From Chloroflexota bacterium (GTDB lineage: Bacteria > Chloroflexota > Anaerolineae > Anaerolineales > UBA11858), in the NCBI GenBank assembly GCA_034717875.1, contig JAYELX010000559.1, positions 1 to 30,820 of the forward strand: a stretch of 30,820 bases of DNA. The letters run 5' to 3'. The position numbers were made by a program, and so were the translations under genes. The notes beneath the pieces were generated by a model that saw only the letters and a program-made list of their open reading frames with translations, was not told where the DNA came from and did no database searches. Positions 1 through 30,820 of this stretch are shown one piece after another. Each line of letters begins with the position of its first letter. Positions within the stretch are counted from its first letter, which is position 1.

Positions 1-1231
1 GTTCCATTTGTTTAAGAATATCTGGCAATGCCATAGGACGATGGCGCAGCATTTCGATGACTTGATAGGCGCGCTCGTTGCTGATATTTCGCTGCGGCTC
101 ACGCTGTAGGAACCAATATTCGATTTTATCGCTGGATGGTTTTTTGATGCCCAGGTATTGCAGAGTTTTTAGGTCTTGGGCCACGCTGGGGTAAGTGTCT
201 GCCAGATATGAAATGGGGGTAACCCGGGACGGGCCGATGCTGAGTTTGTTTTCTACATCGAAGCTGATAATGCTGTCGCCGCCCAGCCCAATCGAGCGGA
301 TATTGGCGGCGCGTACGGCGGTTTGGTATTTTCCGACGGAGGTGCCTTCTGCGCGCACGGTGACTTGCCCCTGGTTGATGATGGCGATGTCTGTGGTGGT
401 GCCGCCGATGTCAATGACGATGGCTTGGTTCTCCCCGGATAGGAAACGCCCACCAATTGCGCTGGCGGCTGGGCCGGAGTGTACGGTTTCGACTGGGCGT
501 TGACTGGCTATATCAGCGCTCATCAAGGCTCCATCTCCGCGCACTACCATCAGGGGGGCGGTGATATTTCGCTCGTCCAGCGATTTGCGCATAGCCAATA
601 TGAATTCTTGCAGGATGGAGAGCAGCGAAGCGTTCAGGGTGGCGGTGGTGGCGCGTTGAATCGAGTTTAGCTTGTTGGAGAGTTGGTGCCCGATCACTAC
701 TGGGCGATTTGTTGCTTTGGTGATGGCTTCGAAGGCGCGTTCTTCGTGGGCGGCGTTGAAGGGGCTGAAGTAGCCGGAGACAGCGAAGGCAGCTACTTTA
801 TCTTGGAGGGTGATAGCTCTTTCGGTAATGGAATCCACATCCAAGGGGGTTTGTTCTTCGCCATACAGGTTATGTCCCCCTTCAAAGTAGTGATAGCTTG
901 ATGTGGCAAAATTTCCATTGAGGTTGAATTGTTCCACCAGATCGGAATCGTAGCCGAGCAAAAACAGTGCCACCGGACGACTTTTGCCCTCGGCTATGGC
1001 ATTGGTCGCCAGAGTTGTGGAGATGGAAACCAGGCGGATTTGATTTAGGCCGGTGGGCATGCTGTGCATGTCTGCGATAAGGTTGTCCAGCGCGGTCAGG
1101 ATACACTCTGCCAGGTTGTGCCGGGTGGTCAGGGTTTTGGTGGTTGCTGTGATTTGTCGGGTTTTGTAGTCCAGTAGTACGCCATCGGTGTAGGTTCCGC
1201 CGGTGTCGATACCAAGTACAAGTTCATTCAT
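1..1231 (-). CDS. Hydantoinase/oxoprolinase A-family (ASKHA) protein, paralog 1; 3'-truncated by window edge, absent from the ORF track
   Basis: Manual translation from ATG 1231 is open for 410 codons to the window edge: MNELVLGIDTGGTYTDGVL...SISTTLATNAIAEGK...VETVHSGPAASAIGGRFL...VIDIGGTTTDIA...SIGLGGDS; colinear with 9735..11738. Confidence 0.92.
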   Translation of the reverse strand, partial: MNELVLGIDTGGTYTDGVLLDYKTRQITATTKTLTTRHNLAECILTALDNLIADMHSMPTGLNQIRLVSISTTLATNAIAEGKSRPVALFLLGYDSDLVEQFNLNGNFATSSYHYFEGGHNLYGEEQTPLDVDSITERAITLQDKVAAFAVSGYFSPFNAAHEERAFEAITKATNRPVVIGHQLSNKLNSIQRATTATLNASLLSILQEFILAMRKSLDERNITAPLMVVRGDGALMSADIASQRPVETVHSGPAASAIGGRFLSGENQAIVIDIGGTTTDIAIINQGQVTVRAEGTSVGKYQTAVRAANIRSIGLGGDSIISFDVENKLSIGPSRVTPISYLADTYPSVAQDLKTLQYLGIKKPSSDKIEYWFLQREPQRNISNERAYQVIEMLRHRPMALPDILKQME

Positions 1232-1308
1232 TTTTGTTTTTTCGATAATGGTAAAAAGGTTAGCGATAAAATTATTGTAAGCGTTCAGAGGGGGTGATAT
1301 TCTCAAGG

Positions 1309-1532
1309 GGATAGCGATGGTCTCCGACTGATAGCGCTGGTCTCCGACCGAGCGAGGGGGGGCATCGGTAGGCGTTCGGTCGGGAGACCTTCACTATCGG
1401 CAAAAGTGGATAGCTTGAGACCGAGCGGGGTGGGCATCGGTAGGCGTTCGGTCGGGCAGCCCAGGGCTCGCCGAGGGCGCGCAAAGCGTGCTTCGCGAAG
1501 ACCTTCACTATCTGCAAAAGTGGATAGCTTGA
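1309..1532. repeat. Composite REP/MITE-like palindromic repeat cluster
   Basis: Hairpin gatagcgctggtctccgaccgagcg...cgttcggtcgggagaccttcactatc (1330-1398); a second unit at 1409-1512; agaccttcactatc-N-gcaaaagtggatagcttga occurs twice; related to 28613-28740. Confidence 0.75.
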
Positions 1533-1589
1533 CTTGGCTGTTCGGCGATCAACTTGAGGGGCGTGAACGCTTACCAAATTATTTATACG

Positions 1590-1686
1590 AGGTGACAGTC
1601 ACCTATAAACTCGATCTACACCTTGAATCATATTGCTAACCAGCGTGTTATTTGTAACAAGACACTTTTGCAGGTGACTGTCACCC
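1590..1686. repeat. 97-bp element bounded by two AGGTGACWGTCACCY palindromes (copy 1)
   Basis: aggtgacagtcacct 1590-1604 and aggtgactgtcaccc 1672-1686; 82/97 identical to 11805-11901 by manual alignment. Confidence 0.85.
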
Positions 1687-2625
1687 GTGTTCATCACTTA
1701 TTATATAATCACTAACGTTTTTCCTATTGGGTACCGAGATTATTATAACTCCGCCGACAATTAGAAGTGAGCCGATGATTTGCAAGAAGCTGAGGCGTTC
1801 TCCCAAGACGATGTAGGCCAGAATGCCGGCGAAGGCAACTTCGGATGTGGACGTGATCGAGGCGATGCTGGCTTGGAGGTATCCCAGCCCGGTTGTGTAA
1901 AATCCAAATCCGGCAATTGTTGTGAGAAATACCAGGCTGGCGAAGTAGAGTAACACGTTGGTTGGAAGCGGCCAGGGTGCCGGTTGACCAAATTGGAAGG
2001 GCAGCAGCGTTAATGTGGCAAAGCCAAACACGTAAAGAAGTATCGTCCAGGGGTTGTAGGTGCCGCTTAGTTTTTTGCCGAATAGGCTGAATGAGCCGTA
2101 CGCTATCGCGGAGGCGAGGGCGATTAGAATGCCCAGCGTGGTTATTTGTACGCCGCCCAGACCGTTGATTCCTGATGTTAGTATGGTTCCAACGATGGAT
2201 AGGATTATGGCGATGATTTTACGTCGGGTTAGTGCTTCACCAAAGAGCAGCCATGCCATGACGGTGACAACGATAGGGGCGTTGCATTGAATAACGGTGG
2301 CGAGGGATGCACCTATGAGCATTACGGACGTATTCCATAGTACGTGGAAAGATCCGATGCTGAGTGCGCCCATTGCAAGAAACCAGGGAATATCACCTCG
2401 TTTGATGCGTAGTAATTTGGGGCGGATGATGGCGATGCCTACTAGTAATGATAGAAAGGTGAACATATCGCGGTAGAAGGCCAGCCCTACGGCAGTTATA
2501 CCACTTCCGTTAATGGTTAGATTAATGAATATCCCTGATGTGGACCAGAATACGGTTGCCAAGACAACCAGGATGAGTCCTTGTGCTCTGGTTGGGATTG
2601 GTTTGGAGGTGGTGTTGGTTTTCAT
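1681..2625 (-). CDS. EamA/DMT-family transporter
   Basis: 314 aa, about ten hydrophobic segments, two EamA-like halves (FWSTSGIF; ASIASITSTSEVAFAGILAYIVLGERL). Confidence 0.9.
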   Translation of the reverse strand: MKTNTTSKPIPTRAQGLILVVLATVFWSTSGIFINLTINGSGITAVGLAFYRDMFTFLSLLVGIAIIRPKLLRIKRGDIPWFLAMGALSIGSFHVLWNTSVMLIGASLATVIQCNAPIVVTVMAWLLFGEALTRRKIIAIILSIVGTILTSGINGLGGVQITTLGILIALASAIAYGSFSLFGKKLSGTYNPWTILLYVFGFATLTLLPFQFGQPAPWPLPTNVLLYFASLVFLTTIAGFGFYTTGLGYLQASIASITSTSEVAFAGILAYIVLGERLSFLQIIGSLLIVGGVIIISVPNRKNVSDYIISDEHG

Positions 2626-2629
2626 TGTT

Positions 2630-4204
2630 TTAGTTTGGGGCGAGTGCCATGCCTTGAATGTAGAGTGTGTTGAAGTCGGGGTCGAGATCGAGGTCGATTT
2701 GTTCGGCGTGAGCGGCTAATTTCTCTCCCAGGGCGAAACCTTCGTCGGTCAGGAATATGGCTGCGCCGAATCCTGCGCCATTGGCTATTGTTTCGACCGA
2801 TTCTCGGAGCACGGGTGGAATCATACCAATATTGATGATGGCGTCGATATCTACTTGCCCGCCGAATGAGCCGGTCAGAATTAATTTTTCTAAATCTTGC
2901 GGGCCGAGATCAAGTCGATTCATTAGGATGTCGATTGCGGCGCGAATGGCTCCTTTTGCTTTTTGCAGTTCGCGAATATCGAGTTGCGTAAGCATTAGTT
3001 TTCCGTCTGGGGTTAGCTTTATGCTGTGGATTCCGGCCTGGTTGTTTGTGACCAGGTTTTCGAATCCGACTGGATTGCTGGTGATGCGGCCACTTGGTTC
3101 GATTATTCCAGCGTGTCGGAATTGGTAAACTGCGCTGAGGAGACCTGATCCGGTCAACCCCACGGGTGCTTGGTCGCCGATGGTTTTTAGGATAACTTTG
3201 TTTCCATCTAGACTGAGATCGACAATTGCTCCATCGATGGCGCGCGAGCCACATGAGATGTTGACGCCTTCGAAAGCGGGGCCGGCTGCGGTAGAGGCAG
3301 TTAGGATGCGGTCTCCATCAGTAACCATGACTTCTCCGTTGGTGCCGAGGTCAATGGCGGCCATGGGTGCGGATGGTTTATCGAAGCCAAAGTATGCCAG
3401 GCAAGCCAGAGCGTCAGAGCCGACAAATCCGCCGATCAGAGGTGGAAGGGAGACTTTTGCTCCCTCTGGGAAGATCCCGCCCATGAGGGGGACTGCATCC
3501 ATAATGGAGGCTGCGCTGTGGGGTTGGAAGGGCATCACGGCTATTGTTTCGAGGGGCATTTCTGTCAGCAGGTGGTGCATGGCAACGTTACCGACAATGG
3601 TCACTCGCTCAATGCGTTCTCGAATCCGAGAGGAGAGGCGGAGTGAATCGACTGCCTGGTTGATGGATGCCAGGGCGAGGCGATGGAGACGTTCGGCGTT
3701 ATCGGGGTTGTCTACGGCGGCTGCTAGGCGAGAGATCACATCGGCGCCGTAGACGGTTTGTTGGTTGAGCCCGCCGCCTGCGACAGCTACTTCGCCGTTG
3801 TCTAACATGGTTAAAAATGCTGCTACCGTGGTTGTTCCCAAGTCTATGGCCAGGCCCAGCGGAACGTCTTGCTCGCGTTTGTAACGTGAACTGCTTTTGA
3901 AAAATTTGTTGGAATAAACTACGATAGGGGATAGTATGACTTGGGTATCAGCCTCTACGCGAGCGCGGCAGGCCAGACGGTTGTTGAGGGCCAATTCGCC
4001 GGTGGTCAGGTTTTTTAGCTCGATTTCATCGGGTTCACTGATTCCCTTTTCGACAAGTACCTTGCATTTTCCGCAAGTTCCTCGACCAGCGCAGGGTTGC
4101 TCTAGTGGAAAACCTGTTTTTGCGATGACGTCGCCAAGTATAGAATTTTTTTTGGCCTCGACAGTTTTTTCTTTTTCTCCATAGATAACGGTTACTTTGG
4201 GCAT
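2630..4204 (-). CDS. ATP-dependent reductive activator of corrinoid proteins (RACE/RACo, DUF4445 ASKHA family) with N-terminal [2Fe-2S] domain
   Basis: CAGRGTCGKC...LACRA plant-type ferredoxin motif; ASKHA motifs AIDLGTTTV and IDLGTNGE; STAAGPAFEG; GSFG; adjacent to corrinoid genes. Confidence 0.92.
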   Translation of the reverse strand: MPKVTVIYGEKEKTVEAKKNSILGDVIAKTGFPLEQPCAGRGTCGKCKVLVEKGISEPDEIELKNLTTGELALNNRLACRARVEADTQVILSPIVVYSNKFFKSSSRYKREQDVPLGLAIDLGTTTVAAFLTMLDNGEVAVAGGGLNQQTVYGADVISRLAAAVDNPDNAERLHRLALASINQAVDSLRLSSRIRERIERVTIVGNVAMHHLLTEMPLETIAVMPFQPHSAASIMDAVPLMGGIFPEGAKVSLPPLIGGFVGSDALACLAYFGFDKPSAPMAAIDLGTNGEVMVTDGDRILTASTAAGPAFEGVNISCGSRAIDGAIVDLSLDGNKVILKTIGDQAPVGLTGSGLLSAVYQFRHAGIIEPSGRITSNPVGFENLVTNNQAGIHSIKLTPDGKLMLTQLDIRELQKAKGAIRAAIDILMNRLDLGPQDLEKLILTGSFGGQVDIDAIINIGMIPPVLRESVETIANGAGFGAAIFLTDEGFALGEKLAAHAEQIDLDLDPDFNTLYIQGMALAPN

Positions 4205-4419
4205 TGAGTTGTTGCTCCTTTTGGATTGATGCTAATATGCAGCGTAATTTTCTGACCCGTTTTTAGCCAGCATAAGTTAGATGTGCCTATCTTGAGAAAG
4301 TTACATAGTATTCTCTCAATATTTCGGGGTAGCTTGAACCGGTCTTCGCGTAGCATGCCCTTTGGGGTACCTGATCGTGCTCGTTGGTAACTCGGTCACG
4401 CCATACGTAAAATAAAAAC

Positions 4420-4451
4420 ATGTAGTGGCACTTGTTGATGCGCCACTACAT
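4420..4451. terminator. GTAG-type REP-like hairpin, probably also a terminator after mvhD
   Basis: Perfect 10-bp stem atgtagtggc / gccactacat, 24 bp beyond the mvhD stop. Confidence 0.55.
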
Positions 4452-4474
4452 ACAAAAGAAATTTTGCTGAGGGG

Positions 4475-4891
4475 TCATGATTTTAAGGGATTGGGGCCCA
4501 GCTCCTTGATGCGGTCAGTCATCTCTTGAGCTGCTTCCGCAAAGGCCTGTCCTTGTCCCCCAGACATGAAGAAAATATCCAGACGATCCTGATCAAATCC
4601 AATCTCGTCCAGCATCTTTTTGGTTCGCTTGACCCGGGCCTGGGCGCGTACGTTGCCGTTAACGTGGTGACAGTTCCCGATGGGGCAAGCTATCACGTAA
4701 ACACCGTCGGCGCCATCCTCGAAAGCCTTAAGAATATAGCGTGGGTCTGTTTTACCCGTACAGGGTAAATTCACCAATTTTACATTGGCGGGATACTCGA
4801 TGCGCAACGATCCTGCCGTGTCGGCAGCCATGTTGGCGCAGTAGATACATATAAAGGCAGTGAGTTCAGGTTCGAAGGTTTTATCATTCAT
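4475..4891 (-). CDS. mvhD: MvhD-like [2Fe-2S] subunit (hydrogenase delta/HdrA partner); start corrected to ATG 4891, 138 aa
   Basis: FICIYCANMAAD, NLPCTGKTDP, ADGVYVIACPIGNCHHVNGN; ATG overlaps the hdrA TGA (ATGA 4891-4888), so the track's 40-aa N-terminal extension is unlikely. Confidence 0.9.
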   Translation of the reverse strand: MNDKTFEPELTAFICIYCANMAADTAGSLRIEYPANVKLVNLPCTGKTDPRYILKAFEDGADGVYVIACPIGNCHHVNGNVRAQARVKRTKKMLDEIGFDQDRLDIFFMSGGQGQAFAEAAQEMTDRIKELGPNPLKS

Positions 4892-7800
4892 ATTGTCACC
4901 CAACTTCCTAGGACTGGATATTCTGGTACCATAATTTGTGTATCGGTGTAATTCATCAATTGAATTGCGTTTGCTGGGCACTCCCCGGCGCAAGTGCCGC
5001 ATCCGTGGCATAAGTTTGGCTCGATGTAGGCTGCTCCACCCAGGCTGCCCACACCGCTTTCGCTGTCATCCACTTTGGGGATTTCGAATGGGCAGGTGCG
5101 CGTACAGGTTAGGCAGCCGACACATTTATCAGTGTCTACCACGGCGATGACCCCGCCATAATAATAGGGGTGTTCGGATAGAATTGTGGTCGCCCGTCCT
5201 GCGGTAGCGAGGGCCTGGCTGATGCTTTCTTCGATGAATTTGGGGTAATGGGCAATGCCGCAGAGGAAGATGCCTTCTTCCATAAAGTCCATGGGGCGCA
5301 TCTTGATGTGGGCTTCCAGGAAGAATCCTTCGGTGGAAAGGGGAACGTTGAGTAATTTCGCTAATTCCTGGGTGCCATTTGATGGTACTATGGCGGTGCT
5401 CAGCACTAGGAGACCAGGATCGATGGACAAGGGCTGGTCCAACATAGGTTCCTGCAGTTGAACGCGTAGATTGCCGTTAATGCTTTTGACTTGGGGCTTG
5501 TTTTCGTTGTCGTAGCGGACGAAGATCACGCCTCGCTCCCGAGCATCGGTGTAATATTGCTCTCGGAAACCGTAAGTGATGATATCTTTGTACAGCACTG
5601 TGACGTTGCAATCGGGGTTGATGACTTTGAGACGGATTGCGTTTTTAATCGTGCTGGTGCAGCAAATGCGGGAGCAATAATCATGGTCGGCACCATCAGG
5701 GCGCACGCATTGGATCATGACTACATCATCCAACTCGGCTACCTCATCCATTCGGTGGGTGATAGTGTCCTCCAATTCCAGTTGGGTGAGCACATTAGGA
5801 TGCTGCCCTAATAGATACTGACTACCGCGGGCTTCATGTCCGCCGGTGGCAACGATAGTTGCCCCGTGTGATATCTTTGTTTCACCACCGTCTTGATGGC
5901 GTAGTAGTGAGTGATATGCACCTGCATGACCTTCGTGGCTCACGACTTCCGTTTGATTGTAAACATCAATGTGCTCATGTACACGTACTCGGTTGACCAG
6001 GTCGCGCAGTAACTGTTGGGGATTTTCTCCTCCGACAAGATACTGTATTTTATTCAAGTTGCCACCCAGTTCATTCTCGCGTTCGACTAGAACAGCATTG
6101 AAGCCTGAATCAGCAACGGCAAGAGCGGATGTCATACCGGAGATGCCTCCGCCGATGACCAAAGCTCGTTGGGTTGGGGAGATAGAAGATTTATAGATAG
6201 GTTGCAAGGTGCTGGCGCGTCCCGTAGCTACACGAATCAATTCCATTGCTTTGCGGGTTGCCTTTTCTGGTTCGTGTGGGTGTACCCATGCGCAGAACTC
6301 GCGGATATTGGCCATTTCCAGCAGGTAAGCGTTCAATCCTGCTTCTTTGATGGTGCGTTGGAAGAGCGATTTATGCGTTCGGTCGCTGCATCCTGCTACG
6401 ACGACACGGTTGAGGTCATGCTCTGCGATAGCGTCTTTGATGGCTTGTTGTCCTTCGGGGAAACATCCATATCCGATCTCTTCGGCGTGAACCACATAGG
6501 GATAGGTTCGAGATTTTGCGATTAGACGTTCGATGGATACTGGCCCTTCGATAGATGGATGGCACCGGCAGACAAAGACCCCCACACGTGGTTTTTCATT
6601 GCTGATGTCCCGCTCGGGGGGGAAGTCCTCATTACTCAAGAATGGGTATTCGCGGCTATAGGGGGCTTTCCCGAGTTGGTTGTTGAAAAGACGCATGACA
6701 TCGCCCGCTGCCCCTGCCGAGTCGATTAGAGTATCGGAAATTTCCTTGGGGCTTGAGAACGCCCCGCATACGTAGATGCCGGCCCGGCTGGTTTCCAGGG
6801 GGTTGAATTTGTCTGTTTTGCAGAAACCGTATTGGTTGAGGGCGAAATTAAGCTTTTGGGCAAGTGTGGCTGCCCCGGAGGGGGGTTCCATGCCCACTGA
6901 AAGCACGACCATGTCGAAAGGTTCTTCTTTAATCTGTTTATCACGCGGTTCGAGATATTTAATGATCAGATCGTTAGTGGTAGGGTCTTCATCTAATTGA
7001 GATATGCGGCAGCGAGTGTATTCGACGCCATACTCCTCGTGCGAGCGTTTGAAATAGGAGTTGAATTCCTTGTTGAAGGCGCGCTCATCCATCATGAAAA
7101 TTTGGCAGTGCACGTCGTCAATGCGTTGCTTGGCCAAGATAGCTTCCTTACTGGCATACATGCAGCAAATTGATGAGCAGTACGGGTGATCTTGATCGCG
7201 AGAGCCGATACATTGAAGCCAGGCAATACGTTTTGGCGTTGTGTTGTCTGATGGGCGCAGAACAAGCCCGTTGGTTGGTCCGGAACGACTGACGAAGCGT
7301 TCGTATTGCATGCTGTGGACGACATTGGTGTAGCGGTTGTATCCAAATTCGGCCAATGTGCCGGGGTCTACTAATTTATAACCCAGGGCTAGAATAATGG
7401 CAGATACGGCAACTTTCTCTTCCTGCGGCTTCTCGTTTAGATTGATTGCTCCCGTTGGACATACATCTTCGCAGCGATGGCAATCATCACAATAATCCCC
7501 TTTGTCGATTATGTAGGTATTTGGTATTGCCCGTGGCGCGGTTTTGTGGATGGCCATACGCGACACGATTGATTCTTGAAATTCGCTGGGCATTCGTTGT
7601 GGGCAAGCGATAGCACACAAACCGCAGTTCGTACATCTGTCCGCGTCTACATAGCGAGGTTGGTGCTGCAGGGTGACGGTAAAATTACCCGCTTGACCAC
7701 TGGCATCAACGATCTCGGTTTGAGTCATAATTTCAATATTGGGGTGTTGGTTGTTGTCCATGAAAGCTGGCGAAATTGCCGGGCGTGTGCATCCGTAGCC

Positions 7801-8007
7801 GTGGTCTGAAGTTCCACGGCAGAGCACGCAGTCATGGGTGGGGAACATATAACCCAACTGGGCCACACGTCCTCCCAAGCCTGCATCCCGTTCGACTAGA
7901 TAGACTTTTAAGCCAGCTTCAGCCAGGTCGATAGCAGCACGCATACCCCCAACGCCGCCACCAACGACTAGAATTGCACCTTCAGGATTTTTGCGGTTTT
8001 TTTTCAT
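4888..8007 (-). CDS. hdrA: Heterodisulfide reductase subunit A-like flavoprotein, 1039 aa, two FAD modules
   Basis: GGGVGG and GGGISG FAD motifs; LQCIGSRD..YCSSICCM and IQCV..YCSRICCT clusters; four CxxCxxCxxxCP ferredoxin motifs; internal GVFVCRC..NIREFCAWVH module; AGGA SD. Confidence 0.93.
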   Translation of the reverse strand: MKKNRKNPEGAILVVGGGVGGMRAAIDLAEAGLKVYLVERDAGLGGRVAQLGYMFPTHDCVLCRGTSDHGYGCTRPAISPAFMDNNQHPNIEIMTQTEIVDASGQAGNFTVTLQHQPRYVDADRCTNCGLCAIACPQRMPSEFQESIVSRMAIHKTAPRAIPNTYIIDKGDYCDDCHRCEDVCPTGAINLNEKPQEEKVAVSAIILALGYKLVDPGTLAEFGYNRYTNVVHSMQYERFVSRSGPTNGLVLRPSDNTTPKRIAWLQCIGSRDQDHPYCSSICCMYASKEAILAKQRIDDVHCQIFMMDERAFNKEFNSYFKRSHEEYGVEYTRCRISQLDEDPTTNDLIIKYLEPRDKQIKEEPFDMVVLSVGMEPPSGAATLAQKLNFALNQYGFCKTDKFNPLETSRAGIYVCGAFSSPKEISDTLIDSAGAAGDVMRLFNNQLGKAPYSREYPFLSNEDFPPERDISNEKPRVGVFVCRCHPSIEGPVSIERLIAKSRTYPYVVHAEEIGYGCFPEGQQAIKDAIAEHDLNRVVVAGCSDRTHKSLFQRTIKEAGLNAYLLEMANIREFCAWVHPHEPEKATRKAMELIRVATGRASTLQPIYKSSISPTQRALVIGGGISGMTSALAVADSGFNAVLVERENELGGNLNKIQYLVGGENPQQLLRDLVNRVRVHEHIDVYNQTEVVSHEGHAGAYHSLLRHQDGGETKISHGATIVATGGHEARGSQYLLGQHPNVLTQLELEDTITHRMDEVAELDDVVMIQCVRPDGADHDYCSRICCTSTIKNAIRLKVINPDCNVTVLYKDIITYGFREQYYTDARERGVIFVRYDNENKPQVKSINGNLRVQLQEPMLDQPLSIDPGLLVLSTAIVPSNGTQELAKLLNVPLSTEGFFLEAHIKMRPMDFMEEGIFLCGIAHYPKFIEESISQALATAGRATTILSEHPYYYGGVIAVVDTDKCVGCLTCTRTCPFEIPKVDDSESGVGSLGGAAYIEPNLCHGCGTCAGECPANAIQLMNYTDTQIMVPEYPVLGSWVTI

Positions 8008-8015
8008 TTTTATTC

Positions 8016-8666
8016 CTATATCTCTCGCAAATCATAGATACTCATATCTTCCAGGTTATTGATGACCTCTGTCAGTTGCTTTTTATCAATATTATTGACC
8101 TTGCATACAGAGATCCAAGCATCGGGAATATTCTCTGGGTAATAGCCAACGTTTACCGAAAGATACCCCCCCGCTTCGGCGATGGCGTTGGTCAGTCTGG
8201 CGATTGCCCCCACGCGGTCTGGTTGCAGAACGGAAACGCGTATTCCGTGTCGACGGGCGCCCAATAAATCAACCATGATGTTGAAGATGTCGTTGTCGGT
8301 GATGATACCTACAAGATGCCCATCCCGCATCACCGGTAGACAGCCGATGCGCTCTTCGGCCATAATGCGGGCGGCCTCCTCGATGGGGGTATCATCACCG
8401 ATGGTGGTTATATCTTTGAGCATTACTGCGCGAGCCTTGATTTTTGCTAGAGTATAAGTGATCTCGAAGCGGCTGAAGTTGCTTATATCGGAGGGGAGTG
8501 CGCTCAATAATGTGCTTCGGGTGACCAATCCAATTAGCCGTTGCTCTTCATCCAAAATAGGGAGATGTCGAAAGCTGTTTTCTATCATCAATGCCCGTGC
8601 TTCAGTGACAGGCATTTCTGGGCCCCCACAGATTGGATCAGGTGTCATGCGATCTTTTACAAGCAT
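8016..8666 (-). CDS. CBS-pair + ACT domain protein (AcuB-like), paralog 1
   Basis: MLVKDRMTPDPI, FRHLPILD, IGCLPVM..LVGIITDND, C-terminal ACT-like DRVGAIARLTNAI. Confidence 0.88.
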   Translation of the reverse strand: MLVKDRMTPDPICGGPEMPVTEARALMIENSFRHLPILDEEQRLIGLVTRSTLLSALPSDISNFSRFEITYTLAKIKARAVMLKDITTIGDDTPIEEAARIMAEERIGCLPVMRDGHLVGIITDNDIFNIMVDLLGARRHGIRVSVLQPDRVGAIARLTNAIAEAGGYLSVNVGYYPENIPDAWISVCKVNNIDKKQLTEVINNLEDMSIYDLREI

Positions 8667-8751
8667 AGTGCCTCCTTTAATCGGTTTATTTTATGATATG
8701 GCATGAAGCATATTATACATGCTTTTCATGTCATTCATTATAAGTATTCAG

Positions 8752-8823
8752 TCCCTTCACCCTAGCTCTCTCTCACCCTAGCTTTCTCCCTCACCCTAGC
8801 CCTCTCCCAAAGGGAGAGGGGAC
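8752..8823. repeat. BoxC-like pyrimidine/purine palindromic repeat with a triplicated 5' arm
   Basis: tcaccctagc three times (8757, 8773, 8791), then hairpin cctctccc-aaa-gggagagg. Confidence 0.65.
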
Positions 8824-8874
8824 GATTAGCATTCATTTGAGATTAGATTTCGAGAGTAAGTAGAGCTGCCGATC

Positions 8875-9516
8875 CTAAAGCTCTTTGAGAATCTGGAATA
8901 CCTTATTGTAGAAGTTTTGAATGTGATTCCGCATAATCTCTTCGGCGCGGTCAGCGTCGTGTTTCTTGATGGATTCTACCATTTCTAAATGTGTTTTCAC
9001 AGCCTTAGGTAAGAATTCCAGGTGAGGAAGTGCCAGGTACCATAGTCGTTGCGAAAGACCGTAGTATTGCTCTAGAATCTCAGCTAGATATTTATTGTCC
9101 GCAGCATTAGCTATAGCTTGGTGAAATTTGTGATCCACATCAAAGAGTTTACGCGGTTCGTTTTTTGGGACTTTTGCTTGTTCCTGACAGAGTGCATTCA
9201 GCACCACCAGGTCATCGGCGGTGGCATGTTTAGCTGCCTGCCGGGCACAATATGGTTCCAACAATAGGCGAATGTCACTGATCTTTTGTAACTCGGCCAC
9301 TTTGACATCAGTGACGTACAGCCCTCGGAGGGGAGCCTCCACCAGATGCTTGTGTACCAACAATTTGAGTGCCTCTCGAATCGGGGTAAGCCCCATGTCG
9401 AGTTCTTTGGTCAACTTGCTTTCGTCGATGGGGGCACCGGGTTTCAACTCTAGAGTTGTGATTTTTTCCCGAATGATTTCGTAAGCGCGTTTTGTATCTA
9501 CTCGAATTAGTTCCAT
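8875..9516 (-). CDS. GntR-family transcriptional regulator (FCD domain), paralog 1
   Basis: wHTH AYEIIREKI..LKPG..MGLTPIREAL; FCD D..FHQAIANAADNKYL. Confidence 0.93.
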   Translation of the reverse strand: MELIRVDTKRAYEIIREKITTLELKPGAPIDESKLTKELDMGLTPIREALKLLVHKHLVEAPLRGLYVTDVKVAELQKISDIRLLLEPYCARQAAKHATADDLVVLNALCQEQAKVPKNEPRKLFDVDHKFHQAIANAADNKYLAEILEQYYGLSQRLWYLALPHLEFLPKAVKTHLEMVESIKKHDADRAEEIMRNHIQNFYNKVFQILKEL

Positions 9517-9734
9517 ATTTGTTTTCCTGTTTGCGTAGCTCCGGTTTTTAGGTTATTGGTAAACGTCTAACGAAGCTACGCCTTGCTTTGCCACACGTCG
9601 TTTTGCGTGCATCCTCATGAACCCATTTGGTGTGCCTATTGCAACTTCAACGGCAATGGCAAAAAAACAAAAATAACTCTCTCCGTCTCTGCGTTAAAGC
9701 CTATAATTTCTGGAATTCGATGAAGCATGTGTAT

Positions 9735-11738
9735 TCATTTCGACAAACGCGGTTTTCCTACTGCTTGTGCACGAATACGGTAGGAATCCAACCCGTCGGA
9801 TATTTCTTCGACAGTTACTTGTGGAGTGTCTGCCCCGGAGCGTAGGGCTGCGTTCAGGGCGCGTTCCTGCCCAAGCTCGCGGGCGTGGGTGAGCGCATCT
9901 TCCAGTTCATCGTATTCGTCGCGGCTATCACGTGCCTGCACATAATAACTGATAATATCCAGCCCCGATCTGGATAGGTGAGGGTACACCAAAATCTCTT
10001 CGGTGACCACCACGCTGCCGGCAATTGCACCTACGGCGTTAGCAACGAAGTAGTAATCAGGTAAGACTAGTTTGGTGTGGAGTGCCTCGGCTACGTCCTT
10101 GAGCATGATCTCGGCAGGGGCACCGATGCCAATGATGGGGTCTTGCAGGCGGATTTGTGTTTCCAGTTGTGGATGTGAGGCGTGTAGACTGTTGCGGAAG
10201 AACCAGGTGCCGATGGTCTCTTTTGGGGTTGAATCGGTGGGGAGTTCTTTCCCGGTTAGGAATTTTATAATGGCTTGAGCGATTGTGTCCGTGATCTGAG
10301 ACCAGATAAACTCGGTAAATTTGGGAATATCCCAGGAAAGATAATTGCTGAAGACTGCTAACCCGTATTTCGCAGCTTGAAGGTCCCAAGGATTATACCG
10401 CTTATCAATATGGAGTAAATCGGTGGAAGTGAATCCGGATTTACCGATAATCTCTTGCCGTAGAAGTTCATTGGCATTAAGCTGATTTTTATGTAAAAGT
10501 CCAGCCTCTTTGACTATTTCCGAGACAGGTTTTGGGCCATCGCGCAGCATGCCGACGAGTTTCTTTTCCTGGTTGCTTTTGATGATGTGCTCGTTTTTTG
10601 GCTCTCGAAGCAAGAACCAGTACTCTAACCAGTCGGGCGATGGGGCTGGCCATGATTCATGAGCCAGCATTTTCAAGTGTTTTTTTATCTGTGGGTGTTG
10701 ATGGGCTAGATAAGACAAAGGGACTACTCGTTCGGGGCCAATGACGATGTTGTTTTTTCTATCAATGGTGATGTGGCTGTCTCCCCCCAAGCCAATGGAA
10801 AGCAAGTTGGCTGCTTTGACGGCTGTTTTGTAATTAGATACGGATGCTCCCTCTTCGTTGATGGTCACTTCTCCATTTTGGATCAATGCCAGGTCGGTGG
10901 TTGTTCCTCCTACGTCGATGACGAGGGCGTCATCGTGATTGGATAGGAATCGACCTCCGATTGCGCTGGCCGCCGGGCCAGAGTGGATGGTTTCCACTGG
11001 AGAACGGGTGGCGAATTCGGCGCTCATCAAGGTGCCATCACCACGCACAACCATCAGGGGCGCATCAATGCCGCGGCGATTCATGGCTCTGCGCACGGCA
11101 ATAATAAAATCTTGCAGCACGGCAATCAGTGAAGCGTTCAACGATGCCGTAGTCGCTCGTTCGACAGAGCCAAGCTTTGTGGATAGCTGATGCCCCAGTA
11201 CAATGGGCAGGTCGCAAACCTGGGAGATTGCCTTTTGGATTCGAGTTTCGTGTTCCGGATTAAGTGGGCTGAAGTAACTGGAGACGGCTATGGCATCAAC
11301 TTGATCTTTGATTTGATTAGTTTTGGATAAAATTGCTGGTAAGTCTAAGTTGTCTTTTTCTTGACCAAAAAGATTATGACCGCCATCGAAGTAGAAATAA
11401 TTTGGAGTAGCGAACTGTTTTTCCAGCTTAAAGGATACGATCAAGTCAGGATCGTACCCGATCAAGAAGAGTGCAACTAGCTTGCTTTTCCCTTCGGCAA
11501 TGGCGTTAGTTGCCAACGTTGTTGAGATGGAAACCATTTGAATTGCATCAGGGTCTTGGATATCGATGGCTTTGATGACGTTTTCGATGCCGATGGAAAA
11601 GTCGCGTTTTGTGGTCAGGCTTTTGTGTGATGCCAGGACTTTGTGCGAGTGATATTCTAATAAAACTCCATCCGTGTAAGTTCCGCCGGTATCGATCCCC
11701 AGTACCAGAGTCTTGGAAGGCTTGTTTTTTTGTTCCAA
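9735..11738 (-). CDS. Hydantoinase/oxoprolinase A-family (ASKHA) protein, paralog 2
   Basis: LGIDTGGTYTDG, STTLATNA, SGPAAS, DVGGTTTD, IGLGGDS, VANAVGA; TTG start with GAGG SD. Confidence 0.9.
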   Translation of the reverse strand: MEQKNKPSKTLVLGIDTGGTYTDGVLLEYHSHKVLASHKSLTTKRDFSIGIENVIKAIDIQDPDAIQMVSISTTLATNAIAEGKSKLVALFLIGYDPDLIVSFKLEKQFATPNYFYFDGGHNLFGQEKDNLDLPAILSKTNQIKDQVDAIAVSSYFSPLNPEHETRIQKAISQVCDLPIVLGHQLSTKLGSVERATTASLNASLIAVLQDFIIAVRRAMNRRGIDAPLMVVRGDGTLMSAEFATRSPVETIHSGPAASAIGGRFLSNHDDALVIDVGGTTTDLALIQNGEVTINEEGASVSNYKTAVKAANLLSIGLGGDSHITIDRKNNIVIGPERVVPLSYLAHQHPQIKKHLKMLAHESWPAPSPDWLEYWFLLREPKNEHIIKSNQEKKLVGMLRDGPKPVSEIVKEAGLLHKNQLNANELLRQEIIGKSGFTSTDLLHIDKRYNPWDLQAAKYGLAVFSNYLSWDIPKFTEFIWSQITDTIAQAIIKFLTGKELPTDSTPKETIGTWFFRNSLHASHPQLETQIRLQDPIIGIGAPAEIMLKDVAEALHTKLVLPDYYFVANAVGAIAGSVVVTEEILVYPHLSRSGLDIISYYVQARDSRDEYDELEDALTHARELGQERALNAALRSGADTPQVTVEEISDGLDSYRIRAQAVGKPRLSK

Positions 11739-11804
11739 ATTATTGCCTCAGTGATTTTCGCATGTTGATAGTGGTAAAAAAGTAAGTGATGAAAATCTTG
11801 CGTG

Positions 11805-11901
11805 AGGTGACAGTCACCTATAAAATTGATCTACAAAACGAATCATCTTGCTAACCAGTGTGTTTTCTGTAACAAGGCATCTTTGTAGGTGACTGTCACC
11901 T
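11805..11901. repeat. 97-bp element bounded by two AGGTGACWGTCACCT palindromes (copy 2)
   Basis: aggtgacagtcacct 11805-11819 and aggtgactgtcacct 11887-11901; same 82-bp centre spacing as copy 1. Confidence 0.85.
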
Positions 11902-11950
11902 GTTCATTTACTGTATAACCATCTCCCGCTTTTTGAATTATAGCAACATC

Positions 11951-12028
11951 AGGGGCGTGACTCGTTGGAGATGTTCCCCAGAGCGTAGTGAGGACTAGCC
12001 TCTGAAGGTGCACCTGAATCACGCCCCT
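11951..12028. repeat. REP-like inverted repeat downstream of MttB paralog 1
   Basis: aggggcgtga (11951-11960) / tcacgcccct (12019-12028). Confidence 0.5.
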
Positions 12029-12063
12029 ATATAAGGAGTAGAGACGATTAAAAACAGATGGTT

Positions 12064-13566
12064 TTATCCAAACATATTGTAGTCTAACTCTTCGTCTTGG
12101 TGGCGTTCGTCAGCCAATTCGCAAATGCGGTGCAGTTCTTTGTGCATCTTTTCATCCATGAGTGGTTCTTCTTCCGCATCCAGGATTTCGACGACGCGTT
12201 CATGCACGCGGTCGCGGTAGGGTTTGCTGCCGGCGGCTTCCCAATTCTCCCAGTTTAGACGATCTGTGAGATCGGGGCGCCAGATGTCTGTCTTGAAGCG
12301 GTCGAAGGTATGATCATGATCGAGATAGTGACCACCCGGACCAACTTCGTCCATGACATCTAGTGCTTGCTCGGCGTCATTGACAGGGATGCCGCGCATG
12401 ATGCGCTTGACCCGGTCGATGATCTCATTTGACGCAACCATCATCTCGGGGGAGCTGGTCAGACCTTGCTCCAAGTAGCCCACGTCGTGGATCATATTGC
12501 CGCCCGTTAACGCTGCCGTAGCAATGTTGATGGTGGCTTCCATGGCAGCTTGCTCGTCGAACATCTTGGAGTCGGAACAACCCGCGGTTTCGTATTCGGG
12601 CAGGCCCAGCCATTTGGTGATTTGGGTGTAGGCAGCACTTAGCAGGGCCATCTCTGGCGAGCCGTAGCAGTAGACCGTGGTTTTCATGTCCATGTTGGAC
12701 ATCAATCCGCCGATGATCAGCGGCGCGCCCGGCTTACGGGCTTGGCTGAGGAAGATACCGAACAAGCTCTCGGTGAGGGCCTGAACAGCGGTACCAGCCA
12801 GCGTGGTGGGTGATGTTGCTCCTGCCAGGGGGCAGGGTGTGTAGACAAAGGGAATTTCGTGATCCGTGGCGAAGAGCAGTTTCTGTACTACTTCTTTGGA
12901 GTGACTCAACGGTGAAACTGGCTCGATGTAAAGGGAAAAGATGGGCCCTTTTCTCCATTCATCTTTGCCACCCACGCGGATATAAGCCATCTCAAGTTGA
13001 TCTTTAAGACCATCTAGGTCTACGGCCGTGATGTTGATAGGCTTGGTGGTGCCTTCGAGCATGGCCAGATATTGCCAGCGGTCATAGGTGCCGACAGCCG
13101 TATCTTGGACGATGCCCAGGGACATGTGGAAGTCGATATTGGGCAGCGACTGGGCGATGCGGGCTAAGTTTTTAACGTCTTTGTAGGTGGCACGGCGTCG
13201 CTCGCGGGTATAGGGATCAATGGTGAAAGGGGTATCGGAACCTGCGCCATAGTAAATAGCGTTTTTGTAAAGTTCCATCTTGTGTTTGCGGTCAGGCCCA
13301 TAAACAACAACCTTGCGGGGTACGGTGGATAGGGCTTTATCGATCAACCAGGGCGGAACTTTCACCAACGCGCTGTCATCAGTTTTATCTTCGACGATCG
13401 CTCCTGCATCATGGGCAACTTTAATGCCTTCTTCTTCGTAGACGCGAACGCCCGTCTCGTACAGCACTGTCAAGGCCGAGAAATAAATTGCTTCGATCTC
13501 ATCCTCTGTGAGCACCTCGAAGGTAGGGGTGGCGTTCACGAGATAATTCGTTTTCTTTACTTGCAT
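12064..13566 (-). CDS. mttB: Non-pyrrolysine trimethylamine methyltransferase-family protein, paralog 1
   Basis: 500 aa; EPVSPL, PLAGATSPTTLAG, GSPE, AGCSDSKMFDEQA, IHDVGYLE, VGPGGHYL; no in-frame TAG. Confidence 0.93.
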   Translation of the reverse strand: MQVKKTNYLVNATPTFEVLTEDEIEAIYFSALTVLYETGVRVYEEEGIKVAHDAGAIVEDKTDDSALVKVPPWLIDKALSTVPRKVVVYGPDRKHKMELYKNAIYYGAGSDTPFTIDPYTRERRRATYKDVKNLARIAQSLPNIDFHMSLGIVQDTAVGTYDRWQYLAMLEGTTKPINITAVDLDGLKDQLEMAYIRVGGKDEWRKGPIFSLYIEPVSPLSHSKEVVQKLLFATDHEIPFVYTPCPLAGATSPTTLAGTAVQALTESLFGIFLSQARKPGAPLIIGGLMSNMDMKTTVYCYGSPEMALLSAAYTQITKWLGLPEYETAGCSDSKMFDEQAAMEATINIATAALTGGNMIHDVGYLEQGLTSSPEMMVASNEIIDRVKRIMRGIPVNDAEQALDVMDEVGPGGHYLDHDHTFDRFKTDIWRPDLTDRLNWENWEAAGSKPYRDRVHERVVEILDAEEEPLMDEKMHKELHRICELADERHQDEELDYNMFG

Positions 13567-13692
13567 GTTTGTTTCTCCTATTCTTCCTGATTTTTTTCAA
13601 TAGCTCAGAGTTAAATTTCGAGTTATCAAAATATCAGGTTGATTTTGAAGCTTTTTTCAACTAGTTTGGGTGTTTCATCAATACTCGGGATA

Positions 13693-13741
13693 GCTCGGTC
13701 AAGAGACCGGCTACAGCGCTCGGTCGAGAGACCGGCTACAG
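13693..13741. repeat. Tandem pair of GTAG-type REP-like hairpins
   Basis: gctcggtc(a/g)agagaccggctaca twice; minus strand reads GTAGCCGGTCTC..GACCGAGC. Confidence 0.65.
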
Positions 13742-13797
13742 CTAACCAGGAGGCCAGCTATAGCTAACTTGCCCCGATTATCAGGGGACTAAAATCC

Positions 13798-14439
13798 CTA
13801 TGCTGCACTCACGAGTTGCTTGGCGAGTTCGGCACCAGATGGGGCGTTCGAGCCATATCCATCTGCTTTGATTGTATCGGCAAATTCTTTGTCCACTGGC
13901 GCACCGCCGACCATGATCTTGGTCTGATTGCGCAGTCCAGCTTCTTCGATAGCTTTGATGGTGTAGCCCATGGCTCGCATTGTGGTGGTCAACATCGCCG
14001 ACATGCCAATAATTGCTGGTTGGTGCTCTTTGATGGCAGTGATGAATTCCCCTGGTTCAACGTTGAAACCAAGATTGATGATCTCGAAACCAGCGCCTTC
14101 GCACATCATGCTGACTAAGTTCTTGCCAATGTCATGTAAGTCATCTTTTACGGTGCCCATGACGATGGTGCCGAGCATTTCGGCTCCACTTGCGGCCAAG
14201 AGCGGACGCAGTATTTTCATGCTTGCAGACATGGCGTCAGCAGACATCAGAACTTCGGGGACGAACATGTCGCCGCGCTTGAAACGAACGCCGACTTCGT
14301 CCATGCCTACGATCAGCCCATTATCTAATATGTCTTTCGCAGACATTTCTTTTTTCAGGCTTCGATCGACAAGTGTGGTCGCTGTTTCAGCATCGCCTTC
14401 CAAAATAGCGGTTGATAATCTTTCGAATATACTACTCAT
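13798..14439 (-). CDS. Methyltransferase cognate corrinoid protein (MttC/MtqC-like), paralog 1
   Basis: Cap domain GMDEVGVRF..MFVPEVL; B12 motif DLHDIGKNLV, SAMLTTT, IMVGGAPV. Confidence 0.95.
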   Translation of the reverse strand: MSSIFERLSTAILEGDAETATTLVDRSLKKEMSAKDILDNGLIVGMDEVGVRFKRGDMFVPEVLMSADAMSASMKILRPLLAASGAEMLGTIVMGTVKDDLHDIGKNLVSMMCEGAGFEIINLGFNVEPGEFITAIKEHQPAIIGMSAMLTTTMRAMGYTIKAIEEAGLRNQTKIMVGGAPVDKEFADTIKADGYGSNAPSGAELAKQLVSAA

Positions 14440-14470
14440 GTTTTTTCTCCTCAGTTTGTTTTTCTTGCAA

Positions 14471-15928
14471 TCACTCTGCTACACGTTCTTCCGCTCGGGC
14501 CAAGACATCTTTGATAACTTTTTCAGTCTCAGGCTTGATGGGAGTAGCTTTATGGGTAGCGAGAATTTCGTTGACGCGGGCAACCGTGCGATCCTTCATT
14601 GTTTTCTTGCCCATCATCTCCCATTCTTCGTAGTTGCGACGATCGCACAGCTCGGGATACCAGAACTCGGTCTTGTAGTATCGGCGGGTGTGTTCCTCGC
14701 GCAGATAATGGCCATTGGGGCCGACGTCGTGGATCACATCTACGGCCAGTGTGTCTTCGTTGACCTCGATGCCGCGGGTGATGCGCCGGGAATAAGCAAT
14801 GGCTTCATCCATGGCACACAACTGGAAGACCGATCCGGTCATCGCACTTTCGGTGTAGCCTACATCGTGAGTTAGGTCTCCACCGCTGAGAGCGGAGAAG
14901 TAAACAGAGAGGGAGCCTTCAATCAAAGCTTGCTCGTCAAAGGTTTTAGAATCGGTGCATCCGCCAGTTTGCCACAGGGGCAATCCCGCGTAGTGGGCTA
15001 ATTCGGTCAATCCGGCCATCATCAATGGCAGCTCAGGGGCGCCGTAGGCCAAGATCATTGCACTCATGTCCATCACGGAGAAAACACCGCCCATGAAGAA
15101 GGGCAATCCAGGTTGGATTGTTTGAGCAATCACCAGGCCCATCCAGGACTCAGCAGCACCCTGGGTGATTATCCCAGCGGGAGTCACAGGGGCGGTGCCG
15201 CCAGCGATGGGGCAGGGGGTGAAGATCAAAGGTATCCGTTTATTGGCTGCAAAAACCAATTTGTCCAGGGCTTCTTTGGTACTGACCAATGGAGACAGTG
15301 GCTCGCAGTAGTGGACATAGTTAGGACGTTGCTCGAAAGCCTTTTGCCCACCAGCTTCAGCAACGGCAATTTCGTGAATACCGGCCGAGTCGAATTTGTC
15401 GTAAGACCAGGCCACAATTGGTTTACTGGTATTGGGGAACATGCCCGCGAACTCGTAAAGTGCACCTAGTTCGTGGTGTACGTCGTTTACTGTGCCCAGA
15501 GATTCGCAAAAGTCGATATTGGGAAGGGCGTTGACGACGGTAGCAACTTTGGGAACATCGGTTTTCACGTACGGACGTCGTTCCATCGTTTCCGTATCAA
15601 TAAAGTTGGGGCATGTTGGCCCAGGGCCAAAGTGGGCCCGTCCGGGACCGATGCGAATGTTGTTTTCTGGGTTTCCGTCACGGGCAAATAGCGTGAAGCT
15701 GCGGGGTGCTTTGCTGAGGGCTTCTTCGACCAGGTACGATGGAATGCGCACTCGTAATCCATCTACCCAGGCACCGGCTTGATGCAGAATATCGCGTGAT
15801 TCTTCGTGGTGCACCTCGAGACCTGTGTATTCGAGCACATGCAGTACGCCATTATATAGTTCTTTTATTTGGTCATCTGAGAGCATCCGAAAACGGGTTC
15901 CGGAGTTTACTTTGTAATTAGTTCTCAT
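14471..15928 (-). CDS. mttB: Non-pyrrolysine trimethylamine methyltransferase-family protein, paralog 2
   Basis: 485 aa; CEPLSPL, PIAGGTAPVT, GAPE, GGCTDSKTFDEQA, THDVGYTE. Confidence 0.93.
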   Translation of the reverse strand: MRTNYKVNSGTRFRMLSDDQIKELYNGVLHVLEYTGLEVHHEESRDILHQAGAWVDGLRVRIPSYLVEEALSKAPRSFTLFARDGNPENNIRIGPGRAHFGPGPTCPNFIDTETMERRPYVKTDVPKVATVVNALPNIDFCESLGTVNDVHHELGALYEFAGMFPNTSKPIVAWSYDKFDSAGIHEIAVAEAGGQKAFEQRPNYVHYCEPLSPLVSTKEALDKLVFAANKRIPLIFTPCPIAGGTAPVTPAGIITQGAAESWMGLVIAQTIQPGLPFFMGGVFSVMDMSAMILAYGAPELPLMMAGLTELAHYAGLPLWQTGGCTDSKTFDEQALIEGSLSVYFSALSGGDLTHDVGYTESAMTGSVFQLCAMDEAIAYSRRITRGIEVNEDTLAVDVIHDVGPNGHYLREEHTRRYYKTEFWYPELCDRRNYEEWEMMGKKTMKDRTVARVNEILATHKATPIKPETEKVIKDVLARAEERVAE

Positions 15929-15977
15929 TATCTTATTCCTTTCTGATAGGGAGCAGGAAATACAGAGCAGTTAGAAT

Positions 15978-16135
15978 CGCTGGAAGGGTTTGTAATCCAA
16001 GCTGCGGCCTTCGGTGGTGGTAAGAAAGTAAGCGATATCTCGTTCCATTCGCTTCGCGAAGCATGCCCTGGTACGGCAGTGGAACACTTCATCACTTGCA
16101 ATGCAACCACTACCCGGTTTTCAAACCCTTCAGCG
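15978..16135. repeat. Nested repeat element with outer inverted repeats and an inner segment shared with 28926-28984
   Basis: cgctggaagggtttg (15978-15992) / caaacccttcagcg (16122-16135); inner gatatctcgttccat...gtggaacacttcat...caatgcaaccactac (16034-16113). Confidence 0.7.
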
Positions 16136-16170
16136 TTTTTTACATATTTATTCCCGATTTATTGGCTCCT

Positions 16171-16809
16171 CTACGCGCTAGCAAACTTTTTAGCCAATTC
16201 GACAGCAGACGCGGCGTTAGATGCATAAGCATCAGCACCAATTTGATCGGAGAAGTCCTGGGTGACAGGCGCGCCGCCAATCATGATCTTCAGCTTGTCG
16301 CGCACGCCAGCCTCTTCCAGGGCTTTAATGGTATTCTCCATGTTGCGCATTGTAGTGGTTAACAGGGCGGACATACCGAGAATATCAGGTTCGTGTTCCT
16401 TTACTGCCTCGACGAATGCTTCGGGTTCGATATCTTTACCAATATCCTTGACATCGAAGCCGCCGCCTTCGCACATCATGCCGACTAGATTCTTTCCAAT
16501 ATCGTGCAGGTCGCCCTTGACAGTGCCTATCAACAATGTGCCGGTCATCTTTGCGCCGGATTCAGCCAAGAGCGGCCGGATCAAGTTCATCGAGCCTTTC
16601 ATGGCGCGAGCCGAACGCAGCACTTCAGGAACGAACATATTCCCGGCTTTGAATTCGACGCCGACATGGTCCATACCGGGCATTAGCCCTTTGTCGAGAA
16701 TATCTCCGGCAGTTAGTCCATCGTCCAGGGCATTCTCTGTAAGATCGACAATGCTATCTAAATCGCCTTTGATGACTGCTGCAGAAAGTTCCGATAAAAT
16801 TTCACTCAT
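16171..16809 (-). CDS. Methyltransferase cognate corrinoid protein, paralog 2
   Basis: GDLHDIGKNLV, SALLTTT, IMIGGAPV; AGGAGG SD. Confidence 0.95.
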   Translation of the reverse strand: MSEILSELSAAVIKGDLDSIVDLTENALDDGLTAGDILDKGLMPGMDHVGVEFKAGNMFVPEVLRSARAMKGSMNLIRPLLAESGAKMTGTLLIGTVKGDLHDIGKNLVGMMCEGGGFDVKDIGKDIEPEAFVEAVKEHEPDILGMSALLTTTMRNMENTIKALEEAGVRDKLKIMIGGAPVTQDFSDQIGADAYASNAASAVELAKKFASA

Positions 16810-16828
16810 GTTTTAATCCTCCTAAAGA

Positions 16829-17458
16829 TTAGATATATTGTTTGATGGTTTTATGAAAATCGTTAATATGTTTTCGCATTCTTTGCTCAGCTTTTTGGGC
16901 ATCTTGTGCCTCGATTGCTGAGAGAATCTCAATGTGGGCCTCCACGTCGACGTCTTCTGGCTTGGTATAGTTGATGGCTAGATGCCAAATCCGTGTCGAA
17001 AGGTCGTAATAATGTTCTACTGCTTTTTGTAAAAATTTATTGTGGGCAGCCTCGACAATCAGCTTGTGAAAATCTGCATCTAGATTAAACAGAATATCTT
17101 TGTCGGGTAAGGTGATTTCTTTGTATTCTTCAGCCAATTGCCTTAATTTAACAAGCTGCTTTTTACGGATATGTTGGGTTGCCAAGCGGGTTGCAAGAGC
17201 TTCTAGTTCGATGCGTACTTCGAAAATTTGCAACAAATCTGTGACCGCGATGTCTGTCACATACATGCCGCGCCGCGGCGTGACAGTTACCAAATTCTCT
17301 GCTTGGAGTTGCTTGATGGCCTCACGGATAGGAGTCCTCCCCAATCCTAGACTTTTCATCAGCTGTGCTTCACTGATGACATCTCCAGGAGATAGTTTGG
17401 TTTTGATTATTTGATCTTTGATTTGATGATAGGCTTTTTCCGCATTGGTTAGTTTCAT
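16829..17458 (-). CDS. GntR-family transcriptional regulator (FCD domain), paralog 2
   Basis: AYHQIKDQII..LSPG..LGRTPIREAI..PRRG; D..FHKLIVEAAHNKFL. Confidence 0.93.
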   Translation of the reverse strand: MKLTNAEKAYHQIKDQIIKTKLSPGDVISEAQLMKSLGLGRTPIREAIKQLQAENLVTVTPRRGMYVTDIAVTDLLQIFEVRIELEALATRLATQHIRKKQLVKLRQLAEEYKEITLPDKDILFNLDADFHKLIVEAAHNKFLQKAVEHYYDLSTRIWHLAINYTKPEDVDVEAHIEILSAIEAQDAQKAEQRMRKHINDFHKTIKQYI

Positions 17459-17578
17459 TGCTTACGAACTTCCTTTTGGTAGTGGAGTTGAATGATGATT
17501 TACGTAACACCAGTGACAGTCACTTTCATCATTGCTCTGCATGCCTATGGCAAGTCAATATTTAACACCACCTTTTTT

Positions 17579-18445
17579 TTATTCTTCCTTTTGACGGGCG
17601 CGGTATGCTTTGATCCAGCTCATACCGTACTCATCACGCCCCATGCTTAAATCGGCGGCGAGAATGGCGATACTCACTTCGGACTCGAGCGGGTTGGTGA
17701 TGGGGCAGGTTAGACCAGCATGGATGGACATAGCGATGAATGTGGAGTTGATATAGTGTCTATCAGGCATACCAAAAGAAATGTTGCTAGCCCCCATGGT
17801 AATGTTGACACCAAACTCTTCGACAATTTTCTCGATAGTATCCATGGCGATAAGCCCGGCGGTGTGATCAGCCCCCATTGTCAATGCCAGGGGATCAATG
17901 ACGATGTCTTCTGCAGGAATACCTAGTTTACCGGCTCGCTCGATGATCTTGGCCGCTACCTTGAGGCGTGCATCGGCTGTTTCCGGGATTCCATCGTCAT
18001 CCATGCACAGGCCAATCACAGCGGCGCCGTATTCCTTAACCAGGGGCAACACAGCTTCGAGCGACTTCTCCTCGCCGTTGACGGAGTTGATCAACGCCTT
18101 CCCTTCGTAGAGCTTCAGAGCAGCTTCTAACACTTTGGGGTCAGGGGTGTCGATGCACAAAGGTACGTCAGTGACTTCCATTACCGTTGTGAGAACTTTC
18201 TTGAACATGGCAACTTCATCGACGCCGGGGACACCAGCATTGACATCGAGAATTTTAGCGCCTGCTTCAACCTGAGATTTGGCATCTTTTCGGACAATAT
18301 CGAAATCACCGGCTTTGAGCGATTTGAGCATTTTCTTGCGCCCAGTCGGGTTGATGCGCTCACCGATAATGACTGTAGAGTTGTCGCGGTTGATTTCTAC
18401 GGTCTGGGTTTTCGAAGAAACAATAGTGGTAAGATATTTGGTCAT
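17579..18445 (-). CDS. Methyltetrahydrofolate:corrinoid methyltransferase (AcsE/MeTr/MtqA-like pterin-binding TIM barrel)
   Basis: IIGERINPTG, LDVNAG, LCIDT, INSVNGE, VIDP, GASNISFGMP; stand-alone MetH folate-domain homolog. Confidence 0.9.
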   Translation of the reverse strand: MTKYLTTIVSSKTQTVEINRDNSTVIIGERINPTGRKKMLKSLKAGDFDIVRKDAKSQVEAGAKILDVNAGVPGVDEVAMFKKVLTTVMEVTDVPLCIDTPDPKVLEAALKLYEGKALINSVNGEEKSLEAVLPLVKEYGAAVIGLCMDDDGIPETADARLKVAAKIIERAGKLGIPAEDIVIDPLALTMGADHTAGLIAMDTIEKIVEEFGVNITMGASNISFGMPDRHYINSTFIAMSIHAGLTCPITNPLESEVSIAILAADLSMGRDEYGMSWIKAYRARQKEE

Positions 18446-18496
18446 ATTACACCTCTTCTTGAAAACTAAAATGTTGATTTTTTACACATAAGTCTA

Positions 18497-18536
18497 GTAT
18501 ATTACAAATATATCAGATGTGGTAGGGCTTTTTAAA
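18497..18536 (-). promoter_or_regulatory. Putative promoter/operator upstream of the THF methyltransferase
   Basis: GTATATT-aca-AATATATCAGA, matching the motif at 28517-28537; -10 TATATT with a weak -35 TTAAAA. Confidence 0.5.
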
Positions 18537-18668
18537 GAACTTTCTGAGTTTTGTAACCCTGTTTTGGGTAATTTGTCGTACTCCTTTTCTAATTTTACGC
18601 GCATGTGTCATTGCGGGATGGAGATTTCGCCACGGGATGTGACCACGCCGCAGATACCCCGATCCCCT

Positions 18669-18814
18669 TTCGGTATTGGGCCCGAAACCAAAACCCAGGC
18701 AAAGTGTGTCTACTTCGATCCTGACTCAGTAAGCGCAGCGGCGATGGTTTGTCCGCGCCGCGCTTGAATGATGCGACCGTTTACTTTGATGTTAAGGTTC
18801 TGGGTGTCGTTCAT
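18669..18814 (-). pseudogene. Collapsed remnant: HcnA/sarcosine-oxidase-alpha-like Fer2_4 N-terminus joined out of frame to an HcnB-like flavoprotein fragment
   Basis: ATG 18814: MNDTQNLNIKVNGRIIQARRGQTIAAALTESG, then stop after SK; the shifted frame from 18719 reads IEVDTLCLGFGFGPNTE. Confidence 0.7.
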
Positions 18815-18877
18815 TAAATTATTTGGTATTGTGTCAAGCTGGGTGTGTTTGTAGGTATGGTAGTCGTTTATTTCCTA

Positions 18878-19079
18878 CCCCCCTCAATCCCCCCGCCACG
18901 GGGGGAAGCTGACAAACTCTTTTACTGCCACGGAGGATAGCTAACAAACTATTCCCACGACATGGTAGGAAGTTGAAAAACTCTCTCACCGCCATGGGGG
19001 GGTAGCTGAAAAATTCTTCTCCCACCACGGAGGGAAGCTGAAAAACTCTCCCCCCGTGGTGGGGTGAGCGACAGGGGGG
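18878..19079. repeat. Degenerate 32-bp tandem array (5 units plus an inverted final unit) inside a cccctcaatccccc...gggggg element
   Basis: gcca(c/t)gg-like cores at 18895, 18927, 18959, 18991, 19024, each followed by (a/t)agctRaNaaaYt. Confidence 0.75.
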
Positions 19080-19104
19080 AATAACTATCACCTATGTACT
19101 GGTC

Positions 19105-19749
19105 TCAGATATCTCTTACGTCCATGATTTTTACTACCAGTGGCTTGATGATTTCAATTAGCTTGTCTTTGCTAATATCGGCCACTTTGAGATGGCAGCC
19201 CCAATTGGTGGGGTCTTCCCCCAGGAAAGTATTCAGGGCCAGGATGAGACCGCCTTGTTCGGTGATTGTAGAGCTGATTTGCGCCAGTGAGCCTTTGAAA
19301 TTGGGAGCTAAAGCAGTCAAACGCACGCCTTTGTCTCGGGCCATCATAAGTTCGAGGAATGTCTTAAAAATATCAGACTCGGTGATAATTCCAACTACCA
19401 CTTCATCACGAATCACGGGCAAACCGCCAATGTTATTGTCATTCATAAGACGAGCAGCGTCTTCGATAGGGCAATCTTCTTCGACGGTGATGACATCTTT
19501 GGTCATTGTCTCTTTTACCTTTACTTTATTGAGAAGGTAGGTTATTTCCCATACATTCAACGACGTGACCGGGGATGGGGATGCGTATAGCAGGTCTGTG
19601 TGGGAGACAATTCCCAATAATTTATCTTCTTTATCAACGACGGGGAAGCGATGTACTTTCTCGCGCCGCATCCAATCCAGAGCATCAGCTATTGGAGTGT
19701 CGGTTGTGATGGTGATGGGATTAGGTGTCATTCGGTTTTTTACTAGCAT
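19105..19749 (-). CDS. CBS-pair + ACT domain protein (AcuB-like), paralog 2
   Basis: MLVKNRMTPNPI, HRFPVVD, IGGLPVI..VGIITESD, NFKGSLAQISSTI. Confidence 0.88.
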   Translation of the reverse strand: MLVKNRMTPNPITITTDTPIADALDWMRREKVHRFPVVDKEDKLLGIVSHTDLLYASPSPVTSLNVWEITYLLNKVKVKETMTKDVITVEEDCPIEDAARLMNDNNIGGLPVIRDEVVVGIITESDIFKTFLELMMARDKGVRLTALAPNFKGSLAQISSTITEQGGLILALNTFLGEDPTNWGCHLKVADISKDKLIEIIKPLVVKIMDVRDI

Positions 19750-20000
19750 TTTTAATCTCCTTTGTTGTAGAATGTGGTAAGAATTGATTGAAAATACTCG
19801 TGATATAGGTGACAGTCAGATTCTACCACCACCCAGAAAATTTGTGGGTGTTCATTTGGTTAGGTGTGCACGCAAATGTTGTTAGATGTATCGATAGTGA
19901 GCGAATGTCGGTCTAGCGCTGCGAAGCGTTTGATTGCGAAGCAGTGTATCGATACCAGTGAGTGGATTCCTGGAAGTAATATCTCTTTGGCAAGGTGCTT

Positions 20001-20050
20001 GGTCTCGATATGTTTTCTTCTAACTATAGTCGAAAACACTCGACCGGCGC
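20001..20050 (+). repeat. GGTCTCGATA...ACACTCGACCGGCGC hairpin element (compact copy)
   Basis: Both ends match the inverted copy at 30613-30752 (16-bp and 10-bp exact matches). Confidence 0.65.
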
Positions 20051-20082
20051 AGACAGGGATTGATGACAACCCTTGAGTGCAT

Positions 20083-20112
20083 ACTATGGTTGGCTGTCGG
20101 CTTTTATGTCAA
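20083..20112 (-). promoter_or_regulatory. Possible sigma70 promoter upstream of CBS paralog 2
   Basis: TTGACA (20112-20107), N18, CATAGT (20088-20083). Confidence 0.35.
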
Positions 20113-20153
20113 GCCAGTTGTGATGAGCTCGTAGTGGCGAATGAGGAAGCGTA

Positions 20154-21566
20154 TTACTCTGTTTGGGCTGCGACGTAGGTTTGTAATTGGCGCCGCGTTG
20201 TTTTATCCATGCGTGGGTCTTCGTGTTCGGCCAGTAAATCTTGCCAACGCTGTCGGGCGCGAGCGGCTGCGTCTAATTGCTCACCCCCCCACCAGGCCTC
20301 GATTCCGCTGCGGTCGGAGAGATTAGGCTGCCAGAATTCGGTGCGGCAGCGATCAAGTGTGTGATCCTCTCCCAAGAAATGACCACCAGCGCCAACTTTA
20401 GCGATGATATCATAAGCTAATGTTTTGGGATTGACATCGATACCTTTTGTATAATGGCGCATCATGCCGCACAATTCATCATCCATCACGAATTTTTCGT
20501 ACGAAAAAGCCAGGTAGGAACCAAGGATTCCGCCGGCGTGCAGCACGAAGTCAATGCCGCTGTTGATGGTGGTTAACATGCTGAACATAGATTCATATCC
20601 GGATTGTGCGTCGACTGTGCTGGAATCTGTAAGTGCTCCGCCGGCTCGAGTGGGGAGGCCATAATGGCGGGCAAGCTGTGCATGTACTTTGATGTACAAA
20701 GAACATTCCGGCCCTCCCAGCGCCAGCGCGCCAGTCCGCATATCAATGTTAGTGGATGTAGAACCGTAGATAGCGGGCGTGCCGGGACTGACAAGCTGAG
20801 TTAACGTGATCCCGGCCAGAAGCTCGGCGTTTTGCAATGCGACCACACCGGACAAGGTGATTGGCCCCGTAGAACCAGCCATAATAAGTGCGGCAATGAT
20901 CAGTGGTTGGCGGGCGCGGGCGTAGGCGATTGTTGCTTCGATCATATCCGTCCCGTAGCCTAGGGGGCTGAGAGGATTGATCAAACCTACGGTAAAGGGC
21001 TGTTCCATTTTTTTCCCGAAGAGGATCTCTGCCATTTCCATTGTATGCAGCGCGCCTTCTTTGCCTTCGGTGCTGCCTATGAAAGGTTTGTCGGAGTGCA
21101 CCATAGATGCATACAGCATCTCCAAGTGAGCGGTATCGCTGGAGACATCACCCGGTTCGACAAGCAAGTGGCCGCTCATATCTTGGTTGGGTAGTGCGTG
21201 GGCCAACTTGACCAGATTGTGATAGTCTTCCATCGTCGGAGAGCGTTTGCCCTCTTCGTAATCTATCACGAAAGGCGCTCCATAGCCGGGGGCAAAGACA
21301 GGTTCGCCGTCACCAACGATGATACTTTTATCGGGGTTGCGAGCTTGAATTGTGAATTGTGACGGAACCTGCTCAACGGCGTCCATGACTTGCTTTTCGG
21401 TCAAGTAGACAGTCTGCCCATTAACTTTGACGCCGTTCTTTTTGAAGATATCAATGGCTTCGTCTTCTGGAAAGCGGATGCCCTCGTTTGCCAGCAATTT
21501 CATGCTGGTGTCGTGGATTGACTGGATATCGGATGACGAGAGAATTTCGCGCTGGTTATTTGACAT
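20154..21566 (-). CDS. mttB: Non-pyrrolysine trimethylamine methyltransferase-family protein, paralog 3 (MtgB-like clade suspected)
   Basis: GLINPLSPL, MAGSTGPITL, GGALTDSSTVDAQSGYE, VGAGGHFL; start placed at ATG 21566 because GGAG lies a few nt upstream (track start 21578). Confidence 0.92.
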   Translation of the reverse strand: MSNNQREILSSSDIQSIHDTSMKLLANEGIRFPEDEAIDIFKKNGVKVNGQTVYLTEKQVMDAVEQVPSQFTIQARNPDKSIIVGDGEPVFAPGYGAPFVIDYEEGKRSPTMEDYHNLVKLAHALPNQDMSGHLLVEPGDVSSDTAHLEMLYASMVHSDKPFIGSTEGKEGALHTMEMAEILFGKKMEQPFTVGLINPLSPLGYGTDMIEATIAYARARQPLIIAALIMAGSTGPITLSGVVALQNAELLAGITLTQLVSPGTPAIYGSTSTNIDMRTGALALGGPECSLYIKVHAQLARHYGLPTRAGGALTDSSTVDAQSGYESMFSMLTTINSGIDFVLHAGGILGSYLAFSYEKFVMDDELCGMMRHYTKGIDVNPKTLAYDIIAKVGAGGHFLGEDHTLDRCRTEFWQPNLSDRSGIEAWWGGEQLDAAARARQRWQDLLAEHEDPRMDKTTRRQLQTYVAAQTE

Positions 21567-21598
21567 GGTATTCTCCATTGTGAATATTTTAGTTTGTG

Positions 21599-22807
21599 CT
21601 AGTGTCCTCGCAGGAAGCTGCTGCCTTCGAGTTTTATGCCTTCTTCGTAGCGGGTGGGGCGTAGCGGATTGTCTTCAGGTTTCATTTCACCGGTTACTAA
21701 ATCAGCTATTCGTTTGCCTGCCGCGGGAGAGAGCATCACGCCTGCCCAGTAACCACAATTCAGATAGAAACCGGGCGCTTCAGGAACTGGCCCAATCAGG
21801 GGTTGATCGTCAGGGGTATAAACGTAATGTCCCGCGCTGGTGATTACATCGCTGGCTTTGAGATTTTCAGCAATCTCTTCCCAGAAGGGGAAAAGTGGTA
21901 GTAATTTTTCAATGTTCTGGGCCGCAAAGTAACGGTCAGTGGGGATATATTCAGAGGGTGCGCTTTTTGGCTCGTTGGGGTCAACCCATCCTATAAGAGC
22001 GCCACCAGTTTCTGGCCGCCAGTATGAATCTCGAGATATGTCAATTGAGAGGGGGGCGTTTGGGGGGATTGTCGCCCTGGGGGTGATATATGCCTTTTGG
22101 CGGCGGACTGGCCATAGGGGGAGTTCTAGGTCGAGCATATCTCCCACGACTCCGGCGAAGGGGCCGGCGGCGTTGACGACCACGCGCGTGGCTATGTGCC
22201 CTCGATTGGTTTCTACTCCGCTGACACCCTGAGCGTCTTGCGTGATTCCTGTGGCTTTGGTGCTGACCAAAAAGCGGGCGCTGCTGCCATGAGCAAATCC
22301 CTGAGTGGCTTCATGAGTTGAAAGCCAGCCGTCTTTTTGCCGGAATGTGGCCGCGACAGCTCTTTGGCTGATGTACGGGAAGCGTTGGCGCACTTCATCA
22401 CCGCTGAGATATTCTGAATCGGTCACTCCAAGGCTGTGGTGCGTTTCAACTGCGGCTTTCACGTCGGCAATCATTTCTGCGTCATCGGTGACAAAGAGGT
22501 AGCCCTGGTGGTGAATATCAATGTCAATATCGGGGATGCCGATGATCTCGGCGAAGTTTTCGAAGATTTCTATGCTGGGGATTGCCAGCTCGGCCATGGT
22601 AGGCTCGGTGAATTGGGCGCGGAAACTCTCGATGGAGTTGGGCGTGGTTAGGGTCGAGAGGCCCTCGCGCATCTCCACCAGGACGGTATCCAGCCCGGCT
22701 CGTGAGAGCCAAAAGGCCGTAGCCGTGCCGACGATGCCGCCACCGATGACGACGGCATCAGACGTTTTTGGAAAGGTTTCCTCGGTTGGGGCGAATATTT
22801 TTTTCAT
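21599..22807 (-). CDS. DAO-family FAD-dependent oxidoreductase (sarcosine oxidase beta / HcnC / proline dehydrogenase beta-like)
   Basis: VVIGGGIVG, VVNAAGPFA, YTPDDQPLIGP, GVMLSPAAG; no GcvT domain. Confidence 0.88.
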   Translation of the reverse strand: MKKIFAPTEETFPKTSDAVVIGGGIVGTATAFWLSRAGLDTVLVEMREGLSTLTTPNSIESFRAQFTEPTMAELAIPSIEIFENFAEIIGIPDIDIDIHHQGYLFVTDDAEMIADVKAAVETHHSLGVTDSEYLSGDEVRQRFPYISQRAVAATFRQKDGWLSTHEATQGFAHGSSARFLVSTKATGITQDAQGVSGVETNRGHIATRVVVNAAGPFAGVVGDMLDLELPLWPVRRQKAYITPRATIPPNAPLSIDISRDSYWRPETGGALIGWVDPNEPKSAPSEYIPTDRYFAAQNIEKLLPLFPFWEEIAENLKASDVITSAGHYVYTPDDQPLIGPVPEAPGFYLNCGYWAGVMLSPAAGKRIADLVTGEMKPEDNPLRPTRYEEGIKLEGSSFLRGH

Positions 22808-22860
22808 GTTGTAAGCCTTTTTTGTTTCCTCTTTCTCACCAAGTGAGCCCCTTCGGCTTG

Positions 22861-23898
22861 TTAAGCCTCTCTCTTAGAGCGAAGTGCTCTGATTTTACCT
22901 AAAACCCATTGGTAGAAGCCTGAAAAACCATCGGGATAGTATATCATCACCAAGATCATTAAGATACCATAGATGACATTGTGTATACCGGGTAATTCGG
23001 TCAAGCTTGATCGCAAGAATTCGATTAAGAAAACGAAGGGGAAAGCTATAGCTATGCCGCCCCAAAGGCTGCCGCGTCCGCCGATATAGGCAATCGCCAG
23101 CACTTCAACGGTTTTGGATGTGTGCATCAGTGTCATGGGGGTCAGCGAACCGAAGTAATGGGCGTAGAATCCACCCAGCCAGCCGGCGAAGAATGACGAG
23201 ATGGTAAAGTTGAGTACTTTGTACTTGGTGGGGTTGATCCCGGAGGCGCGAGCAGCATCAACGTTCTGGCCAATAGCCTTGAAAGCCAATCCGTAGTTGG
23301 ATTTCGTAATCAGTTTGAGGGTGATAAAGGTGATCACCATCATGCCAAAGATGATGTAGAAGTAAGGCCGGTTGGCTGCTGTTTCCAGAAATCTTGGGGG
23401 GGCCATCCCTAAAGGCCCGCGGGTCCATTCGGTCATGTTGTTGATGATGCCCATTAGCGCAATGCCTACAAACCATGCCATCACTGCGGCGTAGATGCCG
23501 CGCAGACGTAGGGTCAAAAGGCCCAACAAAAAGCCCAGTAGCCCGGCAACAATGGCGCCAATCCAGATACCGATCCAGGGAGAAATGCCTAATTGGGGTA
23601 TGATGAAAGGTTTAGTATTGGCCAGCATGCCTGATGTGTATGCTCCCAAGCCCAGGATGGCGGCAAAACCGAAGTTCACCACATTGATGTAACCGGCTGT
23701 GAAGTCGAAAGCCACCGATTGCGCGGCCAGAAACGCGCCCATGATCATCCATCGGATAATATGCTCTTGGTTAAAGGGTGGAATGAAGGGCAGAACGGCG
23801 ATAATGATTAACAGAATTAGACCTAGAGGTGTAAATCCGATACGATTTAGTAAATCTACGATGCGTTTCCAAGTGTTATTTTTTAAAGCGTTATTCAT
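22861..23898 (-). CDS. livM: Branched-chain amino acid-type ABC permease (LivM family)
   Basis: GYINVVNFGFAAILGLGAY, LRLRGIY, AFKAIGQNVDAARASGIN, IGGRGSLWG. Confidence 0.9.
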   Translation of the reverse strand: MNNALKNNTWKRIVDLLNRIGFTPLGLILLIIIAVLPFIPPFNQEHIIRWMIMGAFLAAQSVAFDFTAGYINVVNFGFAAILGLGAYTSGMLANTKPFIIPQLGISPWIGIWIGAIVAGLLGFLLGLLTLRLRGIYAAVMAWFVGIALMGIINNMTEWTRGPLGMAPPRFLETAANRPYFYIIFGMMVITFITLKLITKSNYGLAFKAIGQNVDAARASGINPTKYKVLNFTISSFFAGWLGGFYAHYFGSLTPMTLMHTSKTVEVLAIAYIGGRGSLWGGIAIAFPFVFLIEFLRSSLTELPGIHNVIYGILMILVMIYYPDGFSGFYQWVLGKIRALRSKREA

Positions 23899-23918
23899 GA
23901 GTCGTTCTCCTATATTGT

Positions 23919-24971
23919 TTATTGCTCTTGGATGCTTTTGACTTCACTGCCGAATAGTCCAGACGGAGCGATTAGCAATACCAGTACCATCACAGCAGTG
24001 GGAATTACGGTTTCCCAGGTGATGGTGAAGAAAAGTTGTGTGGATGTCTGGAGCAAAGCGACGATGAAGCCGCCCGCAATAGCACCGACTACATTTCCTA
24101 GTCCAGCCAGCATGACCACGTACCAGGCGAAATAAAGTGGTTTCACCCCCACCGTGGGATAGGCCTGGAACATAAAAAGCAAAGTGGCGCCTGCGATGGC
24201 TGCCATGGCTGTAGCTAGAGAGAATGTCAGCGTTTGGATGAAGTTTAGGTTAATGCCAACGAGTTGAGCGCCAGTTTCGTCTTGTGAGACTGCCCGGATC
24301 GCACGCCCAGTTCGCGTTTTGCGTAGGAACCACCATAAGACGCCAATGGTTACGACGGCGATGAAAAAGGCGACTAATCGGTCAAACGACATGCGGGCGC
24401 CCAAGATTTCAACCGGTTCTATATCCCAGTACTTAGGAATCCCTCTAAAGTTGGTACCAAGTACCAATACTGTGCCATTGGTCATGACGAAGGATAAACC
24501 TACTGTCAGCAAGAAGGCGTTCATGATCCATCCAGATTTGGTTCTATGCCTCAGAGGCGCGAAGACGAGCCGCTCAATGATTACACCAAGAATGGCGCCC
24601 GCCACTCCTGCGGCTAGAACACCGGCGAAGGGAGCAATGTTCTTTAGGAATGTGCTGGGGTTTTCTCCCAAGGCTTCTATCAACGGTGTATAAACAAAGT
24701 AAGATATATATGCCCCAACCATGAAGGATTCTCCATGGGCAAAGTGGGGGACGTTCATAACACCAAACACAAGAGCTAACCCAACAGCCAGTAATGCCCA
24801 CATTCCACCGGACACAATTGTGTTGATGATTTGTGCGGATCCGCCTTTGATCCCGATGGCGATTAGTAGTATCAGTGAAAAGGCAGTTACAATTGTGAGG
24901 GAGAGATTGTCTTTGATTTGGGTCATCAGATTTTTTTGGGTCGTTTGTGCTGCAACTGTATCATTCGCCAT
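23919..24971 (-). CDS. livH: Branched-chain amino acid-type ABC permease (LivH family)
   Basis: GLALVFGVMNVPHFAHG, TGRAIRAVSQD..AQLVGIN, MLAGLGNVVGA. Confidence 0.92.
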   Translation of the reverse strand: MANDTVAAQTTQKNLMTQIKDNLSLTIVTAFSLILLIAIGIKGGSAQIINTIVSGGMWALLAVGLALVFGVMNVPHFAHGESFMVGAYISYFVYTPLIEALGENPSTFLKNIAPFAGVLAAGVAGAILGVIIERLVFAPLRHRTKSGWIMNAFLLTVGLSFVMTNGTVLVLGTNFRGIPKYWDIEPVEILGARMSFDRLVAFFIAVVTIGVLWWFLRKTRTGRAIRAVSQDETGAQLVGINLNFIQTLTFSLATAMAAIAGATLLFMFQAYPTVGVKPLYFAWYVVMLAGLGNVVGAIAGGFIVALLQTSTQLFFTITWETVIPTAVMVLVLLIAPSGLFGSEVKSIQEQ

Positions 24972-25013
24972 AGAATTTTCTCCTCAATATGTGTGCGTAG
25001 CGTTTTTTACGAT

Positions 25014-25120
25014 GGAGCAATCTCTTGATAATTGGATGAGATTACTTGCTTCAAGAGCATGCTTCGCGATTGCCCCGGAAAAGAACTTAAGACTTGCACG
25101 TAGTCCCCTGGGGGATGACA
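25014..25120. repeat. REP-like palindromic insert inside the liv operon (livF-livH gap)
   Basis: agcaatctc / gagattacttgcttc stem and a gggggatgaca end, resembling GTCAT...GAAGCAATCTC-type repeats. Confidence 0.45.
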
Positions 25121-25228
25121 GCGCCTTTTGCTAAGGTAGTTCCAGAGTTTAAGACCTTCCAAAAATTGGGTGTTTTCGGGATGAATAGAGTAATTTTAGA
25201 AGGCCTATTTTTCTGGAATGGTCTAATC

Positions 25229-25933
25229 TCAGATGCCGAGATATGCGTTTCTAACATGCTCGTTTTGTTTTAATTCTTGGCTTGGCCCTTCCATGACTAT
25301 GCGCCCTTGCTCCAAGATGTATGCCCGGTCGGTGATGTTGAGGGTGGCGTTTACGTTCTGCTCTACGAGCAAGATTGTCACCCCTTGATCGCGCAGTTGC
25401 AGAAGGGCGTCAAAAACATCGTAAACCAAGCTGGGTTGCAGGCCAAGAGAAGGTTCGTCAACCAACATAAGCTGTGGATTCGACATCATGCCTCTAGCGA
25501 TGGCCAACATTTTGCGTTCTCCGCCACTCATTGTCCCGGCTAGTTGGTCTTTTCGTTCCTCTAGGCGAGGGAACAGGCTGAAGATAAAATCCAGAGTTTC
25601 AAGTTGGGTGTCTTTGTCGGGCACAGCATAGGCTCCCAAGAGTAGGTTCTCGCTCACGGACATGGCAGTGAAGAGATTTAGCTTTTCTGAAACGTAGCTG
25701 ATGCCCATGCGACTGATCTCATGCGGAGGCGTGTTATTGATAGATTTTCCGTTGAATAATATCTCTCCGTCATTGGGTTTGATTAATCCGGCGATTGTTC
25801 GAAGGGTCGTGGATTTGCCAGCCCCATTGGGACCTACTAAAGCTACAAATTCCCCTTTTTTAACATGAAGGGATACATTCCATAATACTTGGAGGAAGTC
25901 GTAACCTGCGTCAATTTTCTTTAGTTCAAGCAT
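25229..25933 (-). CDS. livF: ABC ATP-binding subunit (LivF family)
   Basis: GPNGAGKST, MSGGERKML, LVDEPSLGL, LLVEQN. Confidence 0.95.
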   Translation of the reverse strand: MLELKKIDAGYDFLQVLWNVSLHVKKGEFVALVGPNGAGKSTTLRTIAGLIKPNDGEILFNGKSINNTPPHEISRMGISYVSEKLNLFTAMSVSENLLLGAYAVPDKDTQLETLDFIFSLFPRLEERKDQLAGTMSGGERKMLAIARGMMSNPQLMLVDEPSLGLQPSLVYDVFDALLQLRDQGVTILLVEQNVNATLNITDRAYILEQGRIVMEGPSQELKQNEHVRNAYLGI

Positions 25934-26657
25934 TGGGAATTTCCTCCTCTCCCAGATATGCCTCGATGACTTTGGGATTTTGTAAGACTTCGTTTGGGGT
26001 ACCCTCAGCGATTGTTGTTCCGTACTGGATGACCATAACGCGATCGCAGATACCTTTGATTACTTGCATAATATGCTCTACCGCGATGATAGTTACGCCT
26101 GTGTCCCGGATCCTTTTGATTAGTGTCATAATAGATTCAAGTTCGCCGCGTGTCAACCCGGATGCCAACTCATCCAGTAGTAAGAGTTTTGGTTGGCAAG
26201 CATACGCTCTTGCCAAGTCGAGACGCTTGAGCTGCACTGTGTTGAGTCGCTCTGCAGGAGTATCTATGGGAAGGGGGAACTCCACAAAATTTATTGCTTC
26301 TCTGGCGCGTTGATTTGCGGGCTTCAAGCCAGTTTTGGTGACACCAAAGATCGCACCGACTTTTACGTTTTCTAAAATGGTTAGTTTGGGGAATGGTCGA
26401 GGAATTTGAAAGGTTCTAGCCATACCTTTCCGGCACATGACATTGGCTGGTTCGCCTGTGGTTTCTTCTCCTGCGAAATAGATGGCACCATCGGTGGGAG
26501 GAAATGCGCCTGATATAGAGTTGAGAAAAGTTGTCTTTCCAGCACCATTAGGGCCAATAAGCCCGTAGATTTGTCCCTCCTCGACTTGCATGGAGACATG
26601 GTTTACGGCAGTTAATCCCCCAAATCTTTTAGTGACCTCTTTTGTATCAAGTAACAT
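25926..26657 (-). CDS. livG: ABC ATP-binding subunit (LivG family)
   Basis: KRFGGLTAV, GPNGAGKTT, RTFQIPRPF, LLLDE, VEH, VIEAYLG. Confidence 0.95.
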   Translation of the reverse strand: MLLDTKEVTKRFGGLTAVNHVSMQVEEGQIYGLIGPNGAGKTTFLNSISGAFPPTDGAIYFAGEETTGEPANVMCRKGMARTFQIPRPFPKLTILENVKVGAIFGVTKTGLKPANQRAREAINFVEFPLPIDTPAERLNTVQLKRLDLARAYACQPKLLLLDELASGLTRGELESIMTLIKRIRDTGVTIIAVEHIMQVIKGICDRVMVIQYGTTIAEGTPNEVLQNPKVIEAYLGEEEIPNA

Positions 26658-26677
26658 TATTGATTGCCTCTCTAACT

Positions 26678-26719
26678 AAAAAAAAGGAGGGGCGGGGACT
26701 AGCCCGCCTCCCCTTTTTT
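26678..26719 (-). terminator. Intrinsic terminator between the binding-protein gene and livG
   Basis: Minus strand ggggaggcggg-ctagt-ccccgcccctcc-T8; also T-rich in the other direction. Confidence 0.8.
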
Positions 26720-26734
26720 GTAATAAAAACCCAA

Positions 26735-28159
26735 CTAAGGTTTCGGAGCGAAATCTTGAACTGCCCATTGTGGTGGATAGATGATCTTGCCTTCACCGTC
26801 GAAGTACTGCAGGACGGGGAAGATGTAGTAACCCTCACCTACGATAGGATCAGGAATCGAATCAGGTGAAGCGGCGTATTCGTCCATCACGATGCCATCG
26901 GTGTAGGACCACTCACCGGTCCAAAGGTTCTCTTTGATGAAATTATAGATGGTTTCACTGCTCAGTTCACCGTATTCCTCGATAGTGGCTTCAGCCACGG
27001 CGATGAACATATTGACGCCGTCGTAGGAGAGACCACCAGCGCAGGCGCTGGGCGTAAAGCCAGCTTCGGACTCGAAGGCCTCGGCAAAGGCTTTGCCTTC
27101 TTCGGTGGCCCAACCGGGAATCTGATCAATGACGTAGTTGGAAGCCTCGCCGGTGTTCTCGTACCACTCGCCAGCCCAGCCGAGACCATCCATGATGATC
27201 AGGCTCTTCAGTCCGACTTCGTCAGCCTGCTTGATGAAGGCAGAGGCAACAGGCAGTGCCGCGCTTGTGCCAGCAATCAGAGCAGGGTTAGAGTCCTTGA
27301 ATTTATTGAGCAGCGGGTAGAACTCAGTCTGGTCAATGGCGAAGTATTCTTCGCCCACCTTTTCCCAACCATTTGCTATGAGTTGTTCCTCGATGGCCAT
27401 ACCGAAACTGCGGCCCCAATCGGTGTCCTCTCCGTATAAAGCGAAGGTCTTGGCTTCGGGGGCAAAGGTGCCATCAGCGATGGCAGCTTCTAACATTTGC
27501 ACGTAGGGGATGCACATCTTCGCGGGAGTGGCCCAACCTTTGTACATCCAGTAGCCGTAATATTCAGGATCGGATGCGAAGGTCTCGTTGACCACTTCGG
27601 TGGCGCCAAAGCCGAAGATGTGGGGAATTTTGTGCTTGGCAGCCATTTCCATAGCGGAAACCGAGACGGAGCTGTGCCAGTTGAGCACGCCTGCCTGGAT
27701 GCCATCCTGGACGACGGCTTGCTCATAGGCCTGGGAGGCCTTGGCGGGGTCAGATTGAGAGTCAATCCAAACCGGCTCGATCGTGTATGGCCCAATTTGC
27801 CATCCAATGGCTTCTAAGGCCATATTGGTTGATTGTTTGAACTCATCACCTGTGCGGGCGCTTGGTCCACTGAAAGGTCCAAGGATGCCCAGTTTGAAAA
27901 CCTGTTCTTCCTCAACTACTTCAGCTTCTTCGGCTTCCTCAGCCTCTTCAACTACTTCGGCTTCCTCAGCCTCTTCAACTACTTCGGCTTCCTCGGCCTC
28001 TTCAACTACTTCGGCTTCCTCGGCCTCTTCAACTACTTCGGCCTCTTCAGCTTCCTCAGCCACTGGCTCTTCGGCTGCTGGCTTGCATGCGCCGAGTACC
28101 AACGTCAGCGATACTAGGATCGCTATGATTATAAAAAGGTTCGTTCGCTTAAACTTCAT
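26735..28159 (-). CDS. ABC substrate-binding lipoprotein (Liv/Leu-binding family) with an acidic repeat linker
   Basis: Signal peptide and lipobox LGAC; (EEAEEAEVV)x5; KLGILGPFSGPSARTG; heads the liv operon. Confidence 0.9.
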   Translation of the reverse strand: MKFKRTNLFIIIAILVSLTLVLGACKPAAEEPVAEEAEEAEVVEEAEEAEVVEEAEEAEVVEEAEEAEVVEEAEEAEEAEVVEEEQVFKLGILGPFSGPSARTGDEFKQSTNMALEAIGWQIGPYTIEPVWIDSQSDPAKASQAYEQAVVQDGIQAGVLNWHSSVSVSAMEMAAKHKIPHIFGFGATEVVNETFASDPEYYGYWMYKGWATPAKMCIPYVQMLEAAIADGTFAPEAKTFALYGEDTDWGRSFGMAIEEQLIANGWEKVGEEYFAIDQTEFYPLLNKFKDSNPALIAGTSAALPVASAFIKQADEVGLKSLIIMDGLGWAGEWYENTGEASNYVIDQIPGWATEEGKAFAEAFESEAGFTPSACAGGLSYDGVNMFIAVAEATIEEYGELSSETIYNFIKENLWTGEWSYTDGIVMDEYAASPDSIPDPIVGEGYYIFPVLQYFDGEGKIIYPPQWAVQDFAPKP

Positions 28160-28247
28160 GTGTTACTCCTCCTATCAGAGTATGTTATATGATGTTATTT
28201 TATTCGGAAAGTGGGGAATTTTAGTTATATGTATTTGTGTGTTGGTT

Positions 28248-28259
28248 ATCACCTCCTTT
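28248..28259 (-). promoter_or_regulatory. Orphan perfect Shine-Dalgarno sequence in the leader
   Basis: AAAGGAGGTGAT with no start codon at normal spacing; the gene has its own AGGAGG SD. Confidence 0.45.
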
Positions 28260-28376
28260 CGATGATGCTTAGGTAGTTCTAAAAAAACAGGTCTTTTTCT
28301 GGAACGGCCTTAACTCACAACTACTTGTTTATTTATACGCATACTCAGCAATTCCAGATATACGAGCCTTTGATGT

Positions 28377-28427
28377 AAAAACAAAACCGCCAAAGTTCAC
28401 GTAGTTTGTATGAACTGCCTGGCGGTT
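28377..28427 (-). terminator. Leader intrinsic terminator (possible attenuator)
   Basis: aaccgcca..agttca / tgaact..tggcggtt stem followed by ttgttttt on the minus strand. Confidence 0.65.
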
Positions 28428-28440
28428 AAATTTCTGACAT
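28426..28440 (-). CDS. Putative 4-codon leader peptide MSEI
   Basis: AAGGAGG (28458-28452), 11 nt, ATG TCA GAA ATT TAA; the stop overlaps the terminator 5' arm. Confidence 0.35.
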   Translation of the reverse strand: MSEI

Positions 28441-28516
28441 GCAGATAAAAGCCTCCTTGACTTTACTGGAGCAATATCGCTACGATAATCAAACGTATTC
28501 TTATCGCATTTTACTC

Positions 28517-28555
28517 GTATATTGGAAATATATCAGAAGTCGGAGAGCTTGTCAA
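28517..28555 (-). promoter_or_regulatory. sigma70-type promoter of the liv-DAO-mttB operon with an overlapping palindrome
   Basis: TTGACA (28555-28550), N17, TATATT (28532-28527); palindrome TATATT-N3-AATATA over the -10. Confidence 0.7.
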
Positions 28556-28612
28556 CATCTTTTTGGGCTTCTATCATGGCAATTGTATATGAATAATCAG
28601 TAGCTTTTTAAG

Positions 28613-28740
28613 GGATAGCGAGGGTCTCCTGACCGAGCGGCTGCGTGCGTTTCTGTTCGGTCGTACAACCCAGGGTTTGCCAGGGGCGCGCATGCGGATG
28701 CACGCAAAGCGAGCGTGCTTCGCGAAGACCTTCACTATCC
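28613..28740. repeat. 128-bp MITE/REP-like element with 15-bp imperfect terminal inverted repeats
   Basis: ggatagcgagggtct / agaccttcactatcc; internal gaccgagcg, gttcggtcg and gcgtgcttcgcgaagacc shared with 1309-1532. Confidence 0.75.
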
Positions 28741-28839
28741 TTGGTTAGATTAGGGCTGTATATTCAATCCTTTATCCGATCGCCCTGATTATATTGCTTT
28801 CGATGACAGCGATGGAATGTTTCGACAATACAGCAACAG

Positions 28840-29040
28840 GTGCATTGCACTTAGGGGAGTGCGTTGCACCTGCGAGGTGGTAAATACAAGATGTTTCCTG
28901 TCGCCCCAATGTGCAACGCACCAATGATATCTCGTTCCATCCGCTCTGCGGTGGAACACTTCATACTTACAATGCAACCACTACACAAGATGTTTCCTGT
29001 CGCCCCAATGTGCAACGCATCGAGAGCAAATGCAATGCAC
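28840..29040. repeat. Composite repeat: two exact 35-bp direct repeats plus GTGCA(A/T)YGCA palindromic arms
   Basis: acaagatgtttcctgtcgccccaatgtgcaacgca at 28886-28920 and 28985-29019; gtgcattgca (28840) / tgcaatgcac (29031). Confidence 0.8.
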
Positions 29041-29084
29041 ATCCTCTTTGAGCAAGTTCGTTTACGGTTTGATAGAAAGATACT

Positions 29085-30524
29085 TTACTCCTCAGCTTTT
29101 TGAATGACAGCATCTAAGGTCTCAGCAATGCTTTGGTCTAAAGCCGCTGGTTCGTAAGTCTCGAAGACTTCACGAACTTTGGCACTTGCGCGATCCCCCA
29201 TGGTCAGCTCCCCGTCAAGTTCCCATTCTTCCCGAGATGAGCGGTCAAAGAGTTTGGGAATCCAATTGCGGCGGAAGTGTTGGAAGGTGTGGTCGTCGCC
29301 TACAAAGTTGCCACCCGGCCCAACACGGTCAATAGCCTCCAGAGCGATGGTTTCATTGTCGATCTCAATCCCACCCATGAAACGTTTCACCAGACCGGCC
29401 ACCTCATTCATGGCTACAATTTGCTCATACGAAGCGGTTAATCCCGATTCGATGTAACCGACATCGTGGATCAAATTTCCACCTCCCAGCGCCGTAATCA
29501 TCATCCAAATTGCACCTTCCGCGGCGGCTTGTTGGTCGAAGGCTTTTGAGTCAGAGCAGCCAGAGAAGCTGAAGATTGGCAATTTGTAATAGTGATACAT
29601 CTCGCTGAAAGCGGTCATCGCCAGCATGAACTCCGGCGCGGCGTAGGAAATTGCTCCCTTGGCCATATCCATGAAAAGGATGCCGCCCGCACCGATCACT
29701 GGCGCGCCCTCGCGTACAAGTTGGGTGATCAGCAGCCCGCTGAGTGCCTCGGCGTTAGCTTGCACTAGTGCGCCAGCAACGGTCACCGGAGCGGTGGCGC
29801 CAATCATCATGCCGGGTGTGTAGACGACCGGCAGGCCTTTGTCTGCCAGGAAAAGTAATTTTTCGCAGCTCTCTTCAGCGTGGGTCAAGGGGGAAATGGG
29901 CTCACTGTACAGCGCCATGAAAGGATTTCGGCGCAGGGCTTCGGCACCACCGGCGACAGCTTCCGCCATTTCGACGATGGCTTTCAGGTTTGAACGGCTC
30001 CAGGCGGTGTAGATGATGGGCTTGGAGGTGTTATGAACCATCTCCCGAAAGTGATACAAGTCCGAGATAGACTCGGTCACATCAGAAGCGATGCCCATGC
30101 ACATGAGAAAGTCAATGTGCTCTAAAGCGTCCACCAATTTTGCCACATTAGCCACATCTTCCAATACGGCTTTTCGGCGCTGGCCGGTATAGGCATCAAT
30201 AACAAAGGGCGTGTCAGACCCAGTTCCATAGTACCCTTTGCGGCCTTCCAGTTCCATGGCGGGATTTCCGTCTCGGTCGCACAACACAACCCTGCTGGGC
30301 GCGACGCGGATGGCCCAATCAATCAGGTCAGGTGGGATGCGCACACGGGCACCATCCAGCCAGCATCCAGCTTCTTTCAGTAACTCGCGCACCTCGGGAA
30401 CGAGCACATCCACCCCGGTGCGGCGGAGTACCTCCAGAGTCGCACTGTGAATCTTGCCTTTTTGCTCGTCACTGAGCAGATGAATGCCGGGACTTACTTG
30501 AGCAGTAAAATTGCTGTTGATCAT
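29085..30524 (-). CDS. mttB: Non-pyrrolysine trimethylamine methyltransferase-family protein, paralog 4
   Basis: 479 aa; YGTGSD, EPISPL, GATAPVT, AAPE, SGCSDSKAFDQQA, IHDVGYIE, VGPGGNF. Confidence 0.93.
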   Translation of the reverse strand: MINSNFTAQVSPGIHLLSDEQKGKIHSATLEVLRRTGVDVLVPEVRELLKEAGCWLDGARVRIPPDLIDWAIRVAPSRVVLCDRDGNPAMELEGRKGYYGTGSDTPFVIDAYTGQRRKAVLEDVANVAKLVDALEHIDFLMCMGIASDVTESISDLYHFREMVHNTSKPIIYTAWSRSNLKAIVEMAEAVAGGAEALRRNPFMALYSEPISPLTHAEESCEKLLFLADKGLPVVYTPGMMIGATAPVTVAGALVQANAEALSGLLITQLVREGAPVIGAGGILFMDMAKGAISYAAPEFMLAMTAFSEMYHYYKLPIFSFSGCSDSKAFDQQAAAEGAIWMMITALGGGNLIHDVGYIESGLTASYEQIVAMNEVAGLVKRFMGGIEIDNETIALEAIDRVGPGGNFVGDDHTFQHFRRNWIPKLFDRSSREEWELDGELTMGDRASAKVREVFETYEPAALDQSIAETLDAVIQKAEE

Positions 30525-30612
30525 CTTTTCTCCTTTACTATTTTGAGACGATTTCTAATTCAATTCTTGGGGTGGTTCACGGTTAAGATAAAACTTTTTG
30601 TAAAATATCTCA

Positions 30613-30752
30613 GCGCCGGTCGAGTGTTGCCGTTGCCTTTGCCGTAGGCATGCAAAGCAAGGCATGCAAAGCAAGGCACGCAAAGCAAGGCACGCAAAGC
30701 GCTCGCTGTAGTTTTGCGAAGCACGCAAAGCGACCGAAAATGTATCGAGACC
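30613..30752 (-). repeat. Expanded copy of the GGTCTCGATA...ACACTCGACCGGCGC element containing a 14-bp tandem repeat
   Basis: ggca(t/c)gcaaagcaa about 3.9 times (30647-30700) between gcgccggtcgagtgtt and tatcgagacc. Confidence 0.75.
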
Positions 30753-30820
30753 TAGCGGCCTAATACAGCAATATTCCCTTCCCGCAAGGGATGCCTTCGG
30801 CGCAATAACCCGCAAACTTG

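Follow-up and report, generated by a model that had tools for sequence, protein, structure and literature searches.

The contig analyzed here encodes a genuine, widely conserved 30-kb island for B12-dependent demethylation, in which methyl groups of glycine betaine and related compounds are predicted to be passed to folate metabolism. The window, i.e., the whole analyzed stretch of 30,820 nucleotides, is the complete contig C559 of a 3.5-Mb brine MAG (92% complete, 566 contigs), and accordingly cuts the island off at its left end. The rpoB gene places the host, which comes from brine metagenomes, in uncultured Anaerolineales; betaine is a main osmolyte in brines. The ORF listing and the Pfam/NCBIfam scans of the window confirm each item of the gene content given in a preliminary description, namely four MttB proteins, two corrinoid proteins, one THF methyltransferase, one RACE-type activator (RACo below), HdrA-MvhD, a Liv system, a DAO flavoprotein and EamA, and reach the claimed count of 23 co-oriented genes, all on the minus strand, once two GntR/FCD regulators and two CBS-pair proteins that had gone unlisted are included. 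A 101-aa ORF at 1272-1577, which overlies a repeat element, was rejected as spurious. The proposal of a corrinoid-dependent N-demethylation island that has a single methyl-THF outlet and brings along one activase and an importer of its own is supported; protein families, MtgB signature, synteny and host pathways can all be read from the sequence.

MttB-B (20154-21578; 474 aa) looks like a true MtgB ortholog, that is, a glycine betaine:corrinoid methyltransferase. It matches MtgB of Desulfitobacterium hafniense (9YCE/2QNE) over the full length at 497 bits and, of the betaine-binding residues defined for that enzyme (PMC13080624), retains Y97, R312 and H348, with F356 replaced by Tyr and Leu at the pyrrolysine (Pyl) position. 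This signature is kept in 23-26 of 26 MttB-B orthologs, and the score together with the binding residues upholds the earlier suggestion that the MttB paralogs include a glycine betaine type. An MtgB-like MttB-B is present in 12 of the 16 sampled genomes of the class that have MttB-D, and overall in only 19 of 300.

All four MttB proteins are full-length, with no interrupting stop. The other three are Cys-type non-Pyl paralogs, MttB-A (29085-30524; 479 aa; PF06253, 356 bits), MttB-C (14471-15928; 485 aa; PF06253, 306 bits) and MttB-D (12064-13566; 500 aa; PF06253, 340 bits). For MttB-A, Pyl-MttB and MtgB tie as PDB matches (about 223 bits each); MtgB residues Y97 and R312 are missing, and the Cys at the Pyl position is retained in 7/7 orthologs. 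MttB-C scores 212 bits against MtgB, its MtgB and Pyl positions read P/W/C/H/A, and the Cys is retained in 62 of 63 orthologs. The nearest solved relative of MttB-D is the Pyl-containing MttB 7XCL (215 bits), with the pyrrolysine of which Cys330 aligns; this residue is retained in 69/69 orthologs, the structure model has a pLDDT of 89, and identity is 27% to MtgB, 23% to MtpB and 21% to MtcB. In the sequence alignment, all three Cys-type proteins lack the aromatic cage as well as the carboxylate-binding R312, an Arg present in all characterized acidic-substrate members (PMC13080624). The two corrinoid proteins, CoP1 (16171-16809; 212 aa) and CoP2 (13798-14439; 213 aa), consist of the Pfam domains B12-binding_2 and B12-binding, share 59% identity and carry a DLHDIG motif (residues 100-105 in CoP1); MtgC-type models score best for CoP1, yet under their cut-offs.

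The core of the island, CoP–MttB-C–CoP–MttB-D–HyuA-like–GntR, is found in 91 species genomes of Chloroflexota and some Desulfobacterales, and since this gene order is shared by so many species-level genomes, the clustering is not due to chance. Over the 91 loci, the counts are 91 for HyuA1, 80 for GntR2, 76 for MttB-D, 68 for CoP2, 65 for MttB-C, 53 for CoP1, 49 for RACo and 46 for EamA. HyuA1 (9735-11738; 667 aa), an orphan hydantoinase-A-like ASKHA ATPase, comprises Hydant_A_N and the first half of Hydantoinase_A, also gives weak MutL/GlmL matches and, having a single Cys, lacks an Fe-S cluster; it lies immediately downstream of MttB-D orthologs in 76/91 loci and is followed by GntR2 in 80/91. 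The second hydantoinase-A-like ATPase recognized by Pfam, HyuA2 (2-1231), is 54% identical to HyuA1 and is the final gene of the cluster in relatives, where its full length is about 660 aa; here its C-terminus is cut by the contig end, and a conserved start, MNELVLGIDTGG, lies at ORF residue 26. The two GntR/FCD regulators (Pfam) are encoded at 16829-17458 (regulator 1) and 8875-9516 (regulator 2). The AGGTGACWGTCACCT palindrome occurs 7 times in the window, where 0.27 occurrences would be expected: it forms pairs 82 bp apart upstream of HyuA1 (11807-11899) and HyuA2 (1592-1684), where the control regions are homologous, and a palindrome also lies just upstream of regulator 1 (17513-17523). 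The paired palindromes are probably GntR/FCD operators.

The importer is a Liv-type ABC system of five genes (22861-28159): a Peripla_BP_6 (Pfam) substrate-binding protein (26735-28159; 474 aa) with weak PDB matches only, a LivG-like ATPase (25926-26657; ABC_tran and BCA_ABC_TP_C), a LivF-like ATPase (25229-25933; ABC_tran), a LivH/M-type permease (23919-24971; BPD_transp_2) that is conserved upstream of MttB-B in relatives, and a LivM-type permease (22861-23898; BPD_transp_2) found in 20/91 related loci, as counted within flank limits. Liv-type binding proteins are not known to serve as betaine receptors, which counts against betaine import by this system; a classical OpuA/OpuAC betaine importer is encoded on contig C258, together with two further MttB paralogs. 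The DAO-family amine-oxidizing flavoprotein (21599-22807; 402 aa; PF01266, 176 bits) has as its top PDB matches 1Y56_B (sarcosine oxidase/proline dehydrogenase beta type), the FAD domains of dimethylglycine dehydrogenases and glycine oxidase; it is present in only 15/91 related loci, each time between the permease and MttB-B. CBS-pair protein 1 (19105-19749; PF00571) follows MttB-B in 13 related loci as well. The MtgA-like methylcorrinoid:tetrahydrofolate methyltransferase (17579-18445; 288 aa; Pterin_bind) scores 321 bits against NF005719 (cut-off 259). RACo, the ATP-dependent reductive activase of corrinoid proteins (2630-4204; 524 aa; Fer2, Raco_middle and RACo_C_ter), has an N-terminal 2Fe-2S domain with Cys38/44/47/79 and is directly followed by the EamA/DMT-family transporter (1681-2625; two PF00892 repeats), an order seen in 46/91 related loci.

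The preliminary description listed an "HdrBC-less HdrA" and a redox module belonging to the island; the relatives do not bear out that this module is autonomous. The unit consists of CBS-pair protein 2 (8016-8666; Pfam), a double HdrA-like flavo-iron-sulfur protein (4888-8007; 1039 aa; matching HdrA 5ODC over three stretches at 555 bits) with full-length homologs in many of the genomes in the class, and MvhD (4475-4891; 138 aa; PF02662, 146 bits; five Cys), the start of which overlaps the HdrA stop. The CBS protein precedes HdrA in loci L198-L202, and MtgA–CBS–HdrA–MvhD–MetV–MetF–HdrCB is contiguous in L198-L200, with MetV–MetF–HdrCB directly following MvhD; in 7 of the 10 loci examined, HdrA–MvhD and MetVF–HdrCB are neighbors. 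In the present genome, MetV–MetF–HdrCB is located on contig C234, adjoining GcvH/PA/PB. The genome encodes ACS, CODH, FolD, Fhs, MetF/MetV and glycine cleavage, and methyl-THF therefore has outlets, in keeping with the earlier proposal. As stated earlier, the host does not belong to the classical acetogens or methanogens, rpoB pointing to uncultured Anaerolineales, but the Wood-Ljungdahl gene set is full. A search of this genome for dsrA found no match, nor did one for Grd, which may nevertheless be present.

On balance, we lean toward a role of the island in breaking down glycine betaine and the intermediates of its demethylation, or close N-methyl analogs, in an anaerobic brine bacterium of the Anaerolineales. 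The Liv-type system would bring the substrate in, and MttB-B would transfer one methyl group of glycine betaine to a Co(I) corrinoid protein. CoP1/MttB-C and CoP2/MttB-D, with the ATPase HyuA1, as well as MttB-A, would then take off further N-methyl groups, and we infer that dimethylglycine and sarcosine are the likeliest substrates of these steps; the resulting stepwise demethylation from betaine via dimethylglycine to sarcosine is plausible. The two compounds nevertheless fit MttB-A, MttB-C and MttB-D poorly because both carry a carboxylate whereas R312 is absent. Products that are secondary or tertiary amines might also be oxidized by the DAO flavoprotein. MtgA would pass every corrinoid-bound methyl group to tetrahydrofolate, and RACo would reactivate inactive Co(II) using ATP and one electron. 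CBS2–HdrA–MvhD is predicted to be part of a Moorella-type MetFV–Hdr methylene-THF reductase that oxidizes methyl-THF, the product of which could be converted to CO2 by FolD/Fhs or to acetyl-CoA by ACS/CODH; glycine would enter the cleavage system encoded beside MetFV. The two GntR/FCD regulators, acting on the paired palindromes, probably control the island.

Instead of acting in succession, the MttB paralogs might divide the imported osmolytes or quaternary amines among themselves, each being specific for one (proline betaine, carnitine, gamma-butyrobetaine, choline derivatives or N-methyl amino acids), with MtgA and RACo common to all. Eubacterium limosum is organized in this way and has separate MttB paralogs per quaternary amine (PMC13080624). 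The six paralogs in the genome, with 27-42% mutual identity and three well-separated clades, are compatible with such parallel use, as is the presence of two importer types, and an amino-acid-type importer in the island suggests amino-acid-like substrates. However, MttB-A, MttB-C and MttB-D lack both the quaternary-nitrogen aromatics and the acid-group Arg that are kept in all characterized quaternary-amine members (PMC13080624), and 65+ genomes have MttB-C and MttB-D always together, either one paired with a corrinoid protein, as suits consecutive steps on one substrate, so that we consider parallel use a rather unlikely, if serious, option. Methylamines abound at sites of betaine degradation, and the Cys-type paralogs, with their three clades, could be pyrrolysine-independent tri-, di- or monomethylamine methyltransferases: MttB-D is closer to Pyl-MttB than to other solved structures (215 vs. 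192 bits), and both proteins have Tyr at the R312-equivalent position. This possibility appears decidedly improbable given that the imine adduct proposed for pyrrolysine is impossible with Cys, that the Cys-type paralogs are tightly linked to the MtgB ortholog, and that in strain DCMF, whose cluster shares this architecture, betaine is the inducer and methylamine is excreted rather than used (PMC9768040).

The brine habitat is also consistent with a synthetic direction, in which methyl-THF would methylate glycine, sarcosine or dimethylglycine to the osmolyte betaine, driven by ATP hydrolysis by HyuA. The island, however, lacks a GSMT/SDMT-type gene and instead contains an importer, a demethylase of the MtgB type, GntR/FCD regulators of a catabolic kind and a module that oxidizes methyl-THF; together with its links to genes of glycine cleavage and the Wood-Ljungdahl pathway, this makes synthesis very hard to credit. 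As for HdrA–MvhD, RACo requires a low-potential electron, and the position of the unit immediately upstream of RACo, here and in the two nearest relatives, might suggest an electron-bifurcating source for the activase outside methylene-THF reductase. Against this, the usual neighbor of the unit within the class is MetV–MetF–HdrCB, whether RACo is there or not; of the 91 related islands only 2 have the unit, the other 89 doing without it nearby; and HdrA occurs in many genomes without the MttB-D island (139/301 vs. 17/301 for MttB-D, the former being matches at E≤1e-100, some of them to a related HdrA-type protein of ~1500 aa). Such a supply role is accordingly unlikely, and membership in the methylene-THF reductase is preferred.

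Several characterized systems resemble parts of the island. The MtgB–MtgC–MtgA system of D. hafniense Y51 (2QNE/9YCE; PMC13080624) shares with it, besides MtgB, a corrinoid protein (MtgC-like in the island), a pterin methyltransferase (MtgA-like) and an activase (RamA/RACo type), but comprises only one MTI and one corrinoid protein, with neither Cys-type paralogs nor a HyuA-like protein. MtpB, MtcB, MtyB and MthB of E. limosum are likewise TIM-barrel members of the non-Pyl MttB superfamily with corrinoid and THF methyltransferase partners, but the Cys-type proteins differ from them in lacking the Arg and the aromatic cage, and MttB-D identity to MtpB and MtcB is low. Pyl-MttB of Methanosarcina barkeri (7XCL) has the same fold, but the MttB genes of the island contain no in-frame UAG. 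The betaine demethylase/split methionine synthase MtgBCD(E) of Ruegeria pomeroyi also starts with an MtgB-type step, employs RamA- and DUF1638-type reactivation partners and often has downstream demethylation genes co-located; this system is, however, aerobic and tied to methionine synthesis, with later methyl groups taken by oxidative flavoenzymes, and lacks the Cys-type MttB/HyuA module (PMC12478193). The MetFV–HdrCBA–MvhD methylene-THF reductase of the Moorella thermoacetica type (reviewed in PMC5861303, compared in PMC8515935) is matched by HdrA and MvhD encoded beside MetV, MetF and an HdrCB-like CCG protein in relatives, and by the same genes on C234; the differences are the tandem double module of HdrA behind a CBS protein, the fusion of HdrC and HdrB, and the location of HdrA–MvhD apart from MetFV, inside a demethylation island.

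The closest parallel in gene order is the cluster Ga0180325_114734-114742 of strain DCMF ('Candidatus Formimonas warabiya'), a member of Bacillota (Peptococcaceae, according to paper titles), in contrast to the Chloroflexota host of the island. This cluster, CoP–MTI–CoP–MTI–HydA(668 aa)–MTII–MtgB, is syntenic with loci of Sporomusa ovata and 'Ca. Frackibacter' and, by proteomics only, strongly induced on glycine betaine, which the strain demethylates to dimethylglycine and sarcosine; distinct MTI/CoP pairs have been proposed for betaine and dimethylglycine (Holland et al. 2022; PMC9768040). Compared by order and size alone, the proteins correspond closely (210-485-210-488-668 aa vs. 212-485-213-500-667 aa here), and there too a single MTII accompanies a separate MtgB-type MTI. 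In contrast to the island, DCMF uses BCCT transporters instead of a Liv-type ABC system, its cluster lacks DAO, EamA, a second HyuA, the GntR pair and HdrA–MvhD, and its sarcosine goes to Grd reductase, whereas the present genome has glycine cleavage. Given the matching order and protein sizes, the combination with an orphan hydantoinase-A protein, previously taken for an uncharacterized system, has already been described, by Holland et al. (2022; PMC9768040), and the island adds a new example to a known type of pathway.

The gene content claimed for this island in the preliminary description, which proposed multi-substrate cobalamin demethylation, was borne out item by item by Pfam and NCBIfam scans of the window, which comprises the complete 30,820-bp contig C559 of its assembly. 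All long ORFs of the island lie on the minus strand (ORF listing) and encode four uninterrupted MTTB proteins (MttB-A, -B, -C and -D), two corrinoid proteins (CoP1 and CoP2), one pterin-binding methyl-THF methyltransferase (MtgA), one RACo with a 2Fe-2S domain, a double HdrA of 1039 aa that overlaps MvhD, a Liv-type ABC system of five genes, a DAO flavoprotein, EamA and two hydantoinase-A-like proteins (HyuA1 and HyuA2, the latter cut by the contig end); two GntR/FCD regulators (GntR1 and GntR2) and two CBS-pair proteins (CBS1 and CBS2) bring the total to 23 genes. The promoter and terminator counts from a generic scan show no excess over the shuffled expectation. A gap of 660 bp with no long ORF (18446-19104) extends from CBS1 to MtgA, and 925 bp of non-coding DNA (28160-29084) separate MttB-A from the binding-protein gene. 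Since the usual site of MttB-A in relatives is between RACo and EamA, or elsewhere, this gene seems to have moved to the head of the island in the window. Between the control region of HyuA2 and the HyuA2 start lies a GC-rich repeat of about 280 bp (1268-1583), in which direct repeats of 34, 29 and 20 nt occur internally and which is bordered by a 20-nt inverted repeat (1268-1287 and 1564-1583). It resembles a small inserted element and gives rise to a 101-aa ORF (1272-1577), which was discarded as spurious given that the peptide is repeated internally and sits on this element.

A locus search of species-representative genomes, with HyuA1 as the query followed by a HyuA alignment, yielded 91 loci among which the order of the island recurs (tblastn with all window proteins), namely Liv permeases–(DAO)–MttB-B–(CBS1)–MtgA–GntR1–CoP1–MttB-C–CoP2–MttB-D–HyuA1–GntR2–RACo–EamA–HyuA2. 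Most of these loci come from Anaerolineae, some from Caldilineaceae and Ardenticatenales, and several from Desulfobacterales including an Olavius symbiont. HyuA1 is present in 91 of the 91 loci; given the limit of 10 kb on the flanks and the many short contigs, the counts per protein are lower bounds, with GntR2 in at least 80 loci, MttB-D in at least 76, CoP2 in at least 68, MttB-C in at least 65, CoP1 in at least 53, RACo in at least 49, EamA in at least 46, MtgA and MttB-B each in at least 33, DAO in at least 15 and HdrA/MvhD in at least 2. Identity across these genomes is 68-93% for MttB-C and MttB-D; HyuA1 is less conserved (48-77%). In a sample of 300 genomes of the class, in which related genomes are not independent, an orthologue of MttB-D was found in 16, an MtgB-like MttB-B in 19 and both in 12; this patchy, coincident distribution fits a single accessory pathway. 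Six loci with the CoP–MttB-C–CoP–MttB-D–HyuA core belong to MAGs of Desulfobacterales and to the Delta 3 symbiont of Olavius algarvensis (72-77% identity in MttB-D), which suggests that the core module was transferred between phyla. We conclude that the island is genuine and coherent and that it is conserved.

MttB-B aligns over its full length with MtgB of D. hafniense (9YCE; 497 bits, E 2.5e-148, residues 11-471 on 7-469; the chain numbering in this alignment is offset by 2). The betaine site of MtgB comprises Y97 and F356, which provide cation-pi contacts, and R312 and H348, which bind the carboxylate (Picking et al., 2026, PMC13080624). In the alignment, Y97, R312 and H348 are identical in MttB-B and F356 is replaced by Tyr, so that the aromatic residue is kept; the orthologues in relatives likewise retain the betaine-site signature, and their residue at the pyrrolysine position is Leu. 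MttB-B is therefore predicted to be an MtgB-type betaine demethylase.

The remaining paralogues, MttB-A, -C and -D, are 38-41% identical among themselves and 27-30% identical to MttB-B. At the respective MtgB positions they carry S, P and S (Y97), F, W and Y (R312), and G, A and G (F356); the aromatic cage and the conserved Arg312 are absent from all three proteins and from 7, 63 and 69 orthologues, respectively. The Cys in their G-C-S/T-D-S motif aligns with the pyrrolysine of M. barkeri MttB and is kept in 7 of 7 orthologues of MttB-A, 62 of 63 of MttB-C and 69 of 69 of MttB-D. A pyrrolysine-dependent MttB (the TIGR02369 equivalog) can be dismissed for all four island proteins: the ORFs contain no in-frame UAG, their scores of 353-436 bits lie below the cut-off of 525, and the position is occupied by Cys or Leu. 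In a maximum-likelihood tree, the Cys-type clades each receive 100/100 support and are joined, along with one paralogue from another contig of the genome (C258), in a group with 98/97 support that excludes the MtgB-like protein. The predicted model of MttB-D (pLDDT 89, confident) shows only 27, 23 and 21% identity to the Swiss-Prot MtgB, MtpB and MtcB, respectively, and a family-wide protein search with a profile of six MttB paralogues recovered almost exclusively Chloroflexota proteins of the MtgB-like kind, with no characterised enzyme of known name among them. Given the replaced cage and Arg, the Cys at the pyrrolysine position, the low identity and the separate clades, MttB-A, -C and -D fall outside every characterised substrate class, as judged from fold and identity comparison with Swiss-Prot and from PDB sequence scores.

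Both corrinoid proteins combine a B12-binding_2 cap with a B12-binding Rossmann domain and carry DxHxxG in the form DLHDIG at residues 100-105; their scores against the MtgC 'exception' models (212-228 bits) lie below the 370-bit cut-off, so that naming them at the level of substrate is unsupported. MtgA is a pterin-binding TIM barrel (NF005719, 321 bits against a cut-off of 259). RACo consists of Fer2, Raco_middle and RACo_C_ter, with four Cys in the N-terminal domain, and thus combines the Fe-S domain, the RACo middle domain and the C-terminal ASKHA ATPase that define RACo/RamA. The DAO protein, a FAD domain alone (402 aa), appears from its sequence to be an amine-oxidising flavoprotein; its top PDB match is P. 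horikoshii 1Y56_B (115 bits), and further matches include glycine oxidases and the FAD domains of dimethylglycine dehydrogenases. It does not have the make-up of the sarcosine and dimethylglycine oxidases and dehydrogenases: the protein has no folate-binding GcvT domain and none of the alpha, gamma or delta partners of heterotetrameric sarcosine oxidase, and scores 67 bits with NCBIfam soxB against a cut-off of 529.

The HyuA proteins match the N-terminal domain and positions 1-145 of the 291 of the Hydantoinase_A model, along with weak MutL/GlmL matches, and similarity to PDB entries is confined to residues 12-337. This partial A domain, together with the missing B subunit, rules out a true member of the ATP-dependent hydantoinase/oxoprolinase/acetone-carboxylase enzymes: Hydantoinase_B (PF02538) has no match in the genome (92% complete) and none downstream of HyuA in relatives. 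An Fe-S reductive activase is excluded as well, since there is a single Cys in HyuA1 and a single one in the portion of HyuA2 that is present (cut at 435 aa). The HyuA1 family comprises 1090 clusters at 50% identity (E<=1e-30), and some members are fused to DUF1638, which in Ruegeria is counted within the reductive recharging of cobalamin (PMC12478193). Among nine different gene contexts of distant family members, three have corrinoid, RACo, DUF1638 or Pterin_bind genes nearby, including one with the order HyuA–ACT–RACo–DUF1638–Pterin_bind and another near URO-D and a corrinoid protein; the remaining contexts are unrelated. One of the members inspected in this way is itself a DUF1638 fusion. 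With low confidence, the HyuA-like proteins may be regarded as ATP-dependent accessory factors of corrinoid methyltransferases that take part in the handling of the cofactor or protein, or in the activation of the substrate. An unlikely but more novel possibility is that the Cys-type MttBs, the dedicated corrinoid proteins and the HyuA-like ASKHA ATPase carry out ATP-assisted, pyrrolysine-independent demethylation of non-quaternary amines (DMG, i.e. dimethylglycine, and sarcosine). In the Cys-type proteins an aromatic residue replaces the carboxylate-binding Arg, and the loss of this conserved residue is a reason for caution about both substrates. If true, the scheme would imply complete O2-free degradation of betaine, without glycine or sarcosine reductase, in anaerobes of at least three phyla.

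The genes for HyuA1 and HyuA2 are each preceded by a homologous region of about 115 nt that holds two AGGTGACWGTCACCT palindromes 82 bp apart (1592-1684 and 11807-11899, with identical spacing), which points to their co-regulation. The palindrome GTGACWGTCAC occurs 7 times in the window against 0.27 expected, with further copies at 17280, 17513 and 19809; these sites probably serve the GntR/FCD regulators as operators.

Against methanogen HdrA, the double HdrA reaches 555 bits. Of 301 genomes of the class, 139 contain matches at E<=1e-100, and some of these matches represent a related HdrA-type protein of about 1500 aa and not a full-length double HdrA. Ten HdrA neighbourhoods were inspected. 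In the three nearest (73-74% identity), MtgA–CBS–HdrA–MvhD–MetV–MetF–HdrCB are contiguous, followed in one of them by RACo–EamA, and in four more a second HdrA–MvhD–MetV–MetF–HdrCB set is next to the HdrA–MvhD unit, so that adjacency holds in 7 of the 10 loci. In loci L202-L207, the double HdrA–MvhD is followed at a distance of 2-3 kb by an HdrA-type frame of about 1500 aa and then by MvhD–MetV–MetF–HdrCB. Many Anaerolineae share this arrangement, and a large Hdr/MetFV supercluster appears to be typical of the class. In the host genome, HdrA–MvhD resides in the island, and MetV–MetF–HdrCB are on another contig, C234, with other HdrA-like genes. Because its neighbours in relatives are MetV–MetF–HdrCB, HdrA–MvhD is likely to belong to a MetFV–Hdr methylene-THF reductase system of the Moorella type (PMC5861303 and family knowledge) and would serve the step after MtgA, namely methyl-THF oxidation. 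The HdrA without HdrBC that the preliminary description pointed out would be explained by the gene order in the lineage and by fragmentation of the assembly.

The assembly (3.5 Mb, 566 contigs, 91.8% complete) belongs to Anaerolineae/Chloroflexota by all top rpoB matches, the best being uncultured Anaerolineales MAGs at no more than 84% identity. In a search of sequencing runs, island DNA was present only in runs of one brine-metagenome study and in no RNA run. A methyl-THF-using pathway is encoded in the genome, with MetF, MetV, CODH, two loci for ACS (CdhC), and FolD and Fhs, which are neighbours; the lack of such a pathway, named in the preliminary description as a ground for refutation, thus does not apply. 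On contig C234 (locus L083, 1156-16585), MetV, MetF and a fused HdrCB are accompanied by a ferredoxin and two additional HdrA-like genes, and gcvH, gcvPA and gcvPB for glycine cleavage come directly beside this set. The host, as predicted, can either oxidise or assimilate methyl groups. A sulfate-reducing host is ruled out by the absence of a dsrA match in the genome; a GrdB search of the genome gave no match, as was also the case for the control genomes. Contig C258 (locus L082, 5046-15587) carries a second betaine-type locus, with an OpuA-type ABC transporter, a double OpuAC binding protein, MttB, a PrpD/MmgE-like protein and MttB; the two paralogues have 491 aa with Met and 485 aa with Ala at the pyrrolysine position. 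Since such an OpuA-type transporter directly follows HyuA2 in two relatives, C258 may continue or adjoin the island contig.

In saline anoxic habitats, glycine betaine serves as a major osmolyte and as a methane precursor, and to our knowledge its breakdown by anaerobes past DMG is little understood. The present analysis shows in uncultured brine Anaerolineae and some Desulfobacterales a conserved and, as predicted, complete B12-dependent route that leads from betaine into the folate pool and in relatives is physically tied to an Hdr-type methylene-THF reductase. The genes of the island predict an MtgB-type betaine demethylase, a module of Cys-type MttBs, corrinoid proteins and HyuA, a single THF methyltransferase and a single activase, together with regulators, transporters and a methyl-THF oxidation piece. 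Assigning a function to the module would improve the annotation of thousands of metagenomic 'trimethylamine methyltransferase' genes.

The closest parallel is a nine-gene cluster of 'Ca. Formimonas warabiya' strain DCMF, with the order CoP(210)–MTI(485)–CoP(210)–MTI(488)–'N-methylhydantoinase A/oxoprolinase'(668)–MTII(265)–MtgB(471)–2 BCCT, where MTI and MTII are methyltransferases (Holland et al., 2022, PMC9768040). On glycine betaine, which DCMF demethylates to DMG and sarcosine, the abundance of all nine proteins is strongly raised, and the authors suggest one MTI/CoP pair per substrate; Sporomusa ovata and 'Ca. Frackibacter' show synteny with the first half of the cluster (PMC9768040). The orphan hydantoinase-A combination, which the preliminary description did not know as a characterised system, is accordingly already on record in DCMF, at the omics level only (PMC9768040). 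The DCMF locus is not among the nine contexts of distant HyuA family members inspected here. The island core has the same order and matching sizes (212-485-213-500-667 aa), and from architecture, order and sizes alone we infer that the two are probably orthologous. With its probable counterpart in DCMF induced by betaine, the MttB-C/MttB-D/HyuA module is a sharp target for functional assignment, and the island is a new example, from Chloroflexota, of an already known kind of pathway.

Follow-up and report, generated by a model that had tools for sequence, protein, structure and literature searches.

A double-flavin HdrA paired with MvhD in a methyltransferase island of an Anaerolineales genome: probable part of an Hdr-type methylene-THF reductase system

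Introduction

Of all steps of the Wood-Ljungdahl pathway, the one catalyzed by the Hdr-type methylene-THF reductase is the least understood. The sole enzyme of this type that has been studied biochemically is that of S. ovata. Its HdrA contains two flavin modules, and MetF, HdrB, and MvhD were recovered with it in pull-downs; bifurcation could not be demonstrated (PMC9430772). For Moorella thermoacetica, a MetFV-HdrABC-MvhD complex is reported (Mock et al. 2014, as cited in PMC9430772). Oxidation of methyl-THF costs +23 kJ/mol with NAD+ and +48 kJ/mol with ferredoxin (PMC9430772). This reaction is the energetic bottleneck of anaerobic methylotrophy.

Three further findings are relevant here. 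In methanogen HdrA, an inserted ferredoxin domain is the ferredoxin-facing one, and a Glu/Lys pair is given as the signature of a bifurcating flavin (PMC9430772, the latter after Appel et al. 2021). In ANME archaea, HdrA3/4, 5/6, and 12/13 are fused or tandem copies with complementary losses of Cys197 and the N-terminal domain; this has been interpreted as a built-in heterodimer lacking the two-fold symmetry that methanogen HdrA has (Chadwick et al. 2022, PMC9012536). For marine Anaerolineae (DscP3, An-B22, SM23_63, and others), an hdrA-mvhD-metVF-hdrCB cluster was already drawn in 2017 (Sewell, Kaster and Spormann 2017, PMC5736913).

We analyzed a stretch of DNA of 30.8 kb (the window), which spans all of contig C559 of an Anaerolineales (Chloroflexota) MAG. 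It encodes a fused double HdrA, here called HdrA2x, followed by MvhD.

Results

The cbs-hdrA2x-mvhD unit

Table 1. Features of the window around hdrA2x. The cbs, hdrA2x, mvhD, RACE, and EamA genes are all on the minus strand; residue numbers refer to HdrA2x
Feature	Positions	Strand	Evidence
EamA transporter gene	1681-2625	-	directly after RACE
RACE/RACo-type ATP-dependent corrinoid reductive activator	2630-4204	-	PF14574, PF17651, PF00111
Terminator-like hairpin	4418-4453	-	13-14 bp stem, 8-nt loop, then TTTTTATTTT
mvhD, [2Fe-2S] electron-transfer adaptor, 138 aa	4475-4891	-	PF02662
hdrA2x, fused double HdrA, 1039 aa	4888-8007	-	ORF, Pfam, alignment to 5ODC_A
C-terminal 2x[4Fe-4S] ferredoxin domain, residues ~954-1017	4957-5148	-	Fer4, Fer4_9, Fer4_7; 5ODC_A 568-641
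FAD module 2, residues ~610-945	5173-6180	-	alignment to 5ODC_A; ortholog conservation
Internal copy of HdrA N-terminal (MvhD-like) cluster domain, residues ~471-600	6208-6597	-	5ODC_A 2-130, E 1.7e-49
FAD module 1, residues ~10-445	6673-7980	-	alignment to 5ODC_A 152-501; 71 orthologs
Inserted 2x[4Fe-4S] ferredoxin domain in FAD module 1, residues ~118-200	7408-7656	-	Fer4 matches; 5ODC_A 237-314
cbs, CBS-pair protein with ACT-like C-terminal part (AcuB-like)	8016-8666	-	PF00571 x2, 108 bits
Methyl-THF:corrinoid methyltransferase (MtrH/AcsE-like)	17579-18445	-	PF00809; NF005719, 321 bits (cut-off 259)

hdrA2x and mvhD are a real, intact gene pair. The mvhD start codon (ATG, 4891-4889) overlaps the hdrA2x stop codon (TGA, 4890-4888), which confirms the ATGA overlap claimed in a preliminary description of this DNA. 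MvhD scores 146 bits against PF02662 (cut-off 22.3), and its Cys15, 18, 44, 69, and 74 are invariant in the six MvhD copies compared. The cbs gene is the first of the unit and ends 8 bp ahead of hdrA2x. It lies directly upstream of the hdrA2x ortholog in all 28 loci of clade A (the window's clade, defined by 28 rows of the tree; the other loci number 53) and in one sub-branch of clade B. The CBS-ACT protein is likely a ligand-sensing regulatory partner. At the other end, the hairpin lies 22 nt past the mvhD stop, with a fold energy of -20.8 kcal/mol, and probably ends the cbs-hdrA2x-mvhD transcript ahead of RACE. Similar hairpins occur 3' of mvhD in L014, L015, L019, L025, and L026; none follows mvhD in L079, where metV comes next.

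Domain anatomy of HdrA2x

Alignment to the solved HdrA 5ODC_A shows two HdrA flavin modules in one chain and confirms the domain order given in the preliminary description. Residues 18-379 match 5ODC_A 152-501 (first thioredoxin-reductase-like FAD module with its inserted 2x[4Fe-4S] ferredoxin domain), residues 471-649 match 2-180 (N-terminal cluster domain and start of the second FAD module), and residues 845-1024 match 467-641 (end of the second FAD module and C-terminal 2x[4Fe-4S] ferredoxin). The GxGxxG dinucleotide fold occurs twice (residues 14-21 and 617-624) with invariant glycines. The CC-x4-K motif was said to be kept in both halves; this also holds, as both Cys and the Lys of CCMYASK (residues 281-287) and CCTSTIK (782-788) are invariant in 71 full-length orthologs, as are the cluster cysteines and the Glu/Lys pair of both modules.

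FAD module 1: This module has the GGGVGG motif, Cys60/Cys63 equivalent to Cys194/Cys197 of 5ODC_A, and a 13-residue insert carrying Cys73 that is near-invariant in the 71 orthologs. Its cluster motif is canonical (C266-x-G-x-R-D...C277-S-S-I-C281-C282), and the pair Glu236/Lys287 is present. In the inserted ferredoxin domain, Cys125/128/131/135 and Cys173/176/179/183 are conserved. Module 1 itself lacks both an N-terminal and a C-terminal domain.

FAD module 2: The preceding N-terminal cluster domain has Cys480/482/515/540, all invariant in the orthologs. The flavin module itself has GGGISG, the invariant cluster residues Cys767/778/782/783, and Glu746/Lys788; the GxRD part of the cluster motif has diverged, with the four Cys kept. 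The Cys197 equivalent and the inserted ferredoxin domain are absent from this module, which has no Cys between 573 and 766. The eight Cys of the C-terminal ferredoxin domain are 99% conserved.

The N-terminal cluster domain, the inserted ferredoxin domain, and the C-terminal ferredoxin domain are thus present once each, divided between the modules, and two FAD and seven [4Fe-4S] clusters are predicted as cofactors. The AlphaFold2 model has a pTM of 0.79, and its best fold matches are methanogen HdrA chains (5ODC_A, 8RVY_A, 7BKB_A). HdrA2x has the FAD fold, the flavin-domain [4Fe-4S] motif, and the accessory domains of the HdrA superfamily. Against the NCBIfam HdrA equivalogs NF041778, NF041891, and NF040770 it scores 682, 642, and 819 bits (cut-offs 1400, 1300, and 1100). 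By these sequence comparisons, HdrA2x is an HdrA relative that is distinct from the methanogen HdrA/HdrA2 enzyme.

The pair could be a decaying, functionless leftover of a broken methylene-THF reductase operon, given that the contig lacks the genes that usually follow. We regard this as extremely improbable. Both ORFs are intact with all cofactor ligands invariant, and the fold of HdrA2x is confidently predicted. Full-length orthologs from the clade show 69-76% identity to HdrA2x and come with the cbs-hdrA2x-mvhD arrangement and the start/stop overlap as well.

Gene content of the window

The absence of HdrBC, hydrogenase, Flx, and MetF nearby, noted earlier, is true of the whole window. Pfam scans of its long minus-strand ORFs gave no CCG/HdrB, NiFe or FeFe hydrogenase, Flx, or MTHFR gene, and the window has no Flx-type (FAD_binding_6/NAD_binding_1) genes, no hdrBC, and no mvhA/mvhG hydrogenase genes. 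As the window is a whole contig, "nearby" can be assessed only to 4.4 kb downstream of mvhD.

The pair stands in an island of MttB-family methyltransferases, corrinoid proteins, and an MtrH-like enzyme. This island is a gene set for using methylated amines (methylamine/betaine methyltransferases), in which the MtrH/AcsE-like enzyme would catalyze the step that makes methyl-THF. RACE carries an N-terminal [2Fe-2S] domain, and its AcsV/RamA-type NCBIfam matches are all under their cut-offs. It is counted here as a neighbor of the cbs-hdrA2x-mvhD unit, not as a member.

Own genome and orthologous loci

The preliminary description had asked for metF/metV and hdrBC to be located in the genome. Contig C234 carries hdrL..mvhD-hdrL-like-mvhD-metV-metF-hdrCB with a fused hdrCB, C551 a standard hdrC-hdrB-hdrA-mvhD-mvhG set, and C187 a group-3-like NiFe hydrogenase; ACS and FTHFS are present as well. 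metV, metF, and hdrCB are off the contig of hdrA2x, and the mvhD-RACE gap holds no remnants of them, so that any association would be in trans, which speaks against a type IV role. The C234 cluster has its own HdrL-mvhD modules and hence may not need HdrA2x.

A protein of ~1040 aa followed by mvhD was found in 80 related loci. In most of them, metV-metF-hdrCB lies alongside hdrA2x, frequently together with a giant HdrA of NAD(P)H type ("HdrL"); the order in L092, for example, is metVF-cbs-hdrA2x-mvhD-hdrL-mvhD-metV-metF-hdrCB (Pfam). Outside clade A, loci with at least 8 kb downstream contain HdrL in 23/25 and MetV/MetF/HdrCB in 20/25 cases. Within the window's clade, metV-metF-hdrCB adjoins the unit in seven loci (6/28 and L111): mvhD-metV-metF-hdrCB is directly downstream in L020, L079, and L093, and hdrL-mvhD-metV-metF-hdrCB directly upstream in L016, L018, L091, and L111. 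L020, L079, and L093 also have an MtrH/AcsE-like gene directly upstream of cbs-hdrA2x-mvhD-metV-metF-hdrCB, and the gene order of L079 is that of the window except that metV-metF-hdrCB stands between mvhD and RACE-EamA. Since relatives adjoin metV-metF-hdrCB and the genome itself contains it, the missing HdrBC and MetF are a local rearrangement and no property of the system. The unit is apart from metVF-hdrCB in 22/28 clade-A loci, and a 16-locus sub-branch has it alone among unrelated genes, e.g., a ROK kinase and ABC transporters. A lone unit is equally compatible with an autonomous and with a trans-acting module.

In a sample of 301 genomes of the class, MetV is present in 61/61 genomes with an HdrA2x ortholog and in 135/239 without one, values to be read knowing that MetV is common in the class (197/301) and that related genomes are non-independent samples. 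MttB is present in only 48/61 ortholog-bearing genomes. Five genomes with an "orphan" arrangement of the unit were checked, and each has MetV elsewhere; three of these MetV regions were fetched, and they read hdrL-mvhD-metV-metF-hdrCB.

Proposed role and alternatives

We propose, with a probability of about 0.6, that cbs-hdrA2x-mvhD encodes the electron hub, built of flavins and iron-sulfur clusters, of a methylene-THF reductase system of the Hdr type (Moorella/Sporomusa "type IV"), in which HdrA2x is probably the ferredoxin-linked electron-bifurcating or confurcating module. HdrA2x would be a single-chain pseudo-heterodimer of two HdrA flavin modules with complementary accessory domains. Module 1 would supply Cys197 and the ferredoxin-facing inserted domain, and module 2 the N-terminal cluster domain, which needs a Cys197 partner, together with the C-terminal ferredoxin domain. 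An NAD(P)H site is absent from both modules. For this reason, and because the modules are complementary, HdrA2x would have to exchange electrons with partners. Ferredoxin may act at the inserted domain, a further partner may be MvhD, and an HdrC/HdrB-type subunit may link HdrA2x to MetV-MetF, with electrons flowing either way. The candidates encoded in this genome are the metV-metF-hdrCB products of C234 and the two NAD(P)H-type HdrL-mvhD modules, with which HdrA2x could associate in trans. We suggest that hdrA2x-mvhD moved into the methyltransferase island and that the reductase there would run backwards, i.e., oxidize methyl-THF, an endergonic reaction if NAD+ or ferredoxin is the only acceptor. 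The earlier suggestion that the module handles electrons of methyl-THF/methylene-THF is supported by the metV-metF-hdrCB adjacency in most relatives and by the MetV co-occurrence.

The unit of the window's clade could instead be an autonomous ferredoxin-linked redox module outside methylene-THF reduction, serving, e.g., the standard HdrCB/Mvh set of C551, formate dehydrogenase, or another thiol/disulfide system. The many clade-A loci unlinked from metVF-hdrCB suggest this, as do the metVF-hdrCB clusters of these genomes, which keep their own HdrL-mvhD, and the possible partners on C551 and C187. However, HdrA and MvhD are already encoded within the C551 set, no alternative (non-MetF) partner gene recurs beside the unit in the orthologous loci, and seven loci of the same clade still adjoin metV-metF-hdrCB. 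Together with the constant presence of MetV, this makes an autonomous role unlikely.

RACE is the other candidate partner. In the preliminary description, the module was also suggested to supply it with low-potential electrons, and HdrA2x-MvhD would then be a dedicated donor that re-reduces the Co(II) corrinoid proteins of the island via MvhD and the [2Fe-2S] domain of RACE. This domain needs a donor, and RACE follows the unit in three separate sub-branches of the clade (window/L014/L015, L033, and L079), directly after mvhD in the first four loci and after hdrCB in L079; L033 has cbs-hdrA2x-mvhD-RACE as a group of four, and MttB and corrinoid genes are absent from the surrounding 7-10 kb. However, the adjacency is found in only 5/28 clade-A loci and 0/53 others, the strong hairpin separates mvhD from RACE in the window and in L014/L015, RACE genes are located elsewhere in the orphan-arrangement genomes, and 13/61 ortholog-bearing genomes are without MttB. 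Reactivating a corrinoid is a matter of repair, and with ATP the activator brings the Co(II)/Co(I) potential up to about -250 mV, a value at which an ordinary ferredoxin or flavodoxin suffices (PMC6739815). A shared methyl-THF/corrinoid theme explains the adjacency equally well, as the gene order of L079 illustrates. The RACE supply thus has little support, and a dedicated donor role is very unlikely.

We also consider it quite unlikely that the unit of the window's clade is a free-standing ferredoxin-coupled confurcation module for methylotrophy that feeds MetFV-HdrCB in trans, or the recurrent RACE. A second, low-potential electron stream into MetFV-HdrCB would then make methyl-THF oxidation feasible, and corrinoid reactivation would be linked to flavin-based electron bifurcation.

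The preliminary interpretation is thus partly supported. It had treated standard complexes encoded elsewhere and a lack of linkage to methyltransferase loci as evidence against it. Part of this was indeed found: the genome has metV-metF-hdrCB with HdrL-mvhD on C234 and the standard set on C551, and linkage to methyltransferase genes exists in only 5/28 close loci and 1/53 other loci.

Discussion

Most likely, hdrA2x-mvhD belongs to a known, biochemically poorly characterized folate-reducing system. It is no orphan system: most related loci are methylene-THF reductase clusters of the Moorella/Sporomusa Hdr type. For the pair studied here, the location among methylamine/betaine methyltransferase genes suggests the oxidative direction. 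The gains are modest, since neither this type of cluster nor the idea of a double HdrA is new to the literature.

Methanogen HdrA (5ODC_A, 8RVY_A, 7BKB_A) is the best match of HdrA2x in both sequence and fold, and the two have the four domain types and the cofactor motifs in common. It is, however, a single module of ~650 aa that forms a homodimer, whereas HdrA2x has two modules in one chain, and CoM-S-S-CoB chemistry is not expected in a bacterial host. Unlike in FlxABCD-HdrABC systems, no flxA-D or hdrBC gene adjoins hdrA2x in the searched window. MvhAGD-HdrABC differs as well, as the mvhG-like gene of the genome lies with the different hdrC-hdrB-hdrA-mvhD set on C551.

The ANME fused HdrA resembles HdrA2x in that Cys197 and the N-terminal cluster domain are divided between two copies. 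The order is reversed in HdrA2x, with the Cys197 copy first and the N-terminal-domain copy second, and HdrA2x is bacterial and MetFV-associated, unlike ANME HdrA.

The loci recovered here are of the cluster type in PMC5736913, with the same phylum, class, and fused hdrCB, and with a pterin-binding gene in the loci drawn there. That paper does not describe the split arrangement, in which hdrA2x-mvhD lies in an MttB/corrinoid/RACE island away from metVF-hdrCB, and we found in it no analysis of the double HdrA as a pseudo-heterodimer.

The type IV HdrA of S. ovata (Kremp et al. 2022, PMC9430772) is the closest counterpart. As in HdrA2x, an extra thioredoxin-reductase-like flavin module comes first, followed by the MvhD-like N-terminal domain, the second flavin module, and the C-terminal ferredoxin domain; mvhD adjoins hdrA in both. 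The association of metV-metF with hdrC/hdrB is common to the acetogen systems and the orthologous loci, with hdrCB fused in Chloroflexi. The M. thermoacetica HdrA (GltD-interrupted) corresponds to the HdrL of the relatives and of C234. The locus on C559 has the HdrA with an additional flavin module and the adjacent mvhD, but metV/metF and hdrB/hdrC are not part of its cluster; metVF-hdrCB on a separate contig and the CBS-ACT gene ahead of hdrA2x are differences from the acetogen type IV systems. Compared by description (PMC9430772), HdrA2x keeps the inserted 2x[4Fe-4S] domain that is missing from both acetogen HdrAs, hence the seven predicted clusters instead of five, and has the Glu/Lys pair at both flavin sites, S. 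ovata at one only. With this ferredoxin-facing domain and Glu/Lys at both flavins, the Anaerolineae version would suit a direct test of whether this step involves ferredoxin-coupled bifurcation or confurcation.

Gene unit and its contig

The window's MAG (3.5 Mb in 566 contigs, roughly 92% complete) has Anaerolineales/Anaerolineae (Chloroflexota) MAGs as its closest relatives. The preliminary description placed a double-flavin HdrA coupled to mvhD at 4475-8007. This holds, as both genes are present, the mvhD ATG (4891-4889) lies on the hdrA2x TGA (4890-4888) in an ATGA overlap, and two flavin modules could be aligned in the fused protein, here called HdrA2x. Every gene discussed in the window is on the minus strand. 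HdrB/C, hydrogenase, Flx and MetF genes were not found on the 30,820-bp contig C559, which is the whole window, in agreement with the claim that none is nearby.

Features of the cbs-hdrA2x-mvhD unit and its surroundings
Feature	Position	Strand	Remark
CBS-pair protein with ACT-like tail (AcuB-like)	8016-8666	-	directly upstream of hdrA2x, ends 8 bp 5' of it
HdrA2x gene, 1039 aa	4888-8007	-	HdrA-like
mvhD, 138 aa	4475-4891	-
Terminator-like hairpin, 13-14-bp stem, then TTTTTATTTT	4453-4418	-	-20.8 kcal/mol, downstream of mvhD
RACE/RACo-type corrinoid activator	2630-4204	-	downstream of hairpin and 213-bp spacer
EamA transporter	1681-2625	-	after RACE
Hydantoinase-A/ASKHA-type ATPase gene	2-1306	-	no B subunit
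Hydantoinase-A/ASKHA-type ATPase gene	9735-11738	-	no B subunit
Second CBS-pair + ACT-like (AcuB-like) paralog	19105-19749	-	upstream of MtrH-like gene; 85-aa ORF and gap intervene
Inverted repeat CCCTCTCCC-TTT-GGGAGAGGG with three copies of GCTAGGGTGA	about 8755-8822	-	upstream of CBS gene
13-residue insert RGTSDHGYGCTRP of HdrA2x	7789-7827	-	residues 61-73

The remainder of the contig is a methyl-transfer island. Besides four MttB-family genes, none with an in-frame stop, it encodes two corrinoid proteins and an MtrH/AcsE-like methyl-THF:corrinoid methyltransferase, as well as two GntR/FCD regulators, the second CBS-ACT paralog, a DAO flavoprotein, a Liv-type ABC importer, and the two hydantoinase-like ATPases listed above. 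Both ATPase genes are also kept in the related loci L014, L015, and L020, and weak matches to GlmL/MutL accessory proteins hint at a cofactor-reactivation role.

The palindrome GTGACWGTCAC has exact copies only at 1592, 1674, 11807, 11889, and 17513, that is, pairs 82 bp apart 5' of both hydantoinase-like genes and a single copy 5' of GntR2. A copy with one mismatch is at 19809, and allowing up to two mismatches gave 13 matches in the window vs 4.9 expected. The palindrome was not found upstream of cbs-hdrA2x or RACE in the window. Hence, nothing points to regulation shared with the methyltransferase genes, an observation of little weight for or against. After the inverted repeat that precedes the CBS gene, GCTAGGGTGA occurs in three direct copies with 16-18 bp spacing; right behind them come an AT-rich stretch resembling a promoter and the ribosome-binding site of CBS. 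These repeats could serve as a binding array for a regulator or represent a small repeat element.

Domain architecture of HdrA2x

HdrA2x was aligned to HdrA of Methanothermococcus thermolithotrophicus (5ODC_A), which gave three matched stretches. Residues 18-379 correspond to HdrA 152-501 (flavin domain with the inserted 2x[4Fe-4S] ferredoxin domain), residues 471-649 to HdrA 2-180 (N-terminal cluster domain and start of the second flavin domain), and residues 845-1024 to HdrA 467-641 (end of the second flavin domain and C-terminal 2x[4Fe-4S] ferredoxin domain). An alignment of 71 full-length orthologs shows complete or near-complete conservation of both GxGxxG folds, of Cys60/Cys63 (corresponding to Cys194/Cys197 in 5ODC_A), and of further cysteines, namely eight in the inserted ferredoxin domain, Cys266/277/281/282, four in the internal N-terminal domain (Cys480/482/515/540), Cys767/778/782/783, and eight in the C-terminal domain. 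The CC-x4-K motif noted earlier in both halves is borne out, with Lys287 and Lys788 aligned with the methanogen Lys409. Like this Lys pair, Glu236 and Glu746 (methanogen Glu356) are invariant in the 71 orthologs. The Glu/Lys pair is a marker of potentially bifurcating flavins (PMC9430772, citing Appel et al. 2021).

Module 1 lacks N- and C-terminal domains of its own. Module 2 is devoid of Cys between residues 573 and 766 and thus lacks an equivalent of Cys197 and the inserted ferredoxin domain. The modules are therefore complementary, so that each chain carries two flavin modules and a single copy of each accessory domain. The predicted cofactors are 2 FAD and 7 [4Fe-4S] clusters. As a CIGSRD motif stands in place of the nucleotide-binding fold, HdrA2x has no NAD(P)H site, and electrons should hence enter and leave solely via partners.

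An AlphaFold2 model built with 41 orthologs (pTM 0.79, mean pLDDT 76.6) had methanogen HdrA chains as its best Foldseek matches, with a TM-score of up to 0.86 on the target. Model and search confirm HdrA folds at the level of prediction. No double-HdrA structure was found in the PDB by sequence alignment and Foldseek search. Compared with methanogen HdrA, the chain has a 13-residue insert right after Cys63, which is nearly invariant in the 71 orthologs and contains an invariant extra Cys73; AlphaFold2 confidence is low here. Cys73 might serve as an additional cluster ligand where the modules meet.

Orthologous loci and co-occurrence

A scan of species-representative genomes gave 80 loci, nearly all from Anaerolineae, with orthologs of about 1040-1075 aa that are 55-76% identical over their full length. 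Wherever the contig reaches beyond the gene, mvhD comes next after hdrA2x in nearly all cases. We annotated one locus on a complete chromosome (L092) with Pfam and then used its proteins as probes on the other loci. L092 encodes a corrinoid protein, a fused MetV-MetF, CBS, HdrA2x, and MvhD, followed by HdrL (1586 aa; an HdrA into which a GltD/NfnB-type NAD(P)H module is inserted), MvhD, MetV, MetF, and a fused HdrC-HdrB (HdrCB). Throughout the larger of the two tree clades, HdrL-MvhD-MetV-MetF-HdrCB follows HdrA2x-MvhD. Among the loci outside the 28 rows of the window's clade with at least 8 kb downstream, HdrL is found in 23 of 25 and MetV/MetF/HdrCB in 20 of 25. In the window's own clade, four loci (L016, L018, L091, L111) have the order HdrL-MvhD-MetV-MetF-HdrCB-CBS-HdrA2x-MvhD.

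The fused MetV-MetF (536 aa; DUF5981 + MTHFR) lies at 7588-9198 of L092, directly upstream of CBS-HdrA2x, and has equivalents in L039, L041, L043, L050, L057, L060, and L087, all in one sub-branch. Separate metV and metF genes are also present further downstream, which suggests two reductase cores per cluster. A third class, full-length double HdrA paralogs of roughly 1000-1040 aa with 42-45% identity to HdrA2x, occurs alongside HdrL in many Anaerolineae genomes of a 301-genome class sample (e.g., G016:C70:6330-9401, G063:C240:22699-25740, and G126:C85:9729-12761).

In the window's clade, the CBS gene is present in 28/28 rows. Its basal branch (L020, L079, L093) reads MtrH-CBS-HdrA2x-MvhD-MetV-MetF-HdrCB; given this order, both CBS copies of the window flank methyl-THF-related genes. 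In the window and its two nearest relatives, L014 and L015 (76% identity), the methyltransferase island and RACE are present and metVF-hdrCB is missing. In L033 (4539-16965), CBS-HdrA2x-MvhD-RACE has divergent glycine-cleavage P-protein genes on one side and a FolC-like Mur-ligase gene on the other; this neighbourhood is folate-themed and free of methyltransferases, with MttB and corrinoid genes absent within 7-10 kb. A 16-row sub-branch carries the three-gene unit amid unrelated genes. For this 'orphan' sub-branch, MetV is encoded elsewhere in 5/5 genomes checked, and three fetched regions read HdrL-MvhD-(HdrL-MvhD-)MetV-MetF-HdrCB. In the window, blastx of the mvhD-RACE gap and two other gaps gave no remnants of metV, metF, or hdrCB better than E 0.1.

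Co-occurrence was tabulated by hand in the 301 genomes, with orthologs defined as full-length at no less than 54% identity; the counts are descriptive, as related genomes are non-independent samples. Besides the window's genome, 61 genomes have an HdrA2x ortholog. MetV is present in all 61 of these and in 135/239 others, and MttB in 48/61 and 118/239, respectively. Two of the 13 ortholog-bearing genomes without MttB are 100% complete. The asymmetry is clear: in this sample, HdrA2x never occurs without MetV and often occurs without MttB.

Candidate partners in the window's genome

A search of the genome for metF/metV and hdrBC located both. Contig C234 carries HdrL, MvhD, an HdrL-like gene, MvhD, MetV, MetF, and HdrCB. 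Its HdrL is a C-terminal part, and an HdrL N-terminal part is present on C50; no exact end overlap between the two contigs was found. On C234 (9349-14201, minus strand), in-frame TGA codons interrupt the HdrL-like gene and both copies of MvhD, which are probably selenoproteins, all three; the window's MvhD and HdrA2x have no such codon. Contig C551 (1918-6907) carries a standard hdrC-hdrB-hdrA(669 aa)-mvhD-mvhG-like (NiFe small subunit) set, cut by the contig end. In total, this gives the genome no fewer than four HdrA-type genes and five copies of MvhD. C187 carries a group-3-like NiFe hydrogenase, C219 acetyl-CoA synthase, and C181 formyl-THF synthetase; no FeFe hydrogenase was found in this genome.

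Proposed function

HdrA2x-MvhD is most likely part of an Hdr-type methylene-THF reductase system. HdrCB would link MetV-MetF to a flavin of HdrA2x by electron transfer, module 1 would contact ferredoxin through its inserted ferredoxin domain, and MvhD would dock a further partner, for which the NAD(P)H-binding HdrL is a candidate in these genomes. Via the MtrH-like enzyme, methyl groups taken up by the MttB-type methyltransferases would enter as methyl-THF. We infer the direction of electron flow, its carriers, and an association in trans. With NAD+ or ferredoxin as sole acceptor, methyl-THF oxidation is uphill by +23 or +48 kJ/mol, respectively (PMC9430772); hence, a ferredoxin-linked Hdr module in a methyl-transfer island makes physiological sense.

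The preliminary description had also proposed that the module supplies electrons to RACE, the ATP-dependent corrinoid activator encoded next to it. RACE adjacency recurs in three sub-branches and is thus no accident of one genome, but it is confined to 5/28 close loci, and in the window, L014, and L015, a strong terminator-like hairpin follows mvhD. The GTGACWGTCAC palindrome is absent upstream of both cbs-hdrA2x and RACE. Moreover, an ATP-driven activator shifts Co(II)/Co(I) from -530 to about -250 mV, for which an ordinary ferredoxin or flavodoxin is enough (PMC6739815). Hence, we regard a role as RACE donor as improbable. MttB and RACE are present in 10/10 relatives at the genome level and do not discriminate, unlike the co-occurrence counts in the 301 genomes. 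As in the window, RACE-EamA lies further downstream in L079, except that metV-metF-hdrCB still separates mvhD from RACE. This order suggests that RACE-EamA simply moved along with a methyl-THF/corrinoid neighbourhood. Handling of methyl-THF electrons, the other proposed role, is favoured by the metVF-hdrCB linkage and the 61/61 co-occurrence with MetV.

Comparison with known systems

Hdr-type methylene-THF reductases are known from Moorella thermoacetica and Sporomusa ovata (PMC9430772). The S. ovata HdrA has the same layout, with an extra flavin module, N-terminal domain, flavin module, and C-terminal ferredoxin, and physically interacts with MetF, HdrB, and MvhD (PMC9430772). For marine Anaerolineae, this cluster, with fused hdrCB, was already drawn in 2017 (PMC5736913). 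Fused or tandem HdrA of ANME shares the complementary-domain logic with HdrA2x and was read as a built-in heterodimer (Chadwick et al., PMC9012536), but HdrA2x has its two halves in the opposite order. Publications therefore already cover the enzyme type, the Anaerolineae cluster, and the idea of a fused-HdrA pseudo-heterodimer, and the finding is of modest interest. What is new is the evidence for a roughly 1040-aa double HdrA as a family conserved in Anaerolineae, the CBS-ACT gene that always accompanies it in one clade, and, in a few genomes, its split from metVF-hdrCB and insertion into a methyltransferase island. Also new, as judged from the alignments, is that HdrA2x keeps both Glu/Lys pairs and the inserted ferredoxin domain, which by published description is missing from both studied acetogen HdrAs.
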